Source: a bacterium (GTDB lineage Bacteria > Patescibacteriota > Minisyncoccia > Phycocordibacterales > UBA2100). Taken from it: a stretch of DNA of 64,000 bases. Positions within the stretch are counted from its first letter, which is position 1. Each line of letters begins with the position of its first letter. Positions 1 through 64,000 of this stretch are shown here, one piece after another. A program made the position numbers and the translations under genes. The notes under the pieces were generated by a model that saw nothing but the letters and a program-made list of their open reading frames with translations, had not been told where the DNA came from and did not search any database. The stretch covers positions 1,308 to 65,307 of the forward strand of contig JAEUQT010000001.1 in assembly GCA_016789445.1 (NCBI GenBank), in the 5' to 3' direction.

Positions 1-1
1 C

Positions 2-847
2 AAAGAACTCGAGAAGCGCGGTATCGGTCGCCCGTCCACCTACGCATCCATCATCTCCACGCTCGAAACGCGCGGTTATGTTGAGAAGCAGGGCCGCACG
101 CTCATCCCGACGCACACGGGAGACGTCGTCTCCTCATTCATTGAGGAGCATTTCGGCGATTACATCTCCGACACCTTCACTGCAGAAATGGAGAACGAAC
201 TTGACGAGATCGCGGAAGGTAAGCGCGAATACGCGAAAACGCTCAAGGATTTCTACGGCCCGTTCACGAAAGCCGTGAAGTCAAAGAACAAGATCGAGAA
301 ACTCACCAACATGGGCCCGGCACCGGAAGAATTCAAGTGCCCGACCTGTGACTCGCCGATGGTCTACAAACTCTCGAAGACCGGTCGCTTTATGTCGTGC
401 TCTCGCTTCCCTGACTGCATGGGTGCTCGCAAGGAAGATGGCTCGATCATCGAACCGCCGAAAGAGTTGGAAGAACCGTGCCCACAGTGTGGCAACAAAC
501 TCATCGAGCGCGAAGGCCGCTTCGGTCGCTTCATCGCGTGCTCCACGTATCCGAAATGTAAATTCGTTAAGAAAGATCCTGCTGAAGAAGCACGTGCGAA
601 GACCGGCGTCGCCTGCCCAGTATGTAAGACCGGCGAAATGGTGGAACGCCGCGGCCGCTTCGGACTCTTCTACTCCTGCTCCAACTACCCTGACTGCAAA
701 CACGCCATCAAAGCCAAGCCGACCGGCGCTGTCTGCAAAGAATGCGGAAGCTTGATGATGGAAGGCACTAAAACGATCCCTGAACGCTGCAGCAATAAGA
801 GCTGTCCAATGCATAACCCCCATAAGTTGGGAGGTAAAAAGAAGTAG
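2..847 (+). CDS. topA: DNA topoisomerase I, C-terminal portion (5' end lies outside the window)
   Basis: Frame 2 translates KELEKRGIGRPSTYASIIS...EMENELDEIAEG (Toprim/topo IA core), followed by three to four C4 zinc-ribbon repeats (CPTCDS...CSRFPDC; CPQCG...CSTYPKC; CPVCK...CSNYPDC). Stop TAG at 845-847. Confidence 0.9.
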   Translation, partial: KELEKRGIGRPSTYASIISTLETRGYVEKQGRTLIPTHTGDVVSSFIEEHFGDYISDTFTAEMENELDEIAEGKREYAKTLKDFYGPFTKAVKSKNKIEKLTNMGPAPEEFKCPTCDSPMVYKLSKTGRFMSCSRFPDCMGARKEDGSIIEPPKELEEPCPQCGNKLIEREGRFGRFIACSTYPKCKFVKKDPAEEARAKTGVACPVCKTGEMVERRGRFGLFYSCSNYPDCKHAIKAKPTGAVCKECGSLMMEGTKTIPERCSNKSCPMHNPHKLGGKKK

Positions 848-1025
848 CACGCGACCTTCGTCGCCTGCGCAGCTAGTTTTAGTGAGACGGAAGCATATTT
901 CCTTCAGCAGAAGGAAATGCTGAGTCGGGGTGGCGCAAAAATTTTTGCGACGGGAAAAATTTTATGCGTGACCGAAAACGACCATACAAAGAATGAGCCC
1001 ACCGGAAGTTGGTGGGCTCTGTAAG

Positions 1026-1289
1026 TCAGAGACGAATGCCACAGCTGGGACAATGCAGCGCATGTGCCATACAGCCCTCGAAGCGGCAATGGTGACAGGT
1101 GATCACTGCGTCAGCCGGATCCGGTTTTTCAGGTGACTGCGTCGAGACCATGCCGTGAGTCGCAGGGTCGAATTCGCGCATCTGTTCAGCCATCGAACGA
1201 CGGACCTTTTTCAGTCCCTCTTCTGCCGCGGTACGGATTCCTTCGGCGGCGTCTTGTGAACAGGCAGACGAACCGAAATATCGTGACAT
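1026..1289 (-). CDS. Hypothetical small Cys/His-rich (zinc-ribbon-like) protein
   Basis: ATG at 1289 with GGAGG 6 nt upstream, about 88 aa ending ...CHHCRFEGCMAHALHCPSCGIRL. It is divergent from the relA-like gene. Confidence 0.5.
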   Translation of the reverse strand: MSRYFGSSACSQDAAEGIRTAAEEGLKKVRRSMAEQMREFDPATHGMVSTQSPEKPDPADAVITCHHCRFEGCMAHALHCPSCGIRL

Positions 1290-1302
1290 CTCTTCCTCCG
1301 TG

Positions 1303-1331
1303 TTGGCTAGGTAGCTGCCGAGGAGTATGAT
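1303..1331 (+). promoter_or_regulatory. Sigma70-like promoter (TTGGCT-17-TATGAT) for the relA/spoT-like gene
   Basis: -35 TTGGCT, 17-nt spacer, -10 TATGAT that overlaps the first ATG of the ORF. The mRNA may be leaderless or very short-leadered, with the real start at ATG 1339. Confidence 0.45.
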
Positions 1332-2874
1332 ACACGGTATGACCCCCGTCAAATCCCTCCCCGAGATCCTGAGCGCCATGCAGAGCAAGAGCGAGGCCGA
1401 CGTCGCCTTGGTCACCAAGGCCTACCACTTCGCTGAGAAGGCCCACGAGCCGCAGAAGCGCTATTCCGGGGAGCCCTACTTCATCCACATCGCCCATGTC
1501 GGCCATTCCATCGCGGAGATCGGCATGGATGCCCAGACCATCGCCGCGGGACTCCTCCACGACACCGTCGAAGACGCGCACGTTTCCGAAGACACCATCG
1601 AGCAGGAATTCGGTACCGAAGTGCGTCACATCGTCCACGGCGTCACCAAGCTCGGCGCACTCAAATACCGCGGTATGGAACGCCATACGGAATCGCTGCG
1701 CAAACTCTTCGCCGCGACGGCGGAAGATATCCGCGTCCTCATCGTGAAGCTCCTCGATCGGTTGCATAACGCCCAGACGCTCGAACACGTCCCTGTCGAG
1801 AAGCGCGAACGCATCGCGATGGAAACGCTCGAGATCTACGCACCGATCGCCGATCGCCTCGGTATGAGCGTCATCAAGACCGAGCTCGAAGATGCCGCAT
1901 TCCCCCACGCCTATCCTGAAGAATATGAGAAGACCGTCGAGCTCCTGAAAGAACGCAAGAACGAGAACGAAAAGCGCTTGGAGAAACTGGAAAAGGACGC
2001 GAAGCGCGAACTCGCTGCCGCAGGCATGCGCGAGTTCCGCGCCGATGCACGCGTGAAAGGCATCTACTCTCTCTTCCGCAAACTGGAGCGTAAGGATTGG
2101 GACATCACGAAGATCTACGACATCTTGGCGCTGCGCATCATCGTCCCCAGCGTCGCCGACTGCTACAGCGCGCTGGGCGTCGTCCATAAGCATTGGCGCC
2201 CAGTCCCAGGCAAGATCAAGGACTACATCGCCTTCCCGAAGCCCAACGGCTACCAATCGATCCACACGACCGTGTACACGGGTGACGGCGGTGCAATGGA
2301 GATCCAGATCCGCACCGAGGCGCAGCATCGCGAAGCGCAGTTCGGCATCGCCTCACACCTCACCTACAAGGAAGTGCAGGGCTATGTCGAAGGCAAGCGC
2401 GGTGGCGGTCTCGAATGGATACGCCAATTCATCCCGCTCGGCCGCAAGACGTCTCCCGCGATCTCTCCGGAACCCGCAGAAGGCAAGAGCACCGTTCCTG
2501 ACTGGGTGAAAGATCTTGCACTAGCACACGGCGAAAGCACCGAGTATCTCGAGACCATCAAATCCGATTTCTTCACGCACCGCGTCTTCGTCTTCACGCC
2601 GAAGGCCGACGTCATCGATCTCCCACTGGGGGCTACACCTATCGATTTCGCGTACGCCATCCACTCCGAGATCGCGAATCGCATGTCGGGAGCGAAAGTG
2701 AACGGCAAGATGGTGTCGCTGGACACTCCGCTGCGCAACGGTGACATCGTCGAGATCGTCACGAAACCTGCAGGAAAGCCCTCACGTAAATGGCACGACA
2801 TCGCGAAGACGACGCTCGCGAAAAAAATGATCCGCCAAGCGCTGGCGGCACAGAATCTAAGACATCAAAAATAG
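1327..2874 (+). CDS. relA: Bifunctional (p)ppGpp synthetase/hydrolase, RelA/SpoT homolog (short form with HD + synthetase + TGS domains)
   Basis: HD motif HVGHSIAEIG...LLHDTVED, synthetase motif DILALRIIV...YQSIHTTV and a TGS domain (VFVFTPKADVIDLPLGATPIDFAY). Only 515 aa, with no ACT domain. Confidence 0.9.
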   Translation: MIHGMTPVKSLPEILSAMQSKSEADVALVTKAYHFAEKAHEPQKRYSGEPYFIHIAHVGHSIAEIGMDAQTIAAGLLHDTVEDAHVSEDTIEQEFGTEVRHIVHGVTKLGALKYRGMERHTESLRKLFAATAEDIRVLIVKLLDRLHNAQTLEHVPVEKRERIAMETLEIYAPIADRLGMSVIKTELEDAAFPHAYPEEYEKTVELLKERKNENEKRLEKLEKDAKRELAAAGMREFRADARVKGIYSLFRKLERKDWDITKIYDILALRIIVPSVADCYSALGVVHKHWRPVPGKIKDYIAFPKPNGYQSIHTTVYTGDGGAMEIQIRTEAQHREAQFGIASHLTYKEVQGYVEGKRGGGLEWIRQFIPLGRKTSPAISPEPAEGKSTVPDWVKDLALAHGESTEYLETIKSDFFTHRVFVFTPKADVIDLPLGATPIDFAYAIHSEIANRMSGAKVNGKMVSLDTPLRNGDIVEIVTKPAGKPSRKWHDIAKTTLAKKMIRQALAAQNLRHQK

Positions 2875-2910
2875 CACCCTCGTCATAAACGAGGGTGCCG
2901 AGGATTACGA

Positions 2911-3378
2911 TCAGGCCGCGTTTTTCGCTTGCTGAAGCGAGTCGAGCCAGATCTTCGCGATATTCTTCTCCATAGTAAAGAACACGTCCTCATTCAGTGC
3001 CCACCACGCGACAGGCAACCGCGAGAACTCTTCTGCGATAAGGGCTGTACCGCGCCGACCCTTCCGGGTAATCACGGCATCAAGACGTGACACTTCCTTG
3101 GTCCGGCAATTCCTGTCGAACCACTTTTGGAGACGCAGTCCCACGGAGTCGATCATCTTCATCGGAGCGACGATGTGGAACGTGGCTTCCGTGTCGAACG
3201 CTTTTATGACGACGCTCGACATGGTTGGATTCGATGCTGACATACTCTGCCGAGCCCGAGGCAGCGCGCCGAATTCGAACTCGGCGGCACCCATGTAATC
3301 GAAACTGAGATGCTCGAGTTTCGTTACCTGAGTATGACCAGCAGCGAGCTCGAGACGTTGTACAAGCCAGAATTCCAT
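2911..3378 (-). CDS. Hypothetical protein
   Basis: 155-aa ORF in the typical coding frame, with no motif I can recognise. Confidence 0.45.
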   Translation of the reverse strand: MEFWLVQRLELAAGHTQVTKLEHLSFDYMGAAEFEFGALPRARQSMSASNPTMSSVVIKAFDTEATFHIVAPMKMIDSVGLRLQKWFDRNCRTKEVSRLDAVITRKGRRGTALIAEEFSRLPVAWWALNEDVFFTMEKNIAKIWLDSLQQAKNAA

Positions 3379-3461
3379 TCAAGCCTCCTGTATTCGAGGT
3401 TGCGATTTCAACCTCTGTTTATATTATACACTATATAAATTAATTGTCAATTCACTGGAAC

Positions 3462-4433
3462 TTAAACGGTGAAATTTCGAGCTGAGTATAGATCGTCAGC
3501 AGGTTCTTCGGGAGGCAGCAGTTCCGCCGCTATCTCCGGCGGTGTCGCTTCCTGCATCGCTTCTGCGGGCGTAAGGTCAGAGGTAACAGAAGCTTCGCGC
3601 TTCGCAATCAAATCACGCAGGTGTGCGAGATCCTCCGCAGAAAAGAATTCCACGATAAGCTTCCCCGCACCCTTCTCCTTCTTCTCGATGCGCACGCGCG
3701 TACCGAGCGAATCCGAAAGCTCCCGCTCGAGCGTGAGTAATTCCGGTGTCAGGTCGCCCTTGCGGGTCTTCTCCGTCGCGATGCGGCGCGCAAGCTGCTC
3801 GGTGTCGCGCACATTCAATCGTTTCAATTTGATGTCTTCAAAGAGCACGCGCTGCTCTTCCGGACGCTCCTGGAGCATAAGGAGCGGACGCGTATGACCC
3901 TCGGTGATCTCACCGGAGACGACCGCATCTTGGATATCCTGCGGCAGAAGGAGGATGCGGAGCGAGTTCGAGACGTATTCGCGGCTCTTACCGACCTTCT
4001 TGCCGATCTCCGCATGCTTCAGGCTGAACTGATCGACAAGCTGTTTGAATGCCTTCGCGCGATCCACCGCATTGAGATCCTCGCGCTGGAGGTTCTCGAT
4101 GATCGCGAGTTCGAGCTTCATCTGGTCACTGTCTTCCGCGCGACGGATGACGACCGGCACCTGGTAGAGACCCGCCAGTTTCGATGCGCGCAGACGGCGT
4201 TCGCCAGCGATGAGTTCGTACTCGACACGGATTCCCTCACCCGGAATCTCGGTCTCCTTACGCGTCACGGTGAGCGGCTGCAAGACGCCGTACTGACGGA
4301 TGCTCTCCGCAAGCGATGCAAGCGCCATCTGGTCGAATTCCTTACGCGGCTGGTACGGATTCGGCTTGATGCGATCCACCTCTACCCAGTAGATGGAATT
4401 GTCGTACAGCGCCTTTCCTGGAATTTCCTCCAT
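3462..4433 (-). CDS. parB: Chromosome partitioning protein ParB/Spo0J
   Basis: ParB N-terminal box KPNPYQPRKEF...GVLQPLTV...LIAGERRLRASKLAG, an HTH region and an acidic C-terminal tail. Confidence 0.9.
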   Translation of the reverse strand: MEEIPGKALYDNSIYWVEVDRIKPNPYQPRKEFDQMALASLAESIRQYGVLQPLTVTRKETEIPGEGIRVEYELIAGERRLRASKLAGLYQVPVVIRRAEDSDQMKLELAIIENLQREDLNAVDRAKAFKQLVDQFSLKHAEIGKKVGKSREYVSNSLRILLLPQDIQDAVVSGEITEGHTRPLLMLQERPEEQRVLFEDIKLKRLNVRDTEQLARRIATEKTRKGDLTPELLTLERELSDSLGTRVRIEKKEKGAGKLIVEFFSAEDLAHLRDLIAKREASVTSDLTPAEAMQEATPPEIAAELLPPEEPADDLYSARNFTV

Positions 4434-4465
4434 ATCGAGAGGATTATATCACGGTGCCGGAAGAA

Positions 4466-4624
4466 GCTCGGTCACGGATAATTTCCTCGCCGACGCTCGG
4501 GAATTTCCGCGACCCCGGCTCGCGGTCCTGCCTGCTAGCGGGACATCGCTCCGCCTTTCGAGTCTCTCACAGACAGCGCATTGGCGCTGTCTTTTCCGGC
4601 ACCGCTTTCGCGATGCTCAATCGG
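4466..4624 (-). repeat. Type-A composite structured repeat, immediately downstream of tRNA-Leu(CAA)
   Basis: Contains GACTCGAAAGGCGGAGCGATGT...CCGCGAGCCGGGGTCGCGGAAATT...ATTATCCGTGACCGAGC and the hairpin GACAGCGCcaatGCGCTGTC. It is near-identical in architecture to 19041-19196. Confidence 0.75.
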
Positions 4625-4707
4625 TGCCGGAAGAGAGACTCGAACTCTCAAGGGGTTGCCCCCGCACGATTTTGAGTCGTGTGCGTATACCATTCCGCCA
4701 TTCCGGC
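4625..4707 (-). tRNA. tRNA-Leu (anticodon CAA)
   Basis: Reverse complement reads GCCGGAATGGCGGAATGGTATACGC-ACACGACTCAAAATCGTGC-long variable arm-GAGAGTTCGAGTCTCTCTTCCGGCA, with acceptor GCCGGAA/TTCCGGC and anticodon loop cuCAAaa. Confidence 0.85.
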
Positions 4708-4800
4708 TTGTATGAAGCCAAACATCAGGATTCTAGCCTTTCTAGGCTCATTCTGCTAGGCTGCCCGAAGCCAATAGTGGCTCAAAAAGAGGTGAATAGG

Positions 4801-5544
4801 ATGCTGAAACTCGAATCGTTCCAGCGCATACTCCCCGCCTTCGACAAGAGCTCGATGCTCGTCAAAGACTACGAGCTTCTCGAGATGCTCTATCCGTTCA
4901 TCGGCGGCGTGAAGATCGGTCTGGAGGCCATCAACGCTCCGATGCCGGATCACTCGATGCATGTCGGTGACAATCTGCGGAAGTTCGTGCAGACCCGCGC
5001 CGTACCCGTGATGTGGGACGTCAAACTGAACGACATCCCCAATACGGTCGGCGGCGCAGTTGCCAACATTACGCGTAAGCGGGTGTGGGGTATCACGGTC
5101 ATGGCGAGCGCCGGTATCGACGCAGTACGGGCAGCGGTCGCTAAGCGTGCGGATGCGAATATCATCGGCGTCACGGTTCTGACGTCGATGTCACCCGAGG
5201 AGTGCAAAGCCATCTACGGTCGCATTCCAACCGCGCAGGTTTCGTATTTCGCGGAGACTCTCTTCGAAGCTGGCGCGCAGGCAATCGTCTGTTCCCCGCT
5301 CGAGCTTGAAGTCGTCCGGAAAACGATCGGCGACAAGCTGTTCTGCATCACACCGGGAATCCGTCGAAAAGACGCTCCGGCTGACGACCAGAACCGCACG
5401 ATGTCTGCAGGAGACGCCATCAAGGCGGGTGCGGATTACCTCGTCATCGGCCGCCCTATCATGGGCGCGGAGGATCCGGCGGGAGCGGCACGCGCCTTCT
5501 GCGACGAAATCGCAGCGGCAAGCGCTAACCTCTCGATGGTCTAG
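4801..5544 (+). CDS. pyrF: Orotidine 5'-phosphate decarboxylase
   Basis: AGGTGA RBS then ATG at 4801. Product MLKLESFQ...KDAPADDQNRTMSAGDAIKAGADYLVIGRPI matches OMP decarboxylase signatures. The ORF-track start at 4393 would run through the antisense of tRNA-Leu and is not credible. Confidence 0.85.
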   Translation: MLKLESFQRILPAFDKSSMLVKDYELLEMLYPFIGGVKIGLEAINAPMPDHSMHVGDNLRKFVQTRAVPVMWDVKLNDIPNTVGGAVANITRKRVWGITVMASAGIDAVRAAVAKRADANIIGVTVLTSMSPEECKAIYGRIPTAQVSYFAETLFEAGAQAIVCSPLELEVVRKTIGDKLFCITPGIRRKDAPADDQNRTMSAGDAIKAGADYLVIGRPIMGAEDPAGAARAFCDEIAAASANLSMV

Positions 5545-5640
5545 TTCTTTCAACTTCACAGGCGGCCGCAAGGTCGCCTGTTTCTTTTTGCGCATGCACG
5601 CGGTATGCTCGCTGAGGTCAATAGAAACAGGAGTCAGACC

Positions 5641-6309
5641 ATGAGTGAACAATCCGTCTGGGATACGCTCCGAGATATGGGAGCAATCCTCAAGGACGAC
5701 CACTTCGTCTACACTAAGGGCGGCCACGGCAGCGAGTACGTCAACAAGGACGCACTTTTCATGCATCCCGCGGGCTTCTCGAAACTCTGCAGCATGATCG
5801 CTGACGAGTTCCGGGATATGTTCGGGACTCCGCTTCCTGATGTGGTCCTCGGACCAGCGGTTGGCGGCGCGCTTGTCGCGCAGCAGGTCGCATACCATCT
5901 CGGCGCGAACTCTCGATCGAAGCCATTGGCTATTTACGCCGACAAGGAAGGTGATGGATTCGTCCTAAAGCGCGGATACGATGAAAAAGTGCCGGGCAAG
6001 AAGATCCTTATCGTCGAGGATATCCTCAACACCGGAGGTTCCGTGAAGCAGGTTGTCGAACTTGCACGTACGCATGGCGGCGACGTCATCGGCGTCGGCG
6101 CCATCTGCAATCGTGGCGATGTGCGCATCGTCGACATCGGCAAGCCACCGAAATTATTCAGCGTCGTCTCGACGCGGATGGTCATGTACGATTCCAGCCA
6201 ATGTCCGCTCTGTGCGGAAGGGCGACCGATCAATACCAAGATCGGCAAAGGCAAGGAATACGTCGAGAAACACGGCCAGCCTAAGGTTCCTGATTACGAA
6301 GATTCCTAA
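5641..6309 (+). CDS. pyrE: Orotate phosphoribosyltransferase-like (type I PRTase)
   Basis: AGGAG RBS then ATG 5641. PRPP-binding motif ILIVEDILNTGGSVKQVVE. It is adjacent to pyrF. Confidence 0.75.
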   Translation: MSEQSVWDTLRDMGAILKDDHFVYTKGGHGSEYVNKDALFMHPAGFSKLCSMIADEFRDMFGTPLPDVVLGPAVGGALVAQQVAYHLGANSRSKPLAIYADKEGDGFVLKRGYDEKVPGKKILIVEDILNTGGSVKQVVELARTHGGDVIGVGAICNRGDVRIVDIGKPPKLFSVVSTRMVMYDSSQCPLCAEGRPINTKIGKGKEYVEKHGQPKVPDYEDS

Positions 6310-6312
6310 TGA

Positions 6313-6348
6313 CCGCGGACGGCATCCTTGCCGTCCGCTTTTCTTTTA
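6313..6348 (+). terminator. Rho-independent terminator after pyrE
   Basis: GCGGACGGCATCCTTGCCGTCCGC followed by TTTTCTTTT. Confidence 0.7.
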
Positions 6349-6363
6349 TGCAGTATGCGGTGG

Positions 6364-7200
6364 ATGCAGAAGATAATAGTCATAGTCGGTCCTACCGCCT
6401 CGGGCAAAAGTTCCCTTGCGGTCAAGCTCGCCAAGAAACTGAAAGGCGAAGTCATTTCTGCTGATTCGCGACAGGTCTACAAAGGACTGGACATCGGCAC
6501 CGGCAAGATCACGAAAAAAGAGATGCAGGGTGTGCCGCACCACCTGCTCGATGTCGCTTCGCCCAAGAAAGTGTTCACCGCCAACGAATTCGTGGAACTC
6601 GGCCGTAAAGCGATCGACGACATCATCTCCCGCGGCAAAATGCCCATCATCTGCGGCGGCACCGGTTTTTATATCGACGCCCTTCTCGGCCGCATCGCAC
6701 TCCCTGCCGTACCACCGAATCCGAAACTTCGCGCGCAGCTCGCAAAGAAAACCGCCGCTCAGCTTTTCGCAATGCTCACAAAGCTCGACCCGCGCCGCGC
6801 AAAAGATATTGATGCACAGAATCCCGTACGCCTTATCCGTGCCATCGAGATCGCCAAAGCACTCGGTAACGTCCCCGCCTCGAAACCCGAGCCGCTTCCC
6901 TACGCAATCGAATGGATCGGCCTCAAGCCTGATGAAAAGAAACTCCGCACGAAGATACACAAACGTCTCCACGACCGCATGAAATCCGGCATGCTCCGCG
7001 AAGCAGGGCGCCTACATAACGCCGGACTCTCCTACAAGCGAATGGATCAGCTCGGTCTCGAATATCGTTACCTCGCGCTCCGTATGCAGAAGAAGATCGA
7101 CAAGGCAGCAATGCTCGAAAAGCTCGAGAACGAGATCTGGCAGTACGCGAAACGGCAGCTCACCTACTTCAAGAAGAATCCGGAAATCGAATGGCGCTAG
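6364..7200 (+). CDS. miaA: tRNA dimethylallyltransferase
   Basis: P-loop IIVIVGPTASGKSSLA..., ISADSRQVYKGLDIGT, typical MiaA length. Confidence 0.85.
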   Translation: MQKIIVIVGPTASGKSSLAVKLAKKLKGEVISADSRQVYKGLDIGTGKITKKEMQGVPHHLLDVASPKKVFTANEFVELGRKAIDDIISRGKMPIICGGTGFYIDALLGRIALPAVPPNPKLRAQLAKKTAAQLFAMLTKLDPRRAKDIDAQNPVRLIRAIEIAKALGNVPASKPEPLPYAIEWIGLKPDEKKLRTKIHKRLHDRMKSGMLREAGRLHNAGLSYKRMDQLGLEYRYLALRMQKKIDKAAMLEKLENEIWQYAKRQLTYFKKNPEIEWR

Positions 7201-7278
7201 AATCCATGCAACTATCCATGCTTTACAACGTACTGTAGTGTGATATAATACTTACAGGATTTGAGAGAGGAGGTTTCG

Positions 7279-7476
7279 ATGAAGAAACGCAGACCGATCA
7301 AGCAGAAGAAGAAGCCGGTTCAGAAACAAATTCAGCTGCCGGCTCAAGCTGCATCCAATCCTGCTACCCCAAACACGTTCTCGCTCCACCGCACGAACGG
7401 CAGAGAGCGTCAACATCGAGATCGAGGGCACGCCTTCGGTACCGATCGCTGGCATCAAATTAGTGCCGGAAACTAG
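7279..7476 (+). CDS. Hypothetical small, highly basic protein (65 aa)
   Basis: TATAAT at 7244-7249, GGAGG RBS 5 nt before ATG 7279, product MKKRRPIKQKKKPVQKQ..., and a clean terminator right after it. Confidence 0.45.
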   Translation: MKKRRPIKQKKKPVQKQIQLPAQAASNPATPNTFSLHRTNGRERQHRDRGHAFGTDRWHQISAGN

Positions 7477-7486
7477 GACCTTTTTG

Positions 7487-7520
7487 AAAGCCGCGCGAAT
7501 TACTTCGCGCGGCTTTTTTT
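7487..7520 (+). terminator. Rho-independent terminator
   Basis: AAAGCCGCGCGAATTACTTCGCGCGGCTTTTTTT. Confidence 0.8.
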
Positions 7521-7530
7521 GGATCGTTGC

Positions 7531-7672
7531 GGTCACAACTCTCACTCTCGCCGTAGCTCGAGTTCGGTCGCGACCCCGCCTCGTCCGTTTCGCCTACTGG
7601 CGAAACATACCTCCGGCTCCCGCAAAAGCACAAAGACAGCACGCAGGTGCTGTCTTGTGTGTATTTTGCGGG
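7531..7672 (-). repeat. Type-A structured repeat (reverse orientation) in the 3' region of the AOX-like gene
   Basis: Reverse complement reads CAAAA-ACACACAAGACAGCACctgcGTGCTGTCTTTGTGCTTTTG...ATGTTTCGCCagtagGCGAAAC-GGACGAGGCGGGGTCGCGACC...GTGACC. The same modules occur at 19684-19890. Confidence 0.7.
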
Positions 7673-7757
7673 GACACCAGGAACCTAACCGTCCGCAGCG
7701 CCTCGGCGAGATGCAGAGAAGCACTCCCTGTGCCGGAGCCCCGTTTGGATGTCTCCG

Positions 7758-8456
7758 TTAATCCTTAACTATCTCCCGTATCGAGGTATTGCGATGGATT
7801 ATCTCGTCGTTGCGTATGGAACGGAAGAATTCATACTGGTTACGCGGATTGCGCCCGTACCATGTTAAAAATTCTGATTCTATCGATTTCCCCTTCAATT
7901 TCTCTCCCCACGTTTCAAGAAAGCGGCTATATTGCTCGAACGCGTGGTTCTCGAACATATAGTTGAGCTCATACGACCATTTCGGATTCAGTAGGTAGAG
8001 GATGTAGGACCACCAGAAGTAGAAAAACGCGAAAAGCATCGGGATGAGGGTGTGGAGGATATACCCTGCCTTCTCGCCCTCTTTCCGTGCGATATGTGAG
8101 ATGACGACGACATGCATCGTTTCATTGTCCTGCGCGATACGTGCGTACTTAGCGATATTCGAAAGCTTCATCGCTTTCTGTTCGTCGGTATAGGTGGCGG
8201 TAAGCATAGTGAAGGCCGCCGACGCCCACGAATGATATGGGACGCGTGCAATCACCTCGACGGCGCGGAATTTGAGATACGACGGTTCGTGTCCGTAGAA
8301 CGTGTTACCGAGGATCACAAGCCACTTACCGAGAAGTTTCGGCAGGAACGCGGGTTTATAGTCGTCGTAGGGTCGCTTGTATTCCGCCAACTGATCGGGA
8401 TCATTCAGCTGCTGATTCAATGCCTCGAGATCGGTATCACCTCTTTGGAGCTCCAT
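7758..8456 (-). CDS. Alternative oxidase/plastoquinol terminal oxidase-like di-iron carboxylate protein
   Basis: Four helix motifs in AOX order: AVEVIARVP, DNETMHVVV (E-x-x-H), MFENHAFEQY (E..H) and RNDEIIHRN (D-E-x-x-H). Length 232 aa. Confidence 0.65.
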   Translation of the reverse strand: MELQRGDTDLEALNQQLNDPDQLAEYKRPYDDYKPAFLPKLLGKWLVILGNTFYGHEPSYLKFRAVEVIARVPYHSWASAAFTMLTATYTDEQKAMKLSNIAKYARIAQDNETMHVVVISHIARKEGEKAGYILHTLIPMLFAFFYFWWSYILYLLNPKWSYELNYMFENHAFEQYSRFLETWGEKLKGKSIESEFLTWYGRNPRNQYEFFRSIRNDEIIHRNTSIREIVKD

Positions 8457-8617
8457 GGTTGGGATTGTATACGCTTATGAAGAAACGTTCTAGACGCCGA
8501 TTTCTAATTCACCTGGGTTCGAATCCCTTTCGGGTACGAACCCCTCCGGGAATAGAACTAGCTGAATAGTGGCTTAAAACCATGCATCAGCATACCTCCG
8601 ATACTTTTTGCTTTGAG

Positions 8618-8688
8618 CGGGCCCACTAGGAATCGAACCTAGGCTAACGGTTTTGGAGACCGATGTACTACCATTATACGATGGACCC
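8618..8688 (-). tRNA. tRNA-Trp (anticodon CCA)
   Basis: Reverse complement reads GGGTCCA-TC-GTATAATGGTAGTAC-A-TCGGTCTCCAAAACCGT-TAGCC-TAGGTTCGATTCCTA-GTGGGCCC-G, with anticodon loop cuCCAaa. Confidence 0.8.
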
Positions 8689-8828
8689 TAACGAGGATCG
8701 GAAGAGAAAGCTTGCTTTCTCTTTCTCCGAGTGACGGGTTCATACGATCCTCTAGTATGGACCCTTCGGGACTGAGTATAGAACCTGGAATGCTAAGCGC
8801 CAATACGCACCACGTGCACCACTAGCAG

Positions 8829-8910
8829 ACTTTGGAAACCCTCGGTTTTCCAACGCTCGCTTCTCGCTGCCTTCCGACACGGGGAACTCCCGTTCCCCGA
8901 CCCCCTCCCG
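8829..8910 (-). repeat. Type-B structured repeat (copy B1) between rpmG and tRNA-Trp
   Basis: Reverse complement reads GGAGGGGGTCGGGGAACgggaGTTCCCC-GTGTCGGAAGGCAGCGAGAAGCGAGCG-TTGGAAAACCGAGGGTTTCCAAAG. It is paralogous to 16126-16273, 55682-55803 and 61916-62003. Confidence 0.75.
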
Positions 8911-8951
8911 CTGCAAATGGTGAGTGCACCATTCGAGCAAGCGGCAAGATA

Positions 8952-9110
8952 TTACTTTTTGACTTCCTTGTGTGGTGTAGATTTCTTACACCATTTGCAG
9001 AACTTCTTGAGCTCGATCTTCTTGGTGACGAGCTTCTTGTTCTTGCGCGTCCAATAGTTCGTCCGCTTGCAGACGGAGCACTGGAGCTTGATGAGTTGGT
9101 CCTGCGACAT
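8952..9110 (-). CDS. rpmG: 50S ribosomal protein L33 (zinc-ribbon form)
   Basis: 52-aa ORF, below the ORF-track cutoff: MSQDQLIKLQCSVCKRTNYWTRKNKKLVTKKIELKKFCKWCKKSTPHKEVKK, a CxxC...CxxC L33 signature. Confidence 0.8.
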   Translation of the reverse strand: MSQDQLIKLQCSVCKRTNYWTRKNKKLVTKKIELKKFCKWCKKSTPHKEVKK

Positions 9111-9280
9111 ATGTGGGCCGAAATATACCCTATATAGCGAAAGTGCGCAACTCGAAGAAAGCCAGAAAAGGGCTCAGATGCTAGGCGCTGGACAAGGGGC
9201 AGCTGAGACGTACCGAGCGTACGGTGAGGCTGAGCCGATGGCCAGCAACAACGCAGATGGGCCCTTTTCGGGCTTTCAGG

Positions 9281-9715
9281 CTAGAGGCCCAGATTGGTGC
9301 AGATATTGTTCCAAACAACATTATCCTTCAGGAGGCTGCTCATGAGGGTATCCACCACCAGCCACGCCACCATGATGACGATGAGGCCGATGGCCACGTT
9401 CCCGAAGAGCTTTTTAGCCTTATCCTTCTGGCCGATGGCCTCGTTGGAGAGGTACAACCAGCCGGCATACGCGAAAAGGAGCGCCGCGAGGAATACCGAG
9501 AGGAAGATGCCACCGTTGATGAGATTCTGCGCCAACTGGATGAGATGCTCGCATTTACAGTCCAAGCCATTGCACGGGACGATTTTGTCCGGCAAACCAC
9601 CGCCTCCCTGCTGCGCAAACGCGAAGTACGGCAGAAGGGCCACTACGGCCGGAATGAACGCGAAGATGCGCTGAAGCAACATGGCGTAAGTGTAGCATCG
9701 CCACTCTCTCCCCAT
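9281..9715 (-). CDS. TrbC/VirB2-like pilin-family small membrane protein (paralog 6, isolated)
   Basis: Signal-peptide-like N-terminus (LLQRIFAFIPAVVALLPYFAFAQQ), two hydrophobic helices and a Cys-rich loop CNGLDCKCEHL. Its architecture matches the tandem paralogs at 20580-22355. The overlapping + strand ORF 9224-9883 is taken as spurious. Confidence 0.6.
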   Translation of the reverse strand: MGREWRCYTYAMLLQRIFAFIPAVVALLPYFAFAQQGGGGLPDKIVPCNGLDCKCEHLIQLAQNLINGGIFLSVFLAALLFAYAGWLYLSNEAIGQKDKAKKLFGNVAIGLIVIMVAWLVVDTLMSSLLKDNVVWNNICTNLGL

Positions 9716-9821
9716 TCCTCTTTTGGGGAAAAGATTCGCCTTGCGACGAACGAAATACCATTTGACGAATACATAATTAATTATATAATGTTTTCAGTTT
9801 CAATCGTGAAAGGACTTGTTC

Positions 9822-10208
9822 ATGCAGGATCTGTTTACGGAAAGACCGAAATCGGCTTCGGCGTTCAAGCAGCCGCTTCTTGAAGTGACCGTCAAAGGAG
9901 ACGGCGTGAAGAAAGCCGCAGGAGCCGCCGAATCAAGCGTATGGTTCATTGATGTTGATGGTCAGATCGACCAGTTCATCAGCAAGAACAACACGCCGAA
10001 AAAACCGTTCATCGAACTATGCAAGAAACTCGCGCGGTCCGGCGTCGTCGTTACGGGGTTCCAGCCCTACAAGGGCAGCGGCGGCCCGAACTTCCTTCTG
10101 CGCAACGGTGAGCTCTTCCATCGTTTGAGCGATCTCGGCACACGTTCCGATACGATTCTCTCGTACGAGTATCGGGTCCCGGTCTACCGCGGCCCGCCGA
10201 AATCCTGA
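9822..10208 (+). CDS. Hypothetical protein
   Basis: TATAAT at 9783-9788, GAAAGGA RBS, ATG 9822, and a terminator follows. Confidence 0.5.
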   Translation: MQDLFTERPKSASAFKQPLLEVTVKGDGVKKAAGAAESSVWFIDVDGQIDQFISKNNTPKKPFIELCKKLARSGVVVTGFQPYKGSGGPNFLLRNGELFHRLSDLGTRSDTILSYEYRVPVYRGPPKS

Positions 10209-10214
10209 TCCTAT

Positions 10215-10246
10215 CCAGCCGGCTTCTCGCGAAGCCGGCTTTTTAT
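10215..10246 (+). terminator. Rho-independent terminator
   Basis: CCAGCCGGCTTCTCGCGAAGCCGGCTTTTTAT. Confidence 0.75.
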
Positions 10247-10311
10247 ATCCTCTTCACCCTTGGGAAATCTGTGCTTCTTTGCTAGAATCGCTCTGTTCGG
10301 CCCTTAGACGG

Positions 10312-10394
10312 GCGTCGATACCCAAGTGGTCAAAGGGGGTGCGCTGTAGACGCATTGACTTCGGTCTTCGTTGGTTCGAATCCAACTCGGCGCA
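10312..10394 (+). tRNA. tRNA-Tyr (anticodon GTA), type II with long variable arm
   Basis: Acceptor GCGTCGA/TCGGCGC with one G-U pair, D-arm CCC...GGG as in bacterial tRNA-Tyr, anticodon loop CTGTAGA, long variable arm, T-arm GTTGGTTCGAATCCAAC. TAGAAT -10 at 10282-10287. Confidence 0.75.
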
Positions 10395-10404
10395 CAAATA
10401 AAGT

Positions 10405-10438
10405 AAACCGGTCAGTTCCAAAAGGGACTGACCGGTTT
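10405..10438. terminator. Bidirectional terminator hairpin between tRNA-Tyr and a convergent gene
   Basis: AAACCGGTCAGTTCCAAAAGGGACTGACCGGTTT. Confidence 0.7.
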
Positions 10439-10452
10439 GCGTTTGCAGGTTC

Positions 10453-10809
10453 TTATGTAACCACTTTGAGCTTTGGTCCTTTCTTCGCTGGCCCAGGGGA
10501 AGGACCCATGTCAATGAGATTGAGCGACTTACCTGTTCGTACGCCCCGCTTATCGAGTTCATGCGCGATTTTTGGCGTAGAAAGATCATAGGCATATTTA
10601 CGACCGTCGCCACCGGTCAAATGCATAGTGAATCCAAGCCGACGTGCATTATTGAGCGCCGTCGCCACCGTAACGCCCATTCTTGCTCCAAGCTGGACAT
10701 CATCGAGCTTAAGATCTCTCGCAAGTTGCGAGGCTCCGGCCCATTCACGCGGACCCAGCTTAACTAGACGCTTAGTATCTGGAATATCCTTCGACATTTC
10801 AAACTCCAT
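10453..10809 (-). CDS. Hypothetical protein
   Basis: 118-aa ORF with no confident family assignment. Confidence 0.45.
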   Translation of the reverse strand: MEFEMSKDIPDTKRLVKLGPREWAGASQLARDLKLDDVQLGARMGVTVATALNNARRLGFTMHLTGGDGRKYAYDLSTPKIAHELDKRGVRTGKSLNLIDMGPSPGPAKKGPKLKVVT

Positions 10810-11020
10810 GCATATAGCCAGTTCAGTGCTGGGCTGAGAATATAGCCCTGCAGCCTTAAGTCAATATGATCCCATCAGAACTGTTCCGATTTCGTTCCAT
10901 ACGCTGCACAAAATGAAAACACCTCCCTCGCGGAGGTTGTTTTCGTTTAATCTCTGCGATACTTGACATTTTATCGCTTCATTGATTTATTTATTTCAGT
11001 TCAATCTAAAAGGAAGAGCC

Positions 11021-11308
11021 ATGGCCGAACCAAGCGACGAAGATCTTGCGGCTTTGCTGCAAGAACTCCATGACAAGCAGTTATTGGATGTTGATCACAT
11101 GGATGAGCTTCGATTTGAGCTCGCGAACAACAAAGAGTTTGGATGTATTCGCATACTGGCAATTCTTGATGCGAAAGTTGAAAAAAACGAGCTCACCCGC
11201 GAAGCGGCTGATCGGTATATCGACAAGCTCGGTTTCTCGGAACACTATATCGAGGACCGGCGCAAGGGATTGCGAGAGAAACAGTTTCAACAGAAGAAAC
11301 TGAACTAG
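11021..11308 (+). CDS. Hypothetical acidic protein
   Basis: AAAGGAAGAG RBS then ATG 11021, 95 aa, followed by a convergent terminator. Confidence 0.45.
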   Translation: MAEPSDEDLAALLQELHDKQLLDVDHMDELRFELANNKEFGCIRILAILDAKVEKNELTREAADRYIDKLGFSEHYIEDRRKGLREKQFQQKKLN

Positions 11309-11313
11309 CAGCA

Positions 11314-11350
11314 CAGGCCGAGCGGAAAGCTCGGCCTGTTTTCTTTTTTG
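11314..11350. terminator. Bidirectional rho-independent terminator (convergent genes)
   Basis: CAGGCCGAGCGGAAAGCTCGGCCTG followed by TTTTCTTTTTTG. Confidence 0.75.
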
Positions 11351-11351
11351 C

Positions 11352-14036
<2,685 letters not shown>

Positions 14037-14077
14037 GGTTATTCAGTATTAGACGAATAAGGGGGAATATCTTTCGT

Positions 14078-14911
14078 TTATGGGGCACCTGCGCCTCCCT
14101 CCGTACTAGTATTTTGCAACACGATGGCCAAGGATGCAAGAAATCCTCCAGGAGCGGCGGCGCGGCTTTCTCTCGTGGCAATACCGATGACCGCTCCGTC
14201 GGCATCGATCAGCGGACTCCCTGCTGCGAACGAGTCCGCAGGGATATCCGTCTCGATGATCCCTGATGGATTATCGTTCCCGTACGCTGAAGTCCCGATG
14301 ATGACGCCCTTACCGATTTTCACGGAAGTGCGCCCGCCGATGGTGACGATGCTCGCTCCCAGCGATGCATCCTTCCGCGCGAAGGCGACCGGTTTCCAGT
14401 CGATCTTCTCATTTTTCTCATTCGTCGTAGCTGCCTGCAAGCGGATCAGGTTGGAGCCTGAGGGTCGTGCGATGACATTGACCGGAACCGAGACGCCATC
14501 GCTGCGAAGCGCGGTAAGCGCACCATCCGGCGTACCTGCATCGGCGATAAGCACGCCGTTCGCATCCGCGACGATCGCAAGACCGATGAAGAGATTGGCG
14601 TTATTCCCCGCCTCATCCCTGCCGGGCGTAAAAAGCCGCACGACCGAAGGAGAAACGCGCTGGATCGCACCCGCGAGGAGATCGGATTCGCGCACGATGA
14701 TTGTCTCCGGTGATGCCGCAGAAGCGACGAGCGATTCAGGAGCGACTTTCTCGATGGTGCGCTCCACGACGCGGTTCACGGTCTGGGTGATTGCCGGCGG
14801 CGCCTGCTCCATAAGCGCGACCGTCACGATGCCGGTCGCAATGGAAGTGACGAAGCTGACGAGAAGCGTGAGAAGGACAACCTGTGATTTGTTCAGCTTC
14901 TCGAGATCCAT
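14078..14911 (-). CDS. Membrane-anchored trypsin-like serine protease domain protein (HtrA-like, no PDZ domain; catalytic triad not clearly intact)
   Basis: N-terminal TM helix, then a chymotrypsin-fold-like region (GRDEAGNNANLFIGLAIV...; ...AAGSPLIDADGAVIGIAT). Confidence 0.55.
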   Translation of the reverse strand: MDLEKLNKSQVVLLTLLVSFVTSIATGIVTVALMEQAPPAITQTVNRVVERTIEKVAPESLVASAASPETIIVRESDLLAGAIQRVSPSVVRLFTPGRDEAGNNANLFIGLAIVADANGVLIADAGTPDGALTALRSDGVSVPVNVIARPSGSNLIRLQAATTNEKNEKIDWKPVAFARKDASLGASIVTIGGRTSVKIGKGVIIGTSAYGNDNPSGIIETDIPADSFAAGSPLIDADGAVIGIATRESRAAAPGGFLASLAIVLQNTSTEGGAGAP

Positions 14912-14923
14912 ATATCAATAGTA

Positions 14924-16096
14924 TCACGTTTCGGATTTCGCGATGCAACGCACCAATTCATCGAGAACTCTCTCCAATTCTTTTGTCGACGTCGCGTTTC
15001 CGAGCGAGAATCGCAGCGTGTTTTCCGCGCGCCATGATGGCCCGCCGAGCGCTTCCACCACATGCGAGCGACGATTCCCCCCTTCGCGACACGCGCTCTT
15101 CGTCGAAATGGAAATCCCCTTCGCATCCAATTGCAGCGTCACGTATTCGCTCTGGATATCCGGCAAGGAGATGTTGAGCATGTTCGGCAGCGCGCGTTTG
15201 ATATCGCCGTTCACCACCACATCGGGAATACGCGCAACGAGCTTTTTCACGAACGTGTCGCGCAGTATCTGCAGACGCTGTGCTTCGGCTTTTCGTTCAA
15301 TGCCCGCGAGCGCGAATGCTTCCGCAAAGCCGGCAATGAGCCCGACATTCTCCGTCCCCGGCCGAAGCCCTCTCTCTTGGCCGCCACCAAGGTACACTGA
15401 CGATGCATCCACGCGGTTCGATATATAGAGTGCTCCCACACCGCGCGGTCCGTACACTTTTCCGGAATCGAGTGTCATCAGATCCACGCCGAGCGTGTGC
15501 ACGTGCGGCGCAAGATAGAGTGGCGCCTGTCCTGCATCGGTATGCATGAGGGTTTTCGGATGCTTTTCCACCAACGCGCGTGCGATCTCACGGATCGGCT
15601 GCACGGTGCCGATCTCGCTGTTCGCCCAGCCGATGGAGACGAGGACCGTATTCTTCTTTACCGCCGCAAGCACCGCATCAGCGGTGATGGTACCGCGCTC
15701 ATCCGGATCAACGTGCGTCACCTGGCCGCCCAAGCGCTCGATTTCCCCAAAGCATTCCAGAACCGATGGATGCTCGATCGAACTCACTACCCAGTGTGTT
15801 TTCGAAAAATCATCCTGACGCTTCAAAAGGTTCCGCGCGACGCCGAGGATCGCGATATTGTTCCCCTCCGTGCCGCCGGAGGTGAAGATCACCTCGCGCG
15901 CCTTGCAGGCCAGTTCGAGTGCCACCTTATCGCGCGCCGCTTCGAGCGCCTTGTCCGCCGCGACACCATCAGCATGGATGCCGCCCGGATTCCCGAAGGT
16001 GTCCCAGAGCTTCTCCACCGCTTTGCGTGCCTCAGCGCGCACCGGCGTCGCGCTCGCGTAGTCTAAATAGATGCGTTTCGGTCGCGAGAACCACAT
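14924..16096 (-). CDS. Cysteine desulfurase (class V aminotransferase, IscS/NifS-like)
   Basis: TSGGTEGNNIAI and PLP-lysine region SGHKVYGPRGVGALYI. Confidence 0.9.
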   Translation of the reverse strand: MWFSRPKRIYLDYASATPVRAEARKAVEKLWDTFGNPGGIHADGVAADKALEAARDKVALELACKAREVIFTSGGTEGNNIAILGVARNLLKRQDDFSKTHWVVSSIEHPSVLECFGEIERLGGQVTHVDPDERGTITADAVLAAVKKNTVLVSIGWANSEIGTVQPIREIARALVEKHPKTLMHTDAGQAPLYLAPHVHTLGVDLMTLDSGKVYGPRGVGALYISNRVDASSVYLGGGQERGLRPGTENVGLIAGFAEAFALAGIERKAEAQRLQILRDTFVKKLVARIPDVVVNGDIKRALPNMLNISLPDIQSEYVTLQLDAKGISISTKSACREGGNRRSHVVEALGGPSWRAENTLRFSLGNATSTKELERVLDELVRCIAKSET

Positions 16097-16125
16097 TCCG
16101 GCATCCTAGCACGACCCCTCGATAA

Positions 16126-16273
16126 CGTGCGCAGCAGCGCACGGGCGGAGGGGGTCGGGGAACCGCCATCGGTTCCCCGTGTCGGAGAGCAGGGCGGCGA
16201 GCGAAGCGCTGCCGTCCGTTGAGAACCGAGGGTTCTCAAAACGAACCGCCGGACTGGCCGGACGGTTCGTTTC
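16126..16273 (+). repeat. Type-B structured repeat (copy B2) in the divergent intergenic region upstream of infB
   Basis: GTGCGCagcagCGCAC hairpin, then GGAGGGGGTCGGGGAACCgccatcGGTTCCCC-GTGTCGGAGAGCAGGGCGGCGAGCGAAGCGCTGCCGTCCG-TTGAGAACCgaggGTTCTCAAAA. Confidence 0.75.
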
Positions 16274-16315
16274 GTTGTATGATTGCGCGGTCATTTATGA
16301 CTCCCACCCCCACCT

Positions 16316-17809
16316 ATGTCCTCCGCTTCTACCACAACCGAACGTCCGCCAATCGTAGCCGTTCTCGGTCACGTCGATCACGGTAAGTCGACGCTGCTCG
16401 ACTACATCCGCAAGGCCAACACCGTCGCCAAGGAAGCAGGCGGCATCACCCAGCACGTCGCTGCCTACGAGGTCGTCCACGAGCGTGAGGGCAAGCTCAA
16501 GAAGATCACCTTTATCGATACGCCGGGCCATGCGGCATTCCAGGCTATCCGCGCACGCGGTGCGAAGATCGCCGACATCGCCATCCTCGTCGTCGCGGCG
16601 GATGACGGCGTGAAGGCACAGACCCTCGAAGCACTGGAGAGCATCAAGGCATCGAACACGCCGTTCGTTGTCGCTATCAACAAGATCGACAAGCCGAACG
16701 CGGATATGAGCCGCACACAGGCATCGCTTTTGGAGAATCACGTCTATCTCGAGAAGCTCGGCGGGGATATCCCATGGACAGCAATCTCCGCAAAGAGCGG
16801 TCAGGGCGTCGATGAACTCCTTGATCTCATCCTTCTCGTCGCCGAACTCTCTGAATTCAAAGCAGATCCGGATGTTCTTGCAAAAGGCTACGTCGTCGAA
16901 GCGCATCGCGATGAGAAGCGCGGCATCGCGGCAACACTCATCATCACCGAAGGCACGCTCTCGAGCGGTCAGGCGGTGCGCGCTGGCCGCGCGGTCGTTC
17001 CGGTCCGCATCATGACCGACCACAACGGGAAAGCGATCAAGGAAGCGACGTTCTCCTCTCCGGTCACGCTCTACGGTTTCGACGAACTTCCGGAAGTCGG
17101 TTCCGAATTCGTCACGTACAAGAAGAAAGGCGAAGCGGAAGCTGATAAGCCGGAAGTCGTCCGCGCTGCAAACGTCCTCGCCGAAGAAGAATCCTCGAAG
17201 TTCTTCCTCCCCGTCATCATCCGCGCCGACGTCACGGGCTCGCTTGAAGGCATCCAGCATGAACTCGCGAAGATCGGCGACGAATTCACCGGCATCCGCA
17301 TCGTACAGACCGGTATCGGCGCGGTTTCCGAAGCAGATGTGAAGGCGGCGATCGCAAGCGCCGCGACTCCCGCCGTCATCGTCGGTTTTGATGTACCGGT
17401 AGATGCGACGGCACGCGAGAGTGCGCGCCAGCACAACGTCCGCATCGAAACCTACGACATCATCTACAAACTCGCTGAGAGCCTCACCGAGATCCTCAAG
17501 GAAAGCGCCCCGAAGCGCCAGGTCGAGGAATCGATCGGTAAAGCACGCATCCTCAAGCTCTTCTCGAGCGGCAAGGGCAAGCAGACCCTCGGCGGCACCG
17601 TCTTCGAGGGCCGCTTCGAGAAGCGCACGAGCGTACGCGTCACCCGCAAGGGCGAGGAGATCGGCATCGGCTGGGTTGATAGCCTCCAGTCGCACCGCCA
17701 GAGCGCGGAACGCATCGAGACCGGCAGTGAATTCGGTGCCGAGATCGAGGCGGAGTTTGATCTCGCCCAAGGAGACGTGTTAGAAAGCTTCCGTACCAAA
17801 ACCGTATGA
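16316..17809 (+). CDS. infB: Translation initiation factor IF-2 (short form lacking the long N-terminal region)
   Basis: G-domain VAVLGHVDHGKSTLLD...FIDTPGHAAF...INKIDK, then IF2 domains II to IV. 497 aa. Confidence 0.9.
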   Translation: MSSASTTTERPPIVAVLGHVDHGKSTLLDYIRKANTVAKEAGGITQHVAAYEVVHEREGKLKKITFIDTPGHAAFQAIRARGAKIADIAILVVAADDGVKAQTLEALESIKASNTPFVVAINKIDKPNADMSRTQASLLENHVYLEKLGGDIPWTAISAKSGQGVDELLDLILLVAELSEFKADPDVLAKGYVVEAHRDEKRGIAATLIITEGTLSSGQAVRAGRAVVPVRIMTDHNGKAIKEATFSSPVTLYGFDELPEVGSEFVTYKKKGEAEADKPEVVRAANVLAEEESSKFFLPVIIRADVTGSLEGIQHELAKIGDEFTGIRIVQTGIGAVSEADVKAAIASAATPAVIVGFDVPVDATARESARQHNVRIETYDIIYKLAESLTEILKESAPKRQVEESIGKARILKLFSSGKGKQTLGGTVFEGRFEKRTSVRVTRKGEEIGIGWVDSLQSHRQSAERIETGSEFGAEIEAEFDLAQGDVLESFRTKTV

Positions 17810-18135
17810 TGAACGAATCACGCCGTCAGAATAAGGTCGCCGAAGAGATCGCGCACCGCGCGGGCGAATTCCTCGCACGCAGCATCAAGGCAGGCGGCTC
17901 GCTCGTTACCGTCACCCATGCAGATATCGCACCGGATCTGAAGAACGTCACCATCTTCGTATCCGTCCTCCCGAAATCGCACGAAGAGGAAATGCTGGTG
18001 AGCCTGAAGCGTCTGCGCACCGATTTCCATGATTTCCTGAAGTCGAAGACGGTGCTGCGCAACGTCCCGACGGTCGATTTCGCGATCGATTTCGGCGAAG
18101 CGAATCGTCAGCGAATCGACGAACTGACGCGCTAA
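17806..18135 (+). CDS. rbfA: Ribosome-binding factor A
   Basis: Directly follows infB in canonical synteny. 109-aa KH-like RbfA pattern (RRQNKVAEEIAHRAGEF...VTVTHADIAPDLKNVTIFVSVL). Confidence 0.8.
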   Translation: MMNESRRQNKVAEEIAHRAGEFLARSIKAGGSLVTVTHADIAPDLKNVTIFVSVLPKSHEEEMLVSLKRLRTDFHDFLKSKTVLRNVPTVDFAIDFGEANRQRIDELTR

Positions 18136-18160
18136 AGACCGCGTGCTATATTAGCGCAAC

Positions 18161-18195
18161 GGCCACGTGGTGAAGGGGTACGAGTCTGCACAATC
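18161..18195 (+). pseudogene. Partial 5' copy of tRNA-Cys (pseudo-tRNA fragment)
   Basis: GGCCACGTGGTGAAGGGGTA-C-GAGTCTGCAcaatc matches the first ~40 nt of the intact tRNA-Cys 83 nt downstream, with a 6-nt deletion. It has no 3' half. Confidence 0.7.
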
Positions 18196-18243
18196 TTCTC
18201 CTTTGTCTTACCGCGTGAGTCGTAGATAAAACTGTTTTCTAAA

Positions 18244-18316
18244 GGCCACGTGGTGAAGGGGTAACACGGGAGTCTGCAAAACTCTTACTGCGCGGGTTCG
18301 AGTCCCGCCGTGGCCT
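18244..18316 (+). tRNA. tRNA-Cys (anticodon GCA)
   Basis: Acceptor GGCCACG/CGTGGCC, anticodon loop CTGCAAA, T-arm GCGGGTTCGAGTCCCGC, discriminator U73 typical of tRNA-Cys. Confidence 0.85.
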
Positions 18317-18372
18317 CCGTTTTTGCAAAACCGCTACTGGATGGGTGAGACGGGGTTGGGGCCCCGTCGCAA

Positions 18373-18436
18373 GGCCGGAGACGCTCGGCGTCGAGGCGGG
18401 GTCGCGGAAATTTTCAGCAGAAAATTATCCGTGACC
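18373..18436 (+). repeat. Type-A structured repeat (minimal module)
   Basis: GGCCGGAGacgcTCGGcgtCGAGGCGGGGTCGCGGAAATTTTCagcaGAAAATTATCCGTGACC. Confidence 0.75.
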
Positions 18437-18503
18437 AACTCCACCGCCTCCCCAACCATACAATTGACTAATCCTCATCCTCATTGCAGGATTCCCCTAT
18501 CCT

Positions 18504-18935
18504 ATGAAAAAAGGCTTCACCGCGGGCGCATTCGACCTCTGCCATGCAGGTCATTTCCTCATGTTTGAGGAGGCAAAATCCCAGTGCGATTACCTCATCG
18601 TCGGCCTCCATACCGACCCGACACTCGACCGACCGGACACCAAGAACAAGCCGATCATGTCGGTCGAGGAGCGCATGATCATCCTCAAGGGCATCAAGTA
18701 CATCGACGAGGTCGTCACCTACGAGACCGAGGCGGATCTCTACAATATCCTCAAGGAGAACAAACTCGGCATCAATATCCGCATCCTCGGTGTCGAATAC
18801 AAGGACAAACCGTACACCGGTCGCGACCTCCCTCTTGAGGTCTACTACAACACCCGCGGCCATAACTTCTCGACGACTGAATTACGCAACCGCGTGTACG
18901 AGGCAGAGAAGGCAAAGCGCGAGAAGGCGGCCTAG
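18504..18935 (+). CDS. Cytidylyltransferase-family protein (glycerol-3-phosphate cytidylyltransferase TagD-like)
   Basis: FDLCHAGH nucleotidyltransferase motif. 143 aa and collinear with TagD. Confidence 0.8.
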   Translation: MKKGFTAGAFDLCHAGHFLMFEEAKSQCDYLIVGLHTDPTLDRPDTKNKPIMSVEERMIILKGIKYIDEVVTYETEADLYNILKENKLGINIRILGVEYKDKPYTGRDLPLEVYYNTRGHNFSTTELRNRVYEAEKAKREKAA

Positions 18936-18956
18936 TCCGTGATATAAATCTCGTAC

Positions 18957-19037
18957 GCCGGGGTGGCGGAATGGTTTACGCAGACGACTTAAAATCGTTC
19001 ACCGAAAGGTTTGTGGGTTCGAGTCCCACCCCCGGCA
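18957..19037 (+). tRNA. tRNA-Leu (anticodon TAA)
   Basis: Acceptor GCCGGGG/CCCCGGC, D-arm GCGGAATGGTTTACGC, anticodon loop CTTAAAA, long variable arm, T-arm GTGGGTTCGAGTCCCAC. Confidence 0.85.
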
Positions 19038-19040
19038 CAG

Positions 19041-19196
19041 ATTGAGCAGAGCGAAGCTGTGTCGGGGAGAACAGTGCCGACGCACTGTTCGGGTGGGACT
19101 CGAAAGGCGGAGCGATGTTTCGTCAGCAGACGAAACCGCGAGCCGGGGTCGCGAAAAAGTCTGCACGACGGTGCAGACTTTATTCGTGACCGAGCC
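19041..19196 (+). repeat. Type-A composite structured repeat, immediately downstream of tRNA-Leu(TAA)
   Basis: GATTGAGCA...GTGTCGGGGAGAACAGTGCcgacGCACTGTTcggg-GACTCGAAAGGCGGAGCGATGTTTCGTCagcagACGAAACCGCGAGCCGGGGTCGCGAAAAAGTCTGCACgacgGTGCAGACTTTATTCGTGACCGAGCC. Confidence 0.8.
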
Positions 19197-19683
19197 AAAC
19201 GGAATCAAAACGAGCTCTTTGCCGAGTCCTTCTCCCGGCAGCGAAAATTGTTTACACAAGATTCTTGAATCGCTCTTTCAGGAGTCGATATCTACGAATC
19301 GTATCGGGTTGCGAAAGAACACGCCCACTGTCTCTCTCTTCTCCTTCAAGTTGTTGAAACGTGAGGTCTGAATATTGGTCCTTTGTAAAATCAATCTGCG
19401 TTCCGTCTGCGAGAGCGTTCCAGTAATGTGAGCGCAAATGCGCATATTTAGATATATGTGCCAGTGAACCGCACATCAACTTACCACCCAAGTATTCCTG
19501 CGCTAAAACAGAAGCAACTGCACAATGTCCCCACAATGGATTGTGTTCTGTCCAATGTTTCGGATCTGCAGATGTGTCGCGCTGCGCGACATTTCTCAGT
19601 ATTCGTGAGAATGTGTCTCGATCGACTGTCATATCTAGCACTAATTAGCTTGATAATATCATTCCTTATCTTCACGGATATTT
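19197..19683. other. Low-GC islet between tRNA-Leu(TAA) and tRNA-Lys, flanked by type-A repeats
   Basis: GC visibly about 45% versus about 60% for flanking DNA. One hypothetical gene (19252-19641). Confidence 0.5.
19252..19641 (-). CDS. Hypothetical protein in a lower-GC islet between tRNA-Leu(TAA) and tRNA-Lys
   Basis: 129-aa ORF. The local GC (~45%) is clearly below the window average. Confidence 0.5.
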   Translation of the reverse strand: MLDMTVDRDTFSRILRNVAQRDTSADPKHWTEHNPLWGHCAVASVLAQEYLGGKLMCGSLAHISKYAHLRSHYWNALADGTQIDFTKDQYSDLTFQQLEGEERDSGRVLSQPDTIRRYRLLKERFKNLV

Positions 19684-19890
19684 CTTGCCCGACGGTGCAA
19701 TAAATTCCGCGACCCCGACTCGCCGCTCCGGCAGCTGCCGGAACATCGCTGCGGCTCGGACGAGTCCTCAAAGATAATGTTCTCGCCGTCGCTCGAAAAT
19801 TTCCCCGAGCCTGGCTCGCGGTTTTGCGTGCTCGCAAAACATCGCTCCGCCTCGGACAAAAGCACAAAACCTCCCACAGGGGAGGTTGTT
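19684..19890 (-). repeat. Tandem type-A structured repeat modules immediately downstream of tRNA-Lys
   Basis: Reverse complement reads CAAAAGACACAACAACCTCCCctgtGGGAGGTTTTGTGCTTTTG-TCCGAGGCGGAGCGATGTTTTGCGagcacGCAAAACCGCGAGCC...ATTATC...GAGCCGCAGCGATGTTCCGGCagctGCCGGAG...GTCGGGGTCGCGGAATTTATTGCACC. Confidence 0.75.
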
Positions 19891-19963
19891 GTGTCTTTTG
19901 TCCGCCCAGTAGGGATCGAACCTACGACCTGCCGATTAAGAGTCGGATGCTCTACCAGCTGAG
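19891..19963 (-). tRNA. tRNA-Lys (anticodon CTT)
   Basis: Reverse complement reads CCGCCTA-TA-GCTCAGCTGGTAGAGC-A-TCCGACTCTTAATCGGC-AGGTC-GTAGGTTCGATCCCTAC-TGGGCGG-A, with anticodon loop cuCTTaa and a C1:G72 first pair. Confidence 0.8.
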
Positions 19964-20065
19964 CTATAGGCGGATTGCCGATAATATACCATGTCTCATC
20001 AAATTGTCAGCTCTATAACAAAGAAACCAGGACCGAAAGGTCCTGGTTAGTAGATAGGGAGATGA

Positions 20066-20338
20066 TTAGTGGCCGCCGCGATCGTCCCGATCTTCGTCGT
20101 AATCTTCGAAGTCGCGATAATCAACCTGGACGATCTCGAATAGCTCGAACGCCTTCACGCCCGCTGCCGGCTTCGTCAGTCCCATCGCAAGAAACTTGTC
20201 TTGAGTCTCCTTGATGGCAGCGACGACGTCGCTGGCGAGCTTGATGCGTTGGGCGATAGTGAAATCCTCGATTTTCGGCTTATCATCACCGCGGAACGAG
20301 ACTTCGTCTTTTCCACGACGGGATTCGTGTCGGCCCAT
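20066..20338 (-). CDS. Hypothetical protein with acidic C-terminus
   Basis: GGAGG RBS 6 nt before ATG 20338, 90 aa. Confidence 0.45.
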   Translation of the reverse strand: MGRHESRRGKDEVSFRGDDKPKIEDFTIAQRIKLASDVVAAIKETQDKFLAMGLTKPAAGVKAFELFEIVQVDYRDFEDYDEDRDDRGGH

Positions 20339-20443
20339 GTATACCTCCAAGAACATCCATCAGCCTTTCTGATGGGATTATAATTATATCATATATATTT
20401 TGAATTGCAAGTCCCCAGACTCTCGTGCTATAGTCCCCCTGTC

Positions 20444-20525
20444 GGGCAGGTGGCGAAATTGGTAGACGTACCGCGCTTAGGACGCGGCGCCGCAAGGCAT
20501 GGAGGTTCGAGTCCTCTCCTGCCCA
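20444..20525 (+). tRNA. tRNA-Leu (anticodon TAG)
   Basis: Acceptor GGGCAGG/CCTGCCC, D-arm GCGAAATTGGTAGACG, anticodon loop CTTAGGA, long variable arm, T-arm GGAGGTTCGAGTCCTCT. TATAGT -10 at 20429-20434. Confidence 0.85.
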
Positions 20526-20528
20526 CAT

Positions 20529-20561
20529 AAAACCAAAACCGGAGCGTGCTCCGGTTTTGTT
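20529..20561 (+). terminator. Rho-independent terminator after tRNA-Leu(TAG)
   Basis: AAAACCGGAGCGTGCTCCGGTTTTGTT. Confidence 0.8.
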
Positions 20562-20579
20562 ATTAGAAACGAAAATAGG

Positions 20580-20882
20580 TTAGAACGGACTCGCCGGCAG
20601 GGAGTTCTGCACACGGCTCACATCGGTGGATGCGACATCCAAGCCGAAGGAGTTCACGATGAGCGCGATGATGCCGTAGACGGAAACCATGATGAGCATG
20701 CCGAGGAGGCCGTACACCATATGGTCCTTCCCCTTCTGTGAGGCTTCTCCGTTTTTCACGCCCCACAAAAACTCGACGATTCCCCAGATGAAGAGGAAGA
20801 GGCCGAGGGTGAATATGACGCGAAGACCAGGATCGATCACGTTCGTGATGATCCGCTGTAGGATCTCTTCGCCGGCTTGCAT
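20580..20882 (-). CDS. TrbC/VirB2-like pilin-family small membrane protein (tandem paralog 5)
   Basis: Two hydrophobic helices, RVIFTLGLFLFIWGIV and VYGLLGMLIMVSVYGIIALIV, flanking a charged loop. Last gene of the tandem array. Confidence 0.6.
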   Translation of the reverse strand: MQAGEEILQRIITNVIDPGLRVIFTLGLFLFIWGIVEFLWGVKNGEASQKGKDHMVYGLLGMLIMVSVYGIIALIVNSFGLDVASTDVSRVQNSLPASPF

Positions 20883-20899
20883 ACACGCTTACGCTGATG

Positions 20900-21265
20900 C
20901 TACTGCATCATGCGCGTATCGATCTGGATCGTCTTCGGGATGACCGGATCGGTCGAAGTAACGCGGAAGGTCGACTGGAGGAGACGGATGATGCCCCAGA
21001 TGGAGACCATGACGAAGATCGTGATGACACCCATCATCATGACCTTGAGACCTTCGGTCTTGCCTTCAGCACCGTCGTTGAGAAGGTACTTGATGAGACC
21101 GTAGAAGAAGACCACGATCGCGAGCGTGATGAAAAGATAGACCAGCGAGTTGAGGAACTGCGAGACCATCGCGAGCGTGTTGAGAAGCGTCTGCGCCGAT
21201 GCGAGCATCGGGAGAAAGAGCGATCCTGCCGAGAGTGCTGAAACTACTGATAGTCTGGTACGCAT
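20900..21265 (-). CDS. TrbC/VirB2-like pilin-family small membrane protein (tandem paralog 4)
   Basis: Signal peptide MRTRLSVVSALSAGSLFLPMLASAQ, two TM helices and a C-terminal motif shared with paralog 5 (TSTDPV / STDVS). Confidence 0.65.
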   Translation of the reverse strand: MRTRLSVVSALSAGSLFLPMLASAQTLLNTLAMVSQFLNSLVYLFITLAIVVFFYGLIKYLLNDGAEGKTEGLKVMMMGVITIFVMVSIWGIIRLLQSTFRVTSTDPVIPKTIQIDTRMMQ

Positions 21266-21349
21266 ACTGAATCGCTAAAAGGTTAACCCGTCTAAGTGCA
21301 TCAATCGTACCGCGCCCTCGGGGCGGAGCAATCAACCCCGTGTGGATAT

Positions 21350-21625
21350 CTACTTCTCCAGCCAGTACAAAGCCGCGGTCGCGAAGACGACGACCATGAG
21401 GATCGTCATCCCTTTTTCCATGATCTTGATGCCGTCTTCGCGGCGCTCGGTGCCGAGACGCGTGATGTACATGATGAACCCCGTGAAAAAGACACCGAGC
21501 GCGACCGCACCGAAGAATCCGATTGCCGCATAGAGACCGAACTCAACCGTGACTGATTGTGATACGGCCTCTTGTGCCGCGAGCGGGAGTGGCACGAGCA
21601 GAAACGGTAGGATGCGACGCCACAT
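21350..21625 (-). CDS. TrbC/VirB2-like pilin-family small membrane protein (tandem paralog 3)
   Basis: Signal peptide MWRRILPFLLVPLPLAAQEA plus two TM helices. Confidence 0.65.
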   Translation of the reverse strand: MWRRILPFLLVPLPLAAQEAVSQSVTVEFGLYAAIGFFGAVALGVFFTGFIMYITRLGTERREDGIKIMEKGMTILMVVVFATAALYWLEK

Positions 21626-21628
21626 ACA

Positions 21629-22000
21629 TCAATTGAGACATTCCGCCGCGATACAATCGAATTCCTGCGGACCTCCGCCGCCGAAATCCCCGCCGCCACC
21701 GCCACCGCCGAAGAGCGAATTACGTACGAGACCGACGATCCCCCACACGGAAACCATGACGAAGAGCGCGATGAGTCCCCACACGATGCGGCGGCTTAAT
21801 TCTTCAGAGCCGCCCTTGCTTAAGGAGACAAGTCCGGTCGCGACGCCATAGAAGTAGACGACGAGACCGAGGATGATCGCCGTACCGATGCCGGCATTGA
21901 GGAACTGCACGACGGTCTCCGCGAGCTCGGAGAACGTACGCGGTGCGGCTGCGGCCACCGCCGGTAGTGCGAGTATCGCGACAAGGAGAGCAAGGCGCAT
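21629..22000 (-). CDS. TrbC/VirB2-like pilin-family small membrane protein (tandem paralog 2) with Gly-rich tail
   Basis: Signal peptide MRLALLVAILALPAVAAAAP, two TM helices and a GGGGGGDFGGGGPQEFDC tail. Confidence 0.65.
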   Translation of the reverse strand: MRLALLVAILALPAVAAAAPRTFSELAETVVQFLNAGIGTAIILGLVVYFYGVATGLVSLSKGGSEELSRRIVWGLIALFVMVSVWGIVGLVRNSLFGGGGGGGDFGGGGPQEFDCIAAECLN

Positions 22001-22001
22001 A

Positions 22002-22355
22002 TCAGCCGAGGAGCTGGCGGATCGTACCGCCGATCATCGTCGCAAGGACCCACGCGCTGAGGATGAGGATCGCGCCCATGATGACGTAGGTGATATTGCG
22101 CTTCGCGTCGTTGAGTCCTTCCGGATTTCCGCGCGCCGCGATGAACTTGAAGCCGGCGTAGACGATAAAGACGGTGATCAAAGGAAGGGCGATGATGACG
22201 ATAGCGCGCAAAAATCCTTCCACGAATTTCTCGACGGATGAGAACTTGAGCGGATTCTCGAGACCGCCTTGCACGCCCTGCGCGAAAACCGGCAATGCCG
22301 CCGCCCACAGGAGGATGGCGAGTGTCGTCAGGCGTGCGAGATATCGATGCGTCAT
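22002..22355 (-). CDS. TrbC/VirB2-like pilin-family small membrane protein (tandem paralog 1)
   Basis: Signal peptide ...LAILLWAAALPVFAQ, TM1 AIVIIALPLITVFIVYAGF, loop RGNPEGLNDAKRN, TM2 ITYVIMGAILILSAWVLATMIG. Confidence 0.7.
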   Translation of the reverse strand: MTHRYLARLTTLAILLWAAALPVFAQGVQGGLENPLKFSSVEKFVEGFLRAIVIIALPLITVFIVYAGFKFIAARGNPEGLNDAKRNITYVIMGAILILSAWVLATMIGGTIRQLLG

Positions 22356-22357
22356 AT

Positions 22358-23662
22358 CTATTGCGTGGTCAGCGTCCTCATCGCCTGTTCGGCACGCTGC
22401 ACCGCTTCTAGCGTACGCGCCGCACCCGAGGTGACGCTTTCAATCATATCCTTGAAGATGCGTTCTGTCTCTTGGGGATTCGGGTCTTCCCAGGTACGCA
22501 CCAGGAGCGCCATCTTATTGAAGACCGCATCGTTCCCCTGCGCCGGCTCGGCAAGCACGTCGCGACGCGCCGATGCCAGACCGAATGCGAGCGAGAGGAG
22601 CTTGGATCCTTCCGGCCCCGCAAGGATGTACGCTGCCGTGAGCGCGCCCTGAGGATTCTGCGATGCACGTGGGATCGCGAACGCATACGCGTACCCCGCA
22701 TCCACGGTACGCTCGGCACCTTTCACCTGCGGCACGCTCGTCGCGATCGCGAAGTTGAGATTCGGATTAAGGCGGCGGATGAGCGGCTCTTCGCTCGCCG
22801 GTCCGAGATAGATCGCCAGATCCCCCTGCGCAAACGCAGTGCGCGCTTCCGGCATGGAACGATTCCAGCTGTAATCCGGACTGGATGGATTCGAGAACTG
22901 CGTAAAGAAGCGCAGCGCACTGTCCCCCGGCTGCGAAGTCTCATTCACGCGCGCCGTGAGAGATGGCATGAGCGTACCCGCGCTATCCCTTCCGGTGATC
23001 CTGCCTCCTGCCTGCATGATGAGCATGCTGAGGATCGCTTTCGCGTGGTTCACGTTGGCGTATTCACCGAACGCGATCGCGCTCTTGGTGATCGAACCCG
23101 CATCGCTCTTACGCGTCGCGGTACGCGTGAGGTCGTACACCTCATCCCAATACACCGGCGGCTTCGCGATGCCTGCGGTCGAGAGCATGTCGCGATTCCA
23201 ATAGAGGACGAACGGGTCCACGGCAAACGGGATACCGAGGGATCCTTCAGCGCCCAAGAACGGATCCGCCGCTTCAGCCCAGAGGTTGCGGAAGGTATCG
23301 CGCGGAAGCTGTTCGTACGGTATCGGGAAGATCTTCGCCCCTTCGGTGATGGTTTCGTCTTGGCGGAGGATGAACAGATCAGGCCCCGTACCGGATGCGA
23401 GCGCATTCGCGAGCTCGGCGCGGAACGTCGTCGGATCTTTCTGCACGTAGCTCACTTGTCGCAAACGGCTTTCGGTTTCAACCATCTGACGGATGACCGT
23501 CGAGAATGCGCTCTCATCGAACGTTCCCCACACCACGACCGGCCCTGTCGACGAACTCGAATTCGTACCGATGAAGAACGAGAAGATGAGCACGCTCGCC
23601 ACCGCGAAGGTGCCGAATACCGCGAGGAGCACCATCTGGAATGTCGACATGCCGGGCTTCAT
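22358..23662 (-). CDS. Membrane-anchored extracytoplasmic protein, possibly solute-binding-protein-like
   Basis: N-terminal TM or signal anchor followed by a 400-aa soluble domain. Its stop is 3 nt before the first pilin-like gene, so it is probably the first gene of that operon. Family assignment is uncertain. Confidence 0.55.
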   Translation of the reverse strand: MKPGMSTFQMVLLAVFGTFAVASVLIFSFFIGTNSSSSTGPVVVWGTFDESAFSTVIRQMVETESRLRQVSYVQKDPTTFRAELANALASGTGPDLFILRQDETITEGAKIFPIPYEQLPRDTFRNLWAEAADPFLGAEGSLGIPFAVDPFVLYWNRDMLSTAGIAKPPVYWDEVYDLTRTATRKSDAGSITKSAIAFGEYANVNHAKAILSMLIMQAGGRITGRDSAGTLMPSLTARVNETSQPGDSALRFFTQFSNPSSPDYSWNRSMPEARTAFAQGDLAIYLGPASEEPLIRRLNPNLNFAIATSVPQVKGAERTVDAGYAYAFAIPRASQNPQGALTAAYILAGPEGSKLLSLAFGLASARRDVLAEPAQGNDAVFNKMALLVRTWEDPNPQETERIFKDMIESVTSGAARTLEAVQRAEQAMRTLTTQ

Positions 23663-23689
23663 ACGGATATGGTACTACGCGCGAGCGTG

Positions 23690-24259
23690 TTATTGGGAAG
23701 TTTTCCGGAAGATAAGCCCGTAATGATGCGCGCCGGCATTGAATTCACGCACGAAGGTGAGTCCTGCCTTTCGTGCATGCTCGTATGCCTGCTCTTTGGT
23801 GACCACATGATCTTCCGTCGGTCCCATGCCGCGGAACGATTCCGACCAATCGATGATGATGACTCTTCCCCCATGCTTCAGCGTTCGCTCCGCCTCGATA
23901 AGGACGCCCGTCTTGTCGCGTACCTGGAACAGGAGATTCGAGACAAGGACGATATCCAACACGCTGCCGAGTTTCGAACCGCCGTCTTCCTCGACATCCC
24001 CCCAGATGACATCGACATTTGTGTGGCCATGCTTCACGGCATCATTCTTGATGCGTCGCAGGAGATCCTTCTGGATATCGATCGCATAGACCGTACCGCT
24101 TCCGAGAAGCTCCTTGGCGATGAGATTCACATACGCGCCGGAACCGGCGCCGAAGTCGGCAACCTTCATGCCCGGCTCGATACCGAACGCGCTCACCGTG
24201 CGCGCGGGATGCGCGAAACGACGCTTCTCATGCGTAGAACCTCCCTGGTGAGGGTACAT
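23690..24259 (-). CDS. Class I SAM-dependent methyltransferase
   Basis: Motif I VADFGAGSGAY, motif II AIDIQ, small Rossmann MTase. Confidence 0.75.
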   Translation of the reverse strand: MYPHQGGSTHEKRRFAHPARTVSAFGIEPGMKVADFGAGSGAYVNLIAKELLGSGTVYAIDIQKDLLRRIKNDAVKHGHTNVDVIWGDVEEDGGSKLGSVLDIVLVSNLLFQVRDKTGVLIEAERTLKHGGRVIIIDWSESFRGMGPTEDHVVTKEQAYEHARKAGLTFVREFNAGAHHYGLIFRKTSQ

Positions 24260-24361
24260 TGGAATCAGTATATATGCTTTTCTGCGCGCACCGGATCACG
24301 TAGGTGTAAAACTAAAACCGCGACGCACTGCGTCGCGGTTTGGATAGAAACGGAATTTTCG

Positions 24362-24448
24362 TCACCCGTAGATGACGACGAAAACACCGGCTCCGATGAC
24401 AGTCACGCCCATAAGGACGATCGTTGCGCTCCTGAAAAAATCCGCCAT
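24362..24448 (-). CDS. Possible 28-aa hydrophobic micropeptide
   Basis: GGAGG RBS 7 nt before ATG 24448. Product MADFFRSATIVLMGVTVIGAGVFVVIYG is a single TM helix. Not in the ORF track because it is under 60 aa. Confidence 0.3.
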   Translation of the reverse strand: MADFFRSATIVLMGVTVIGAGVFVVIYG

Positions 24449-24525
24449 TACCGGCCTCCTTTTCTTGATGCAACCCTAACCCTGTTCTGGTTATACGCCC
24501 CTTCAGGGGAGTGTCAACCTGTTGA

Positions 24526-27024
24526 TTACTCGGCCTTCCCTTCAAGAATGACGCAGGCAGCGATCTTGTCGCCGTCGCGCAATCGCATCACGCGCACACC
24601 CTGCGTCTGGCGACCGCTCGAGCGGATCTCCGTGAGGTCGGTACGGATGACCTGACTCTTCTGCGACATCGCGATGAGTTCCCCGTGTTCGTCGACGATA
24701 AGACCCGCGATCACTGGTCCCGTCTTTGCCGTAACGGCAGACGTCTTGATGCCGGAGCCGCCACGTCCCTGTACTTTGTATTCCTTGAGCGGCGTCTTCT
24801 TGCCGAAACCGAGCGATGAGAGGACGAGGAGTTCCTTGTTGGACCCCTTCTCGACGACGTCTGCGCCGATGACCTCATCGGAAGATGGGATCTTGATACC
24901 GCGGACTCCGCCGGCCTGGCGACCCATCTCGCGCACATCGCTCTCCGCGAAGCGGATCGATTGGCCCTTCGCGGTCACGAGGAAGACCGTATCCCCCTTG
25001 CGCGCAAATCGTGCGGAAATAAGCGCATCGCCCTTGTCGAGTCCGATCGCGATGAGGCCCGAGCGGCGCACCTCCTTGAAACTCTCGGCGGACGTCTTTT
25101 TCACCGTACCGTTCTTGGTCGCCATCACCAGCATGAGGCCTTCCATCGCCTTGGTTTCCTTCGGCATCGGCAGGATCGAAGTGATCTTCTCATCCTGTTC
25201 GAGCGAGATGAAATTCATGATGGACTTACCCTTCGTCGCGCGCTTACCTTCCGGCAATTCGTACATCTTGATCTGGTACGCCTTACCCTTGTCGGAGAAG
25301 AAAAGGAGATCCGAGTGCGCACTCGCCGTAAGGAGGTGCGTCACGAAATCCTCTTCCTTGGTATCGAGATCGATGACACCCACACCGCCGCGCTTCTGGC
25401 GACGATACTCGGCCGGATTCGTGCGCTTGATGTAGCCGCCTTGTGTCAAGACGAGTGCGAAATCCTCATCAGCGACGAGATCCTCCGGATTCAAGAGTTT
25501 CGCGGCACGCTTCACGATCTTCGTACGACGATCGTCACCGTATTTCTCCGCGATCTCCGTCAATTCCTTCTTGATGAGGTCCATCATCTTCTTCTCGCTC
25601 TTGAGGAGCGATTCGAGGTACGCGATGGTCGCCTGTACGGCATTCAATTCGTCTTCGATCTTCTTGCGCTCGAGGCCGGAGAGCTTCTGGAGGCGCATGT
25701 CGAGGATCGCGTTCGCCTGGATCTCGGAGAACTTGAACTTCGTCATGAGCCCCTTGCGGGCATCATCGGTGTCCTTCGACTTCTTGATGAGCTGGATGAT
25801 CTCGTCGATATGATCGAGCGCCTTCGAAAGGCCGAGGAGGATGTGCTCACGCGCCTTCGCGACACCCAAGTCGTATTTCGTGCGGCGCGTGACGACCTCC
25901 TTGCGGTGGAGGATGAACTGCTCCAAGACGACCTTAAGGGAAAGCGTCTGCGGCACGCCGTCGACGAGCGCGACGACGTTGTAGTGGAAGGTCTCCTCGA
26001 GCTGCGTGTGCTTGTAGAGGAAATTCAGCACCGTCTGCGGATTCGCGTTGTTCTTGAGATCGATCGCGATGCGGATATCCTTCGCCGATTCGTCGCGGAT
26101 GTCCTTGATGCCTTCGAGTTTCTTCTCGTGCACGAGATCCGCGATCCTCGTGAGGAGGTCGGACTTGTTCACGCGGTACGGGATGGAGGTGACGATGATC
26201 TGGTAGTCGCCCTTCTTGTTCTCCGTGATCTCCGCCTCGCCGCGCACCACGACCCCGCCGCGGCCGCTCGAGTACGCATGCTTGATATCGGTCTGGTTGA
26301 ACGCGATGCATCCCGTCGGGAAATCCGGACCCTGTACGAACTGCAGGAGATCCTCCGTCGTGGCATCCGGAGCATCGATGAGGTGCACCGTCGCTGCGGT
26401 TACTTCGCGGAGGTTGTGCGGCGGGATGTTCGATGCCATACCCACGGCGATACCGAGCGTACCGTTGAGGAGGAGGTTCGGGACCGCCGCCGGAAGGACC
26501 ACCGGTTCCATCTTCGTGTTGTCGTAGTTCGGACGGAAATCGACGGTATCCTTGTCGATATCACGCATCATCTCGCCCGCGAGACGCGACATCTTCGCTT
26601 CGGTATAGCGGTATGCTGCGGCGCCATCGCCATCGATCGAACCGAAGTTTCCTTGGCCGATGATCATCGGATAGCGCATCGAGAAATCCTGCGCCAATTT
26701 CACCATCGCGTCGTACACGGACGCATCGCCGTGCGGGTGGTACTTACCGAGCACATCTCCCACGATGGTCGCGGACTTCTTCGTCTTCGCGCTCGCCGTA
26801 AGGCCGTTCTCGTTCATCGAGAAGAGGATGCGGCGGTGCACCGGCTTGAAGCCGTCACGCACATCCGGAAGCGCGCGGGCGGTGATGACCGACATCGCGT
26901 AGTCGAGGTACGACTCGCGCATCTCGGTCGTGATCGAGCGCGGCACGATGCGCACCGCGGTATCTACCGAATTCCCGTCGTTTTGAGGAGCTTCTTCAGC
27001 CTTTTTCGCACGCGCCATATTCAC
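24526..27024 (-). CDS. gyrA: DNA gyrase subunit A
   Basis: N-terminal ...[26 protein letters not shown]..., active-site region, and C-terminal beta-pinwheel repeats. 832 aa. Confidence 0.95.
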
Positions 27025-27057
27025 TGGATTATATCAAAAAAGAGGTCTTTCAGCTAT

Positions 27058-27414
27058 CTAGAAACCGCCTGAATTCCCGAAGTCATCAGTGGTCCCCGGC
27101 GCGACACTCCCTCCGCCTGACGCACTGACATCGTCCTGCGAAGTGTTGTTGCGGAGATTGCGGATGTCGTCGGTCGGATCGTACTGTGCCTGATTACGCT
27201 CATTCGGCCGGATGAGGTTCATATCGAACTGATCCGTCGGCACGGCGCCGTTCTCAAGCGTCTTGAGATCCGTGCGCTGTACTTTCTTCAGAAAGAGAAA
27301 GCCCCACGCAATCATGAGGATGATGACGACAAAGACCGCGATGCTCGTCGCGACGGTTTTCTTGTCGTCGTGCGATGCATCTTTGAGGTCGTTGAATTTC
27401 TGCTGGACTACCAT
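27058..27414 (-). CDS. Hypothetical membrane-anchored protein
   Basis: One TM helix (VATSIAVFVVIILMIAWGFLFL) and a low-complexity C-terminus. Confidence 0.5.
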   Translation of the reverse strand: MVVQQKFNDLKDASHDDKKTVATSIAVFVVIILMIAWGFLFLKKVQRTDLKTLENGAVPTDQFDMNLIRPNERNQAQYDPTDDIRNLRNNTSQDDVSASGGGSVAPGTTDDFGNSGGF

Positions 27415-27442
27415 CGATACCTATTGTATCGCATCAGAAGCA

Positions 27443-28093
27443 CTACGCTTTCAACACCACCACCTCGCCTTCCTTTCCGGCGACATCCTTCTTCTTCAGC
27501 GTAAGCTTCTCTTCCGGCACCACGCCTTCAGCGCCCGCTTCCTTGAGGAATACCTTCAGAGCTGCTGCATCGTAGCCGACCGGGATGACGATCTTCGCTT
27601 CCAGAGATACCGCGAGCTTCTGCGCTTCGGCAGGAGTAAGCGCGCCTTCGCCGCCGATCGGGACGATAAGGATATCCGGCGAGTCCATCTCTTCGACATC
27701 TTTCGGAAGGGTCGGCGTACTCACCGCTCCGGCATAGAAGACCGAAAGCCCATCGAAGGTCACCGAGTAAAGCGTGTTGATACGGTGCTCTTTGCCGTAT
27801 TCGGATTCAGAAGGAAAACCGAACGCAGTGATATCCTTGATCTCGTATTCGCCCGGCCCTTGGATGACGAACGGCTGCTTCTCACCGCGACCTGCCTCCT
27901 CGGCGCCATTCATATCCGGATGGTTGAGCGAGATGAAGGCGACGTCGGCGCCGAAATTGGTCGGTTTGAAATTCTTAGACTGCTTGGAAATCGGCCCGAA
28001 GACTACGGTCGTATCCCCCGCGCTCGCGCGCACACAAAACCCGTCATGGTACGTGAGAATCATGGCGGAAGTATACCAATAGTATATGCACAC
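27443..28093 (-). CDS. Metal-dependent hydrolase, beta-lactamase-fold (UlaG-like)
   Basis: GTG start at 28093, or ATG at 28063. ...ILTYHDGFCV...DVAFISLNHPDMNG pattern of MBL-fold hydrolases. Confidence 0.6.
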   Translation of the reverse strand: MCIYYWYTSAMILTYHDGFCVRASAGDTTVVFGPISKQSKNFKPTNFGADVAFISLNHPDMNGAEEAGRGEKQPFVIQGPGEYEIKDITAFGFPSESEYGKEHRINTLYSVTFDGLSVFYAGAVSTPTLPKDVEEMDSPDILIVPIGGEGALTPAEAQKLAVSLEAKIVIPVGYDAAALKVFLKEAGAEGVVPEEKLTLKKKDVAGKEGEVVVLKA

Positions 28094-28111
28094 GCCTATC
28101 CTTGACGCCCG

Positions 28112-28330
28112 AAGCGTCGATTGCTATCTTCTCGTGAGCACTGAGCCACTGAGGTTCAGCTGCCCCCTACTTGGAGGACCACGAATGAGACCACCATTCC
28201 GTTAGCGACTCGGTAAAGCCGGTTCGTGTCGAAATGACTCTCACTCAGGACCATGAGGCCGTAATGGAACCACCCAAGTAAGTTGAACACCCCCAGAGAC
28301 CTGATCCCCACGATCAGGTCTCTTTTCTCT
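28112..28330 (+). ncRNA. Candidate small RNA or independent transcription unit upstream of rpsA
   Basis: Promoter-like TTGACG-17-TATCTT near 28114-28142 and a strong intrinsic terminator AGAGACCTGATCcccacGATCAGGTCTCTTTTCTC at 28297-28330, with no credible ORF on the + strand in between. Confidence 0.3.
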
Positions 28331-28345
28331 ATATCCCCACCCCTT

Positions 28346-28374
28346 TTGACACCCCGCCCGTTCATATATATAGT
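28346..28374 (+). promoter_or_regulatory. Sigma70-like promoter of rpsA (TTGACA-17-TATAGT) with ~90-nt leader
   Basis: TTGACAccccgcccgttcatataTATAGT. Confidence 0.6.
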
Positions 28375-28469
28375 GCCGGCACGCCTTATAAGTTCTGCGG
28401 AAGGGCTAATCCTCGCCTCCTCTCAAAGGTACGGAAGCAAAGGAGGGAGAACCCGGACGTATATACACA

Positions 28470-29603
28470 ATGGCTACAGCTACTAAGGCTGCCGAGGTCG
28501 AAGTCCTCGACAGCGAAAAAGAGGAAGCGGTGCAGGTCCCGACGGGGCCGATGGCAGAGTTCCTCGAATCGACACCGAAGCGTCCGATGAACGACGATGT
28601 CGTCGAAGGTCCGGTCATCGCGATCGGCCGCGCACGCGTCTTCGTCGACCTCCACCCGTTCGGTACGGGTATCATCTACGGCCGCGAATACCTCTCAGCT
28701 CGCGAGGCTCTTAAGAACACCAACGTCGGCGATACCATCACCGCGAAGGTCGTCGGCATCGAGAAGAAGGAAGGCTACATCGAGCTCTCGCTCCGCGAGG
28801 CTCGCCAGGCGCTCATCTGGGGCGAGGCGGAGCAGGCGATGCAGAAGAAGACCGTCTTCCAGCTTCCGGTCACCGACGCCAACAAGGGCGGCCTCATCAT
28901 CAACTGGCAGGGCATCCAGGGCTTCCTCCCGGCATCGCAACTCGCACCGGCACACTATCCGCGCGTTCCGGATGGCGACAAGGAGAAGATCTTCGGCGAA
29001 CTGAAGAAGCTCGTCGGCACCAATCTCGAACTCCTCGTCATCACCGCGAATCCGAAGGAGCAGAAGCTCATCTTCTCCGAGAAGGGTGCAGGCTCGTCTG
29101 AGCGCTCATCGCTCGTCGAGAAGTACCATGTCGGCGATGCAGTCGAAGGCGTTGTCACCGGCGCTACGGAATTCGGCGTCTTCGTGAAGCTCGAGGAAGG
29201 TCTCGAAGGCCTCGTCCACATCTCTGAGATGGACTGGGCGCTCGTCGAGAACCCGAAGAGCCGCTACAAGGTAGGAGAGAGCGTGAAGGTGAAGGTCATC
29301 GAGATCAAGGACGACAAGGTCTCCCTCTCGATCAAGGCTCTCAAGGACGATCCATGGAAGGCAGCTGCCGCGAAGTACAAGAAGGACCAGAAGGTGGAAG
29401 CCGTGGTCATCAAGTACAACAAGCACGGCGCGCTCGCATCCATCGAGGAAGGTGTCGCAGGTCTCGTTCACATCAGCGAGTTCAAGGATGAGAACGATCT
29501 CCGCGCATCGCTCGAGCTCGGCAAGGTCTACCCGTTCGTCATCAAGCTCTTCGAGCCGAAGGAACGCCGTATGACGCTTTCGTTTGCTGGTGAGAAGCGA
29601 TAA
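28470..29603 (+). CDS. rpsA: 30S ribosomal protein S1 (four S1 domains)
   Basis: Repeated S1-fold motifs (GxV, ...GLVHISE...) four times. 377 aa. Confidence 0.85.
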   Translation: MATATKAAEVEVLDSEKEEAVQVPTGPMAEFLESTPKRPMNDDVVEGPVIAIGRARVFVDLHPFGTGIIYGREYLSAREALKNTNVGDTITAKVVGIEKKEGYIELSLREARQALIWGEAEQAMQKKTVFQLPVTDANKGGLIINWQGIQGFLPASQLAPAHYPRVPDGDKEKIFGELKKLVGTNLELLVITANPKEQKLIFSEKGAGSSERSSLVEKYHVGDAVEGVVTGATEFGVFVKLEEGLEGLVHISEMDWALVENPKSRYKVGESVKVKVIEIKDDKVSLSIKALKDDPWKAAAAKYKKDQKVEAVVIKYNKHGALASIEEGVAGLVHISEFKDENDLRASLELGKVYPFVIKLFEPKERRMTLSFAGEKR

Positions 29604-29619
29604 TAGTTGAGCTTCGCAA

Positions 29620-29683
29620 GGCCGGAGGCGCTTGGCGCCGAGGCGGGGTCGCGCAAAATCGCAGTAGCGATTTATGCGTGACA
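29620..29683 (+). repeat. Type-A structured repeat (minimal module) after rpsA
   Basis: GGCCGGAGGCGCttgGCGCCGAGGCGGGGTCGCGCAAAATCGCagtaGCGATTTATGCGTGAC. Confidence 0.75.
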
Positions 29684-29820
29684 TCAGTAATCCCAACCGG
29701 CAATTCAAATGCGCCCCAGAGAGGGGCGCATTTGACATATGTGTAAACGCATGTTAAAGAGAATCCTCCTCAAACGTGCTCCACGTGAAAGGCTTTAGAT
29801 ACGTTTACGTCAATCCAGGT

Positions 29821-30102
29821 ATGAAGACTATGAAAGAATTCGCGCAGGAATTCCTGAACGCATCCGACCGCGAGACGGCACTCACCTTCGTGAGCCTCCT
29901 TGCTGCTGCGTATGCATGGATCGTCGCTGAGGAACTCTTTCTCGGCATCGCCATGGGCCTCGCCATGCACGCCATCCAGGTAGTCGCCTACGAATATCTC
30001 GCAGAGCGCAACGGATGGAAGACCCTCGAAGTCACCAAGGCATTCCGTACCCATGCGCTTCCCCGCCTTCGCCACATCCTCGCCAAGGTCCAGCGCGCCT
30101 AA
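29821..30102 (+). CDS. Hypothetical protein
   Basis: 93-aa ORF followed by a terminator. Confidence 0.4.
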   Translation: MKTMKEFAQEFLNASDRETALTFVSLLAAAYAWIVAEELFLGIAMGLAMHAIQVVAYEYLAERNGWKTLEVTKAFRTHALPRLRHILAKVQRA

Positions 30103-30103
30103 C

Positions 30104-30132
30104 GAAAAATCCCGCCTCTCGGCGGGATTTTT
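30104..30132 (+). terminator. Rho-independent terminator
   Basis: AAAAATCCCGCCTCTCGGCGGGATTTTTT. Confidence 0.8.
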
Positions 30133-30145
30133 TGCCTTACCTTTC

Positions 30146-31867
30146 TTAATTTGCCACTCCAGGAGAAGGAGTTTCGTCGTCGATCCAATCAGCTGCCGTT
30201 CCTGTATCAACAGTAAGATTTGAACGCACGAGCGAATGTCCCGGCAATACATCTACCGCTCCATTGCCTGAAACGAACCCATCGGTATTTGCTCCCCATG
30301 AGAGGGAGTCGACCGTAGTTGTCGCTGCATCCCGCAAGAAGAGCGATTCGCTGGAATTGTTAAGGCCGCTACCGAGCGCACTCTCGAAGGCAACAACCTG
30401 CGTACCGCCAGGAATATTCCAGAAACTACTGAAGGTTGTCGATGCGTTCGTTAGAAGAATGAATCCGCCTGCAGCAATCGTCGTTCCTGCTGGGATACGA
30501 TCGAAATTCGTCGTTGCATCCTTAATCGTCCAATTAGAGAGATCGACTATTGAATTCGTCGGATTATACAGCTCGATCCATTCGTTAGCCGTATCTGCTC
30601 CATGTGATACATCAGGCTGGTCATACACTTCACTAATAATGATGTGATCAAGACTTGGCTCCGGCTCAGCTTCCGGCACGAAATTCACCGTCACACTGTC
30701 CGTCGATGTGCCCGCTTCATTGCTGCACTCAAGTGAGTACGTAGTTGTCGCGTTCGGTTCGACGATCTGATTTCCATTTAATGCCTTTGCGCCACTCCAA
30801 CCTCCGGTTGCAAGACATTGATCCGCATCAGTCGTCGTCCATGTAAGAGTGGAAGTCGCGCTACCTGCACCCGGCGTCACACTGGTCGGGTTCGCGCTGA
30901 TGGAAACATCCGGAGCGTCCTGCGCTTCGTTCACGGTAACCGTCACCGAATCCTGTGCCGTTCCACCGGGTCCGGTGCATTCGATCGCATAGGTTGTCGT
31001 TACCGTCGGCGAGACATCCGCCGTGCCATCAAGGTCCTTCGAGCCGCTCCATCCATTCGACGCCGTGCAGCTCGTCGCATTCTCCGAGTTCCACGTAAGT
31101 TCCGAGGAACCGCCTTCGGTGATGGTCGTCGGATCAGCACTGATATCCACGCTCACGCTCGGTTGCGCGACGACATTCACCGTCACACTCTCGGTCGACG
31201 TGCTGACGCCATTACCGCATGCAAGCGTGTACGTCGTTGTCGCATTCACCGTCACGACCTGGGAACCATCAAGCGATTTCGTACCGCTCCAACCATTCGA
31301 TGCAACACACGCCGTCGCATTCGTTGAATCCCAGCTCAGCGTGGAAGTACCACCCGCGGTTACGTTCGTCGGATTCGCATCGAAATCGAGAGTCGGTGTC
31401 GGAAGCGGTTCTTCCTCATCAACGGAAACCGTTACCGACTTAGATACGCTTCCTCCTGCGCCTGAGCAGTTGAGCGTATATGTCGTATCTTCGTCCGGCG
31501 AAACACTCTGAGAGCCCGACGTATTCTTGCCACCACTCCATCCGCCCGATGCGGTACAGCTGGTCGCATTCGTCGTACTCCACGAGAGCGTCGAGCTCTC
31601 TCCCTCGCCTATTTCAGCAGGGTTCGCCGTAAAGGTAAGTGTCGGTTTCGGTGTCGGATTCGGCGCATCCTCGCAGAGCGATGGATTGATAAGCGCGCGG
31701 GCAAGACGGCCCGCAAGACGATCCTGACGATCGCACAATCGCTTCTTCACCTGATCAGTGAGCGATGCCGCATCCGCTGCACCCGGCAGCATGAATGCGA
31801 ACGAAGCGATAAGAAGGAGAACACTGATAATCTGACCTGACCGCAGTACGTGCCCGTTATTCCCCAT
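30146..31867 (-). CDS. Secreted protein with five tandem ~90-aa Ig-like repeats and a C-terminal lamin-tail-domain-like module
   Basis: Signal peptide. Repeats of the form L(T/S)F(T/D)ANP..(G/E)G.S.L.W.(S/T)(T/E)NAT.C(T/V)ASGGWSG.K...GSQ.V.P...TTY.L.C.G.GG. C-terminus IISEVYDQP...NEWIELYNPT...DLSNWTI...LRD resembles the LTD signature. Confidence 0.75.
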   Translation of the reverse strand: MGNNGHVLRSGQIISVLLLIASFAFMLPGAADAASLTDQVKKRLCDRQDRLAGRLARALINPSLCEDAPNPTPKPTLTFTANPAEIGEGESSTLSWSTTNATSCTASGGWSGGKNTSGSQSVSPDEDTTYTLNCSGAGGSVSKSVTVSVDEEEPLPTPTLDFDANPTNVTAGGTSTLSWDSTNATACVASNGWSGTKSLDGSQVVTVNATTTYTLACGNGVSTSTESVTVNVVAQPSVSVDISADPTTITEGGSSELTWNSENATSCTASNGWSGSKDLDGTADVSPTVTTTYAIECTGPGGTAQDSVTVTVNEAQDAPDVSISANPTSVTPGAGSATSTLTWTTTDADQCLATGGWSGAKALNGNQIVEPNATTTYSLECSNEAGTSTDSVTVNFVPEAEPEPSLDHIIISEVYDQPDVSHGADTANEWIELYNPTNSIVDLSNWTIKDATTNFDRIPAGTTIAAGGFILLTNASTTFSSFWNIPGGTQVVAFESALGSGLNNSSESLFLRDAATTTVDSLSWGANTDGFVSGNGAVDVLPGHSLVRSNLTVDTGTAADWIDDETPSPGVAN

Positions 31868-31985
31868 AACGTTTTCAGTTACGCACGATCCCCCGCTCGT
31901 GCGGTCCGGATAAATAGGTATGCGTACTATACTCCCGCACTACCGCTGAAGCGCAGATGAAGAGGTGCGCATGTGCATAACCGCA

Positions 31986-32103
31986 TCGGGATATTTTTCG
32001 TTTGCATTCCGAGGGTTTTCGCAGGCCCGACGGGGCCGAGACTGAGCGCTGCGCCAGCAGGCGCAGATAGCGACCCGAGGGAGGCAAGCGGAAAATATCC
32101 CGA
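31986..32103. repeat. Type-C MITE-like structured repeat with terminal inverted repeats
   Basis: Termini CGGGATATTTTTCG ... GCGGAAAATATCCCG. Core TTCGCAGGCCCGACGGGGCCGAGACTGAGCGCTGCGCCagcagGCGCAGATAGCGACC. Paralog at 54226-54326. Confidence 0.75.
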
Positions 32104-32106
32104 AGA

Positions 32107-32712
32107 TTAGTTGAACTTATTCATCGCGATCTCGCGTCCGTCGCTGACGATCAGCTCCAACGCCTCCCCTGCTTTCTTGAAAACGCTCTTCAGCGCCTGC
32201 ATTTCATCCGCCTTGAACTCGCCGAGGATGAATTTCTCCACTTCAGCCTCTCCCTGCGGCTTCTTCGCGACGCCATCCTTGTTCTCCTTTGAGATTCCGA
32301 GACGTATTCGTACGAATCGCTTCGTCTTCACGGCAGCAGCGATCGAATCGATCCCTTTATGTCCTCCGGAACCGCGATCGAAGGAGATTTTTATCGTTCC
32401 GAGCGGTAGATCGAGATCGTCATAGACGACAACGAGCTTCTCGGCGGCTTTCACGCTCTTTATATAGTGCAGAGCGGCGAGTCCGCTCTTATTCATATAG
32501 GTATTCGGCAGGACCGCGACCGCGATACTCTTACCGATCATGCCGCGCGCGATGAATGATCTCGCACGTGACTCCTCTTTCCACTCGGAGAAGCCGTGTT
32601 TCTCGGCGAATTTCTGCACCATCATGCGTCCGGCGTTATGCCGCGTACGCGCGTACTCTTCGTCGGGGTTTCCTAAGCCGATAACGACCCATGTCATGCG
32701 CATATCGTACAT
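32107..32712 (-). CDS. pth: Peptidyl-tRNA hydrolase
   Basis: VVIGLGNPDEEYARTRHNAG... Confidence 0.9.
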   Translation of the reverse strand: MYDMRMTWVVIGLGNPDEEYARTRHNAGRMMVQKFAEKHGFSEWKEESRARSFIARGMIGKSIAVAVLPNTYMNKSGLAALHYIKSVKAAEKLVVVYDDLDLPLGTIKISFDRGSGGHKGIDSIAAAVKTKRFVRIRLGISKENKDGVAKKPQGEAEVEKFILGEFKADEMQALKSVFKKAGEALELIVSDGREIAMNKFN

Positions 32713-32837
32713 GAAAGAAGAAGAAGTGAGAAAACTTTTTGCACATCGCGCGAAAAAAATTCAAAAAAGCAAAAAAATCCACACGCGACACTCGATTCGC
32801 TTTGTGTCAATGCATTCAATGAAGTATACTTGCGCGC

Positions 32838-33515
32838 ATGAATGATCCAGTGATGCAGGGAAACACATCACCGGAGATCCGAAGCAAGAACGAATCATCA
32901 CCAGGAGCATTTGCGACCTACGTGATGATCGCTCTCGGCCTCGCGCTCTTCATCCGCTTCTTTATCGCAGCGCCGTATGTCGTTTCGGGCGCTTCGATGG
33001 AACCCACCTTTGATAATTGGGACTATCTCATCACCGACCGCCTCTCGTATCGCCTCAGCGATCCGCAGCGCGGCGATGTCGTCGTCTTCTGCCTCCCCGG
33101 AAGCGGCGAATGCTCGCTTATAGAACGTCTCAAGAACCGCGAATTGCAGGCACCGCGCACGCTCATCAAGCGCGTGATCGGTCTTCCGGGAGAAACGGTC
33201 TCCGTTTCCGAAGAAGGCGTACGTATCTCGAGCGCAGAGAACCCTGAAGGCTTCCTTCTCGACGAACCATACCTCTCTCCGAGCAATCTCGGCGGTCCAT
33301 CCGGCATGGAATTGAAGCTCGATACCGATGAATACTTCGTCATGGGAGACAACCGCCGCGTCTCATCTGATTCCCGCATCTGGGGAGTACTGCCGAAGGA
33401 GGACATCCTCGGTCACGTGCTCGTCCGTCTCTTCCCGGTCTCATCCGTCGGCGTGTTGCCGGGGGACGCGGACTATCCTTCTCAAGATTCTGGCGCAGAG
33501 GATTCGGGGCAATAA
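32838..33515 (+). CDS. lepB: Signal peptidase I
   Basis: TM anchor, catalytic VSGASMEPTF, box GDVVVF, C-terminal GDNRRVSSDSRIWG. Confidence 0.9.
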   Translation: MNDPVMQGNTSPEIRSKNESSPGAFATYVMIALGLALFIRFFIAAPYVVSGASMEPTFDNWDYLITDRLSYRLSDPQRGDVVVFCLPGSGECSLIERLKNRELQAPRTLIKRVIGLPGETVSVSEEGVRISSAENPEGFLLDEPYLSPSNLGGPSGMELKLDTDEYFVMGDNRRVSSDSRIWGVLPKEDILGHVLVRLFPVSSVGVLPGDADYPSQDSGAEDSGQ

Positions 33516-33518
33516 CCC

Positions 33519-34697
33519 ATGATCCAACTCAAACACACACGACACCAATCTACCGCAGCACTCGTCGAGCGTGCGATACGCACCGCCGAGTATTACGGCT
33601 TCACGTCGCTTGATGCGCGCCTCACCAAGGGTAGGAATTCGCTGCCGCAACAGAAGACCGACACCCTTCAGATTGCACGTAAGGACGAGAAGATGCTTCT
33701 GCAGAGCGCGAAGCTCTCCTTGAGCGCTAATCGTCAGCAGGGTGAGATCCCGCTCTACTGGCGCGTCGTAAAGAATCAGCCGGGAACTCGCGGACCGGTT
33801 GCGTCTCTTACCTTCGAACTCCATGTCGTCGGTGCTCCGGCTGCAATCGCCGAAGCGCTTCTCATCACCGTCGTGAATGCGGTCGCCGATGAAGCAGGCA
33901 TCGCCAACCGCGCGCTTTCCATCAACTCGATCGGCTCCATCGAATCGTCGAATCGCTTCGTGCGCGACGTGGGCCACTTCCTCCGCAAGCATATCGATAG
34001 CATCGCACCGGCGCTCCGACCGCGCGCAGCGCAGGATCCACTCGGCACGCTCATCCAATTGTTCGAGAAAGGTCATCCGGCCATGCCGCGCTCGCCGCAG
34101 AGCGTCGAATATCTCACCGAAGAAGAACGTCGTCGCTTCTGGGATCTTCTTGAATACCTCGAGATGTCCGACATCCCGTACGAATTGCATGCGGGAGTCC
34201 TCGGCAGCCGCGATTTCTGGGCACACACGTTGTTCGAAGTGTCCGCCCAGGATCCGGAAACGAATTCACGTGTCGTCTTTGCAAGCGGCGGTCGGTACGA
34301 TCCGCTCGCCACGCGCCTCATGGGCCATCCGGCTACCGCGGCAGTCGCAACCATCACCTGCGAGATCCGCGGCAAGAGCGCGGTCCCCGCGGTACGCAAG
34401 ACAGCGCCCGCGCTCTACTTCGCCCACCTCGGCGCCGAAGCGCGCCGCCGCGCGCTCCCCATCCTCGAAGCGTTGCGCCGCGAAGGCATCGCCGTCGAGC
34501 AATCACTCATGTATGACCGATTGCAGGAACAGATGGATCGCGCCAAGAGCATGAAGGTCTCGCACCTCCTCATCATGGGCCACAAGGAAGCGATGGAGGG
34601 CACCGTCCTCGTCCGCGAAGTCGCGACCAACAGCCAGGAAGCCATTTTGATTCCGGACCTCCCGAGTTATCTTCGTCGTCAGAAAGTGCGAGTATAG
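33519..34697 (+). CDS. Histidyl-tRNA synthetase-like protein (class II core with degenerate motif 2 and histidine-binding residues; anticodon-binding domain present)
   Basis: LSINSIGSIES... aligns with HisRS LELNSIGSLEA; GGRYD motif 3 region; C-terminal HLLIMGHKEAMEGTVLVREV resembles the HisRS anticodon-binding domain. Catalytic arginines and the GLDYY box are not conserved. Confidence 0.55.
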   Translation: MIQLKHTRHQSTAALVERAIRTAEYYGFTSLDARLTKGRNSLPQQKTDTLQIARKDEKMLLQSAKLSLSANRQQGEIPLYWRVVKNQPGTRGPVASLTFELHVVGAPAAIAEALLITVVNAVADEAGIANRALSINSIGSIESSNRFVRDVGHFLRKHIDSIAPALRPRAAQDPLGTLIQLFEKGHPAMPRSPQSVEYLTEEERRRFWDLLEYLEMSDIPYELHAGVLGSRDFWAHTLFEVSAQDPETNSRVVFASGGRYDPLATRLMGHPATAAVATITCEIRGKSAVPAVRKTAPALYFAHLGAEARRRALPILEALRREGIAVEQSLMYDRLQEQMDRAKSMKVSHLLIMGHKEAMEGTVLVREVATNSQEAILIPDLPSYLRRQKVRV

Positions 34698-34746
34698 AAA
34701 ACACCCGACGAGGTTTTCGTCGGGTGTCTATATTGAAGATAAGAGG

Positions 34747-35184
34747 CTAATGCATCGTCAGGGCGGACAACGCGGTGTGCATGATGACCACCGATACCCA
34801 TCCGAGCATGCCGGCGGTAATCATTGTTCGGCATGCTACTGAGTACCTGTCCTCCATGGCTATAAACACATAACCAAGGAACATGGTCACACTGGAAATC
34901 GCTACAAGGACGGTCTGGCCAGTCTTATCGAGCACGATAAAGCGCCAGCACACTAATCCTATTGCAAGCATAGCGAGACCCTTGAGAGCGGAACGAATAT
35001 TCCGATCCCTCCCCCTACGCAGCCAGCCTTCCTGCCTCGCTTTCTCGAACCACGACGGCCACATGCCCCAACTCTCGTCGTATGTCCCAGGCTTAAGTTG
35101 CCTGCTGAACATGACCACTTTCTGCGAAGCAGTGAGAAAGAGCGTTGCCCCGAAAAGAGCGAGAATAAAACCGAGAGTTGCCAT
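34747..35184 (-). CDS. Hypothetical integral membrane protein
   Basis: 145 aa with about four predicted TM helices. Confidence 0.5.
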   Translation of the reverse strand: MATLGFILALFGATLFLTASQKVVMFSRQLKPGTYDESWGMWPSWFEKARQEGWLRRGRDRNIRSALKGLAMLAIGLVCWRFIVLDKTGQTVLVAISSVTMFLGYVFIAMEDRYSVACRTMITAGMLGWVSVVIMHTALSALTMH

Positions 35185-35306
35185 CTGGATCTCCTATTCC
35201 CTGATTCGGTTTCTATATTAAATTATAGTACAAATATAAATAAAGTCAATATCCCCGTTTTAGCTCTATTGCGCCCCTCTATACCCCGTGGTAGTATCCC
35301 CAGCAC

Positions 35307-35648
35307 ATGATAAACGCAGAAGTACAGAAGACCGGTGCCGAGAGCGCCCTTTCGGTCATCCGAAAGTTCTCCCGCCGCGTCCAGGGTACGGGCCTCATCC
35401 AGACCGTCCGCAAGCGCCGTTACTACGAGCGCGATATGTCCAAGACCGTTTCCAAGAAGCGCGCACTCAAGCGTATCCAGCGTCACCAGAGTCGCCAGGA
35501 ACTCATCAAGGAGGGCAAGCTCGTCGAAGAAGTCCGCCGCGGCCGTCGTCCGGCGACCGGCTCGATGAGCCGCGAGAATGCTCAGGCTCCGGCACCTGCA
35601 GCCGGCCGCTCGTCCGGGTTGGGCGAAAACACCCCGATCGCACGTTAG
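35307..35648 (+). CDS. rpsU: 30S ribosomal protein S21 with C-terminal extension
   Basis: ALSVIRKFSRRVQGTGLIQTVRKRRYYERDMSK...KRALKRIQRH pattern of bS21. Confidence 0.65.
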   Translation: MINAEVQKTGAESALSVIRKFSRRVQGTGLIQTVRKRRYYERDMSKTVSKKRALKRIQRHQSRQELIKEGKLVEEVRRGRRPATGSMSRENAQAPAPAAGRSSGLGENTPIAR

Positions 35649-35777
35649 GCCGTGTGTATAAGCCTCATCTGCATCGTTGCGGGGCCCCTACAATTTCCTC
35701 ATCGTACCTAAAAGTACGACTCGAAAATTGTCTTCCCCGCGTCTCACATCTGAAGCTTCTCCACACCGCCTAATTTC

Positions 35778-36179
35778 ATGAGCCAATCTCCCCATATCGA
35801 TATCAAACGCACGGTACGTGATTCCGTGCGACTTCCATTTGAAGCCATGGCCAAGGTCATCCTCCCCGCCGGTTACCAGCTTTCCCTCGTCATCTGCGGC
35901 GACGATCTCGCGCAGCGCATGAACGCCACCTACCGCAAGAAAACCTACAAGCCGAACGTCCTTTCCTTCCCTATTTCGAAATATGAAGGCGAGATCTTCC
36001 TCAATGTCCGCAAAGCCGAGCGCGAAGCGCGTGCCATGAAGGTCTCCCGCGACTGGCGCTTGGCCCACCTCTTCATCCACGGCTGCGCACACCTCACCGG
36101 CCACGACCATAGCGACAAGATGGATGCTTTGGAGACCAAGGTCCTGAAAAAGTTCGGTTTCAAGGGGATTCCACAGTAA
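35778..36179 (+). CDS. ybeY: rRNA maturation endoribonuclease YbeY
   Basis: H-x-x-x-H-x-x-x-x-x-H motif in LFIHGCAHLTGHDHSD. Confidence 0.85.
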   Translation: MSQSPHIDIKRTVRDSVRLPFEAMAKVILPAGYQLSLVICGDDLAQRMNATYRKKTYKPNVLSFPISKYEGEIFLNVRKAEREARAMKVSRDWRLAHLFIHGCAHLTGHDHSDKMDALETKVLKKFGFKGIPQ

Positions 36180-36232
36180 TCCGAGCAACAAAGCCATAAA
36201 AATGAGGCAGTCATGCGCTACAATGTGCTGAC

Positions 36233-37402
36233 ATGCAGAAGTTCTATGCGGGAATCGATGTCGGCACGCACTACATAAAAGTAGTGGTTGCTACACCGCC
36301 CGAGAACAGCGACGCGCCGATGCAGATCCTCGCCACCGCGACCTCACCTTCAAAGGGGGTCCGGCACGGCTACATCGTGGATCAGAAAGAAGCGACGCGT
36401 GCGATCTACGACGCGGTGCAACGCGCGTCCCAAGCAGCGCGCATCCCGATCAAACACGCACGTGTCGCCATGGGCGGCATCTCGCTTGAAGAGGTGCGCT
36501 CAAGCGCCGACATCACACTCACCGCATCAGGTGGCGTCGTCAAGCCGCATGAAATGGAACGCGTGCTCGCTGAGAGCGAGAAGCGCGCATCGTCACGTCT
36601 TTCCAATCGCACCGTCGTCCACGTCATCCCCCTCGAATATCGTCTTGATGGGATTCCCGTGCAGGGACGCCCGCTTGGTCTGCAGGGCACGAAACTTTCC
36701 GCCGACACGCTGCTCATCACGATGCTCGCGCAGCATCACGACGATCTCATCGAAGCAGTCGAAGCCGCCGGCGTCGAAGTAGAAGGCATCATGGCCTCTC
36801 CGCTTGCGGCGAGTTTAGTGACGCTCACCAAAGCACAGAAGACCGCCGGCGTCGTCCTCGCGAACATCGGTGCGGAAACACTTTCGATCGTCGTCTTCGA
36901 CGAAGACACGCCGATCTCCCTCAAAGTTTTTCCCACGGGCTCATCAGAAATCACCGACGCGCTCGCACTCTCCTTCCAGCTCCCGCTCTCCGAGGCTGAG
37001 CAATTGAAACGTGGCGCGATCACCGGCAGTACGGTTTCTCCGTCAAAGGCCGCGACGGTCACCAATGCACAATTGAAGAAGATGTTCGCGCTCATCAGCA
37101 CGCACCTGAAGGCGATCAAACGCGATCGCCTGCTTCCCGCAGGCATCGTACTCACCGGCGGCGGTGCAAGCCTTACTGCAGCAGCTGATGTCGCGAAGAC
37201 GGCGCTCAAACTCCCGTCCCAGATCGGTCTCCCCGTCATGTCCGCACGCGTCTCTAGCCTCGATGCGACGTGGGCAGTCTCGCTGGGTCTTTGTCGCTGG
37301 GGTTTCGCGGAAGATCGCATCGGCCGCCATCATCAATTGGGCGATATCGTCGAACGCATGCTCGACGCCGTGAAGAACGCGTTCCGCTCGCTCCTACCGT
37401 AG
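36233..37402 (+). CDS. ftsA: Cell division protein FtsA-like (actin-fold ATPase)
   Basis: N-terminal FYAGIDVGTHYIKVVV phosphate-1 motif, 389 aa, immediately upstream of ftsZ. Confidence 0.8.
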   Translation: MQKFYAGIDVGTHYIKVVVATPPENSDAPMQILATATSPSKGVRHGYIVDQKEATRAIYDAVQRASQAARIPIKHARVAMGGISLEEVRSSADITLTASGGVVKPHEMERVLAESEKRASSRLSNRTVVHVIPLEYRLDGIPVQGRPLGLQGTKLSADTLLITMLAQHHDDLIEAVEAAGVEVEGIMASPLAASLVTLTKAQKTAGVVLANIGAETLSIVVFDEDTPISLKVFPTGSSEITDALALSFQLPLSEAEQLKRGAITGSTVSPSKAATVTNAQLKKMFALISTHLKAIKRDRLLPAGIVLTGGGASLTAAADVAKTALKLPSQIGLPVMSARVSSLDATWAVSLGLCRWGFAEDRIGRHHQLGDIVERMLDAVKNAFRSLLP

Positions 37403-37487
37403 TCCCGCATATGGCTCTGTTAAGCCGTGAAAGACGACTCGAAATCATGCACGCGTCAAGGATTACAAGAAATCCTCGTGTGCTATC

Positions 37488-38768
37488 ATGACCCAACAAG
37501 ATTTTCTTTCTATGGCAAAACAAGTACGACCTGAAGTTGAATCGTTTGCACGCATCCGGGTCGTCGGTGTAGGAGGTTCAGGAGGCAACACCATCAATCA
37601 CATGGTTTCTTCCCACGTCGTCGGCGTGGATTTCCTCGCGGTCAACACCGATGCGCAGGATCTCCAGAAGTCGAAGGCGAAGCGCAAGATCCACATCGGC
37701 CGCAACCTCACGCGCGGTCTCGGTACCGGCATGGATCCGGATTTGGGAAAGCAGGCGGCTGAAGAGACGCGCGAAGAAATCCAAGAAGCACTCAAAGGCT
37801 CCGACATGGTGTTCGTCACCTGTGGTATGGGGGGAGGCACCGGCACCGGTGCAGCTCCGGCGGTCGCGAAGATCGCGCGCGAATTGGGCGCACTCACCGT
37901 CGGCGTCGTTACGAAACCGTTTTCATTCGAAGGCGCGCAGCGCATGCGCTTGGCCGACAACGGCATCATGGAATTGCGCAAGTCCGTCGACGCGATCATC
38001 ATCATCCCGAACGACAAGCTCATGCAGATCGTCTCGCGTGAGACCGGCATCAAGAACGCGTTCCAGATGTGCGATGACATCCTGAAGCAGGCGGTCGAAG
38101 GCATCTCCGACCTCATCACCACCACCGGCATCATCAACGTCGACTTCGCGGATGTGCGCACCATCATGCACAACGCAGGCTCAGCACTCATGGGTATCGG
38201 TACGGCGATCGGCGAGAAGCGCGCAGAAACGGCAGCTCGCCTCGCGATCAACTCTCCGCTCCTCGAAGTTTCCATCAACGGTGCGAAGGGCGTGCTCTTC
38301 TCTGTTGCCGGTGGCGACGACCTCTCCATGCTCGAAGTGCAGGAAGCGGCGAACGTCATCACCGAAGCGATCGATCCGGAAGCGAAGGTCATCTTCGGTG
38401 CCGTCACCGACGAGAATCTCAAGAAGGGTCAGGTCAAGGTTACCGTCATCGCGACCGGCTTCCCGGAGAGCCTCGGCGGCGGCAAAGTCGGCTATCCGAC
38501 GACACCAATCGCCGTTCCGCAGCGCCTTTCCCGCAAGGAGCCTGAAATGACCCCGATCCGCAAAATGGAACCATCCCCGATCATCGAGAAGTCCGTCGTC
38601 CCACCATCCCGTGAGAAGAAGGAAGAATCCCCGATCATCAAGCGGGACGAGAAGAAGGACGAGGCCCCGAAAGAGCCACCGCGCCCGCAGGAAATCCAAC
38701 CCATCCAAGGCACGAGCGACGATGACGATGTCTGGGGCGGATTCCCTTCCTTCCTTCGCCGCAAGTAA
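37488..38768 (+). CDS. ftsZ: Cell division protein FtsZ
   Basis: Tubulin signature GGGTGTG, T7 loop, and a disordered C-terminal tail ending DDDDVWGGFPSFLRRK. Confidence 0.95.
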   Translation: MTQQDFLSMAKQVRPEVESFARIRVVGVGGSGGNTINHMVSSHVVGVDFLAVNTDAQDLQKSKAKRKIHIGRNLTRGLGTGMDPDLGKQAAEETREEIQEALKGSDMVFVTCGMGGGTGTGAAPAVAKIARELGALTVGVVTKPFSFEGAQRMRLADNGIMELRKSVDAIIIIPNDKLMQIVSRETGIKNAFQMCDDILKQAVEGISDLITTTGIINVDFADVRTIMHNAGSALMGIGTAIGEKRAETAARLAINSPLLEVSINGAKGVLFSVAGGDDLSMLEVQEAANVITEAIDPEAKVIFGAVTDENLKKGQVKVTVIATGFPESLGGGKVGYPTTPIAVPQRLSRKEPEMTPIRKMEPSPIIEKSVVPPSREKKEESPIIKRDEKKDEAPKEPPRPQEIQPIQGTSDDDDVWGGFPSFLRRK

Positions 38769-38804
38769 TCCCTCAAAGAGATGGATTGACATGCCACTTT
38801 TTCG

Positions 38805-39164
38805 ATGGCATCATCCATTCGGTTGTTAATCCTATTCATTAGAAGGAGGAGGCAGGTGGAACCACCGATCGATCAAGTGAAGCTAGGTCTGCAGATGCTA
38901 TTCACGGCAGTTACGTGGATGACATATCGATACCTCTATTACGGACGGCCACTCTCGTTCCTCGATTTCATGGGGACTGTTGCTATCGGAGCGTTCGCTG
39001 CGTCAGGGCTTTTTTGGCTCATGCAGCGTCCCTCCCTGAAGCAGCTCTTTGCGGACATCAGCTTCTGGCCAGCAGTTGCCGTTTCAACATTCGTGGCAAT
39101 GTGCTTTCTCGTTCTCTACGGACTGTACTATCGCATCATAAAAGGCCGTCCTGTTGAAGGATGA
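38805..39164 (+). CDS. Hypothetical membrane protein
   Basis: 119 aa with about three TM helices. Confidence 0.45.
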   Translation: MASSIRLLILFIRRRRQVEPPIDQVKLGLQMLFTAVTWMTYRYLYYGRPLSFLDFMGTVAIGAFAASGLFWLMQRPSLKQLFADISFWPAVAVSTFVAMCFLVLYGLYYRIIKGRPVEG

Positions 39165-39218
39165 GCCGGAAACGACTCACTTCGGTGAGTCGTTTTACTT
39201 TGATATACTGTCCTTCCT

Positions 39219-40184
39219 ATGTATGACCTCGCAATCGTCGGTGGCGGCCCCGCAGGGGTAGCAGCAGCCGTATACGCAGCGCGCAAGCGCCTGAAGACCA
39301 TCCTCATCACCGATGATTGGGGCGGCCAGAGCACCGTTTCTCCGGAAATCCAGAACTGGATCGGCGATCAGGCCATCAGTGGCGCCGATCTCGCGAAGAA
39401 ACTCCGCGCACATGTCGAAGCCTATAAGGGCGAATGGCTCACCATCGTCTCTCCGCACCGCGCAAAGACGACGGTCGATAACGGCACGCACATCACCATC
39501 ACCTGTTCCGACAGTTCCACCCACGAAGCACGCACCCTTCTCATCGCCACCGGCTCCAACCGCCGCAAACTCGAAATCCCGGGCGCGGCGGAATACGACA
39601 ATAAAGGCCTCACCTACTGCGCCTCGTGCGATGGACCCCTGTTCGCTGACATGGACGTCGCCGTCATCGGCGGCGGCAACGCCGCGTTCGAAACCGCGAT
39701 GCAGCTCCTCGCGTACTGCAAGACCGTCACCCTTTTCAATCGCTCCGAGACGTTCCGCGCCGACGAACTCACTGTCGAGAAAGTACTCGCACACCCGAAG
39801 ATGCGCGTCGAGAAGAATTCCACGCTTCTGGAAGTCACCGGCGAGAAATTCGTGAACGGTCTGCGCTTCAAGAATGCTGCCGGCGAAGAGAAGAAGCTTG
39901 ATGTCGCGGGTATCTTCGTCGAGATCGGCCTTGTCCCGAACACCGACTGGGTGAAGGACGTCGTGAAGATGAACGAGATCGGCCAGATCATCGCCGATCC
40001 GTACACCCAGCGCACCTCCAACGCCCGCATCTGGGCGGCGGGTGATTGCACCGACGGCAAGTACCACCAGAACAACATCGCCGCAGGAGACGCCGTGAAG
40101 GCGCTCGAAGACATCTACGCCTACGTCCACATGGAAAAGGACCACCAGCCCGCGACTGCCAGCATATCCGAAATCGTAGTCTAA
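39219..40184 (+). CDS. trxB: Thioredoxin-disulfide reductase
   Basis: FAD motif AIVGGGPAG, redox CASCDG, NAD(P) motif VAVIGGGNAAFE. Confidence 0.9.
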   Translation: MYDLAIVGGGPAGVAAAVYAARKRLKTILITDDWGGQSTVSPEIQNWIGDQAISGADLAKKLRAHVEAYKGEWLTIVSPHRAKTTVDNGTHITITCSDSSTHEARTLLIATGSNRRKLEIPGAAEYDNKGLTYCASCDGPLFADMDVAVIGGGNAAFETAMQLLAYCKTVTLFNRSETFRADELTVEKVLAHPKMRVEKNSTLLEVTGEKFVNGLRFKNAAGEEKKLDVAGIFVEIGLVPNTDWVKDVVKMNEIGQIIADPYTQRTSNARIWAAGDCTDGKYHQNNIAAGDAVKALEDIYAYVHMEKDHQPATASISEIVV

Positions 40185-40308
40185 ACGCGATCTGACGCAG
40201 GAATGCGGTAGATGCGAGGCGCGGGGAAAGCGGCGACGGAGACGTACCTGCGCGCACGATGACGTCGACGCAGGGGTCCCGCAACGATGCAGATGGCGTA
40301 TTCCCGCG

Positions 40309-40506
40309 TCAGATAGTGCCGTCCTCCATTATTACGCCCTCTGGAATTTCCTTTTTCGGGTCATCCTCCGACATGCGGGTCTTCACCTCTGCCTGTATCT
40401 GCGTCGCCGGTTTTCTCTCACCACGCGTCGAGAAGTGTGATTCCTGCCAGAAGTAGTACATCGCCCCCGCGATGATAACGACGACGATCGCGATTCCCCA
40501 TTTCAT
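40309..40506 (-). CDS. Hypothetical small membrane protein
   Basis: 65 aa with an N-terminal TM helix. Confidence 0.35.
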   Translation of the reverse strand: MKWGIAIVVVIIAGAMYYFWQESHFSTRGERKPATQIQAEVKTRMSEDDPKKEIPEGVIMEDGTI

Positions 40507-40518
40507 ATATAAAGTATA

Positions 40519-41430
40519 TCACTGCACAAAAGATCTTGTATTTTCTAAATGGAACGCGAGAAAGTATGAGGGTAGTTTCTTGAATCCGAAGCGGCTGTAT
40601 ACATACCGCTCCCCTACTGCAATCCGAGCAAGGCGGATGCGTACTCCTGGAAACTCTCTTTGCTTGAACCATTCGCTAACGAGTAAAATATCCTCCCAGT
40701 GCTTCTGACCTCTCGTCACTGCAGGAGATCTCATAAAAGCCACGAGTTCGGCGGGAGGACGTACTGGGAATAATCCCTCAATTACGATCAATCCCCCCGG
40801 CTTTGTCACACGAATCGCCTCCTTGAAGGTCGACGCCTGATCAAGGTCATAATCAATGAAGTAACTTAAGAAAGTAAGGTCGAATGATCCGGCAGGATAT
40901 CCAACGGATTCAAGACGCCCCACGCTACCGTTAAATCCCTCATTCTTAAGCAATGAGACACTCACACCACTTACATCGACACCGTACAGCTGTTGAGGAG
41001 GAACGCGCAATCTCGATGCAAAGAACTTAAGTGTCTCTCCACTTCCAGCACCAACATCTACAATTGAAAGATGAGACGCTCTATCGATAGTACAATTAGT
41101 CACCAGTTCGAATCCTCGTTCCGTATGGAGAGGGCTCAGATATCGATACCGGGTCTCTGTCCCTCGATATTCAGCGTCGTATATTCCACCTATTACCGCA
41201 TCGCCTGAAATGGTCTCGCGACCATACACCACACTCGCACCCTGCATAACGCCAGCGTGTGCCGTCTTGGTCGGTATATTCTGCCGAAAATAACGCGCAC
41301 AGGATTGATAGTGGTTCATAAACCCGGGGTCCAGATTGAGATCAATCATTTCCGCTCCGATCCTTCGCGCCAATTCACGCAAGCGATAGAGACGGAAGGA
41401 TCGAAGAGGGTTTGGTAGCGTCGGGATCAT
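40519..41430 (-). CDS. Class I SAM-dependent methyltransferase
   Basis: Motif I IVDVGAGSGETL, 303 aa. Confidence 0.7.
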   Translation of the reverse strand: MIPTLPNPLRSFRLYRLRELARRIGAEMIDLNLDPGFMNHYQSCARYFRQNIPTKTAHAGVMQGASVVYGRETISGDAVIGGIYDAEYRGTETRYRYLSPLHTERGFELVTNCTIDRASHLSIVDVGAGSGETLKFFASRLRVPPQQLYGVDVSGVSVSLLKNEGFNGSVGRLESVGYPAGSFDLTFLSYFIDYDLDQASTFKEAIRVTKPGGLIVIEGLFPVRPPAELVAFMRSPAVTRGQKHWEDILLVSEWFKQREFPGVRIRLARIAVGERYVYSRFGFKKLPSYFLAFHLENTRSFVQ

Positions 41431-41483
41431 GAATATGCTAGGTTTGCCACGGATTTACTCAGCATAACAGAAAGGAGTACAAG

Positions 41484-41690
41484 GTGGCTAAGAATGAATA
41501 TACATCCGAAGCACGCCACTGTGCATGCAAACACGGATGTCCCGTATATGCTGATATTCGACGATGGGATTGTGGCTGCGTGACGGTTATTATTCATAAT
41601 AATCGCGAACGCGGCAGCGACTGCACTAATTTTTCAGCAATGAAGCACCAGTGTGGCCAGAGAGGACATCCAAGCGCTCATCGTGGATAA
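41484..41690 (+). CDS. Hypothetical small Cys/His-rich protein (GTG start)
   Basis: AAAGGAG RBS 5 nt before GTG 41484. 68 aa with HCACKHGCP...CGC...DC...HQCGQRGH. Confidence 0.4.
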   Translation: MAKNEYTSEARHCACKHGCPVYADIRRWDCGCVTVIIHNNRERGSDCTNFSAMKHQCGQRGHPSAHRG

Positions 41691-41724
41691 TCTAATAACC
41701 GACCTTCTCAGGTCGGTTATTTTT

Positions 41725-42657
41725 CTACTTACCCATCTGGATGCTCTGCGCGATACGGTCGATGACGGCGTCGAGGTTGTAGTTCTCCTGCTCGCTCACG
41801 CACGCCTGTTGCTGCGGACCTTCGATATTGAGGCACTGCGGATAGCGGAGCTGGAAGAACAGACGGTACGTCGCATCGCCGAACGCGAACGCGTATTCAT
41901 AGGCACGCACATCACCCTCAGCCGTCCCCTGTGCCCGCGACGTGACGCAGTACTCACGATCGCCGATCGTGCGCTTCTCGACGGTCTGCATCGGCCCGTC
42001 TGCGGCAGTTATCGGTCCTGAATTACAGGAATACTGATTCACGACTCTCTCAACGACCGGCGGCCACTGTGCGGCTTGGATATACGTCGTCGGAAGCTCC
42101 ACCGGATACATGAAGCTGATATTCTGCGCATTTGCCGATGAACGCAGCCACTGTCCCTCGTTTGGAGCCGGTGCCATGATGAATTCCGTAATCCGCCAGC
42201 CATCTTCAAGCTGCTCGACGGTGATAGTAACCGGGCGTCGGAGCGCTTCGGTCGGCTCTTCGTTGATACCACCTCCTTCGTTCGTTACTTCCACGATATC
42301 ACCTTCGACGCGGTACCGTGTGTCAGTCTCCTTTGTCAGAGTGCGGATATCGATGCGATCCGGCCACGGACTCGACGTCAGTCTTCCTGGCGCATTCGCC
42401 GGGTCGATTGCCCACTCCTGAACGAGCACATCCAAGACGTACGGACTGTAATTTGCCCGCATAGCAGCTTCCACATCGGCCGACGGTGCAAGAAGCGATA
42501 CATCCTTGAGCTGCGACCCGAAATCTTCCACAACGCGACGCACGGCCGCCTCTTGATCCACCTGAAACGGCGTCACTGAAATAAGGTAGGCACCACCAAT
42601 GACCAAAAGAAGGACGATAGCCGCCAGCCAGGGCCAGAAGCGATTCATGAATTCCAT
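41725..42657 (-). CDS. Hypothetical membrane-anchored extracytoplasmic protein
   Basis: N-terminal TM helix, 310 aa. Confidence 0.55.
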   Translation of the reverse strand: MEFMNRFWPWLAAIVLLLVIGGAYLISVTPFQVDQEAAVRRVVEDFGSQLKDVSLLAPSADVEAAMRANYSPYVLDVLVQEWAIDPANAPGRLTSSPWPDRIDIRTLTKETDTRYRVEGDIVEVTNEGGGINEEPTEALRRPVTITVEQLEDGWRITEFIMAPAPNEGQWLRSSANAQNISFMYPVELPTTYIQAAQWPPVVERVVNQYSCNSGPITAADGPMQTVEKRTIGDREYCVTSRAQGTAEGDVRAYEYAFAFGDATYRLFFQLRYPQCLNIEGPQQQACVSEQENYNLDAVIDRIAQSIQMGK

Positions 42658-42788
42658 TGTATCAATAAGACGGCTTGGCTTCCTTATGCTTACGTGTCGT
42701 AAGGGAATCGGTGGAAAAGCCGAGGTATTTGACTTAATTATTTATTTAATGTATAATTACACCAGTCGTTCAGTACAGGAGGATTCCC

Positions 42789-43541
42789 ATGTCAACGACA
42801 TCGACCACTCTCTTCCTTACGGCCCTCGTCACCGGCGCCGGTTCCCTCTGCCTCGATGCGAACAAGCAGGTGGTCTACAACGGCGCGTCAGACAGCTGCC
42901 TCTCCTCGACGCGCGACACGAAGGAGGAAATCAATCCCCTCGTGACCGAAGCTCTCGAGCAGGTCCTCGCGCTCAACCCGGTCTCCTTCAGATACAAGCA
43001 TGGCGACGGCCGCACCCGATACGGCTTCATCGCCGAAGACGCGGCCGACGTGGACGCTCATCTCGCCACCTATGATGCCCAATTGAATATCTCCGGCATC
43101 GACGACCGCGCCATCCTCGCCATCCTCGTCGGCGCCATCCAGGACCTCGCCCGTAAACTCGCGGACCTGGCGGAACACCTCGTCACGAAGGAACTGGCAT
43201 TCCAGCGCGCCGTCGGCGAAAGCCTGACGCTCACGCGCGAACTCTGCATCGCCGAGGGCGCGAACGACGCTTCCCCGCTCTGCCTTACCAAATCCCAGCT
43301 CAACGCCCTGCTAAACCAGATCGGCGCCGCCGTGCTCCCCTCATCCGTGCCGCCTCCAGCGGCTAATGACGACGTCCCGGACCTCCCCGATGCTTCGGCA
43401 TCGCCCGACGATAATGGGACACCCCAACAGCAACAAGAGCCAGCGTACGAGAACCCGGAGCCGGGCTTGGGGACTGAAGCACTCGGTCCTAGCCCTGCGG
43501 ATGCCGAACCTGCACCCGCGATGGAAACCACGGGCAGCTAA
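42789..43541 (+). CDS. Protein with a tail-fibre/endosialidase intramolecular-chaperone (peptidase S74-like) domain
   Basis: N-terminal hydrophobic segment, then LNPVSFRYKHGDGRTRYGFIAEDAADVDAH...AILAILVGAIQDLARKLADL, which matches the C-terminal chaperone domain of phage tail fibres. Pro/Asp-rich tail. Confidence 0.55.
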   Translation: MSTTSTTLFLTALVTGAGSLCLDANKQVVYNGASDSCLSSTRDTKEEINPLVTEALEQVLALNPVSFRYKHGDGRTRYGFIAEDAADVDAHLATYDAQLNISGIDDRAILAILVGAIQDLARKLADLAEHLVTKELAFQRAVGESLTLTRELCIAEGANDASPLCLTKSQLNALLNQIGAAVLPSSVPPPAANDDVPDLPDASASPDDNGTPQQQQEPAYENPEPGLGTEALGPSPADAEPAPAMETTGS

Positions 43542-43589
43542 TCCTCACGCTTCTACGCAAGCCGACCACGGCTTGGTACAATCATCTGC

Positions 43590-44306
43590 ATGATGCAGAG
43601 ACTTCAGCGAGGCCTCGAGATGATAGCCGCTGGGTTTGTCGGCGCGGTCTTCACCTCAGTGGTCGTCGTCGCCTGGGCAGGCCCGACGTCCGCACCACCC
43701 AACGGCAACGCCGCCGCGCCGATCAACATCGGAGCGACCGCGCAAGTCAAAAACGGCGGTCTCTCGGTGAACACGCTCGCTGTTTTCGGGAACGGTACGC
43801 TGACCGGCAATTTCGGCATCAACAACACTGCGCCCACCTATCGCCTCGACGTGAGCGGCAGCAGCCGCGTCGACGGCAACCTCCTCCTCTCCGGCGCGTC
43901 GCGCTACCTCAATTTCGGCGCCGCTACGGGCACGAGTGGTTATGGCATCCGCGACAATGCCGGCACGTTGCAGTTCAAGAACAGCAGCGGCAGCTGGAGC
44001 AGCTTCCTTCCGAGCAGCGGCGTGGTGAGCATTACTTTCATCGATGGCACGGTACAGACGACGGCAGCCGTGGCTGTCAGTCCTGTGCAAACCACGGTTT
44101 CGTGCACAACTGCTTCCACCGGAGGCTCGCGCTGCACGACCGCCAACTGTCCTTCGGGGTACGTCCGCACCGGATGCAGCGCGTATCGCTCAGGCGATGC
44201 GGTTACGGCCGGAGCAAGGCCGATCGGGACAGCGGCCTGTGAGTGCGCAAACCAGTACGTCGGTTCGCCAGGGACTTCGTGTTATACCTACTGCCTGAAG
44301 TTCTAG
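43590..44306 (+). CDS. Secreted beta-rich fibre-like protein with Cys-rich C-terminus
   Basis: Signal peptide, Gly/Asn/Thr-rich repeats (NIGATAQVKNGGLSVNTLAVFGNGTLTGNFGINNTAPTYRLDVSGSS...), then nine Cys in the last 60 aa. Confidence 0.55.
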   Translation: MMQRLQRGLEMIAAGFVGAVFTSVVVVAWAGPTSAPPNGNAAAPINIGATAQVKNGGLSVNTLAVFGNGTLTGNFGINNTAPTYRLDVSGSSRVDGNLLLSGASRYLNFGAATGTSGYGIRDNAGTLQFKNSSGSWSSFLPSSGVVSITFIDGTVQTTAAVAVSPVQTTVSCTTASTGGSRCTTANCPSGYVRTGCSAYRSGDAVTAGARPIGTAACECANQYVGSPGTSCYTYCLKF

Positions 44307-44377
44307 GCGGCGTTGGCGGAGTTCTGGAGCGAGCCGCCTGCCCCAAAAGGCCTCGCGCTGCGCGCGAGGCCTCCCAC

Positions 44378-44644
44378 TCAGTACTCATCCGCGAGCATGA
44401 TCGTGAGTACCCGCGTCGTGATACCCGCGTCAGCCGGATTCTCAGACCCGAACTCGAGATCCTTGGCGTAATAGTCAATCTTCCAGAACAGCATCTCGCC
44501 GACATGCTCGAAGCTGCCGAAGTCATGTTCACCCTGAGGGTCATTGTCTGGGGTGAAATCTTCAAAGCGCTTCACCTGTTCGTGGACTAGCACGACGCCG
44601 AGGGGCCACACCGCGACCAACTCCCGAACGCCGGCCGTGATCAT
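44378..44644 (-). CDS. Hypothetical protein
   Basis: 88-aa ORF. Confidence 0.35.
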   Translation of the reverse strand: MITAGVRELVAVWPLGVVLVHEQVKRFEDFTPDNDPQGEHDFGSFEHVGEMLFWKIDYYAKDLEFGSENPADAGITTRVLTIMLADEY

Positions 44645-44830
44645 GATCTGCCTTGTTCAGGTGCGACTCCGGCGTATGGACATGGGGATCCCACTTTCTA
44701 AAAATCGAGCCGTAGGGGGGGTAATTTGCCATAGAGAATCCATACTGCGCTTTCTGAACCTCAAGCTCAACTAAGCCTCAGCGGCGTATCGGAGCGGTAT
44801 GCACTCGCATACCTCCGATAAAAAATACTC

Positions 44831-44920
44831 TTGGCGGAGAGGGAGAGATTCGAACTCTCGAGACCGTTTCCAGTCTGCCGCATTTCGAGTGCGGTGCTTT
44901 CGACCACTCAGCCACCTCTC
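44831..44920 (-). tRNA. tRNA-Ser (anticodon CGA), CCA encoded
   Basis: Reverse complement reads GGAGAGG-TG-GCTGAGTGGTCGAAAGC-A-CCGCACTCGAAATGCGG-long variable arm-GAGAGTTCGAATCTCTC-CCTCTCC-G-CCA. Confidence 0.85.
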
Positions 44921-45069
44921 CAAGTCGATTGTGCGTTTTGCACGTTTAATCCTCGAGCACGTGCGGAGTTCGCTTCCTCCTGAAATCGGTGCGCCGAATT
45001 TCAATCGGCTCACATCGATTTCTCCTCGCGGAGCTCGGACCGGATGAAAAGCCGTCAACGGCATTTCAT

Positions 45070-45087
45070 CCACTCAGCCACCTCTCC
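45070..45087 (-). pseudogene. Partial 5' copy of tRNA-Ser (first 18 nt) followed by a strong hairpin
   Basis: Reverse complement reads GGAGAGGTGGCTGAGTGG, then GGATGAAATGCCGTTGACGGCTTTTCATCC. It lies 150 nt upstream of the intact tRNA-Ser on the same strand. Confidence 0.65.
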
Positions 45088-45357
45088 AGTCGGGCAGATA
45101 GTACCAGAATTAGCCCTTTTTGGCACGCTGAGCCTTGGTTTCTGCCTCTCGCTCAGCGACGTCATTAGCAAGCACTCGGGCAAGGGTCTGGCGCAGCTCA
45201 GCACGAGCCTTTTCGGGCAATTCGGAGGTATGCTCGCCTTCAGGGCGAGGAGTATGTGCGGGGAACTTCTCCACGCCGATAAGGATAGCATGCACGAGGA
45301 CACGAAAAGGACCACCCCTTCAAGTTTTGGGGAAAATGCGCTATATTGGCCCCCGTA

Positions 45358-45429
45358 GGCCTCATCGTCTAATGGTTAGGACAGCGCCTTTTCAAGGCGT
45401 TAATCGGGGTTCGATTCCCCGTGAGGTCA
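45358..45429 (+). tRNA. tRNA-Glu (anticodon TTC)
   Basis: GGCCTCA-TC-GTCTAATGGTTAGGAC-A-GCGCCTTTTCAAGGCGT-TAAT-CGGGGTTCGATTCCCCG-TGAGGTC-A. TATATT -10 at 45343-45348. Confidence 0.85.
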
Positions 45430-45430
45430 C

Positions 45431-46225
45431 ATGTATTCCCGGCTTACACTCAAAGAGTTCGCCAGGGACTTCGTAGTGTTCGGCATTAAGGAAGCTCGAT
45501 CCTGCATATTCGCAGGTTCGTTCTTCGTGCTTCTTTTCCTTTCCAATCACATTCCCCTCTTTGGTCTTGCCCGCTACGATTTTCTCTTTTTGAGCGCGAT
45601 AGCGCTGCAGATCATCCTCTTTCTCACGAAAGTAGAAACCTGGGACGAGATAAAGACTATCTTCCTCTTCCACATCGTCGGCACGGTACTTGAACTCTAT
45701 AAGACGAGTGCATTTGTCGGCTCATGGAGCTACCCGGAGGAAGCTTTTTTCAAGATCGCGACCGTTCCGCTCTTTTCCGGATTCATGTACGCAGCCGTCG
45801 GCAGCTACATCTCACAGGCATGGCGATTGCTGAAGCTCGAACTGCGCGGATACCCGCCGTACTGGATGACGGTCGTCCTCTGTTTTTTCATCTACCTCAA
45901 TTTCTTCACCAATCGTTTTGTACCGGATTTCCGCATCATCCTCATCCCGGCGGTCTTCGTCCTCTTCGCACGCACCTTCATCACGTTCGTACCAACGAAA
46001 CGCCGGTATTCCATGCCGCTCTCGCTCGGCTTCTGTCTCACCGCATTCTTTATCTGGATTGCCGAAAATCTCTCCACGCTCTGGGGCGCATGGCAGTATC
46101 CCGATCAGGTCCACGTCTGGAACGTCGTCAGCACCAACAAGATCACCTCATGGTTCCTCATGGTGATCATCAGCTTTATCATCGTGGCGTACCTCAAGCA
46201 CCACAAAGAGCGCTATAATCGGTAA
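45431..46225 (+). CDS. Hypothetical polytopic membrane protein
   Basis: 264 aa with about eight TM helices. The ATG is 2 nt after tRNA-Glu, so the real start may be further downstream. Confidence 0.5.
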   Translation: MYSRLTLKEFARDFVVFGIKEARSCIFAGSFFVLLFLSNHIPLFGLARYDFLFLSAIALQIILFLTKVETWDEIKTIFLFHIVGTVLELYKTSAFVGSWSYPEEAFFKIATVPLFSGFMYAAVGSYISQAWRLLKLELRGYPPYWMTVVLCFFIYLNFFTNRFVPDFRIILIPAVFVLFARTFITFVPTKRRYSMPLSLGFCLTAFFIWIAENLSTLWGAWQYPDQVHVWNVVSTNKITSWFLMVIISFIIVAYLKHHKERYNR

Positions 46226-46255
46226 CATATACGCATCAGACGCGTCTACATTTTC

Positions 46256-46630
46256 ATGAACAAAATCGCACTTCTCGCACTCGTTATCATCGCGGTCGGT
46301 ATCGGCGGCTATTTCGCGTACACGCCGAAGGATCAGGAAGCCGAACTCGTCCCGACGCCGCAGCCGCAGGAACAGACGCCGACCACCAGCGCACCTCAGG
46401 GCAAATTGATGAGCGTCGAGGCCTACGTGACCCAGAACATCTCCGCGCTCTCCCCCATCAAGGAGACCATGGGAGGTACGTTCTACGTGACCGAAATCGA
46501 AGTAGAGCCGGAAGAAAACAAAGGCAAAGTAAAATACGAAGACGGCCACAATGCGTACGAGGCGGAGTTTACCTATACCTCGAACGACCGCACCGGTCAC
46601 ACGATCACCTCGTTCGTCGTCAGAGAGTAA
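46256..46630 (+). CDS. Hypothetical secreted or lipoprotein-like protein
   Basis: N-terminal signal anchor MNKIALLALVIIAVGIGGYFA, 124 aa. Confidence 0.5.
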   Translation: MNKIALLALVIIAVGIGGYFAYTPKDQEAELVPTPQPQEQTPTTSAPQGKLMSVEAYVTQNISALSPIKETMGGTFYVTEIEVEPEENKGKVKYEDGHNAYEAEFTYTSNDRTGHTITSFVVRE

Positions 46631-47252
46631 GTTCCGCGCGGGAGATCGCTCCTTCCCGCTCGATGACCGCGTCGGCGGTACTCACGTTCACGATGGTGGA
46701 TGGTTTCCGCTCCGGCAACTCTCCCGCATCGATCACGAGATCGATCAAGGATGCCTTCTCACCTAATTGTTCGAGGATCTCCCGCACCGATCGCCCCGTC
46801 GTCCCTCCTGCACGATTGGCACTGGTCGTCGTATAGGGCTTACCGAATGCTCGTGCGAGTTCGATACAGAACCGGTTATCCGGAATACGGATACAGAACG
46901 TATCCATATTCTTCCCGATGCCGGTATCGACGCCTGCACGTTTCTTTAATATGAGGGAGAGCGGCCCGGGCATATACGCACAGGCGAGCGCGAATCCTTT
47001 TTCCCCGAACTCCACGTACTGATTCGCCATCTCGACATCCGCGACGATCGCATGGATAGGCTTTGCCGCATCGCGACCTTTGATTTCCTTCACCTTCGCC
47101 ACCGCCTCATCTGAAAGCGCATCCGCCCCGAGTCCGTAGAGGGTGTCGGTCGGATACAGTATGACGCCGCCTGCACGAAGTACCCGTGCGGCTTTTTCGA
47201 TTATTTCTGGCTCATCATTTGAAAGTAGTTCCATAACAGAAAACGGTCTCAC
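46620..47252 (-). CDS. tsaC: L-threonylcarbamoyladenylate synthase (YrdC/Sua5 family)
   Basis: VILYPTDTLYGLGADALSDEAVAKV...KGRDAAKPIHAIVAD, which are YrdC signature blocks. Confidence 0.85.
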   Translation of the reverse strand: MRPFSVMELLSNDEPEIIEKAARVLRAGGVILYPTDTLYGLGADALSDEAVAKVKEIKGRDAAKPIHAIVADVEMANQYVEFGEKGFALACAYMPGPLSLILKKRAGVDTGIGKNMDTFCIRIPDNRFCIELARAFGKPYTTTSANRAGGTTGRSVREILEQLGEKASLIDLVIDAGELPERKPSTIVNVSTADAVIEREGAISRAELTL

Positions 47253-47267
47253 CTGATGCGAGACCGT

Positions 47268-47465
47268 CTAGATTCGTATGTAGATATGGACCTCCTGGCC
47301 ATCTACATTTTCAGAGAACATATATCCGTAACCGGCCGCTTGCTGCTTCGTCCGTGAGACGAAGTACATGCCCATATTCGGGAGCGGAAAGAAACCGTCA
47401 GAGGATGTACCGCTCGCAAAAGCGGCTTTGATTTCCTTTACCATCTCTTCAGTGACGCCTAGCAT
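47268..47465 (-). CDS. Hypothetical small protein
   Basis: 65-aa ORF immediately downstream of the kinase-like gene. Confidence 0.35.
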   Translation of the reverse strand: MLGVTEEMVKEIKAAFASGTSSDGFFPLPNMGMYFVSRTKQQAAGYGYMFSENVDGQEVHIYIRI

Positions 47466-47467
47466 AG

Positions 47468-48349
47468 TTATGAACGCTCCTGTTGGATTTCACGCCGGTG
47501 TTCCAGCATTTCTTTAACTTTCTTTAGTATAACATTATCTCGCGGCGCGTCAAGTCTTCGATATGCCTCCTCTTCACTCCACGCTCGCGCGCAATATCCC
47601 ATATCGATGACATATGCCAAAGGTTCATCTCCATCGGGATTCGGATCAAGGTTCACCATGATATTCCCCTCCCGCAGATCCCGATGATAGAAACCGTTCG
47701 CGTGCATCAGATCGACGAAGCGCTGCACTTCCGCGAATATCGTATCGATATCAAGCCCCGCTGGAATCGGAATATCCTGATCGATGATATCTTTAACCGC
47801 GATACAGCTGGTGACTTCTTCCTGCGCGATCGTATCGATACCAAGCTTGCTTGCGAAGAAGAAGGGCCGCGGCACCGCGACACGGATCTCAGGATGATCG
47901 AGCGAAAGCCGGTGGACGTCGGCCTGAAAAGCGGCCTCCGACCTCAATGAATTATGCGGATGCATCGGCGGGTGGAGCAGGACCTTGTACACGACCGCCG
48001 GACGGGTCGGATCCTGTTGCAGACAACGGATGATACGCCCGTTCTGGCCACGATTGATCTCCTCTGAATGACGATCGATATCGCGCATACGTGCGATGAG
48101 CTCTCGCGGCAATTCCTTCGCGATGCGCAGATATTCTGAGTGGTGATCAGCGGGTTTTACCGCTTCAGCGCGTCGTTGGATTCCATTGCGCAGGATCGCC
48201 TTCTGCTCCTGCACCTCCTTGCCCGCGATCTTCTGCACCCAGGTGTCATGGTGCTCTTCGGGCAGCAGATCGAGCAGATCATCGACGGAATGTGTATCTT
48301 CAGCCGGGCTTTCAGGCTGCTGTACGCGACGCATCCGCTCAAGGGACAT
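47468..48349 (-). CDS. Protein-kinase-like (APH/Kdo kinase/RIO-type) fold protein
   Basis: Catalytic-loop-like GFYHRDLREGNIMVN and a metal-binding IDMGY (DxG) motif. Confidence 0.55.
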   Translation of the reverse strand: MSLERMRRVQQPESPAEDTHSVDDLLDLLPEEHHDTWVQKIAGKEVQEQKAILRNGIQRRAEAVKPADHHSEYLRIAKELPRELIARMRDIDRHSEEINRGQNGRIIRCLQQDPTRPAVVYKVLLHPPMHPHNSLRSEAAFQADVHRLSLDHPEIRVAVPRPFFFASKLGIDTIAQEEVTSCIAVKDIIDQDIPIPAGLDIDTIFAEVQRFVDLMHANGFYHRDLREGNIMVNLDPNPDGDEPLAYVIDMGYCARAWSEEEAYRRLDAPRDNVILKKVKEMLEHRREIQQERS

Positions 48350-48488
48350 ATATATTGAAGATTCTACCGCTTTGGACTATACTGCGCCACACGATTCCTA
48401 GGGGAATCAAGCTTAGCGCGCTTAGCTCCGGCGGATGACGCTGATATGCCAGGCTGGGCGAGCACGAGACTGAAAGTGAGAAAATAAC

Positions 48489-48560
48489 GCGCGCTTAGCT
48501 CAGTGGTAGAGCATCGTCTTGACGTGACGAGGGCCGTGGGTTCGATCCCCTCAGCGCGCA
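48489..48560 (+). tRNA. tRNA-Val (anticodon GAC)
   Basis: GCGCGCT-TA-GCTCAGTGGTAGAGC-A-TCGTCTTGACGTGACGA-GGGCC-GTGGGTTCGATCCCCTC-AGCGCGC-A, with one U-U mismatch in the T-stem. Confidence 0.7.
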
Positions 48561-48605
48561 CATGAGACACAAAACCTGCCCTGCGGCAGGTTTTGTGCCA
48601 TGTGC

Positions 48606-48762
48606 GAGCCGGAGCGATGTTCCGCCAGCAGGCGGAACCGCGAGGCCGGGTCGGGCGGCAGTTTGCGCGACGGCGCAAGCTGAATGCCTGACCACACATG
48701 AAAGACCGGCGAGACGGGGTCGCGAAAAAATTCGCCTGACGAGGCGGATTTTATTCGTGACC
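48606..48762 (+). repeat. Two tandem type-A structured repeat modules downstream of tRNA-Val
   Basis: GAGCCGGAGCGATGTTCCGCCagcagGCGGAACCGCGAGGCCGGGTCGGGCGG..., then GAGACGGGGTCGCGAAAAAATTCGCCtgacgAGGCGGATTTTATTCGTGACCGATCC. A 15-bp direct repeat TGAATGCCTGACCAC at 48681 and 48818 brackets the second module. Confidence 0.75.
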
Positions 48763-48844
48763 GATCCTTTCTGCTCCATCGCGACGGCGACGGGAATCTC
48801 TGTGACCACTGAGAATTTGAATGCCTGACCACGAGCAACTCTTT

Positions 48845-49825
48845 TCAACCCACCCTCACCACCTTCGCCGGCCGATACGCCAAAAGCCGTAGGTCCTTGA
48901 GATTGATAAGCACGACGAAGAGATTGAGCGCTACGAGCATGACACCGAAGAGCGCGATGAGATCGACTCCGACATTCGAACCAAGGTAGAGAAGGAACTG
49001 CACGAGCGGAGCGTCAGGATCTTCCGCCAATTCCTTAGCGAAGACCTCGCGGACGAATGAGACCGGTCCCGCATAGCTTGCGAATATGATGACACTGCCT
49101 ATGACCGCGCCTGCAGCTGCAGCAACAATGTTGCGCAGCGCCACCCTCCCCGCCTTCATCGTCTGCGGCACATTGAGAAGCTGCAACCGTGCTTGCGCGA
49201 GGAAGACTTCGCCGAACATGATCATCCGTCGCGCGAATCCGCGCCAGAGTCCGAACTTCCGCTCCTTCGGCACCTGTCGCAAATCAGGACACACCCGATA
49301 CAGGAATCCGTTACCCCAATACCGCGCATAGAAATTAAGCGCGATCTCGATCATGAATCGTTCCTTGTAGATGCTCGGGACTTTCTCCCACAACCCGCGC
49401 GTCAGCGCACGCTGTCCGCCGAGCATGGGGATGACGGATACGATGGAACCCACGTAATACATCCGCCAGTTACGCATGGCGATCACCATCTCGCTTTTCC
49501 CCTCTCTCACCGCCGCAAGAATCCCCTCAAGCATCGGAGCATCGATACCGTACATATCGGCATCACAGAAGAAGAGTATGTCAGCGTCCGTCGCGGCAGC
49601 ACCAGTAGCCATCGCACGACCTTTACCTTGATTCTCCGCATGACGAATGAGTCGAATCGGGTACGTCGTCGCGACCGCTGATGTTCCATCATCGGAGCCA
49701 TCATCCACCACGATGACCTGATCGAAACCGGGATACCGGGTGAGCGATTCCAATACGCGGTGAATGTTCCCCGCTTCGTTATACGCTGCAACGATAGCTG
49801 CTATGCGTTTCGTCTTTCCATCCAT
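48845..49825 (-). CDS. Family 2 glycosyltransferase
   Basis: N-terminal AAIVAAYNEAGNI...VVDDGSDDGT and a DxD region, with C-terminal TM helices. Confidence 0.8.
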   Translation of the reverse strand: MDGKTKRIAAIVAAYNEAGNIHRVLESLTRYPGFDQVIVVDDGSDDGTSAVATTYPIRLIRHAENQGKGRAMATGAAATDADILFFCDADMYGIDAPMLEGILAAVREGKSEMVIAMRNWRMYYVGSIVSVIPMLGGQRALTRGLWEKVPSIYKERFMIEIALNFYARYWGNGFLYRVCPDLRQVPKERKFGLWRGFARRMIMFGEVFLAQARLQLLNVPQTMKAGRVALRNIVAAAAGAVIGSVIIFASYAGPVSFVREVFAKELAEDPDAPLVQFLLYLGSNVGVDLIALFGVMLVALNLFVVLINLKDLRLLAYRPAKVVRVG

Positions 49826-50394
49826 ATCGTGATTACGCGGAACGCGATGATACTGAGGACCAATACCGCAAGCGCAGCGGGAACGACACTGACATAGGGG
49901 AATGCCGTCCCGACGCCTTTACCGGCGAAATACCCGAGCGGAATAAATACGAGAAGCCAGATGATTGAGCCGATGGCATTGAAGAAGGAGAACGTCGTGA
50001 AGGACATGCCCCGCGATGCGACGAAGAGGATCATCGCGACGCGACTCCCATACAGGAATTTGACCATGATGAGCGCGGGAAGCGGTCGTTCCCCCACTAA
50101 TCGCTGTACGAATCCCGACATCTTTTCGCGCTCCTTCTTGAGGAATTTGGCATCATTGAATCGACTGAGCAGCTTTGCGCCGAAGAGAAACCACAATGTA
50201 TCCGAGAGAACCGTCCCGAGAAGCGCGGCAAGGAAAAGCGGGATCGGCGACCACGAGAGCTGCCCCGCCACATACGCAGCGGTCAGGATGACACTGTCTC
50301 CGAAAAAGAATGCGCCAGCGAAGACGCTCGGGATCTGGTACGCGGTGAGAAGCGCCGTCAGCGGCTCCATCGAGCGAGCATACCAATGCCTCAC
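49801..50394 (-). CDS. DedA/VTT-domain family membrane protein
   Basis: ...FFFGDSVILTAAYVAGQ...G..L.D.LWF..G... signature of the DedA family. 197 aa. Confidence 0.7.
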   Translation of the reverse strand: MRHWYARSMEPLTALLTAYQIPSVFAGAFFFGDSVILTAAYVAGQLSWSPIPLFLAALLGTVLSDTLWFLFGAKLLSRFNDAKFLKKEREKMSGFVQRLVGERPLPALIMVKFLYGSRVAMILFVASRGMSFTTFSFFNAIGSIIWLLVFIPLGYFAGKGVGTAFPYVSVVPAALAVLVLSIIAFRVITIWMERRNA

Positions 50395-50404
50395 GGAAAT
50401 TTAG

Positions 50405-50662
50405 ATGAAGAGCCTCTGTCCACAGTCCACTGTTCCCTCTCGAGGGTTTGCCACGCATACTCAGGACATGAAGCATCATGATCGGTACGCCATCGCGGCG
50501 TCGTTCCTTATGGGCTCCTTCCTCTTGAATGCATTGAAGGATATGGGCTGGACATCATCCATCGCGGAAGCAGGTCTCCTCGATTGGATGTCATGGATTT
50601 TCGGCACTGCCGGCATCCTCTTCTTCTCTATCGCCATCCATGAGCATAGGAAGCGCCACTAG
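50405..50662 (+). CDS. Hypothetical small membrane protein
   Basis: Two TM helices. The start may be the internal ATG (MKHHDRY). Confidence 0.4.
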   Translation: MKSLCPQSTVPSRGFATHTQDMKHHDRYAIAASFLMGSFLLNALKDMGWTSSIAEAGLLDWMSWIFGTAGILFFSIAIHEHRKRH

Positions 50663-50694
50663 CTTCAAGATGCACTCTCGGCTAGTCTAGGCAG

Positions 50695-51855
50695 ATGCGC
50701 ATACTCGCAATAGAAACCAGCTGCGACGAGACGGGCATTTCCATCATCGAAGCAGACGGCTCGTTCGGGCCGGATTTCTCGTATTCGCTTCTCGGCAACT
50801 CCCTCCTCTCGCAGGTAGAGACCCATGCCCCCTACGGCGGCGTATTCCCGAATCTCGCCCGACGCGAACACGAAAAGAATCTCGTGCCTCTTTTCGCACA
50901 AGCACTTGAAGAAGCGAAGCTTTCCGCCTCCGGAACCACACCTCTCGATGGCCTCGATGACATCCTCACCCGCGAACAGGAATTGCTTCCGCAACTGAAA
51001 GAATTCCTCGCGTCGCACGCGAAGCCGGACATCGACTGCATCGCCGTCACGCACGGCCCCGGGCTTGAGCCCGCGCTCTGGGTCGGGGTGAATTTCGCGC
51101 GCGCGCTCGCACATGCGTGGCAGCTGCCGCTCGTTCCGGTCAATCACATGGAGGGCCACATCATATTGAGCGCGATGGCAGAAGGAAGATTCGCTCCCTT
51201 CAAATTCCCTCTTCTCTCCCTCTTGGTATCCGGTGGCCACACGGAGCTCGTACTCTCACGAGAGCCGATGCGGTACGAACTGGTAGGACAGACGCGCGAC
51301 GATGCGGTCGGCGAAGCATTCGACAAAGTCGCACGACTCATGGATCTTCCCTATCCCGGCGGTCCTGAGATCGCGAAACTCGCTGAGATGGCGCGCGAGA
51401 AGCAACTGCCTTCCACCGTACAGCTTCCGCGCCCGATGATGGATTCAAAGGATTACGATTTCTCATTCTCGGGTATCAAGACGGCGGTGCGCCGCGTCGT
51501 CGAAGCTCACCAGCCGCTCTCGGACTCCTTGAAAATGGAAATCGCACGCGAATTCGAAGACGCAGTGACCGACGTCCTCGTCGCAAAGACCATCCGTGCC
51601 GTCGAGGAACACGGAGCGCACGCGGTTCTCATCGGCGGGGGCGTCTCCGCGAATCAATACCTCCGCGAGCGCATGCAGGAGGGAATCAAGGAATACGGAC
51701 TCGACGCAAAACTCCTTATCCCGCCCCGCGCCCTCTCCACCGACAACGCCCTCATGATCGCGCTCGCCGGTTATTTCCGGGCCCAGGCGGGTCAGTTCGC
51801 GGATATCAGCACGCTCCGTGCAAACGGAAATCTGCGCTTGAGCGGCAACGCATAA
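50695..51855 (+). CDS. tsaD: tRNA N6-adenosine threonylcarbamoyltransferase
   Basis: MRILAIETSCDETGISII..., HMEGHI metal-binding motif, Kae1/TsaD family. Confidence 0.9.
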   Translation: MRILAIETSCDETGISIIEADGSFGPDFSYSLLGNSLLSQVETHAPYGGVFPNLARREHEKNLVPLFAQALEEAKLSASGTTPLDGLDDILTREQELLPQLKEFLASHAKPDIDCIAVTHGPGLEPALWVGVNFARALAHAWQLPLVPVNHMEGHIILSAMAEGRFAPFKFPLLSLLVSGGHTELVLSREPMRYELVGQTRDDAVGEAFDKVARLMDLPYPGGPEIAKLAEMAREKQLPSTVQLPRPMMDSKDYDFSFSGIKTAVRRVVEAHQPLSDSLKMEIAREFEDAVTDVLVAKTIRAVEEHGAHAVLIGGGVSANQYLRERMQEGIKEYGLDAKLLIPPRALSTDNALMIALAGYFRAQAGQFADISTLRANGNLRLSGNA

Positions 51856-51962
51856 GAAAAAGGGCTTCGCGAGTGACTAGTCACAAGCAAAGCCCTCTAC
51901 CCCGCTGCCGAAACTAGTCCGGCGTTGGGGCTGTCTTTATAGCGTAGCCAGTTAAAGAGGGC

Positions 51963-54200
51963 GTGAAGCGTCAGCAACTTAATGCTAGGATGCCTTTTAT
52001 GCCTGAAAACAGGGCCGGAATCCCCGAAGAATTCCTCAGACCCTATAACCCCGTCGACCGGGAGCCGGAAACCCTCAAACTCTGGGACGAAAGCGGCTAT
52101 GCCAATCCGGATACCATGATCAAGGCCGGCCTCACCGCCCCCGATGCCGAGTCCTACACCATCGTCCTCCCTCCGCCGAACGTGACCGGCACCCTGCACA
52201 TCGGTCATGCCGCGATGCTCGCCATCGAAGACATCCTCATCCGTTACGCGCGCATGAACGGCAAGAAGACGCTTTGGATCCCCGGAACCGACAGCGCCGC
52301 CATCGCGACGCAGGCGAAAGTCGAGACCGACATCTATAAGAAGGAGAAGAAGACGCGCTACGATCTGGGCCGTGAGGAATTGATGCAGCGCATCGACGCG
52401 TTCACCGAAGAGAGCAAGAACACCATCATCAATCAGGTGAAGGTAATGGGCGCATCCCTCGATTGGAGCCGCTACGCGTATACGCTCGACGAAGCACGCT
52501 ACAAGGCAGTCATGACGGCGTTCGTGAGCATGTTCGACGCGGGACTCATCTATCGGGGAAACCGCATCGTGAACTGGGATCCGAAACTGCAGACTACGGT
52601 CTCCGACGATGAGATCGAGTATGTCGAGCAGAAAGACCCGTTCTTCTATTTCAAATACGGCCCGTTCGTCATCGGCACCGTCCGACCGGAGACCAAATTC
52701 GGCGACAAATACGTCGTCATGCATCCGGATGATGAGCGCTACGCCGGCTTCACACACGGCGAGAAGATCGATCTCGAATGGATCAACGGACCGCTTACGG
52801 CGACCGTCATCAAGGACGAAGCAGCGGACATGAGCGTCGGCTCGGGCGTCATGACCATCACTCCGGCGCATTCCGGCGTCGACTTCGAGATCGCGCAGCG
52901 TCACGGCTTGGATATCGAGCCGGTCATCGATGAGCGCGGCATTCTCCTCCCCATCGCCGGTGAATTCGCCGGTCAGCACATCAAGAAAGCCCGCCCGCGT
53001 ATCGTCGAGAAACTCAAGGAAAAGGGGTTGGTGATGAAAATCGACGAGAACTACGTCCACAATGTCGCGACGAACAGCCGCGGCGGCGGGGTCATCGAGC
53101 CGCAGATCAAGAAGCAGTGGTTCGTCGGCGTGAACAAGGAATTCACGATGCCGCATTCCCACATCGAAGGAATCCCGACGAGCAGTATGACGACACTGAA
53201 GCAGCTCATGCGCCATGTCGTTGAGAGCGGTCAGGTCAAAATCGCTCCCGAGCGCTTCGAGAAGACCTACTACCACTGGATCGATAATCTTCGCGACTGG
53301 AACATCTCGCGCCAGATCTGGTTCGGCCATCGCATCCCCGTGTGGTATCGCGGCGAGGAGATCTACTGTGGCGTCGAAGCACCAGGCGGCGAAGGATGGG
53401 AACAAGACCCCGACGTGCTCGATACGTGGTTCTCGTCAGGCCTGTGGACCATTTCCACACTCGGCTGGCCTGAAGAAACCGCCGATCTGAAGACCTATCA
53501 CCCGACCGCAGTCCTTGAGACCGGTTACGACATCCTTTTCTTCTGGGTTGCACGCATGATCCTCATGACCGGCTTCCTCGTCGGCCAAGTTCCCTTCCGC
53601 AACGTCTATCTGCACGGCCTCGTGCGCGATGGCCAAGGCCGAAAGATGTCGAAATCGCTCGGCAACATCATCGATCCCTTGGACATGGTCAATAAATACG
53701 GTGCCGATGCGACGCGCCTCAGCCTCATCATCGGCGCTGCCCCAGGCACTGATACCAAACTCGCGGAAGACCGCATTCGCGGCTACAAGCACTTCGCGAA
53801 CAAGCTCTGGAACATCACGCGCTTCGTCCTCGAGAACATCGCGGACATGGAACCAGAGGCGACACTCAACGATACGGATGCGAAACTCCTCGCTGAGGCG
53901 CAGGATCTTGCAAAGAGCGTGTCCGAGAATATCGAGAAGTTCCGTCTCGACCTTGCGGCGGATAGTGTCTATCACTTCGTCTGGGACCGCTTTGCGGCGG
54001 AGATACTCGAAGAATCAAAGCCGATCCTGAAAGAGGGCGGTGCAGCCAAGGCCTCGCGCCAGAAAATGCTGGCCGAGACCCTGATGATCTCTCTCAAACT
54101 TCTCCACCCGTTCATGCCGTTCGTGACCGAAGCCATCTGGCAGAAGCTCCCGCAGAAAGATAGCGCTCTCCTCATGGTCGCCAAGTGGCCTGTTAAATAA
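51963..54200 (+). CDS. valS: Valyl-tRNA synthetase (short form)
   Basis: HIGH region PPPNVTGTLHIGHA, KMSKS region KMSKSLGN, editing domain. 745 aa. Confidence 0.85.
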   Translation: MKRQQLNARMPFMPENRAGIPEEFLRPYNPVDREPETLKLWDESGYANPDTMIKAGLTAPDAESYTIVLPPPNVTGTLHIGHAAMLAIEDILIRYARMNGKKTLWIPGTDSAAIATQAKVETDIYKKEKKTRYDLGREELMQRIDAFTEESKNTIINQVKVMGASLDWSRYAYTLDEARYKAVMTAFVSMFDAGLIYRGNRIVNWDPKLQTTVSDDEIEYVEQKDPFFYFKYGPFVIGTVRPETKFGDKYVVMHPDDERYAGFTHGEKIDLEWINGPLTATVIKDEAADMSVGSGVMTITPAHSGVDFEIAQRHGLDIEPVIDERGILLPIAGEFAGQHIKKARPRIVEKLKEKGLVMKIDENYVHNVATNSRGGGVIEPQIKKQWFVGVNKEFTMPHSHIEGIPTSSMTTLKQLMRHVVESGQVKIAPERFEKTYYHWIDNLRDWNISRQIWFGHRIPVWYRGEEIYCGVEAPGGEGWEQDPDVLDTWFSSGLWTISTLGWPEETADLKTYHPTAVLETGYDILFFWVARMILMTGFLVGQVPFRNVYLHGLVRDGQGRKMSKSLGNIIDPLDMVNKYGADATRLSLIIGAAPGTDTKLAEDRIRGYKHFANKLWNITRFVLENIADMEPEATLNDTDAKLLAEAQDLAKSVSENIEKFRLDLAADSVYHFVWDRFAAEILEESKPILKEGGAAKASRQKMLAETLMISLKLLHPFMPFVTEAIWQKLPQKDSALLMVAKWPVK

Positions 54201-54225
54201 ACATCCTTTATCAAAAACAGAGCGA

Positions 54226-54326
54226 GGCGGGTATGTTTCTATTGCGGTCTTCGCAGCGCCGACGGGCGCGAGACTGAGCGCTGGGCCAGCAGGCCCAGAT
54301 AGCGACCGCAATTGGAACATATCCGC
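54226..54326. repeat. Type-C MITE-like structured repeat with terminal inverted repeats
   Basis: Termini GCGGGTATGTTTCTATTGCGG ... CCGCAATTGGAACATATCCGC. Core TTCGCAGCGCCGACGGGCGCGAGACTGAGCGCTGGGCCagcagGCCCAGATAGCGACC. Stems covary relative to copy C1. Confidence 0.75.
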
Positions 54327-54347
54327 GAGCGGCGGTGCTAGAATAGC

Positions 54348-55049
54348 GTGATGTCAGGACTCGAGTCCTATGCGATCGCGATCGCCGGCGGCATTTTCCC
54401 TGCCCTCGCGTGGTTGTGGTTCTGGTTGAAGGAAGACTCCCGCAATCCGGAACCTCGCCGTCTCATCGCGCTCGCTTTCATCACCGGCATGCTGACGGTG
54501 ATGATCGTCATCCCCATCCAGAAATTCGTCGCCGGATATCTTGTCACCCAGACTGCCATCTTCGCCGCATGGTCCACCATAGAGGAGTTCACGAAATACA
54601 TCATGGCGTGGCTCTTAGTACTCCATCGACGCGAGAACGATGAGCCGGTCGACGCCGTCATCTACATGGTCGCCGTCGCCCTCGGCTTCGCCGGATTGGA
54701 AAACGCCCTCTTCCTCCTCTCACCGCTTGCGGGAGACACGGTCATGCAGACGGTGATGACGGGAAACCTGCGCTTCATCGGGGCCACCCTCCTCCACGTC
54801 TTCTCATCGGCCACCGTCGGCATCTTCCTGGCCTTTTCATTCTATCGTTCTAGACTGACGAAAGAATGGTACGCCGCCTGCGGAGTTATCCTAGCGTCCC
54901 TTTTGCACATCGGTTTCAACTTCCTTATACTCAACACGGCGGACGAGCACCTCCTGAGGGCTTTCGCTGGCGTCTGGGTCGGCGTAATCGCAGTCTTATT
55001 CGCCCTCGAGTTCGTCAAACGTATCAAACCCCGCCCCTCGCGGCGCTAA
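54348..55049 (+). CDS. PrsW-family intramembrane protease-like protein
   Basis: Polytopic with an E-E-x-x-K motif (TIEEFTKYI) and F-x-x-x-H (HVFSSATVG) plus a second His, as in PrsW. Confidence 0.6.
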   Translation: MMSGLESYAIAIAGGIFPALAWLWFWLKEDSRNPEPRRLIALAFITGMLTVMIVIPIQKFVAGYLVTQTAIFAAWSTIEEFTKYIMAWLLVLHRRENDEPVDAVIYMVAVALGFAGLENALFLLSPLAGDTVMQTVMTGNLRFIGATLLHVFSSATVGIFLAFSFYRSRLTKEWYAACGVILASLLHIGFNFLILNTADEHLLRAFAGVWVGVIAVLFALEFVKRIKPRPSRR

Positions 55050-55064
55050 ACAATTCGTTTTTCC

Positions 55065-55565
55065 ATGAATAAGTTCTTCTCGCGCCTTACCGGTTCCAAC
55101 GATGACCAATACGATGATTTCCTCGATGACCCTCGCGGAAACCACATCTCTTTTTCAACCAAGGGCCCTGAGCGCCATGCGAGCGTACCGGTACGCCAAG
55201 AAACACGCTCCATCCAGCCGGTGCAGGAAGACACCGAAGGCGAATTGGCAGTCGATGTCTACCAGACGCCTGATCATATCGTCGTCAAAGCGCTCGTCGC
55301 CGGCGTCCAGCCGGCAACTATCGATATCTCTCTTACCCGCGAGATGCTCACCATCTCAGGTGTACGCGCAGACGAACGCGAAGTCGATGAGGACAACTAC
55401 TACCAGCGCGAGCTCTATTGGGGTTCGTTCTCCCGCACCATCCTGCTGCCTGAAGAGATCGATGTCGATGGCGCAGAAGCGAGCGAGAAGCACGGCATCC
55501 TCATGATCCGACTCCCGAAGATCAATAAGAAACGCGAGACCAAGCTCAAAGTCCGCGCCCGCTAA
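55065..55565 (+). CDS. Hsp20/alpha-crystallin family small heat-shock protein
   Basis: ACD core ELAVDVYQTPDHIVVKALVAGV...GVLMIRLPK pattern. Confidence 0.85.
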   Translation: MNKFFSRLTGSNDDQYDDFLDDPRGNHISFSTKGPERHASVPVRQETRSIQPVQEDTEGELAVDVYQTPDHIVVKALVAGVQPATIDISLTREMLTISGVRADEREVDEDNYYQRELYWGSFSRTILLPEEIDVDGAEASEKHGILMIRLPKINKKRETKLKVRAR

Positions 55566-55599
55566 CCAAAACCGCCCCGAAAGGGGCGGTTTTGGTTAG
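55564..55599. terminator. Bidirectional rho-independent terminator
   Basis: AACCAAAACCGCCCCGAAAGGGGCGGTTTTGGTT. Confidence 0.8.
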
Positions 55600-55605
55600 G
55601 TTTTC

Positions 55606-55681
55606 TTGGTGCTTGGGACCGGGGTCGAACCGGTGACCCTTCCCTCTTCAGGGGAATGCTCTACCAACTGAGCTACCCAAG
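55606..55681 (-). tRNA. tRNA-Phe (anticodon GAA), CCA encoded
   Basis: Reverse complement reads GCTTGGG-TA-GCTCAGTTGGTAGAGC-A-TTCCCCTGAAGAGGGAA-GGGTC-ACCGGTTCGACCCCGGT-CCCAAGC-A-CCA. Confidence 0.9.
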
Positions 55682-55803
55682 CAGAATCTCCGAAAGGTTC
55701 CGGAGATTCTTTGAGAACCCTCGGTTCTCAACGGGCTATTTCGCTTCGCTCATAGCCCTGCTCTCCTACACGGGAAAACTACAGTTTTCCCGCCCCCTTT
55801 CGG
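55682..55803 (-). repeat. Type-B structured repeat (copy B3) abutting the 5' end of tRNA-Phe
   Basis: Reverse complement reads GGGGGCGGGAAAACtgtagGTTTTCCC-GTGTAGGAGAGCAGGGCTATgagcgaagcgaaATAGCCCG-TTGAGAACCgaggGTTCTCAAAGAATCTCCggaacctttcGGAGATTCTG. Confidence 0.75.
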
Positions 55804-55820
55804 GCAGACTATACCATTTC

Positions 55821-56132
55821 CTAGTTGCCCTGGAAATACTGCGGGAATTGCGCACGAAGGTTCTGAAGCGCATCGTTCAGGCCGCTCATCTGTGCCGAAG
55901 CACCGGTACGAGCGCCTTCGATCTGCGCCATGGTGTCCAGCATACTGTTCATGACTGGAGCAACGTATTGCAGATACAGCCAGAGCGGTATGACGAGGAA
56001 TGCCGCCCAGATGACGAACTTCACGATGCCGCCCCAGAACGCACTACGGCGCATCGAGCGCAGCATGCGGTTATTCTCTTTCGTGAGTTTCAGCAGCTCA
56101 TCGAGCTTATCTCCCTCGTACTCGATCCCCAT
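55821..56132 (-). CDS. Hypothetical membrane protein
   Basis: 103 aa with a central TM helix. Confidence 0.45.
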   Translation of the reverse strand: MGIEYEGDKLDELLKLTKENNRMLRSMRRSAFWGGIVKFVIWAAFLVIPLWLYLQYVAPVMNSMLDTMAQIEGARTGASAQMSGLNDALQNLRAQFPQYFQGN

Positions 56133-56133
56133 G

Positions 56134-56415
56134 CTACTTCACTTCGCAGGTTGTGCAATCCGGTTCGTGCTTTGCGGAACTTGCGAGAATGCCGAGGATG
56201 AGTGCGTTCCAGAGAAGGAAGAGCGGATCGAACTGTCCGATCGGTGCCTGCATAAGGACACTGACCCACGCGAGGATAAACGAAAGGGCGCTGAGAACCC
56301 AGAGAACCTTCCATGCCCACATTTTAGCGATGTGCATATTCATGAATCTAAACTTATGTAATAAGGGATACGGATAATGATACCCTTCCCTGCCTCTCGT
56401 GAGCGTCCTATCCAC
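56134..56415 (-). CDS. Hypothetical membrane protein
   Basis: Two TM helices. The start is probably internal (MNMHIAKMWAWKV). Confidence 0.4.
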   Translation of the reverse strand: MDRTLTRGREGYHYPYPLLHKFRFMNMHIAKMWAWKVLWVLSALSFILAWVSVLMQAPIGQFDPLFLLWNALILGILASSAKHEPDCTTCEVK

Positions 56416-56420
56416 ACCCC

Positions 56421-57440
56421 CTATTCCACACCCATCAGGCGCCCGACAATACCTTCCGCATGCTCTCCGTGCTCCAAAAGCCGCGGCTGGGCGTAATCAT
56501 GGATCTCTGTCGGGTGATAGGTTATGGCGGATACCCCCTCTTTGGTGAATACGATCTTCAGGACGAGGCCGTCACGAGTCTCTTGCGACCACATCTGATC
56601 GAATATGAAATTCCCGAGGCTGTAGAAGATGTATTTACCCTTGTATTCCTCCCGTGTCTGCACGACATGCGGATGATGGCCGATGACGATCTCCGCTCCC
56701 GCATCGATCGCGGCTCGGGCAAACGAGGTCTGCGAGTCATTCGGGAAGAGCTCATATTCCGTACCGGAATGCATGGAGACTATGACGATGTCGGCGAACT
56801 GTTTCGCTCCTTTCACCGCCGTCTGCATACGGTCGATACGCATGAATGCCGTGCCGAGGCGAGTCTCCCCTGCCTCATACGAGGCGGGAACCACGTCGTC
56901 GTCGTTATAGGCAAGGAACGCGAACCGGATACCGTTAACCGTGACGAATTTAGGCTGATGCGCCTGTATATCGGTACCGGCACCGACATGGACGATTCCT
57001 GCATCATCCAGGTAATGCATCGTGTCCTCTAGCCCCGTTTCGCCGAAATTAGGGGTGTGATTATTGGCGAGCGAAAGGACATCGAATCCGGCATCACGCA
57101 GAGCCTCCGCCGATTCGGGGTCGGCACGGAAGGACATCTCGAATGGCTGGACTTCCGGCCCCGGAGTGACGCTCGTCTCGAGATTGCCGAAGGTTATGTC
57201 TGCGGAACGCAGGAATTCGCTTGTACTCGCAAACGGATAGTCATACCCGTACTGCCGCATACGCTTCGCGACCGCGCGCGAGAGCATCATGTCTCCTACG
57301 GCGATCATCGTGACTTCCGCCGGCGGCTCGGGCTTCACATACTCCATCACCCGCACCGGCAATTCCGGTCCGGTTATGGGGGCAATACCAAGGACGAGTC
57401 CGGCAAGGATGAATGGTATGAAGCGGCGCATTCCGCTCAT
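56421..57440 (-). CDS. CapA/PgsA-family metallophosphatase (poly-gamma-glutamate capsule biosynthesis protein-like)
   Basis: Signal anchor, then ...DITFGNLET...DIVIVSMHSGTEY...VIGHHPHV..., which are CapA family motifs. Confidence 0.75.
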   Translation of the reverse strand: MSGMRRFIPFILAGLVLGIAPITGPELPVRVMEYVKPEPPAEVTMIAVGDMMLSRAVAKRMRQYGYDYPFASTSEFLRSADITFGNLETSVTPGPEVQPFEMSFRADPESAEALRDAGFDVLSLANNHTPNFGETGLEDTMHYLDDAGIVHVGAGTDIQAHQPKFVTVNGIRFAFLAYNDDDVVPASYEAGETRLGTAFMRIDRMQTAVKGAKQFADIVIVSMHSGTEYELFPNDSQTSFARAAIDAGAEIVIGHHPHVVQTREEYKGKYIFYSLGNFIFDQMWSQETRDGLVLKIVFTKEGVSAITYHPTEIHDYAQPRLLEHGEHAEGIVGRLMGVE

Positions 57441-57462
57441 TCAAGCATGAAAATTATGTGTG

Positions 57463-57534
57463 TGCTCCCGGCCAGAATCGAACTGACATCAAACCATTAG
57501 GAACGGTTCGTTCTATCCATTGAACTACGGGAGC
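57463..57534 (-). tRNA. tRNA-Arg (anticodon CCT)
   Basis: Reverse complement reads GCTCCCG-TA-GTTCAATGGATAGAAC-G-AACCGTTCCTAATGGTT-TGATG-TCAGTTCGATTCTGG-CCGGGAGC-A. Confidence 0.8.
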
Positions 57535-58180
57535 TGTGCTCCAGCATCTTATCAGCAATCGTTTTAAAGAGGCAATGAACCAGTTTTAACTGGTACGAGC
57601 CTTTCCGTAACGTGATTCGGCACATCCCATATTGGGTATGGCTCTTATTATGTTTATCGTTATGGTTGATACGTATCTGAGATACCGAGACCTCCGCCAC
57701 AGCGGCCCAATGCTTGCGACAGGATTCCGGATTCATAGGTACACACGTCCGTATCATAAAATCAAGATCGGAATTCTTGACACAAAGAAAGTCCCGAAGC
57801 ATTGAAAGGAAGACTTTTATCATGCGCTCATCCGTATTCGTGAAAACAAAGCTGCTTTTGGTACCCTCTGCCCAATATAGTGCCGCATAGAGCGCTGGCC
57901 ATACCGCAGTCGGCTGTATATTTTTCAGTATTAACTGCGCCTCCTCTTCGGCACGTTTCCACTCTCGCATCTTTTCAGCCTTGCTCCCTCCCAAGTACGC
58001 CCGAATTTCTTTTCTAATCTCCGGCGCTAGCTCGACTTCTCTCACGTGATGCCAAACGTTCGTCTTTGACATCTGGTACTTTGCAACTAATTGCGATAGC
58101 GAATGGCCTTTCGCTCGATCCTGCTTAAGTGAGGCAATAGTTTCAGCAGAATACCTACGCATTATTAAATAATAGAACAA
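57497..58180 (-). CDS. Hypothetical protein with N-terminal helix-turn-helix; the remainder is weakly reminiscent of a LAGLIDADG-type fold (speculative)
   Basis: N-terminal SAETIASLKQDRAKGHSLSQLVAKYQMSKTNVWHHVREV is HTH-like. ALYWAEGTKSSFVFTNTDERMIKVFL loosely resembles LAGLIDADG blocks. GC ~45% versus ~60% for the window. The last 38 nt of the ORF overlap the 5' half of tRNA-Arg on the same strand. Confidence 0.45.
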   Translation of the reverse strand: MFYYLIMRRYSAETIASLKQDRAKGHSLSQLVAKYQMSKTNVWHHVREVELAPEIRKEIRAYLGGSKAEKMREWKRAEEEAQLILKNIQPTAVWPALYAALYWAEGTKSSFVFTNTDERMIKVFLSMLRDFLCVKNSDLDFMIRTCVPMNPESCRKHWAAVAEVSVSQIRINHNDKHNKSHTQYGMCRITLRKGSYQLKLVHCLFKTIADKMLEHSSRSSMDRTNRS

Positions 58181-58231
58181 TCGCGTACATGGACGCGTAT
58201 ACTGTTTTTATATGTGTGGATATCTGCCAAA

Positions 58232-58471
58232 TTAGAGGCTAAGAAGTCGGCGCAGCTCTTCTTCGTCGTACCCGACGATGACGTTCTCACCGATCGTGAT
58301 GACCGGCACGCCCATCTGACCGGACTTCTCGATCATCTCTTTGCGCTTCTCGACGTCTGCGGCGACGTTATGCTCGACATACTCGACGTTGTGCTCCTTG
58401 AAGAACTCTTTCGTCATACCACAGAAGTGGCACGTCGGCGTTGAATAGATGGCTACTGGTGAATTGGTCAT
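58232..58471 (-). CDS. Glutaredoxin-like protein (NrdH/Grx family)
   Basis: 79 aa with a redox CPxC motif (TCHFC) in IYSTPTCHFCGMTKEFF and a thioredoxin fold. Confidence 0.75.
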   Translation of the reverse strand: MTNSPVAIYSTPTCHFCGMTKEFFKEHNVEYVEHNVAADVEKRKEMIEKSGQMGVPVITIGENVIVGYDEEELRRLLSL

Positions 58472-58533
58472 AGAGTCATGCGCTTTACTTTTTAAAGTCG
58501 GATTATTATAGCATTTCAGTTATCCCCAGCCAT

Positions 58534-59124
58534 TTATTCGGACTTCCGAACAATTTTAGCGACCCGGTTACCGAGATGCCGCTCTCGCATCCTTTCCCCC
58601 GTATTCGCATCAGCATAGGTTCGAGTATCGAACGTCATAAAACCTATTTTAGGGACATGCGAGACAGGAATCGTGAATTCGGTCGCATCTCCGGATAGAA
58701 AAGCCAGATATATTGTTCCCTTTGTTTCTTTAATCTCCTTATTGGTCTCGATCTTCCTGCCGGTACCGTCAACGATATATACCTTTTTGCCGTCCTTGCG
58801 AGGATTCTGGACATATTCGAGCAACCTCTCGGTATATATCGCCTCGTTGTCACCTAGTCGATCAAATAAATGCTTCGGCGCATGCGCTTTGAACCAGGTG
58901 TAGTCAGGTACATATACAAGTGCCGATTGGGCATCATATTCTTTCCCCTCCACTTTCTTGTAGCGCTGAGTAGTCCCGTCCGGTAGGTAGCGATATACGG
59001 AACCTTTTACGGTCTCTACCGATGCGATATCATCGAACCCCAAGACCTCGCCCTGTGGTACTTTTTCAGGCTGGCGTTCCTGTTGAGACCTCTCGGCAAC
59101 GATTCTTCGAGGGAAGCTCTCCAT
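58534..59124 (-). CDS. Hypothetical protein (low-GC islet)
   Basis: 196-aa ORF, GC ~47%. Confidence 0.45.
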   Translation of the reverse strand: MESFPRRIVAERSQQERQPEKVPQGEVLGFDDIASVETVKGSVYRYLPDGTTQRYKKVEGKEYDAQSALVYVPDYTWFKAHAPKHLFDRLGDNEAIYTERLLEYVQNPRKDGKKVYIVDGTGRKIETNKEIKETKGTIYLAFLSGDATEFTIPVSHVPKIGFMTFDTRTYADANTGERMRERHLGNRVAKIVRKSE

Positions 59125-59165
59125 TCCGAAAGTATATCCTGAGACCGAAACCCAATCTATTCGGG

Positions 59166-59236
59166 TGCGGGATACGAGAATCGAACTCGTATCTACTGCT
59201 TGGGAAGCAGTCGTTCTACCACTAAACTAATCCCGC
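59166..59236 (-). tRNA. tRNA-Gly (anticodon CCC)
   Basis: Reverse complement reads GCGGGAT-TA-GTTTAGTGGTAGAAC-G-ACTGCTTCCCAAGCAGT-AGAT-ACGAGTTCGATTCTCGT-ATCCCGC-A. Confidence 0.85.
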
Positions 59237-59337
59237 GTTCCTATCGTGCGAATACATCCTGACAACGGCACCCGGCCCTGCTCTCATATCATCCGCCGAA
59301 ACTAATCCCGTTTCGCGCCAACTATAGCAAAGCGGAT

Positions 59338-59706
59338 TTACCACGAAAACCACCCGCGGAACTTCTGAAAACCTGTCGGTCGCGGCTCCGGCGGGGGTGC
59401 CGGCGGCTCGACGATGACCACAACACCCTCATTGTCTTTCGCGAGGTCGTATCGCTCGCGCAACTGTTCCTCCACACCGCGATCAGTGCGTAGTACCGAA
59501 ATGTCGGACCGGAGCTCGGCTTCGCGCTGCTTGAGATCGCTGAGCTTCGCCTCCGCCTCCACGCGAAGCTTCCGGGATTCCACCTCCTTCTTGTAGACCC
59601 CCCAGACACCCCGGACCCCGATCGCGAGCACTACCAAAAGACCGACAGCGGCGAGACGCCGCCACATGAAGCGGGTCGGGTCACGCCGTTGCTCATAGCG
59701 ATACAT
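59338..59706 (-). CDS. FtsB/DivIC-like septum-formation protein (TM + coiled coil)
   Basis: N-terminal TM helix (LAAVGLLVVLAIGVRGVWGV), then a heptad-rich segment (KLRVEAEAKLSDLKQREAELRSDISVLRT) and a Pro-rich tail. Confidence 0.5.
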   Translation of the reverse strand: MYRYEQRRDPTRFMWRRLAAVGLLVVLAIGVRGVWGVYKKEVESRKLRVEAEAKLSDLKQREAELRSDISVLRTDRGVEEQLRERYDLAKDNEGVVVIVEPPAPPPEPRPTGFQKFRGWFSW

Positions 59707-59891
59707 AGCCGTATAATCTTATCACCCTATGAGTTTCCTCTTTCACCGAAAGACCAAGAAGGTCTTGAACGCGATCTGGGCAGTCGTCGCAGTACTCATC
59801 ATCATCAGCATGGTACTGTTCTTCGCTCCAGGCCTCGTCGACCTCATTATCTAGGCTTTCGCCCAAAAATCTCGAATCCGCGTCGTTGCGG

Positions 59892-59990
59892 ATCACGCAT
59901 AAATCGCTGGTGCGATTTTGCGTGACCCCGCCTCGCAGCCGAGCTGCTCCGGCCTTGCGACGGGGTCCCAACCCCGCCTCACCTCTGCGT
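59892..59990 (-). repeat. Type-A structured repeat (reverse orientation) downstream of lepA
   Basis: GTCACGCATAAATCGCtggtGCGATTTTGCGTGACCCCGCCTCGCAGCcgagCTGCTCCGGCC is the reverse complement of the consensus seen at 29620-29683, with a compensatory loop change. Confidence 0.75.
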
Positions 59991-60077
59991 TGCGCTCATC
60001 GTATGCTCAAATACGCTTCGCGCAACGCTTTCTCCGCGCCTAGCGGATTCGACTTTTTGACCGAAATCCGGCAAGGA

Positions 60078-61865
60078 TTACTCTTCACCACCTTTCACGA
60101 CTTTCAGGAAAACATCGTGCGGGATGTCCACCTTGCCGCGCGCGAGCATGCGCTTCTTACCCTTCTTCTGCTTCTCGAGAAGCTTCATCTTGCGGGTGAT
60201 ATCTCCCCCGTAGAGGTAGCCGGTGACATCCTTGCGCATCGCACTCTTGCGGCGCGAAGCGACGATATGGCCATCGGATTTCGCTTGGATCTTGAGCTCG
60301 AACAACTGCTTCGGGAGCAGCTTCTCGAGCTTCTCGACGAGCGACTCCGCTTCGGTACGCACACGACGCTTCGAGACGATTCGTGCAAAGGCGGGAACCA
60401 ATTCGTCCGCAACCAGCACATCGAGACGGACGACATCGGCGGTGCGCAGACCCAACAGTTCGTATGAAAGCGACGCAAAACCGGAAGAGACGCTCTTCAG
60501 GCGGTCGAAGAATCCGCGCATCAACTCACGAAGCGGCATCTCAGCGGAGAGCTTGATCTTGCCGTCGGCCAAGGTCTCGGTCTCACCCACTACGGCTTCG
60601 TGATCGAAAAGGATCTGGGTGATGCCCCCGATATATTCAGACGGCGTGATGAGCGAGATAGCCGCCCATGGCTCACGCACCGATTTGAGCGTTCCATCGT
60701 CCGGGAAACGCGCGGGATTATAGATCTCTTCCACGCCGGTGTTCGTGGTGATCTCGTAGACCGTCGTCGGCATCGTGACGACGAGCGGGAGACTGAATTC
60801 GCGCTTCAAGCGCTCGACGATGATTTCCAAGTGGAGCATGCCGAGGAATCCGCAGCGGAATCCCTTGCCCATGACGCCGCTTGATTCTTCTTCGTAGGAG
60901 AGCGACGAATCCGAAAGTCGCAATCGTTCCAATGCTTGGCGCAACTGCACGAGATCATCTTGGGATTCCGGATACACCGATGCCCAGATGACCGGCGCCG
61001 GCTGGCGGTACCCGCCGAGTGATTCCGCCGACATACGTGCGGCGACCAACGTATCGCCGACACTCGCGATACCCGGCTTCTTGATACCGGTGACGATGTA
61101 TCCGATCTCTCCTTCACTGAGGCTCGCCCGCGGTTCTTCGTCCGGAGAGAGGATGCCGACTTCAAGCGCCGTGAATGTCGCGTTCGCCGCAGCGAGTTTC
61201 AAAGAGTCCCCCTTCGCGACGCTTCCGCCGAAAAGGCGGCAATAGATGATGACGCCGCGATGATCGGAGTACGAGAAATCATAGATGAGCGCCTGCATCT
61301 TGTCTCCTGTCGCCTGTGGTGGCGGTACACGCTTCACCACGGCATCAAGCAGCTCTTTGACGCCGAGACCCGTCTTTCCTGATGTCGCCAGGATCTCGCT
61401 CTCATCGCAATTCAGAAGCAGAGCGATCTCGCTCTTCACATCATCGACGCGCGCATGCGGCGCATCGATCTTGTTCACTACGGGGATGATCACACGATTG
61501 AGCTCTCGGGCCGTCGAAAGGACGGAGAGCGTCTGCGCTTCGATGCCCTGCGTCGCATCGACGAGAAGCACGACGCCCTCGACTGCGGAGAGCGCACGCG
61601 AGACTTCGTAGGCGAAGTCGACGTGACCCGGCGTATCGATGAGATTGAGTACGTACTCGGAGCCGTCCACCTTCCAGTTCATGCGGACCGGCTGCATCTT
61701 GATGGTGATACCGCGCTCGCGCTCAAGATCCATACGATCAAGGACCTGCGCCTTCATCTGGCGCTTCTCGATGGTGCCCGTGAGCTCGAGCATGCGGTCG
61801 GCCAGGGTCGATTTCCCGTGGTCGATGTGCGCTATGATCGAAAAGTTTCTGATATGTGAAGACAT
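60078..61865 (-). CDS. lepA: Elongation factor 4 (LepA)
   Basis: MSSHIRNFSIIAHIDHGKSTLADRMLELTG, G-domain, EF-G-like domains and the LepA C-terminal domain. 595 aa. Confidence 0.95.
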   Translation of the reverse strand: MSSHIRNFSIIAHIDHGKSTLADRMLELTGTIEKRQMKAQVLDRMDLERERGITIKMQPVRMNWKVDGSEYVLNLIDTPGHVDFAYEVSRALSAVEGVVLLVDATQGIEAQTLSVLSTARELNRVIIPVVNKIDAPHARVDDVKSEIALLLNCDESEILATSGKTGLGVKELLDAVVKRVPPPQATGDKMQALIYDFSYSDHRGVIIYCRLFGGSVAKGDSLKLAAANATFTALEVGILSPDEEPRASLSEGEIGYIVTGIKKPGIASVGDTLVAARMSAESLGGYRQPAPVIWASVYPESQDDLVQLRQALERLRLSDSSLSYEEESSGVMGKGFRCGFLGMLHLEIIVERLKREFSLPLVVTMPTTVYEITTNTGVEEIYNPARFPDDGTLKSVREPWAAISLITPSEYIGGITQILFDHEAVVGETETLADGKIKLSAEMPLRELMRGFFDRLKSVSSGFASLSYELLGLRTADVVRLDVLVADELVPAFARIVSKRRVRTEAESLVEKLEKLLPKQLFELKIQAKSDGHIVASRRKSAMRKDVTGYLYGGDITRKMKLLEKQKKGKKRMLARGKVDIPHDVFLKVVKGGEE

Positions 61866-61915
61866 ACATTACGCAGTGTACAGAAGCATGGACTTGAGAG
61901 CGCACATTGTTCGAA

Positions 61916-62003
61916 AGGGGTCGGGAAAACTGTAGTTTTCCCGTGGAGGAAGGCAGGCCGCTGTGCGGCCGTTGGAAACCGTGGGTTTCCAAGGAGCCGT
62001 GGT
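61916..62003 (+). repeat. Type-B structured repeat (copy B4) inserted between the lepA start and a duplicated lepA 5' fragment
   Basis: GAAAGGGGTCGGGAAAACtgtagGTTTTCCC-GTGGAGGAAGGCAGGCCGCtgtGCGGCC-GTTGGAAACCgtggGTTTCCAAGG. Confidence 0.75.
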
Positions 62004-62018
62004 TGCGGCGACGATGGG

Positions 62019-62054
62019 TGCAATGATCGAAAAGTTGCGGATGTGGCTGGACAC
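62019..62054 (-). pseudogene. Duplicated, diverged 5' fragment of lepA (12 codons, GTG start) fused in frame to repeat B4
   Basis: GTGTCCAGCCACATCCGCAACTTTTCGATCATTGCA encodes MSSHIRNFSIIA, identical to the LepA N-terminus, with 9 synonymous nucleotide differences from the current gene. The frame then reads through repeat B4 to a stop at 61869. Confidence 0.65.
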
Positions 62055-62093
62055 GGGCTCAGTGTGCGCTAAAAACCGCTGAAAAACAAGGTT

Positions 62094-63815
62094 TTAAGCC
62101 GTTTGTTCGGCAGAACTGACTGGTTCGACATCGCGCCAGATACGGCGCCGCAGCGCTTGGGCGTTTTCTGCGTATTCCCTGCTGCCGAGGACGAAATAGA
62201 CCAGCGTCGCCGCCATGCAGCCGATGAGGCCCGCAGCTCCGCCCTTCAGCATCACGGAGAGAAGCGTCGAAGAGAGCGTGATGTCGCCGATGATATGCAA
62301 AGTGGCATATGCCGCTGCTCCGGCCGCAAATGCAGCCGCCAGCGATTCCCCGAGTGTCCGTCCGATCTCCGAAAAGAAGGTACCGAAGCGTGCTTGGAAG
62401 TAGAGCGCGAGCGCGAGCGCACCGGCGACGGACGCAATCGCATAGGCCAATGGAAGCATCAGGATCTGGGTACCGACGAGATCTTCGACACGCAAGAATA
62501 CTTCCAGGAAATCATTCGTCCCCCCGTGCTGCACCACACTCAAGAGCTTCACCCCAAGTACGACCGTAAGAACGGCGGAGAACCCTGAGATGACGAACGG
62601 CACCAGGGTCTTTCCCGAGGCATAGCAGGCACGGATAAGAAGGAGCGAGAGACCTTGTGCGGCAAGTGAGATCACGAAGAGCGCGAGCGCCGCCGCAGTC
62701 AGGCGCGTATCGGTCCAATCGAATGCGCCGGAGCCTAGGATGGCGCGTACGATGTGCGCACGCAGCACGACGACGAGCGCGATCGCGGGGAACGACCAGA
62801 AGAGGATCTGGCGGGCCGCGATACTGAGCTGCGCCATGAAGACATCGCTCTTCCCTTTCGAGAACGCATAGGCCAGCGTCGGGAACGCGGCGGTTGCGTA
62901 ACTGGCACCGATGATCGCGAGCGGAACCCCTTGCAGGTTATAGGCGAAGGTAAATACCGAAATCGAGCCCGCAGAGAGCGTCCCCGCTAATGCCAGGAGC
63001 GCGAAGAATGCCATTTGATTCATGGAAAGCGCGAGTGCACGCGGTAGAGAAAGCCTGATCGTCTCAAGAAACGAACGCATCTCGGACAAGACCGGCATAT
63101 GTCGCAGGTAGCCATCGTACGCGATTGAAGGCAGTTGAATCACGAGGTGCGCTGCCGCACCGATGACGACGCCCCACACCAATCCGGTGAGGCCGTACGC
63201 CGGATACAACACCCACGCGCCGAAAATGATACCGAGATTGTAGACCAGAGGAGAGACCGCGTAGAGCGCGTAGCGATGCTTGAATTGTGTCACCGCTGCC
63301 GCTACGTTTGAGAACCCTAAAAGAACCGCCTGCAGCAAGAGGATGCGTGTAAGTGTGACCAATTCATCGAGAGAACCGTTCGCCACGAGGACGGGAAACG
63401 CTTTCGCGAGAAGCCATGGTGCGGCAAGCGATGCGACCGATCCTACCAAAGCGACCAAGAGACCGAATCCTGCGACCACACTGTCGAGGTAGCGACGCTG
63501 TGTCGCGCCGTCACGTCGCGCGAGCTCCGGGATCAGCATGTACGCACTCACCAATGCACCGATACCGATGAAGACCGCGTCCGGTATGCGGAACGCTGCG
63601 TAATAGATATCGAGCTGCGTTCCGGCGCCGAAGAGGTGCGCGAGCAGGCGGTCGCGCAGCAAAGCAAGCAGCGATGAGAGCAGCGATGAAAGCGCGAGGA
63701 TGTACGCGGCTGCTTGGAGGCCGCGCACTTCGGTCGTGAGGAAGGCGAAAGCCTTCCCTGCGCCGGTATAGGTCTTACGGATGGTATCTCGTCCGGAGCG
63801 CCAGAGCATCATCAT
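62094..63815 (-). CDS. murJ: Lipid II flippase MurJ (MviN family)
   Basis: 573 aa with about 14 TM helices. MurJ-like N-terminal block ...LLRDRLLAHLFGAG...DIYYAAFRIPD. Confidence 0.8.
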   Translation of the reverse strand: MMMLWRSGRDTIRKTYTGAGKAFAFLTTEVRGLQAAAYILALSSLLSSLLALLRDRLLAHLFGAGTQLDIYYAAFRIPDAVFIGIGALVSAYMLIPELARRDGATQRRYLDSVVAGFGLLVALVGSVASLAAPWLLAKAFPVLVANGSLDELVTLTRILLLQAVLLGFSNVAAAVTQFKHRYALYAVSPLVYNLGIIFGAWVLYPAYGLTGLVWGVVIGAAAHLVIQLPSIAYDGYLRHMPVLSEMRSFLETIRLSLPRALALSMNQMAFFALLALAGTLSAGSISVFTFAYNLQGVPLAIIGASYATAAFPTLAYAFSKGKSDVFMAQLSIAARQILFWSFPAIALVVVLRAHIVRAILGSGAFDWTDTRLTAAALALFVISLAAQGLSLLLIRACYASGKTLVPFVISGFSAVLTVVLGVKLLSVVQHGGTNDFLEVFLRVEDLVGTQILMLPLAYAIASVAGALALALYFQARFGTFFSEIGRTLGESLAAAFAAGAAAYATLHIIGDITLSSTLLSVMLKGGAAGLIGCMAATLVYFVLGSREYAENAQALRRRIWRDVEPVSSAEQTA

Positions 63816-63859
63816 AGAGCGTTACGATGACGCATTCTCCCATACATCACCCTCGACCG

Positions 63860-64000
63860 CTATTGCTGAGCCTGCTGTATGCCTGCAAACGGATCTTTCT
63901 TCGCCTGCACGTTCGCAACAAGCTGCGGAAGCCAGGTCTCATTCGGATTAAGCTGTGCGACACGAGTGAGGATGAGGACCGCATCTTCGGTTCGACCCAT
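63860..64000 (-). CDS. Hypothetical ORF fragment at the window edge (ATG exactly at the boundary, or 5'-truncated)
   Basis: Reverse strand reads MGRTEDAVLILTRVAQLNPNETWLPQLVANVQAKKDPFAGIQQAQQ*, with stop at 63860-63862. Confidence 0.3.
   Translation of the reverse strand: MGRTEDAVLILTRVAQLNPNETWLPQLVANVQAKKDPFAGIQQAQQ

Follow-up and report, generated by a model that had tools for sequence, protein, structure and literature searches.

Repeats in the window

The 64,000-nucleotide stretch of DNA analysed here (the window) is interspersed with structured intergenic repeats, which raises the question of what these elements are and what preserves their fold. All 15 intervals named in the initial annotation hold elements as described there. 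The window contains 11 type-A, four type-B and two type-C copies, plus three to four copies of a further module, D, that the annotation had missed (Table 1); the modules total about 2.3 kb, which is approximately one quarter of the non-coding sequence. A model built from seven type-A copies and searched against the window recovered the 11 A copies with zero other matches, and the type-B model recovered the four B copies and no more. The pattern CGAGNCGGGGTCGCGN{16,40}TTATNCGTGAC matched five times in the window versus 0 in 100 shuffles. Three type-A copies (18369, 29616 and 59886) are of a shorter subtype that has the loops of P2 and P3 exchanged. Two intervals given as single copies are indeed type A, but 19684-19890 comprises two tandem copies and 48606-48762 one full and one 5'-truncated copy, while the hairpin placed in front of copy 890-975 is helix P2 within A1. 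The two type-C copies have inverted termini and share 89% identity over 58-62 nt. Four hairpins quoted as examples are all present in the window, and a shared AGCAG-type loop agrees with AGCA being most frequent among the perfect hairpins; seven of the eight AGCA-loop perfect hairpins on the + strand lie within intergenic repeats. The type-A copies are divided between the strands (6 on +, 5 on -) within one replichore, indicating that orientation is set by the target and not by replication. Proteins encoded next to the repeats match Candidatus Kaiserbacteria, so the initial guess of a bacterium of the Patescibacteria/CPR type was correct; the source is Kaiserbacteria-like and ultra-small.

Table 1. 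Positions of repeat copies and their parts in the window.
Feature	Position	Strand	Description
A1	881..978	+	Diverged type-A long core, 3' of topoisomerase-I C-terminal gene; 81.3 bits with type-A model; P2 hairpin 897-918
A2 cassette	4453..4622	-	After tRNA-Leu(CAA); core 4465-4560
A2 antisense tRNA 3' end	4557-4568 + 4594-4603		Two parts split by a hairpin
A2 sense tRNA 3' end copy	4453-4470		
A3	7526..7672	-	Type-A long core 7526-7622 plus upstream M0 hairpin (CUGC loop) 7619-7672; no adjoining tRNA
A4	18324..18451	+	Type-A short, core 18369-18441; directly 3' of intact tRNA-Cys
A5 cassette	19039..19196	+	After tRNA-Leu(UAA); leader AGAUUGAGC..; core 19101-19196
A5 antisense tRNA 3' end	19057-19067 + 19091-19104		Hairpin between the two parts
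A6a + A6b	19665..19899	-	Tandem type-A long cores 19761-19856 and 19665-19760, plus M0 hairpin; 3' of inverted tRNA-Lys
A7	29598..29688	+	Type-A short, model match 29616-29688; just 5' of ancestral stop codon of S1-domain gene
A8a	48562..48767 (with A8b)	+	After tRNA-Val; M0 hairpin 48568-48597, core 48603-48698
A8b	48699-48767	+	5'-truncated type-A copy in tandem with A8a
A9	59886..60050	-	Type-A short core 59886-59958; 5' module GGUGAGG-hairpin-GCAAGG
D module ahead of A9	59961-60050	-	Within the A9 entry
B1	8826..8915	-	Type-B core, rpmG / tRNA-Trp interval; 85.8 bits with type-B model
B2	16126..16272	+	AGCA-loop hairpin 16126-16143, type-B core 16140-16245, 3' hairpin 16239-16272
B3	55683..55808	-	Type-B core 55705-55808 and T-arm-like palindrome 55683-55710; tRNA-Phe immediately follows
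B4	61906..61998	+	Type-B core, lepA / murJ interval, antisense to both genes
C1	31986..32103	+	Long outer stem around one GACG-loop and one AGCA-loop hairpin
C2	54226..54326	+	Second type-C copy
D module	9171..9265	+	..TAGGCGC..GAGACGTACC..GGTGAGG..
D module	40206..40300	+	3' part recurs as fragment 35666-35689(-)

Fold and covariation of the type-A core

In the type-A core, a 3-bp helix (P1) and a GGA/GAG internal loop are combined with the P2 hairpin, and a GGG linker leads on to P3, a 16-20 bp hairpin with a nearly invariant G.U pair (kept in 99 of 100 copies) and an A bulge 8 nt from the 3' terminus (GUGAC). In an alignment of 102 distinct copies, itself fitted to the model, double changes were found at 30 of 32 pairs, 96.3% of cells were paired versus 73.7% in shuffles, and the covariation score was 0.412, compared to 0.113 when shuffled and at most 0.071 with partners slid. 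The window copies alone showed compensatory change at 21 of the 32 pairs, confirming what was claimed initially for the stems, and the very strong type-A covariation bears out the proposed modular family of structured elements with covarying stems. The accompanying claim of selection on structure holds in that the fold of one strand is preserved; covariation alone leaves RNA and single-stranded DNA undivided.

A cis-acting RNA element, transcribed with the tRNA or the upstream gene and spread by recombination instead of dedicated transposition, would make use of such a fold. It might serve, in the manner of a t-element, as a tRNA-like signal for processing, stability or termination, or as a switch whose antisense segment pairs either with the 3' half of the tRNA or with a downstream decoy copy. 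This reading is favored by the near-invariant G.U and by the excess of G.U over A.C at the other pairs of the same strand (56:16, conserved G.U left out), as well as by the conservation of nucleotides outside the helices (GGA/GAG loop, GGG linker, bulged A). The CUGC loop of the M0 hairpin is complementary to the GCAG loop of P2, and the outer stem of the cassette resembles the tRNA acceptor and T stems, with a very stable predicted fold (z = -8.2 and -10.5), both in keeping with a role as RNA.

Placement at tRNA genes

The siting beside tRNA 3' ends noted initially was supported, copies being found mainly a short way downstream of tRNA genes: a tRNA was located within 400 nt upstream of 51 of 116 type-A copies, all 51 co-oriented, and the count in 40 further loci was 46 co-oriented versus 8, a bias also expected of a cis-acting RNA. 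At least 15 tRNA isoacceptor types carry copies. Next to the 3' end of the element, GUGAC, lies a direct copy of the last ~18 nt of the tRNA, from T-loop C56 onward; in 23 of 45 close cases the tRNA 3' end was repeated exactly over 10 nt or more (typically 19 nt), with C56 directly after GUGAC, and the nucleotides right after type-A copies were CGA in 45 and CAA in 10 of 110. The junction is at T-loop position 55/56, within the palindromic TCGA of T-loop DNA, with the tRNA 3' end duplicated. A4, for instance, interrupts an older tRNA-Cys 3' fragment (18324-18347, 18436-18451) between T-loop nucleotides 55 and 56. The terminal tRNA segment that starts at C56 flanks the element on both sides, at times with trailer and terminator, so an intact tRNA gene is retained; the length of this duplication varies from 3 to about 50 nt. 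The 5' part of the cassette often holds an antisense copy of the same tRNA end, which places the core in the "T-loop" of a mimic of the tRNA acceptor/T-arm. Type-A and type-B cassettes have a common layout of leader (..GAAGUGAG), antisense tRNA end, core and sense tRNA end.

Other aspects of placement count against the cis-acting RNA. Elusimicrobia copies adjoin the antisense T-loop (TCGAAC), and most of them run antisense to the tRNA. One third or more of the tRNA-linked cores lie behind a hairpin-plus-U-run, and protein genes showed no general sense bias (21 type-A copies co-oriented, 14 opposite), B4 being antisense to both neighbors. Since many cores lie 3' of a terminator-like hairpin and sense bias to protein genes is lacking, co-transcription with the tRNA is not required. 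Some type-A copies lie away from tRNAs or within ORFs.

The junctions would also suit a SINE-like, RNA-mediated retroelement, whose transcript would end in a tRNA-minihelix 'tag' that starts reverse transcription; target-primed synthesis at a T-loop DNA nick would yield a precise 3' junction together with a variable 5' junction and duplications. The exact C56 junction with its variable duplication length, a 5'-truncated copy, microhomology at the A4 5' junction (GGGTG / GGUGAG) and the RNA form hinted at by the strand-specific G.U agree with this mechanism, which is nevertheless improbable: 3'-truncated copies occur too, the internal antisense segment is left without explanation, no reverse transcriptase was found in the window or recurrently near copies, and in a published survey no group II introns turned up among Patescibacteria (PMC13011429). 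The sense-antisense-sense order of the tRNA 3' end, the junctions at hairpin loops and an inverted repeat that often runs on into the terminator stem recall passive template switching of replication at hairpins, which would generate inverted triplications between T-arm and terminator palindromes, with compensatory changes arising from palindrome correction and not from selection. We find this scarcely credible, as it does not account for a core of 70-135 nt that is kept across phyla down to its unpaired bases, the G.U over A.C asymmetry, copies without tRNA context, or the conserved leader and CUGC hairpin inside the antisense segment.

Variation between strains

The same tRNA sites differ in the presence, absence or type of copy between strains whose neighboring proteins are 90-95% identical, in comparisons of filled and empty sites where gain and precise loss are formally indistinguishable. 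The B2 block is wholly missing at the matching site of strain L004, and the A7 site, where the insert supplies the S1-domain gene with its own stop, is empty in that strain. The tRNA-Leu(UAA) and tRNA-Lys sites are filled in some close strains and empty in others, the former (A5) being filled in L134 and empty in L004 and L130, while the tRNA-Cys site carries type A in the window and L133 and type B in L004 and L134. Tandem arrays are present in L103 and at A6 and A8 of the window, and truncated copies lack either the 5' part (A8b) or the 3' part. Two in-frame 129-nt insertions (L084 and L035) are located at different places of homologous ORFs. As close strains do without copies, and as ORFs with in-frame copies and tandem arrays occur, we consider the cis-acting RNA an unlikely, though plausible, explanation.

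The sites also bear on whether the repeats are integration scars, left as tRNA 3'-end direct repeats by small elements recombining in the T-loop, with the A and B cores as parts of attachment regions. Integrases of T-loop sublocation, as Williams reportedly described in 2002, are associated with tRNA 3'-end direct repeats that begin in the T-loop, as those found here do. Partial tRNA-Cys duplicates exist, and at the tRNA-Leu/tRNA-Lys hotspot L131 has an island that includes a serine-recombinase remnant and the window has a low-GC3 YunG gene. Yet the material between repeats is just 100-250 nt, without an integrase, each copy would have to bear the tRNA 3' end of its own site across at least 15 isoacceptor types, some copies lie away from tRNAs or inside ORFs, and attachment-site arms are not expected to show RNA-like covariation of the core; we therefore regard scars as very improbable.

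Distribution and relation to known elements

A search for a 24-base type-A pattern among 185,579 species genomes revealed more than 120 loci, in genomes labelled only Patescibacteria/CPR or Elusimicrobia, bar some MAGs labelled just "bacterium". Type A is thus no peculiarity of this reduced genome, being present in many Patescibacteria classes and in Elusimicrobia. About 40 nt of the core are nearly identical between the two phyla, and the pattern had zero matches in IMG/VR, phage and plasmid collections, so that no vehicle was found, which would suit a cis-acting RNA. Rfam families did not match the window repeats, even at permissive thresholds, and a literature search found no published description, in support of the suggestion that the family may be undescribed; type A is a structured repeat family for which neither a matching RNA family nor a published description was found. 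No RAYT/IS200-like gene, transposase, integrase, recombinase, HUH nuclease or reverse transcriptase was present among the window genes. None of the last five recurred in the neighborhoods of copies in 80 other loci, nor did the cognate RAYT/IS200-like gene sought at the annotation's suggestion.

REP/BIME sequences with RAYT (TnpA-REP) are likewise high-copy, extragenic, mosaic and modular structured repeats with compensatory stem changes and intergenic siting, possibly mobilized in trans by one enzyme. However, each proteobacterial REP is one imperfect palindrome of 20-40 nt bearing a 5' GTAG; REP sequences are specific to their lineage and flank a RAYT gene. Type A, for which no RAYT was seen, has a three-helix core of 70-135 nt, spans two phyla and sits at tRNA T-loops with target duplication. 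Rickettsia palindromic elements (RPE) resemble type A as structured repeats of ~100-150 nt without a known transposase that occur between genes and in frame within ORFs, but are confined to a single genus, without sequence relation, T-loop targeting or tRNA-end duplication. Bacterial MITEs (such as Correia/NEMIS, Nezha and ERIC) and mitochondrial GC clusters are also small, non-autonomous, strain-variable hairpin repeats of compact genomes, in which repetitive hairpin elements such as the sponge RHE (PMC2800124) spread as well. In MITEs the terminal inverted repeats and the short target duplications are both fixed, and the source is a recognizable IS, while the outer inverted repeat of type A is the local tRNA target sequence and its duplication is variable. 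T-loop-sublocation integrative elements share the tRNA 3'-end direct repeat from the T-loop and the intact tRNA gene at one end, but are kilobases long with their own integrase and one fixed tRNA 3' end, in contrast to gene-free cassettes of 100-250 nt at many different tRNAs. PATEs (derived from IS200/IS605) and class C group II introns depend on folded single-stranded hairpins and insert beside hairpin targets, which are terminators for the introns; type A differs from IS200/IS605 in its target duplication and lack of replication-strand bias. Superficially, type A is intron-like (5' GUGAG, 3' ..AC and the bulged A), but the match to the group II domain V/VI model was not meaningful (RF00029, 12.7 bits versus a cut-off of 40), and the cassettes are far below the size of a group II ribozyme.

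Proposed explanation

Structure, junctions, duplications, gain or loss between strains, tandem arrays and a restricted cross-phylum distribution were all observed, and we give about an even chance that type A is a non-autonomous mobile element that depends on its structure, has tRNA T-loop DNA as its target and is moved by a hypothetical enzyme. The covarying fold, strain-level gain or loss, tandem and truncated copies, T-loop targeting and the layout common to A and B support mobility. We count against it the lack of a transposase, recombinase, HUH nuclease or reverse transcriptase in the window or recurring in the 80 loci, the near-identical core in two phyla with no vehicle found, the variable duplication, and the internal antisense tRNA end, which comes from no standard transposition mechanism. 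Conservation of the core across phyla without a vehicle fits a conserved host function equally well as horizontal transfer. As mobile elements, the repeats would constitute a modular family of small cassettes (about 70-200 nt) with the fold of one strand preserved, inserting preferentially in or at tRNA gene 3' ends with the element 3' end joined to C56. A trans-acting enzyme encoded elsewhere may recognize the element as a folded single strand of DNA or RNA, together with the T-arm target. Stem covariation would then be the outcome of selection for being mobilized, and any termination or insulation effects on neighboring genes would be by-products.

Structured repeat families in the window

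The repeat families listed in the initial annotation were found again by repeat search and by all-against-all comparison of the intergenic regions, and every listed interval holds the sequence described. A covariance model of type A was built from the seven long units of the window, which showed a mean column identity of 70% when aligned, and it detected 11 copies in the window with no false extras. The type-B model detected exactly four copies, type C was present as two copies with inverted termini, and a fourth module, D, was found that was absent from the initial annotation. Taken together, the cassettes occupy ~2.3 kb of the ~9.4 kb of non-coding DNA, about a quarter. A 24-base type-A pattern matched five times in the window, compared to no match in 100 shuffles.

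The window has a G+C content of 52-60% and carries 13 tRNA genes and small housekeeping genes. One window protein has homologues labelled Candidatus Kaiserbacteria, which bears out the initial assignment to a Patescibacteria/CPR genome. Cumulative GC skew drops steadily along the window, which is therefore probably a single replichore. Several other features were recorded (see the table of coordinates): an IF-2 lacking its long N-terminal region; a run of small pilin-like paralogs, a cluster also present in related strains; a weak match to an alternative-oxidase (AOX) domain, unexpected for a CPR genome; and a small rpmG upstream of the type-B copy B1 and tRNA-Trp, which was shorter than the ORF cut-off and was spotted by sequence reading. 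The longest ORFs at two loci, OMP-decarboxylase and a hypothetical protein, cross a tRNA and repeat cassettes, and their true starts therefore lie further downstream. Spurious ORFs elsewhere translate the type-A element itself, for example as ..PRRGRGKPLCGLSVT.. in Elusimicrobia loci.

Coordinates of the repeat copies, associated features and compared loci (L numbers denote loci from other genomes)
Sequence	Interval (strand)	Feature
Window		Long type-A copies (seven)
Window	18369-18441; 29616-29688; 59886-59958	Short type-A copies
Window	48699-48767	5'-truncated type-A copy
Window	48568-48597	M0 hairpin
Window	18504-18935	Protein with homologues at 75-80% identity in Candidatus Kaiserbacteria
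Window	16316-17809 (+)	IF-2, 497 aa
Window	20563-22355 (-); 9281-9715 (-)	Paralogous TrbC/VirB2 and T4SS-pilin-like genes
Window	7758-8456 (-)	Protein with AOX domain match, 37.5 bits
Window	8952-9110 (-)	rpmG (ribosomal protein L33)
Window	4393-5544 (+)	Longest ORF, OMP-decarboxylase
Window	55656-56201 (+)	Longest ORF, hypothetical
Window	18161-18191	5' fragment of tRNA-Cys
L004	6059-6085	5' fragment of tRNA-Cys
Window	19223-19241	tRNA-Leu-like 3' fragment
Window	19252-19641 (-)	YunG-family gene, low GC3
Window	19039-19973	tRNA-Leu/tRNA-Lys hotspot
L004	6852-7044	tRNA-Leu/tRNA-Lys hotspot
L130	657-851	tRNA-Leu/tRNA-Lys hotspot
L131	657-2117	tRNA-Leu/tRNA-Lys hotspot
L134	8104-8499	tRNA-Leu/tRNA-Lys hotspot
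L084	~690-835	In-frame type-A insertion
L035	~3620-3750	In-frame type-A insertion
L103	3030-3460	Array of three M0 and type-A core units
L103	6270-6540	Array of two M0 and type-A core units

Conserved fold and covariation of type A

The claim that stem differences between copies are compensatory held with the window copies alone, as the seven long units share a common fold of 32 pairs, 21 of them compensated. The analysis was extended to 102 distinct copies from 80 other genomes, in an alignment fitted to the model. In this set, 96.3% of the cells were paired, compared to 73.7% after shuffling and 28-49% with slid partners; double changes occurred at 30 of the 32 pairs (20.2 shuffled, 13-20 slid), and the covariation score was 0.412 (0.113 shuffled, at most 0.071 slid). 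None of 500 shuffles matched the observed values, and the covariation equals in strength that of accepted RNA families. Once the invariant wobble was excluded, G.U pairs outnumbered A.C pairs by 56 to 16, indicating that the fold is kept in one strand, in the form of RNA or single-stranded DNA.

Read 5' to 3' in the strand showing G.U and not A.C, the core of 70-135 nt consists of GNC (helix P1), GGA-P2 hairpin-GAG, GN'C (P1), GGG, and P3, the latter with the form GUCGCG-N-A-AAUUU.. loop ..AAAUU-[A]-U-N'-CGUGAC. The conserved sequence is GGAG..CGAG..GGGGUCGCG..UUAUNCGUGAC, and a GTAG head is absent. The N/N' pairs covary freely in both P1 (CG 48, GC 30, AU 13, UA 7) and P3 (GC 48, CG 30, AU 17), 99 of 100 copies have G.U as the fourth P3 pair, and an A is bulged 8 nt from the 3' end. 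In accordance with the loop reported earlier as shared by many hairpins (AGCAG), AGCA was the most frequent loop among the perfect hairpins of the window. Long copies carry it on P2 and a cGACGg loop on P3; the two loops are exchanged in the short copies, and in type C a long outer stem encloses one hairpin of each loop type (AGCA, GACG). Many long copies are preceded by the M0 hairpin, whose CUGC loop is complementary to the GCAG of the P2 loop and whose sequence is conserved between the window and the distant genome L103. Short copies and those of Elusimicrobia begin with GGUGAG(G)-hairpin-GCAAGG.

Distribution among genomes

A pattern scan of 185,579 species genomes returned at least 120 loci with type A. 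All labelled records among the matches listed belong to Patescibacteria/CPR or Elusimicrobia, and some records read just "bacterium"; the CPR labels among these matches include Kaiser-, Taylor-, Nomura-, Yonath-, Zambryskii-, Lloyd-, Harrison- and Adlerbacteria, as well as Paceibacterota, Minisyncoccia, Parcubacteria, Peregrinibacteria/Peribacteraceae and MAGs labelled Saccharibacteria. The model identified 105 copies in the first 80 listed loci and 69 in the remaining 40, often several per 8 kb and at times in tandem arrays. In the L103 genome, such arrays have a period of ~132 nt and lie directly 3' of tRNA-Arg genes. The view of the family as structured repeats in a reduced genome is thus retained for the repeats themselves and abandoned as to genome-specificity, since type A is widespread; the link to tRNA genes became more precise, as it concerns the T-loop.

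About 40 core nucleotides of type A are near-identical between the two phyla, which requires a conserved recognition factor or, alternatively, an unseen vehicle for horizontal transfer. Type A had no match in IMG/VR, INPHARED phages or PLSDB plasmids, and a phage or plasmid vehicle was dropped on these grounds. Outside the window, type B occurred in Kaiserbacteria-like loci only, and types C and D, for which BLAST found no match in ~0.9 Mb of related loci, were found only in the window strain.

Association with tRNA genes

A tRNA gene was located within 400 nt on the 5' side of 51 of the 116 type-A copies, and all 51 were co-oriented with it; in 40 extra loci, 46 tRNA-linked copies were co-oriented and 8 opposite. 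At least 15 isoacceptor types are involved. In 23 of the 45 close cases, the GUGAC that ends the element is directly followed by an exact copy of the 3' end of its own tRNA. This copy typically spans 19 nt, from C56 of the T-loop to the discriminator inclusive, and in some cases extends across the trailer and terminator. The 3' flank was CGA after 45 of 110 copies and CAA after 10, which are T-loop variants. In the window, copy A4 interrupts an older, L004-type tRNA-Cys fragment precisely between nucleotides 55 and 56 of the T-loop. The Elusimicrobia copies, which are mostly convergent with a tRNA, abut an antisense T-loop (GUGAC|UCGAAC), so that the shared junction is the TCGA palindrome of T-loop DNA.

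In 16 of the 45 cases, the region separating the tRNA from the core contains an antisense copy of that tRNA end, of at least 8 nt and up to ~22 nt, which is often split by the CUGC hairpin. Both halves match one and the same strand of the tRNA gene, and the segment has two alternative pairing partners, the copy downstream and the real tRNA end. The first pairing produces an acceptor-plus-T-stem mimic with the core in its "T-loop" (-83.9 kcal/mol, z = -8.2 in L022); the second yields a fold of -112 kcal/mol (z = -10.5) in A5, the window copy after tRNA-Leu(UAA). Type-B cassettes share this layout, with the tRNA followed by ..GAAGUGAG, an antisense tRNA end, the core and a diverged sense copy.

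Two stray tRNA fragments were also observed. In both the window and L004, the intact tRNA-Cys gene has a 5' tRNA-Cys fragment ~50 nt upstream, and a tRNA-Leu-like 3' fragment, CGAGTCCTTCTCCCGGCAG, adjoins the YunG-family gene of the window and matches neither nearby tRNA-Leu gene.

The main rival to mobility, a cis-acting RNA function in the host transcript, is considered unlikely, and several observations favour mobility at the DNA level instead. Relative to protein genes, as given by simple ORF calls, orientation is unbiased (21 co-oriented, 14 opposite), and a general 3'-UTR sense bias was unsupported outside tRNA contexts. B4, the type-B copy between lepA and murJ, is antisense to both neighbours, and most Elusimicrobia copies lie on the strand opposite to the tRNA. 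At least one third of the tRNA-linked copies have their core behind a hairpin and U-run, which the element itself can bring. Within the single replichore of the window, 6 copies are on the plus and 5 on the minus strand, an orientation that follows the target and not replication.

Turnover between strains

The strains compared come from other samples, and their neighbouring cytidylyltransferase is 90-95% identical to the window protein. The same tRNA genes were found empty or occupied by different cassettes.

Occupancy downstream of three tRNA genes in the window and in related strains
Strain	tRNA-Cys	tRNA-Leu(UAA)	tRNA-Lys
Window	A-short	A-long	Inverted, with two A copies
L004	B	Empty	Empty
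L130	Not covered	Empty	A-long
L134	B	A-long	A-long
L133	A-short and partial B	A-long on opposite strand	Not covered

At tRNA-Leu(UAA) of L134, the discriminator directly precedes the insert, whose last bases are GUGAC; next come a decayed tRNA-end copy and the trailer as it stands in L004. The L134 insert at tRNA-Lys starts at the discriminator and includes an M0 hairpin of its own, and GAC and the old terminator come after it. The type-B block B2, upstream of infB, comprises 148 nt that are absent from the corresponding site of L004. The window copy A7 follows the last sense codon of an S1-domain gene, ahead of the ancestral stop, and supplies the new stop, while two Elusimicrobia genomes carry a 129-nt type-A copy in frame at differing positions of homologous P-loop ORFs. 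These ORFs (in L084 and L035) are ATPase-like with a GGPGTGKS motif, and one of the insertions adjoins a Walker-B-like VDE motif.

The tRNA-Leu/tRNA-Lys region is a strain-variable integration hotspot. Compared with three other strains, the window and L131 have the tRNA-Lys gene in inverted orientation. The hotspot of the window contains the low-GC3 YunG-family gene, and that of L131 contains an island of ~1.3 kb carrying a large-serine-recombinase-like ORF that is truncated, together with a zinc-finger ORF of 209 aa.

Comparison with known systems and search for a putative mobilising enzyme

In scans of the whole window and one cassette against Rfam 15, at gathering and permissive thresholds, only tRNAs passed, and the weak matches were generic hairpins. 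Full-text literature searches returned no description of the repeat family, and an unindexed publication is possible. The initial proposal of an undescribed structured family, under structural selection and near tRNA ends, is supported.

The family behaves functionally like REP/BIME, RPE or MITE-type structured repeats, yet differs from each in defining traits. A REP/BIME unit is a single imperfect palindrome of 20-40 nt with a 5' GTAG, typically flanking a RAYT gene, whereas type A is a three-helix element of 70-135 nt without GTAG, and no RAYT gene was seen in these 64 kb of genome. MITEs have fixed terminal inverted repeats of their own and short target duplications of fixed length, while the outer stem of types A and B is local tRNA sequence that differs from site to site, with duplications from 3 to ~50 nt; type C has MITE-like inverted termini, in two copies. 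IS200/IS605 elements (PATE) make no target duplication, which type A does, and their orientation is tied to the replication strand, in contrast to the mixed orientation of type A (6 plus, 5 minus) in one replichore. They insert 3' of a fixed tetra- or pentanucleotide, and the fixed type-A junction in the TCGA of the T-loop is the sole shared trait. Integrase elements attached at the T-loop share the direct repeat of the tRNA 3' end (23 of 45 tRNA-linked copies), but carry an integrase gene between the repeats, where the present inserts are of 100-250 nt with no ORF.

Other candidates were rejected. The core sites R''/R' of integron attC are RYYYAAC ... GTTRRRY, with an integron integrase or a cassette array adjacent; here the stem bases are GGUCGCG / CGUGACC and the neighbours are housekeeping genes on both strands. 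No group I intron model matched. For group II introns (domain V/VI, RF00029), the whole-window scans gave no match, and a focused scan gave 12.7 bits, compared to a cut-off of 40, in a different part of the cassette. A paper on Patescibacteria tRNA introns describes group I introns in the anticodon loop and does not mention these repeats (PMC13011429). TIGR arrays are tandem, lie beside a Tas gene and have two short guides pairing with opposite DNA strands (PMC12045711); these and the IS110 bridge RNA, found at an element end beside the recombinase gene, were rejected on architecture, as the copies are dispersed, no gene was associated with them in 80 loci, and their antisense halves match the same strand. 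A hammerhead-like reading of CGAAAC in A5 was discarded, as other copies do not conserve the string, and a XerCD/dif-like reading of P3 (GGTCACGCATAA compared to GGTGCGCATAA) was judged coincidental because the middle position covaries freely.

Pfam scanning of the window ORFs (64 kb of genome) revealed no transposase, integrase, HUH nuclease or reverse transcriptase. A cognate RAYT (Y1 HUH) was found neither among these ORFs nor as a recurrent gene within 1.5 kb of the copies in 80 loci, where clustering of the ORFs returned only housekeeping genes and spurious ORFs translating the element. The gene between A5 and A6 was rejected as a transposase, being the YunG-family protein, and so was the serine-recombinase remnant of L131, which has no A or B core beside it.

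Mechanism and significance

The most likely explanation, held at roughly even confidence, is a mobile element, non-autonomous and dependent on its fold, with T-loop DNA as its target; it would insert there and preserve the tRNA gene by duplicating its 3' end. The precise 3' junction, variable duplication and truncated copies are reminiscent of target-primed copying, the sense-antisense-sense layout of template switching at hairpins, and the direct repeat from the T-loop of integrase attachment sites. As rival explanations, these analogies each cover only part of the evidence, and standard transposition schemes fail to explain the antisense copy of the host-site tRNA in each cassette. Something categorically new, either a tRNA-homing element using a guide or template or a regulated tRNA-maturation switch formed by a minihelix-plus-core RNA, is regarded as quite improbable. 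In the case of homing, the hairpin-split antisense copy of the local tRNA 3' end would guide or template a putative enzyme, which would nick T-loop DNA at 55/56, copy the element in and regenerate the tRNA gene. If true, this would represent a new kind of nucleic-acid-guided or tRNA-templated mobile element, common to Patescibacteria and Elusimicrobia.

The genomes of Patescibacteria rank with the most compact known, and mobile DNA is usually described as scarce in them. In the present 64 kb, structured cassettes that turn over between strains make up about a quarter of the non-coding DNA, and the main family, conserved in two phyla and without an Rfam match, has a precise relation to the T-loop, the most conserved sequence of every tRNA gene. 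If the family is mobile, it would imply an unrecognised mobilising enzyme and a way to enter tRNA genes that leaves them intact; as a functional RNA, it would constitute a widespread new class tied to tRNA 3' ends. In both cases, it accounts for the local rearrangements at tRNA hotspots, can lead gene callers astray through spurious ORFs, and is a marker of strain-level variation in uncultured lineages.

Follow-up and report, generated by a model that had tools for sequence, protein, structure and literature searches.

Structured composites after two tRNA-Leu genes in a Patescibacteria genome: probable copies of a small non-coding mobile family that regenerates its target ends

Two tRNA-Leu genes in the 64-kb stretch of DNA analysed here (hereafter the window), tRNA-Leu(CAA) and tRNA-Leu(TAA), are each followed by a composite of hairpins. 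The original prediction, made from the sequence of the window, offered two origins for this composite: a 3'-trailer, processing or termination structure that co-evolves with the tRNAs, or an element with an insertion preference for tRNA 3' flanks. We asked which of these the composite is.

The tRNA-Leu composites and related copies in the window

ARAGORN and the Rfam tRNA model place the tRNA genes where the original prediction had put them, with the two target genes tRNA-Leu(CAA) at 4623..4707 on the minus strand (58.2 bits with the Rfam model) and tRNA-Leu(TAA) at 18957..19038 on the plus strand, and with tRNA-Leu(TAG) at 20444-20526 on the plus strand. The tRNA-Leu(CAA) gene (4623..4707, minus) does not encode CCA. 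A composite is indeed common to the first two genes, whose trailers form a 142-nt inverted pair (4466-4607 versus 19054-19195) with 74% identity. The predicted length of ~160 nt was too short, as the composites really span ~170-200 nt and have wider boundaries, at 4453..4622 on the minus strand (delimited by sequence, MFE fold and the 142-nt match to the Leu(TAA) copy) and 19039..19242 on the plus strand (sequence, fold, and 48.9 bits with covariance model R1).

Read from the tRNA-Leu(CAA) gene outward, the composite consists of a leader (GATTGAGCA), an acceptor-like outer helix, a variable hairpin, a guide, a three-way-junction core and a distal repeat. By sequence and fold, the 5' strand of the outer helix (GCGGTGCCGGAA, 4594..4605, minus) runs antisense to the 3' strand of the tRNA acceptor, the discriminator and CC, and the MFE fold closes 4594-4605 with 4453-4464. 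The variable hairpin (GACAGCGC-caat-GCGCTGTC, 4572..4592, minus; sequence and fold) is fully compensated in the Leu(TAA) copy, where it reads AACAGTGC-cgac-GCACTGTT. The P1 5' strand, or 'guide' (GAGAGACTCG, 4559..4568, minus; assigned from sequence and P1 covariation), is antisense to T-loop positions 56-60 and the T-stem 3' strand (CGAGTCTCTC). The conserved core (4471..4558, minus; pattern match at 4471-4516; 48.4 bits with covariance model R1, E = 1.3e-9) contains J1/2 AAA, P2 (GGC, bulged G, tandem G.A, hairpin, GCC), J2/3 GGG and P3 (GGTCGCGG...CCGTGAC). Immediately past ...CGTGAC begins the distal repeat DR2 (CGAGCTTCTTCCGGCACC, 4453..4470, minus; sequence comparison), a slightly decayed version of the tRNA-Leu(CAA) 3' end, CGAGTCTCTCTTCCGGCACC.

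The Leu(TAA) composite starts with a leader (AGATTGAGCA, the first part of 19039..19242), followed on the plus strand by the outer helix 5' strand (19056-19069), hairpin (19070-19089), guide (19092-19102), core (19103-19190), CGAGCC (19191-19196), a remnant of a second subfamily recognised by comparison with the relatives L121 and L122 (19197-19221), and CCGAGTCC plus TTCTCCCGGCAGC (19222-19242). Both composites close with a copy of their own tRNA 3' end (TTCTTCCGGCACC and TTCTCCCGGCAGC), and these copies pair with GGTGCCGGAA / GCTG..CGGGGAG near the trailer start. The stems differ between the two copies and stay complementary, as originally noted, with compensatory changes in every stem. Compared with shuffled sequences, fold stability reached z = -4.8 for Leu(CAA) and z = -6.4 for Leu(TAA), none of 200 shuffles being equally stable, and a covariance-model search found both copies at E ~1e-9. 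Downstream of tRNA-Leu(TAG) lies the plain intrinsic terminator that had been described there (CAAAACCGGAGCgtgcGCTCCGGTTTTG followed by TTATT). A search of 4300-4800 around tRNA-Leu(CAA) yielded no terminator-like site.

The core pattern has five matches in the window versus 0.00 expected, and the covariance-model search extends the family to about 13 modules in these 64 kb. The original prediction was to stand or fall with enrichment next to tRNA genes; counted within the window, copies adjoin 5 of 13 tRNAs and 4 of about 67 ORFs (Fisher p = 0.005). Related tandem modules had been proposed beside tRNA-Lys(CTT) (19900..19973, minus; ARAGORN, Rfam tRNA), and its trailer (19663..19899, minus; sequence, covariance model and terminator scan) does contain two core modules, at 19764-19857 and 19663-19749 on the minus strand, both preceded by a long terminator-like hairpin (stem 19868-19887) that thus lies upstream of them. 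The tRNA-Val(GAC) trailer (48562..48769, plus; repeat comparison, covariance model) comprises a hairpin, a divergent module (~48597-48693) and an R1-type module (~48694-48769). Just past the functional tRNA-Cys (18244-18318, plus) lies the pseudo 3' half of the ancestral tRNA-Cys (18325..18451, plus; sequence, covariance model R1 74.3 bits), which consists of GCAAAACCGCTACTGGATGGGTG (18325-18347) and CAACTCCACCGCCTCC (18436-18451) and whose T-loop is split by a closed-P1 element at 18348-18435.

Protein genes carry copies as well. One lies past the topA 3' end (879..976, plus; covariance model), and its post-CGTGAC sequence, CGAAAACGACC..., is a decayed version of the topA codons ACTAAAACGATCC. 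A closed-P1 copy occupies the rpsA (S1) 3' end (29610..29690, plus; 74.9 bits), with the rpsA stop codon falling within its first hairpin, and another follows lepA (59884..59964, minus; 71.4 bits). A weaker copy follows an AOX-like gene (7527..7625, minus; covariance model E = 0.06), and a canonical intrinsic terminator sits downstream of it, at 7480-7520. Two divergent subfamily copies were found by repeat comparison and covariance model on the plus strand, at 32007..32082 and at 54242..54311; the former has the family architecture with a different P3 and lies inside a 31-nt inverted repeat.

A three-way-junction core in Patescibacteria and Elusimicrobia

The core is a three-way junction of P1, AAA, P2 with tandem G.A pairs, GGG and P3 (GGUCGCG...CGUGACC). 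P3 also carries a bulged A and, on the element strand, a near-invariant G.U pair (39 of 40 copies). Searched in GTDB species genomes with a single sequence pattern, the core turns up in at least 120 stretches, almost all from Patescibacteria or Elusimicrobia. On 40 diverse copies, 89.7% of cells pair, compared to 71.6% in shuffles (0 of 500 reach the observed value) and 34-44% in slid controls, and double-change cells number 209 versus 68 in shuffles; the P2a parse demanded pairing. RNAalifold separately recovers P2 and P3, and the conservation of P3 is partly built in, the 120 listed loci having been picked by a P3 pattern. As an intrinsic terminator the core was rejected, since it ends ...CGUGAC with no U-run.

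P1 has no family-wide sequence; its strands differ by locus and copy the upstream gene. The guide reads ATTCG, ACTCG, AATCG or AGTCG, against T-loops of CGAAT, CGAGT, CGATT or CGACT. Cognate flanks pair better than non-cognate ones when P1 is scored in a rigid register, a scoring that under-counts pairing because junction length varies, so that the aligned count of the 40-copy test is the better measure. Together, the predicted outer helix and P1 look like the acceptor and T stems of the adjacent tRNA. The idea of co-evolution with the tRNA holds in part: covariation of the outer helices with the neighbouring tRNA is real, one strand being a copy of the tRNA 3' end and the other its antisense. 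The processing or termination role attached to that idea found no support as the main explanation.

With Rfam 15 at the gathering threshold, only tRNA and tmRNA are reached in the window and 18 loci, permissive E-value scans of both Leu regions return chance-level matches only, and the Rfam IS605-associated families do not match the core. There is no ORF inside the element. When 558 ORFs from the 120 listed loci were clustered, the largest clusters, which lacked Pfam annotation and of which the few recognisable ones resemble housekeeping genes, showed no evident linked protein family; across these 120 loci we found no recurring integrase family and no recurring TnpA- or RAYT-like family. We looked for an autonomous version among ORFs upstream of tRNA-less cores with a tRNA-like distal repeat (L085, L105, L108) and saw no consistent candidate; L105, alone of these three, has a serine-recombinase fragment at a distance of 2.7 kb. 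Distant repeat partners within loci were sought, and none was found. Nothing points to a phage-borne origin: the core pattern returned from 2.9 million viral contigs a single chance match, in AT-rich glycosyltransferase coding sequence. A full-text literature search found no description of the element; the group I introns of a paper on Patescibacteria tRNA introns lie at other positions.

Repeated gene ends and presence or absence among relatives

Fifty-three of the 127 listed cores have a tRNA or tmRNA on the same strand 46-263 nt upstream, and these linked cores span 27 tRNA anticodons plus tmRNA (with three different tag peptides). The sequence following ...CGTGAC repeats the 3' end of the upstream gene, starting at T-loop C56 for tRNA and tmRNA and recurring at rplL and topA, and the strand that enters the junction is antisense to this repeat. 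An exact match of at least 12 nt (up to 27 nt) to the cognate tRNA 3' end is found in 19 of 52 tRNA-linked copies, compared to 0.16% of non-cognate pairs; the median exact match among tRNA-linked copies is only 7.5 nt, many repeats being short or decayed. In 16 copies the repeat begins at one same T-loop position directly past CGTGAC, and in L033, L021 and L095 it reaches into the genomic trailer. Repeats are about 7 to 44 nt long, are spaced 105-210 nt apart with no ORF between them, and in some cases run on into diverged homologous gene ends. Tandem and nested copies occur in L023, in L097 and in the Lys and Val trailers of the window.

All tRNA-, tmRNA-, rplL- and topA-linked copies in Patescibacteria are in sense orientation. 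In Elusimicrobia, cores lie antisense next to tRNAs and inside DUF2075-like coding sequence, and an antisense core is also found in a 5S rRNA copy. The 126-nt element has a single open frame, and it is this frame that both insertions in DUF2075-like coding sequence use. We considered and set aside an in-frame 'coding palindrome' or intron here, since both interrupted genes look degraded downstream, and we therefore claim no function for the in-frame insertions.

At protein genes the repeats are replacement gene ends and not plain target-site duplications. L010 has an insertion at the same topA site as the window copy, where 33 nt are identical and the homologous coding ends beyond them have diverged (SCANHNPHKREKK* versus TCPNHNPHKKGK*). 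At rplL, five of six distal copies retain the last 4-5 residues and the stop codon with synonymous codon differences, and in the sixth insertion (L040) an 18-nt copy is identical. The distal copies of rplL and topA still encode an unchanged C-terminus with different codons.

Presence also varies among relatives. L121 and L122, whose IF-2 is 88% and 82% identical to that of the window, have an uninterrupted tRNA-Cys versus the T-loop insertion in the window, and we recognised the split half by alignment with these genes. The 3' half of the window tRNA-Cys looks foreign, and the displaced half matches the two relatives. Both carry a different subfamily after tRNA-Leu(TAA); the R1-type composite that stands at the functional tRNA-Leu(TAA) end in the window stands at a displaced pseudo-end in L122. 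L122 has also lost a gene between two inverted copies. In L010, tRNA-Leu(CAA) is 100% identical to the window gene (84/84) and has no element after it. We do not take L010 as a clean empty site for the Leu(CAA) copy, as its tRNA is inverted relative to parB and its flanks therefore cannot be aligned across the site. Some loci, including the window tRNA-Cys, require more than one event.

These observations bear directly on a host 3'-trailer structure, namely a processing signal, exonuclease block or terminator inherited vertically with the tRNA genes. The gene-linked Patescibacteria copies are all in sense and would thus be co-transcribed, the modelled outer helices mimic an acceptor/T-arm minihelix, a type of helix that is a potential RNase P or RNase Z substrate and could in principle be read as one, and the interval from the Leu(CAA) composite to the parB promoter contains no intrinsic terminator. 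However, the identical tRNA-Leu(CAA) of L010 does without the element, just 5 of 13 window tRNAs have one, and diverged replacement gene ends have no role in such a structure. Nor is the core private to tRNAs, as it lies past topA, rpsA, lepA and rplL, antisense to tRNAs and a 5S copy, and within split coding sequence. Canonical intrinsic terminators, where present (native ones at rplL loci; window 7480-7520), sit downstream of the element, which argues against termination. We conclude that the composite is most probably not a tRNA-processing or terminator structure, and we regard a host trailer as an unlikely primary explanation.

The other half of the original prediction, insertion preference for tRNA 3' flanks, is supported by target 3'-end repeats, tandem and nested copies, and filled and unfilled sites, and it extends to non-tRNA targets. 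We observed a structure with covariation, repeats of the target, replacement ends, presence and absence among relatives, and tandem or nested copies, with no linked protein gene. From this sequence comparison we propose, with a probability of about 0.75, that the Leu composites are integrated copies of a small (about 100-200 nt), non-coding, non-autonomous, site-specific mobile family that regenerates its target ends. Its range covers Patescibacteria and Elusimicrobia, both groups of uncultured bacteria. Neither an excised form nor a circle junction nor recent identical copies were seen, and mobility is inferred from comparative footprints.

Other explanations, known systems and a possible mechanism

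An independent family of tRNA-like small-RNA genes, acting in trans and freed by tRNA-processing enzymes, would account for a strongly conserved, covarying fold with a strand-specific G.U pair, for a modelled architecture that closes like a minihelix, and for the high copy number (about 13 modules in 64 kb). We consider it very unlikely, as P1 copies whichever gene is upstream, which is unexpected for a trans-acting RNA with a fixed target, copies lie inside coding sequence and pseudo-tRNA T-loops, and no promoter of their own was detected.

The repeats could instead be scars (attR remnants) of conventional integrase islands or prophages that had entered tRNA T-loops before being deleted. Sublocations in the T-loop and at the 3' end, tmRNA targets and repeats starting in the T-loop are classic traits of tyrosine-integrase elements, and mycobacteriophage Ms6, for example, has its attB in a tRNA-Ala T-loop (PMC1762012). 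Like the family described here, tyrosine-integrase elements find their targets either in tRNA and tmRNA genes (T-loop or 3' part) or at protein-gene 3' ends, carry a gene-end copy that regenerates the gene, leave direct repeats flanking the insert, and accrete in tandem at one site; sublocation classes of tRNA and tmRNA integration were reportedly set out by Williams in 2002. Unlike them, the present family is 100-200 nt long with no integrase or other ORF between the repeats, uses one near-constant core for 27 anticodons, tmRNA, rplL, topA and 5S, places the repeat against a conserved three-way junction at one exact nucleotide, and holds an antisense copy of the att segment inside the element. 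More than 100 independent loci share this ~85-nt structured core and its exact boundary with the repeat, which random deletion would not yield, and compensatory evolution means that the core itself is under selection. As there is also no integrase nearby, none recurring across the listed loci, and, one chance match aside, no occurrence of the pattern in 2.9 million viral contigs, scars are a highly improbable source.

An intron-like or self-cleaving ribozyme element is just as improbable: P3 resembles group II domain V (CGC triad, G.U pair, bulged A), the ends read (G)TGAG...CGTGAC, and both DUF2075-like insertions lie in the one frame of the 126-nt element that is open, but the group II boundary likeness (GUGAG...AC to GUGYG...AY) is confined to closed-P1 copies, which begin GUGAG and finish AC, 100-126 nt with three helices only cannot accommodate group II domain I, Rfam yields no intron or ribozyme match, open-form copies past complete genes leave nothing to splice, both interrupted coding sequences look degraded downstream, and a survey records no group II introns in Patescibacteria (PMC13011429). 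Its size and missing domains led us to reject a group II or domain V identity for the element. Self-cleaving ribozymes (hammerhead, twister, twister-sister, pistol, hatchet, HDV-like) likewise appear not to apply, having no Rfam match, and junction strands of AAA, GGG and 0 nt do not seem to fit the hammerhead core.

We also compared the proposed mobile family with other small or structured elements. Rickettsia palindromic elements (RPEs) are 100-150 bp long and occur in intergenic and protein-coding regions (PMC1779305). Like MITEs and RPEs, the family is small, non-coding, multi-copy and stably folded, occurs in reduced genomes, encodes no mobility enzyme and occasionally inserts in frame within coding sequence, and, as with MITEs, its presence varies among relatives (L121, L122 and L010 versus the window). 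In contrast to both, it lacks both fixed terminal inverted repeats and a short, constant-length target-site duplication, its terminal helix P1 is built from target sequence, and it combines strong gene-3'-end specificity with a replacement cassette and conservation across two phyla.

IS200/IS605 elements and their miniature derivatives (PATEs, REP/REPIN) have strand-specific end hairpins and a single-stranded circle intermediate, and a short guide pairing next to the hairpin foot chooses the target. The non-autonomous miniatures (PATE, REP) have subterminal imperfect hairpins that a Y1 HUH transposase recognises, and they insert 3' of a 4-5 nt target with no duplication. The present family shares a strand-specific structure and an end at the hairpin foot, and, if our proposal below is right, a single-stranded circle and guide-paired target choice. 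It differs in guide pairing of 6-20 nt rather than 4 nt, in a gene-end cassette and long repeats that are absent there, in an unrelated core sequence, and in having no TnpA or RAYT family near the copies of the 120 listed loci.

In integron attC and CTX phage attP(+), intramolecular pairing of one strand makes the recombination site. There, as here, structure is conserved over sequence and mismatches and bulges are strand-specific, but our family has neither R/L boxes nor a dif-like target, and it uses many different gene-end targets. IS110/IS1111 bridge (seek) RNAs and group II EBS-IBS contacts provide programmable segments complementary to the insertion target; these elements bring their own recombinase or reverse transcriptase, exceed 1 kb and leave no long repeats. 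In its proposed RNA form the family would resemble them as a structured non-coding RNA with target-complementary segments, with the difference that the complementary partner here lies in cis on both sides of the element.

How might such an element move? In the common open form, three parts lie at the 5' end of the element or close to it: a copy that replaces the target 3' end, a linker (often a hairpin) and the guide strand antisense to the target gene end. The replacement copy runs from T-loop C56 to beyond the discriminator for tRNA and tmRNA, and over the last codons plus stop codon for rplL and topA. The core ends ...CGUGAC, and the junction with host DNA falls exactly past that C, where P3 meets P1. 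Insertion would thus leave an intact gene, because the element supplies a replacement end, followed by the element and the displaced original gene end, which would pair with the guide to form P1. Closed-P1 copies may represent the same fold circularly permuted, with its opening at the P3/P1 junction, a relationship that would point to a circular intermediate.

We tentatively suggest that movement proceeds through a single-stranded (RNA or ssDNA), probably circular, intermediate, although this step is doubtful. The guide would swap partners, from its own cassette to the identical target sequence, and so place the ...GAC end at the insertion point, with the chemistry carried out by a trans-acting enzyme or by the core itself. 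Through its sense orientation at the end of a highly expressed gene, a promoter-less element would become transcribed. More speculative again is the notion of a new class of nucleic-acid-guided mobile element, a promoter-less RNA or ssDNA of ~100-200 nt whose three-way junction would be a recognition or even catalytic module and whose P1 guide would pick the insertion site by swapping from its own gene-end cassette to the chromosome. Such swapping would explain how one core came to sit on dozens of gene ends in two phyla without inactivating them. The strict sense orientation at tRNA, tmRNA, rplL and topA and the conserved structure would also fit a host-level RNA function, which could coexist with mobility.

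Patescibacteria have tiny genomes and are thought to hold few mobile elements, yet about 13 modules of this family lie in one 64-kb window. If the family is confirmed, no smaller site-specific integrating element that repairs its own target would be known, and the family would be a natural case of a constant structured core joined to a programmable, target-matched helix. It makes testable how non-autonomous elements choose their sites, and whether an RNA or ssDNA guide does so here. For the annotation and assembly of MAGs, it matters that the elements leave behind pseudo-tRNA ends and gene ends in duplicate, and that they cause inversions and deletions from one copy to another. The core itself offers a ready covariance model with which hundreds of unexplained intergenic structures in Patescibacteria and Elusimicrobia can be annotated.

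Structured trailers of the tRNA-Leu genes and related copies in the window

Among the 13 tRNA genes of the window, tRNA-Leu(CAA) (4623-4707, minus strand) and tRNA-Leu(TAA) (18957-19038, plus strand) are each followed by a composite structured element whose trailer sequence reads as the original prediction had it; the composites themselves span 4453-4622 and 19039-19242, longer than the ~160 nt first proposed. The two trailers form an inverted pair (142 nt, 74% identity), their comparison bore out that the stems differ yet stay complementary, and their folds are far more stable than those of shuffled controls (z = -4.8 and -6.4). Each composite ends in a repeat of the 3' end of its tRNA, a feature that had been overlooked. 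In the Leu(CAA) composite this terminal copy, CGAGCTTCTTCCGGCACC (the tRNA's own end being CGAGTCTCTCTTCCGGCACC), pairs with antisense segments near the trailer start (GGTGCCGGAA, a hairpin, then GAGAGACTCG). As claimed, tRNA-Lys carries related tandem modules, two in its trailer, and tRNA-Leu(TAG) has a plain intrinsic terminator instead. Extended -10-like promoters, TGTGATATAAT and GTGATATAAA, lie at 4433-4452, directly after the Leu(CAA) composite and ahead of parB, and at 18940-18956, directly before tRNA-Leu(TAA); a simple sigma-70 scan does not call them because they have no -35 element.

Short motif searches and repeat finding turned up more of the family in the window, and the copies were later listed with a covariance model, its filters off. 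With adjoining genes identified by Pfam, these copies follow tRNA-Cys (18363-18443, plus), tRNA-Val (48675-48769, plus, with a divergent module upstream), topA (879-976, plus), an AOX-like gene (7527-7625, minus), the end of rpsA (29610-29690, plus) and lepA (59884-59964, minus); divergent copies lie at 32007-32082 and 54242-54311 (both plus). A genome-wide lack of enrichment beside tRNA genes was to count against the original prediction, and within the window enrichment is present (5 of 13 tRNAs versus 4 of ~67 ORFs, Fisher p = 0.005). No Rfam family matches the element. It is a modular family, not a trailer private to tRNA-Leu.

The last codons and stop codon of rpsA (..GGTGAGAAGCGATAA, 29590-29606) fall within the first hairpin of the adjoining copy, so that the element supplies the ORF end. 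The divergent subfamily (31986-32103 and 54242-54311, 89% identity between the two window copies) has the same junction architecture, with the consensus GGTyTTCGCAG-[GCCC gacg GGGC]-CGAGAC-[TGAGCGCTGsGCC agca GGsCCAGATAGCGA]CC, and the minus-strand ORFs 30146-31867 and 32107-32712 flank its first copy, which a 31-nt inverted repeat encloses.

Core fold and distribution

By parsing 109 copies and aligning 40 diverse short ones, we derived a core built as a three-way junction. P1 is variable in sequence and J1/2 is AAA or AAG as a rule; P2 comprises 3 bp, a bulged G, tandem G.A/A.G pairs and a variable hairpin; J2/3 is GGG; and P3 comprises GGUCGCGN, a bulged A, a variable 7-bp stem, an AGCA-like loop and the closure N'CGUGAC, whose end the P1 3' strand abuts without a linker. 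In the 40-copy alignment, 89.7% of cells are paired compared with 71.6% in shuffles (0 of 500 as high), double-change cells number 209 versus 68, and slid controls pair at just 34-44%; outer P3 conservation is partly built into these figures because the loci were gathered with a P3 pattern, P2a conservation is biased because the parse required its pairing, and neither bias affects the evidence from P1, from P2b, from inner P3 and from how varied the pair types at P2a are. RNAalifold independently predicted P2 and P3. Of the 40 copies, 39 retain one particular G.U pair in P3, and the fold therefore belongs to one strand, as RNA or single-stranded DNA.

In a one-genome-per-species collection, the pattern GGGGTCRCGNAAA-N(12-34)-TTATNCGTGA matched at least 120 stretches. 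Among the matches listed, nearly all are Patescibacteria (Kaiser-, Taylor-, Nomura-, Yonath- and Zambryskibacteria, Paceibacterota and many MAGs labelled Saccharibacteria), and ~23 loci bear an Elusimicrobia label. The nearest sequences to the window are Patescibacteria contigs. The same core pattern gave a chance match only, and no phage copy, in 2.9 million viral contigs.

Spare gene ends behind the core

Among the matches listed, a same-strand tRNA or tmRNA lies 46-263 nt upstream of 53 of 127 cores, with 27 different tRNA anticodons and tmRNA represented. Our key finding is that ...CGTGAC is followed without a gap by sequence that repeats, in the same orientation, the 3' part of the tRNA; the repeat starts at T-loop C56, covers T-stem, acceptor strand and discriminator, and frequently continues into the genomic trailer. 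Exact repeats reach 25 nt at locus L021, 27 nt at L033 and more than 40 nt, including a terminator hairpin, at L095. At least 12 exact nucleotides are common to the copy and the cognate tRNA end in 19 of 52 copies, compared with 0.16% of non-cognate pairs, and the repeat starts at the identical tRNA position in 16 copies. The P1 5' strand, or guide, is antisense to the repeat and co-varies with it (ATTCG, ACTCG, AATCG and AGTCG against T-loops CGAAT, CGAGT, CGATT and CGACT, respectively). Many copies, the two Leu composites of the window among them, have an additional antisense segment that pairs with the acceptor strand; in predicted folds the whole element would then close like an acceptor/T-arm minihelix, with the core placed as the 'T-loop'.

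At protein-gene targets, comparison of coding ends shows that the element brings a replacement gene end rather than a simple duplication. Six rplL insertions (L040, L069, L073, L076, L097 and L026) lie about six codons before the gene end, and in five of the six the distal copy encodes the same last 4-5 residues and stop with synonymously differing codons; L040 has an identical 18-nt copy. In topA of L010, two C-terminal coding ends that are homologous but have diverged come after a 33-nt exact repeat within the gene; the window topA copy occupies this site too, and its distal copy is decayed. In the relatives L121 and L122 (IF-2 identity 88% and 82%), tRNA-Cys is uninterrupted and has the unusual T-loop TGCAACT. 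The functional tRNA-Cys of the window has a different 3' half (T-loop TTCGAGT). Behind it comes a 3' half of the ancestral type, and an 88-nt element splits the T-loop of this second half precisely between GGGTG and CAACTCC. These patterns in rplL, topA and tRNA-Cys are as expected from an integrating element carrying a foreign gene-end copy, a signature known from tRNA-targeting integrases such as that of Ms6, with attB in the T-loop (PMC1762012).

The tRNA-Cys genes lie at 18244-18318 in the window, 7935-8010 in L121 and 7851-7925 in L122; TGCAACT is the T-loop of the relatives, L058 among them, and TTCGAGT is canonical. The anticodon stem and T-arm of the window gene differ from those of the relatives. 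These differences suggest that the 3' half of the window gene was replaced.

Probable insertion and its possible mechanism

L010 has an identical tRNA-Leu(CAA) with the element absent, and L121 and L122 carry after tRNA-Leu(TAA) a different subfamily of the same architecture and another P3, a remnant of which is kept in the window at 19197-19221. The composite of the subfamily described by our covariance model R1 (start AGATTGAGCA) stands in the window behind the functional tRNA end, but L122 has it behind the displaced pseudo-end; one and the same element using either copy of its target would give this pattern. In L122 (9120-9290, against window 19039-19899) the Leu(TAA) and Lys elements are joined by their 5' parts, head to head, in a perfect palindrome, ggcggagcgatgttttgcgtgttcgcaaaacatcgctccgcc, and L122 lacks the YunG-like gene that separates these elements in the window, a deletion that indicates recombination between inverted copies of the element. 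L023, L097 and the window Lys and Val trailers contain tandem arrays. tRNA-Lys with its element is inverted in L121 (8805-8942) relative to the window (19663-19973) and L122.

In open copies, P1 is built from the guide and the displaced gene end. In Elusimicrobia and some Patescibacteria, including the window Cys, rpsA and lepA copies, the P1-strand partner instead lies upstream in a local hairpin, with the layout 5'-(G)TGAG-hairpin-GCAAG-P2-GGG-P3-3'. These closed-P1 copies are plain insertions, found in T-loops, antisense and adjoining an intact tRNA (e.g. L117, repeat AGTACCCCCACCAGG), and also in hairpin loops. Nearly identical 126-nt closed-P1 elements lie inside DUF2075-like P-loop ATPase genes in L116 (703-829) and L044 (4209-4335, reverse strand) at different positions, one before Walker A and the other at the DEVH box, and both use the only stop-free frame (42-aa insert VRPGFR...MRFMRD). 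Downstream of the insert, both genes look degraded. L002 and L009 have an antisense element inside a partial 5S rRNA copy beside an intact 5S gene, with AGA/AAA rather than GCAAG after the local hairpin, and in L013 the element adjoins a 5S gene; the target range therefore extends to 5S rRNA. Closed-P1 copies are topologically related to the open form by circular permutation, with the cut at the P3/P1 junction, the point where host DNA starts in every open copy.

Two explanations had been left side by side: a conserved 3' trailer acting in tRNA processing or termination, and insertion at tRNA 3' flanks. The repeats and spare gene ends support the second; the data agree with a mobile element that is non-autonomous, enters host DNA at a single fixed point of its fold and carries a spare gene end along, and are at odds with a structure belonging to tRNA-Leu maturation. 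The element might also benefit its host, for example by stabilising 3' ends or as a processing site, and the insertion model does not need such a benefit. We reject a processing structure as the primary explanation, given the identical tRNA without the element and the non-tRNA, antisense and intragenic sites. The terminator reading fails on the native terminators downstream of the element.

We rate the element as a miniature site-specific insertion element, and there is a real chance that its mechanism is new. It contains no ORF; among the largest ORF clusters from the 120 loci no recurrent neighbour gene was evident, and a search within loci found no autonomous relative. In its target logic it resembles T-loop integrases, and in size and lifestyle MITEs and Rickettsia palindromic elements (PMC1779305). 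Ends set by structure and combined with short guide pairing are an idea it has in common with IS200/IS605, and folded single-strand substrates are one it has in common with attC and CTX attP. It departs from these systems in defining features; compared with IS200/IS605, the strand-specific structure and an end at a hairpin foot agree, and the long repeats and gene-end cassettes do not. A literature search found no description of it. Just 105-210 nt separate the repeats, the fold is specific to one strand, dozens of targets without common sequence are served by one constant core, and every open copy keeps a guide complementary to its target. On these grounds we put forward, as a tentative scheme more likely wrong than right, that the intermediate would be single-stranded and probably circular, with guide-target pairing fixing the insertion point; the element would be transcribed thanks to its sense orientation behind highly expressed genes.

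In L105, an N-terminal fragment of a serine recombinase (2289-2589 in element orientation, ..YARKSTEDDDRQVMSIE..) is found 2.7 kb upstream of a core whose distal repeat resembles a tRNA-Ser end with no tRNA nearby, a single case that is not interpretable. Further intergenic repeat families (arms 84-86% complementary), apparently unrelated to the element, occur in the window at 16173-16240, 55710-55802 and 61912-61967, and also at 35666-35722 / 40239-40295. The repeat at 55710-55802 is just upstream of tRNA-Phe and overlaps the predicted ORF 55656-56201, and small structured repeats seem abundant in the genome.

What the first reader, a model, noticed from the sequence alone, without database searches (positions are those of the whole stretch)
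7758..8456. Alternative-oxidase (AOX/PTOX)-like di-iron protein in a reduced genome
The 232-aa product carries the four di-iron ligand motifs in AOX order and spacing: E in AVEVIARVP, E-x-x-H in DNETMHVVV, E in MFENHAFEQY and E-x-x-H in RNDEIIHRN. It also has the hydrophobic membrane-association region between helices 2 and 3 (LIPMLFAFFYFWWSYILYLL). No quinone-biosynthesis or respiratory-chain gene is visible in the window. If this is a CPR-type organism, an AOX-like oxidase is unexpected. It could be an O2-scavenging or detoxifying enzyme that uses host- or membrane-derived quinols, or it could have a different di-iron function such as a demethoxyubiquinone-hydroxylase-like one. Its 3' region carries a type-A repeat.
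Basis: partly seen in the sequence, partly recalled or inferred. Interest (0 to 1): 0.6.

Follow-up and report, generated by a model that had tools for sequence, protein, structure and literature searches.

The report
Alternative-oxidase-family enzyme in CPR bacterium
A gene in an ultra-small, apparently non-respiring bacterium encodes an intact oxygen-reducing di-iron enzyme of the alternative-oxidase/plastid-terminal-oxidase family, from a large, little-noticed branch found in such bacteria and, on two contigs, in tiny DPANN archaea, though its electron donor is unknown.

Summary

It is neither classical AOX nor classical PTOX: it fails both published motif sets. It belongs to a short prokaryotic branch that groups with PTOX when rooted on TAO. 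Over 1,000 clusters and 182 species genomes carry it, nearly all Paceibacteria; two relatives lie on DPANN-type archaeal contigs. The gene is stand-alone and under strong purifying selection (dN/dS about 0.1). The window holds no respiratory or quinone gene.

Most likely it is a membrane-surface quinol-type oxidase reducing O2 to water for oxygen removal or redox balance, using scavenged quinones. Donor and role are inferred. Papers searched barely mention it, though databases auto-annotate it. It is a new variant of a known kind, of moderate interest. The "type-A repeat" lies in the 3' spacer, not the gene.

The parts
7758..8456 (-). CDS of a 232-aa AOX/PTOX-family membrane di-iron carboxylate oxidase (stop codon 7758-7760)
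   Evidence: ORF listing. Pfam PF01786 at 37.5 bits against a 22.7-bit cut-off. AF2 model pLDDT 92. TAO is the best fold match.
8295..8348 (-). Residues 37-54, N-terminal amphipathic hydrophobic helix (FLPKLLGKWLVILGNTFY); candidate first membrane-binding helix
   Evidence: Helix H37-54 in the model. Hydropathy 0.93 and hydrophobic moment 1.1. The equivalence to TAO alpha1 is inferred.
8256..8258 (-). E67, iron ligand 1 (aligns with TAO E123)
   Evidence: Profile alignment to TAO. Invariant in 68/68. Codon checked.
8112..8123 (-). E112-x-x-H115, iron ligands 2 and 3 (align with TAO E162/H165), within DNETMHVVV
   Evidence: The neighbouring N111 aligns with TAO N161.
7989..8063 (-). Residues 132-156, strongly hydrophobic helix (YILHTLIPMLFAFFYFWWSYILYLL); candidate membrane-anchoring helix
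   Evidence: Helix H132-156 in the model. Hydropathy 1.52. Aligns with TAO ITQAIMYLFLLVAYVISPRF.
7929..7952 (-). E169 (iron ligand 4, aligns with TAO E213) to Y176 (aligns with TAO Y220), motif FENHAFEQY
   Evidence: H171 gives an E-x-H-A motif shared with the PTOX sequences.
7794..7808 (-). D217-E218-x-x-H221, iron ligands 5 and 6 (align with TAO E266/H269) plus a second-sphere Asp (TAO D265)
7566..7634 (+).
   Evidence: the repeat finder family D5. Alignment with six other copies shows a conserved CGCGACCCCGnCTCG core and a hairpin whose stem covaries.
7633..7656 (.). 10-bp hairpin followed by T-rich tracts on both strands; likely bidirectional terminator shared by the convergent miaA and oxidase genes
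   Evidence: Terminator scan. The 3'-UTR fold has z = -4.3.
8617..8688 (-). tRNA-Trp(CCA) immediately upstream and co-directional with the oxidase gene, 160-nt spacer
   Evidence: ARAGORN. Rfam tRNA at 62.5 bits.

Best explanation
The gene encodes a functional membrane-surface di-iron carboxylate oxidase of the AOX/PTOX type. Four helices carry E67, E112-x-x-H115, E169 and E218-x-x-H221, which would bind two iron atoms. Y176 sits where TAO's catalytic tyrosine sits. Two hydrophobic helices (37-54 and 132-156) would dip the protein into the cytoplasmic leaflet of the membrane. By analogy with AOX and PTOX, it takes electrons from a lipid-soluble quinol-type donor and reduces O2 to water without pumping protons. 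The host is a fermentative Paceibacteria cell with no respiratory chain and no visible quinone synthesis. There the most likely role is oxygen removal and redox balancing rather than energy conservation, and the quinone is probably scavenged from a host or neighbour along with lipids. Shown here: family membership, fold, an intact and strongly conserved active site, and lineage distribution. Inferred: iron binding, quinol as donor, O2 to water, and the physiological role.
Against: No quinone source or quinone reductase was found. Motif scans of about 364,000 aa of ORFs from 81 carrier loci found no UbiA-type prenyltransferase, no DHODH-like and no NDH-2-sized flavoprotein; these are weak negatives from 20-kb samples, not whole genomes. 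No neighbour is conserved (at most 15 of 74 loci), so context gives no functional partner. Helix 2 (ETMHVVV) and helix 3 (FENHA) differ from the diagnostic motifs of both AOX and PTOX, so substrate specificity cannot be transferred safely. Carrier contigs come from both oxic (H41, H51) and anoxic (H43, H52) Hainich wells, so there is no clean link to oxic habitat. I could not inspect ligand geometry in the model because coordinates are not exposed.
Confidence: 0.55

Rival explanations
1. It has the same AOX-type fold and di-iron centre but a different substrate or chemistry. Examples would be oxidation, hydroxylation or desaturation of another lipophilic phenol or lipid, or oxidation of a protein or small-molecule reductant, so that it is not a quinol oxidase.
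For: The clade fails the diagnostic motifs of both AOX (ERMHLMT, LEEEA) and PTOX (GWxRR, HHLLxME). It scores only 21-38 bits on Pfam AOX, against 91-111 bits for the PTOX-like relatives scanned. The hosts have no visible quinone pathway. Related interfacial di-iron proteins such as COQ7 perform hydroxylation (my knowledge).
Against: Y176 and the second-sphere residues N111 and D217 are invariant, as are the basic residue (K62) and polar residue (Q175) at the positions of TAO R118 and T219, which I recall as quinol-head contacts. This is what retention of quinol-oxidase chemistry would look like. TAO is by far the best structural match over 200 residues, including both membrane helices. There is no Pfam hit to COQ7 or any other ferritin-like family.
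Confidence: 0.2
2. It is a true quinol oxidase, but its job is to regenerate oxidised quinone for one specific quinone-dependent biosynthetic dehydrogenase, for example class-2 dihydroorotate dehydrogenase for pyrimidine synthesis. This would parallel Plasmodium mitochondria or PTOX with phytoene desaturase, rather than oxygen defence.
For: pyrF (within 4393-5544) and pyrE (5605-6309) lie 1.5-3 kb away in the window. PTOX and AOX serve exactly this kind of role elsewhere (my knowledge).
Against: No DHODH-like ORF occurs in the window or in the 81 pooled loci by motif scan (weak). The pyrE/pyrF proximity is not a conserved feature of the neighbourhood. The role would still need a quinone that the cell cannot make.
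Confidence: 0.12
3. It is not a working part of this organism: a mis-binned or contaminant fragment, or a decaying relic of horizontal transfer from proteobacteria. PMC9540462 read its single CPR hit as a transfer from proteobacteria.
For: PMC9540462 interprets its one CPR AOX hit as a transfer from proteobacteria. The gene's GC of 0.495 is about 2 SD below the window's gene mean of 0.569.
Against: The gene sits inside a 64-kb window of CPR housekeeping genes and is syntenic with a 566-kb Patescibacteria contig. It occurs on Patescibacteria contigs up to 749 kb in 182 species genomes. dN/dS is about 0.1 with invariant catalytic residues. GC3 of 0.644 is within 0.5 SD of the window's genes. None of the best 150 representatives carries the mitochondrial/proteobacterial AOX motif; the named ones among the nearest non-CPR relatives are DPANN, other bacteria and PTOX.
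Confidence: 0.02
4. It belongs to another ferritin-like di-iron family: COQ7 hydroxylase, the MiaE tRNA hydroxylase (suggested by the adjacent miaA), rubrerythrin or Dps.
For: miaA (6328-7200) is the convergent neighbour, and the window's miaA also has a homologue on the syntenic contig L067. One source names a family member 'demethoxyubiquinone hydroxylase' (P0378).
Confidence: 0.02

Closest known systems
Plastid/plastoquinol terminal oxidase (PTOX, IMMUTANS) of plastids and cyanobacteria
   Same: Same Pfam family. It is the closest named relative by sequence: 29% identity over 191 aa, E 9e-18, to Nannochloropsis 'immutans protein'. Shared helix-1 'IARVPY', helix-3 'E-x-H-A...Y' and helix-4 'R-[ND]-D-E-x-x-H' motifs. 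Presumed non-electrogenic quinol:O2 chemistry.
   Different: Lacks the PTOX diagnostic motifs GWxRR and HHLLxME (it has ETMHVVV). Lacks an ~18-residue stretch that PTOX has before the last iron helix. Short form of about 230 aa without the long N-terminal extension. The host is non-photosynthetic and has no plastoquinone pathway. Forms a separate, 98%-supported prokaryotic clade in the NJ tree.
Trypanosome alternative oxidase (TAO, PDB 3VV9) and mitochondrial/proteobacterial AOX
   Different: Only 16-19% identity. Neither the single protein nor the CPR-clade profile finds TAO by sequence (hhalign probability 4%). Lacks the AOX motifs ERMHLMT and LEEEA. None of the 150 nearest cluster representatives carries the AOX 'ETVAxVPG' motif. 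There is no respiratory chain to branch from.
Cytochrome bo3 ubiquinol oxidase in Saccharibacteria and a few Parcubacteria (a functional analogue, not a homologue)
   Same: A quinol-dependent O2 reductase in CPR genomes that lack the rest of the respiratory chain. The literature interprets it as O2 detoxification (PMC9938205; PMC12577380).
   Different: An unrelated haem-copper, multi-subunit, proton-translocating enzyme, found mainly in Saccharimonadia. The protein here is a single-subunit di-iron enzyme found in Paceibacteria.
COQ7/Clk-1 demethoxyubiquinone hydroxylase
   Same: An interfacial membrane di-iron carboxylate four-helix bundle that acts on a quinone head group.

Membership tests
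AOX/PTOX superfamily (Pfam PF01786, membrane di-iron carboxylate quinol oxidases) | Profile match above the curated gathering score | tested here: met
   37.5 bits against a 22.7-bit cut-off, E 2.6e-9, covering protein 63-224 and profile 56-210 of 216. All 120 listed close homologs carry PF01786.
AOX/PTOX superfamily (Pfam PF01786, membrane di-iron carboxylate quinol oxidases) | Six iron ligands as E, E-x-x-H, E, E-x-x-H on four helices, in TAO order | tested here: met
   E67, E112, H115, E169, E218 and H221 align with TAO E123, E162, H165, E213, E266 and H269. Invariant in 68/68.
AOX/PTOX superfamily (Pfam PF01786, membrane di-iron carboxylate quinol oxidases) | Conserved catalytic tyrosine seven residues after the third glutamate (TAO Y220) | tested here: met
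   Y176 is E169+7, aligns with TAO Y220 and is invariant.
AOX/PTOX superfamily (Pfam PF01786, membrane di-iron carboxylate quinol oxidases) | AOX fold: four-helix bundle plus extra helices including hydrophobic membrane-binding helices | tested here: met
AOX/PTOX superfamily (Pfam PF01786, membrane di-iron carboxylate quinol oxidases) | Superposition of ligand side chains into a di-iron site in 3D | not testable with these tools
   Model coordinates are not exposed. Only sequence-level ligand correspondence and global fold scores are available.
AOX/PTOX superfamily (Pfam PF01786, membrane di-iron carboxylate quinol oxidases) | Quinol:O2 oxidoreductase activity, cyanide-insensitive and inhibited by SHAM or gallates; iron content | not testable with these tools
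   Requires biochemistry.
Mitochondrial/proteobacterial AOX sensu stricto | Diagnostic motifs ERMHLMT (helix 2) and LEEEA (helix 3), from Nobre et al. 2016 as quoted in 10.1101/2021.01.20.427478 | tested here: not met
   The protein has ETMHVVV and FENHA. Helix 1 is IARVPY, not ETVAxVPG.
PTOX sensu stricto | Diagnostic motifs GWxRR and HHLLxME (same source) | tested here: not met
   There is no GWxRR between helices 1 and 2. Helix 2 reads MHVVVIS.
PTOX sensu stricto | PTOX-specific insertion before the last iron-binding helix; occurrence in oxygenic phototrophs | tested here: not met
   The BLASTP alignment to a named PTOX shows an 18-residue gap in the query at that place. The hosts are Paceibacteria and DPANN.
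COQ7 / MiaE / rubrerythrin / ferritin-Dps (other ferritin-like di-iron families) | Profile match or best fold match to that family | tested here: not met

The most novel reading that the evidence does not exclude
A third, prokaryotic branch of the AOX/PTOX family is the sole O2-reducing enzyme of quinone-auxotrophic ultra-small symbionts. These are mainly Paceibacteria (CPR), with relatives in DPANN archaea of the Woesearchaeota/Nanoarchaeota type with which the gene has apparently been exchanged. On this reading it runs on quinols taken from, or shared with, the host membrane. That would make it a device that lets fermentative episymbionts tolerate or exploit oxygen, and it would be the first handle on quinone trafficking between host and episymbiont.
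Probability: 0.25. Interest if true: 0.7.

Novelty: new variant of a known kind. Interest (0 to 1): 0.5.

Why it matters
CPR bacteria and DPANN archaea are usually described as anaerobic fermenters without respiratory chains, yet many live in oxic groundwater and soil. How they cope with oxygen is an open question. Recent surveys of oxygen-related genes in CPR list superoxide dismutase and cytochrome bo3 oxidase but do not mention this enzyme. A 2025 survey of oxygen reductases in a genome set that largely lacked MAGs found AOX only in Pseudomonadota and PTOX only in Cyanobacteriota. A highly conserved, single-gene O2 reductase present in at least 182 species genomes (nearly all Patescibacteria among the 80 listed) would add an overlooked oxygen-handling route. 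It would also widen the known distribution of the AOX/PTOX family. Because the enzyme needs a lipophilic electron donor that the cell cannot make, it gives a concrete and easily expressed target for testing whether these symbionts use host-derived quinones.

Tried and rejected
1. Direct sequence search of the protein and of the CPR-clade profile against PDB found nothing relevant. A broader profile (A2) was needed to reach TAO.
2. NCBIfam gave no hit.
3. I considered a MiaE-type tRNA hydroxylase because miaA is adjacent. I rejected it because the genes are convergent, miaA is not a recurrent close neighbour, and the fold match is poor.
4. I considered COQ7 and rejected it.
5. I looked for a conserved operon partner over 74 loci and found none. 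The recurrent neighbours are unrelated: PduO-type cobalamin adenosyltransferase, EamA, DUF1761, aldo/keto reductase, SIMPL and TrxB.
6. I looked for carriage on viruses, by analogy with cyanophage PTOX, and found none in IMG/VR.
7. I tried to enlarge the archaeal set with the metagenome scan. It returned only CPR-type sequences at 44-51% identity.
8. Motif scans for UbiA-type prenyltransferase, DHODH and NDH-2-sized flavoproteins in the pooled loci were all negative, but these are weak tests.
9. BLAST of the rubrerythrin, rubredoxin, Fur and Msr proteins from L083 against CPR loci showed essentially no co-location: one Msr hit, TrxB in 6 loci and glutaredoxin in 3.
10. The first tree attempts failed. 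One search timed out, and one search was invalid because NaN distances collapsed the tree. Only one search is used.
11. The afdb50 fold library was unavailable.
12. I looked for a tRNA fragment or att-like duplication in the 5' spacer, prompted by a GGTTCGAATCC string. Rfam and BLAST found nothing.
13. A whole-genome census for quinone genes was not possible, because only 20-kb loci can be fetched.

Full report
**Observation.** The window holds an ORF at 7758..8456 on the minus strand that encodes 232 aa. The start codon is supported by homologs that begin with the same MEL... N-terminus.

**Active site.** The protein alone and a profile of its close relatives do not find TAO by sequence. A broader family profile (A2) does, at E 1.3e-6. 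The printed alignment places E67, E112, H115, E169, E218 and H221 on TAO E123, E162, H165, E213, E266 and H269, and Y176 on Y220. The numbering converts from 9m2a to 3vv9 by adding 29. The identity of the TAO ligands comes from my knowledge of Shiba et al. 2013. The same alignment puts N111 and D217 on TAO N161 and D265, K62 on R118, Q175 on T219, and the aromatic pair W199-Y200 on Y246-W247. In 68 species-level sequences, K62, E67, N111, E112, H115, E169, Y176, Y200, D217, E218 and H221 are invariant.

**Membrane association.** It lies between the second and third ligand helices and aligns with TAO's hydrophobic helix ITQAIMYLFLLVAYVISPRF. A second amphipathic hydrophobic helix spans residues 37-54. 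Six of the 28 sampled family members add a C-terminal hydrophobic tail of about 30 residues. All of this fits a membrane-surface enzyme. The N-terminus is hydrophilic and has no signal-peptide character.

**Position within the family.** The diagnostic motifs of Nobre et al. 2016, as quoted in preprint 10.1101/2021.01.20.427478, are ERMHLMT and LEEEA for AOX, and GWxRR and HHLLxME for PTOX. This protein has ETMHVVV and FENHA and has no GWxRR, so it fails both sets.

It does share IARVPY, E-x-H-A and R-[ND]-D-E-x-x-H with the 300-350-aa relatives found in the exhaustive representative search. One of those clusters contains the Nannochloropsis 'immutans protein', which is PTOX. BLASTP to that PTOX gives 29% identity over 191 aa, E 9e-18, with an 18-residue PTOX stretch missing here. 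None of the best 150 representatives has the mitochondrial AOX helix-1 motif. The PTOX-like relatives scanned score 91-111 bits on Pfam AOX, whereas this clade and the other short relatives score 21-38 bits.

A neighbour-joining tree rooted on the TAO fragment has four supported groupings (200 bootstraps):
- The eukaryotic PTOX clade, at 80-86%.
- A prokaryotic short-form super-clade, at 98%.
- Within that super-clade, a clade of other bacteria (100%) and a clade uniting Paceibacteria with DPANN-linked sequences (100%).
- The window protein, inside a 100% core Paceibacteria group.

This tree is rough: it uses NJ and a single AOX outgroup fragment, and I did not identify any cyanobacterial PTOX in the set.

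**Distribution and host.** The word-indexed search finds 1,061 90%-identity clusters. The best 120 are 66-100% identical, and where named they are Paceibacterota, Kaiserbacteria, Adlerbacteria, Minisyncoccia or Parcubacteria, often auto-named 'alternative oxidase' or 'ubiquinol oxidase'. In one genome per GTDB species, 182 genomes encode a relative. Most of the best 80 are titled Patescibacteria-type MAGs; many are labelled 'uncultured Candidatus Saccharibacteria' and a few carry other or generic labels. Their contigs reach 749 kb. The window itself is CPR-type:
- It holds housekeeping genes only: topA, relA/spoT, parB, pyrF, pyrE, miaA, clpB, nifS-like, infB, rbfA, gyrA, rpsA, pth, lepB, ftsA, ftsZ, trxB, tsaC, tsaD, valS, lepA and murJ (read by eye, with unclear ORFs scanned).
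- It has 13 tRNAs.
- Its relA, parB, miaA and nifS genes have their best pooled-locus homologues on L067, a 566-kb Patescibacteria contig that also carries the oxidase.

**Selection.** Median dN/dS is 0.10 for pairs with unsaturated dS. The oxidase is 63-80% identical between loci whose flanking housekeeping genes are 36-65% identical. Its GC of 0.495 is about 2 SD below the window's gene mean, but its GC3 of 0.644 is typical. There is therefore no sign of recent foreign origin, and the gene is clearly in use.

**Context.** The gene stands alone. tRNA-Trp lies upstream on the same strand, and miaA lies downstream in convergent orientation. Across 74 loci the most frequent neighbour cluster occurs in only 15. 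The recurrent ones are a PduO-type cobalamin adenosyltransferase, EamA, DUF1761, an aldo/keto reductase, SIMPL and TrxB. I saw no respiratory or quinone-pathway gene in the window. The only faint lead is a 189-aa generic SAM methyltransferase (23690-24259) that scores 60 bits on Methyltransf_31 and 39.5 bits on part of the UbiE/COQ5 profile. Motif scans of 364,000 aa of ORFs from the pooled loci found no UbiA-type prenyltransferase, DHODH-like or NDH-2-sized flavoprotein, which is a weak negative. PMC8672522 states that electron-transport complexes I-IV are absent from almost all Hainich Patescibacteria MAGs, and several carrier loci are named as bins from Hainich wells.

**Relatives outside CPR.** P0122, 46% identical to the window protein, lies on a 14.9-kb, 36-40% GC contig next to rpoH, split rpoB and rpoA. 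Its RpoA' is 69-75% identical to Candidatus Woesearchaeota and Nanoarchaeota proteins. P0303 lies near an S27-type ribosomal protein and a GatB protein with a GAD domain, which I read as the archaeal GatE architecture. In the tree, P0303 groups at 100% with a sequence that NCBI labels Minisyncoccia, which suggests exchange between CPR and DPANN. This rests on two archaeal contigs only, and the metagenome scan added none. A more distant relative, P0146, sits between a Fur-family regulator, four rubrerythrins and a rubredoxin on one side and MsrAB on the other. That is a typical anaerobe oxidative-stress locus, and it lends indirect support to an oxygen-defence role for the short prokaryotic branch.

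**Mechanism.** Shown: the protein is an intact, strongly constrained member of the AOX/PTOX fold, with all catalytic and second-sphere residues and hydrophobic helices. Inferred: it binds two irons, sits on the cytoplasmic face of the membrane, oxidises a lipophilic quinol-type donor, and reduces O2 to water without conserving energy. The host apparently lacks both a respiratory chain and quinone synthesis. The most economical role is therefore oxygen removal or redox poise with scavenged quinones, the same logic the literature applies to cytochrome bo3 oxidase in Saccharibacteria (PMC9938205). The electron input is the main gap. Carrier contigs come from both oxic (H41, H51) and anoxic (H43, H52) wells, so habitat does not settle the question. 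Rivals are a different substrate or chemistry on the same scaffold (0.2) and a dedicated quinone re-oxidiser for one biosynthetic dehydrogenase (0.12). Contamination, a decaying relic or another ferritin-like family are each about 0.02.

**Literature.** In the library searched, only PMC9540462 mentions a CPR AOX. It reports a single hit and reads it as a transfer from proteobacteria. PMC7618691 (2025) found AOX only in Pseudomonadota and PTOX only in Cyanobacteriota, using a genome set that largely lacked MAGs. Papers on CPR oxygen adaptation do not list the enzyme. None of the 12 top-ranked papers in the DPANN search contains the term 'alternative oxidase'. The protein is thus auto-annotated in databases but essentially undiscussed and uncharacterised.

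**The repeat remark.** No repeat lies within the coding 3' end. The 3' spacer carries a partial copy (about 7566-7634) of a dispersed ~90-nt element. The element's core is CGCGACCCCGnCTCG followed by a hairpin whose stem covaries between copies. After it comes a 10-bp hairpin at 7633-7656 with T-rich tracts on both strands. This 3' region folds far better than shuffled controls (z = -4.3).

**Verdict.** The refinement is that this is a PTOX-leaning third branch typical of Paceibacteria and, on two contigs, shared with DPANN archaea. It is a new variant of a known kind, of moderate interest (0.5). The value lies less in the enzyme type than in where it sits and in the testable question of its electron donor.

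Noticed in passing
L082:8001-8696 (P0122) and L084:1899-2585 (P0303): Close relatives of the window protein (46% identity for P0122) lie on archaeal contigs. L082 carries rpoH, split rpoB and rpoA, and its RpoA' is 69-75% identical to Woesearchaeota/Nanoarchaeota proteins. L084 carries an S27-type ribosomal protein and a GatE-like gene. In the NJ tree these sequences interleave with CPR-labelled ones, which suggests CPR-DPANN gene exchange.
   Followed up: partly
L083:3949-4833 (P0146, NCBI GCA_964621645.1): A distant short-form AOX-like gene is divergently placed from a Fur-family regulator. It is flanked by four rubrerythrin genes, a rubredoxin and a fused MsrA/MsrB, which together form an oxidative-stress island of an apparent anaerobe.
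   Followed up: partly
window 4466-4607, 18344-18434, 19054-19195, 19672-19868, 29614-29681, 48601-48767, 59893-59983, plus a partial copy at 7566-7634: A family of dispersed, structured intergenic repeats of about 90-140 nt, found in both orientations. It has a conserved CGCGACCCCGnCTCG core and hairpins whose stems covary between copies. Most copies lie immediately downstream of tRNA genes (Leu-caa, Cys, Leu-taa, Lys, Val). There is no Rfam match at gathering score. A second repeat family occurs at 16173-16240, 55710-55802 and 61912-61967.
   Followed up: partly
P0050, P0061, P0073, P0078, P0090, P0115 (alignment A1, columns about 240-273): A subset of the Paceibacteria oxidases carries an extra C-terminal extension of about 30 residues that ends in a hydrophobic, transmembrane-like segment. 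The window protein lacks it.
   Followed up: no
window 23690-24259 (-): A 189-aa SAM methyltransferase scores best on generic Methyltransf_31 (60 bits) but also passes the Ubie_methyltran (UbiE/COQ5) cut-off on a partial match (39.5 bits, profile 40-156 of 233). It is probably generic, but it is the only item in the window with any link to quinone chemistry.
   Followed up: no
window 9281-9715 (-), 20900-21265 (-) and repeats at 20661-20721, 20981-21041, 21728-21788: Small hydrophobic proteins with weak matches to the T4SS_pilin family (about 20 bits, below the cut-off). A thrice-repeated 61-nt coding segment around 20.6-21.8 kb suggests a cluster of paralogous small membrane or pilin-like genes.
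   Followed up: no
window 7477-7520 (+) and 7633-7656 (both strands): Two strong hairpin terminators lie in the 557-nt spacer between the convergent miaA and oxidase genes. One is a GC-rich hairpin followed by seven T on the + strand (7477-7520). The other is a 10-bp hairpin with T-rich tracts on both strands.
   Followed up: partly
window 39219-40184 (+) and 58232-58471 (-): A TrxB-type thioredoxin reductase (with a CASC motif) and a glutaredoxin-like protein are the only other redox-defence genes seen in the window. TrxB homologs also occur within 10 kb of the oxidase in 6 of 74 related loci.
   Followed up: partly
L090, L091, L125, L129, L140, L142, L148, L150-L152, L154, L155, L162 (Hainich wells H41, H43, H51): Many carrier contigs come from the Hainich groundwater transect, from both oxic (H41, H51) and anoxic (H43) wells. 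The published metabolic surveys of this site do not mention the enzyme.
   Followed up: partly
window 4393-5544 (+): The mechanically longest ORF for pyrF begins inside the repeat and tRNA-Leu region. The OMP-decarboxylase domain starts only at about residue 163, so the true start is probably near 4880. This is a gene-calling caveat only.
   Followed up: no
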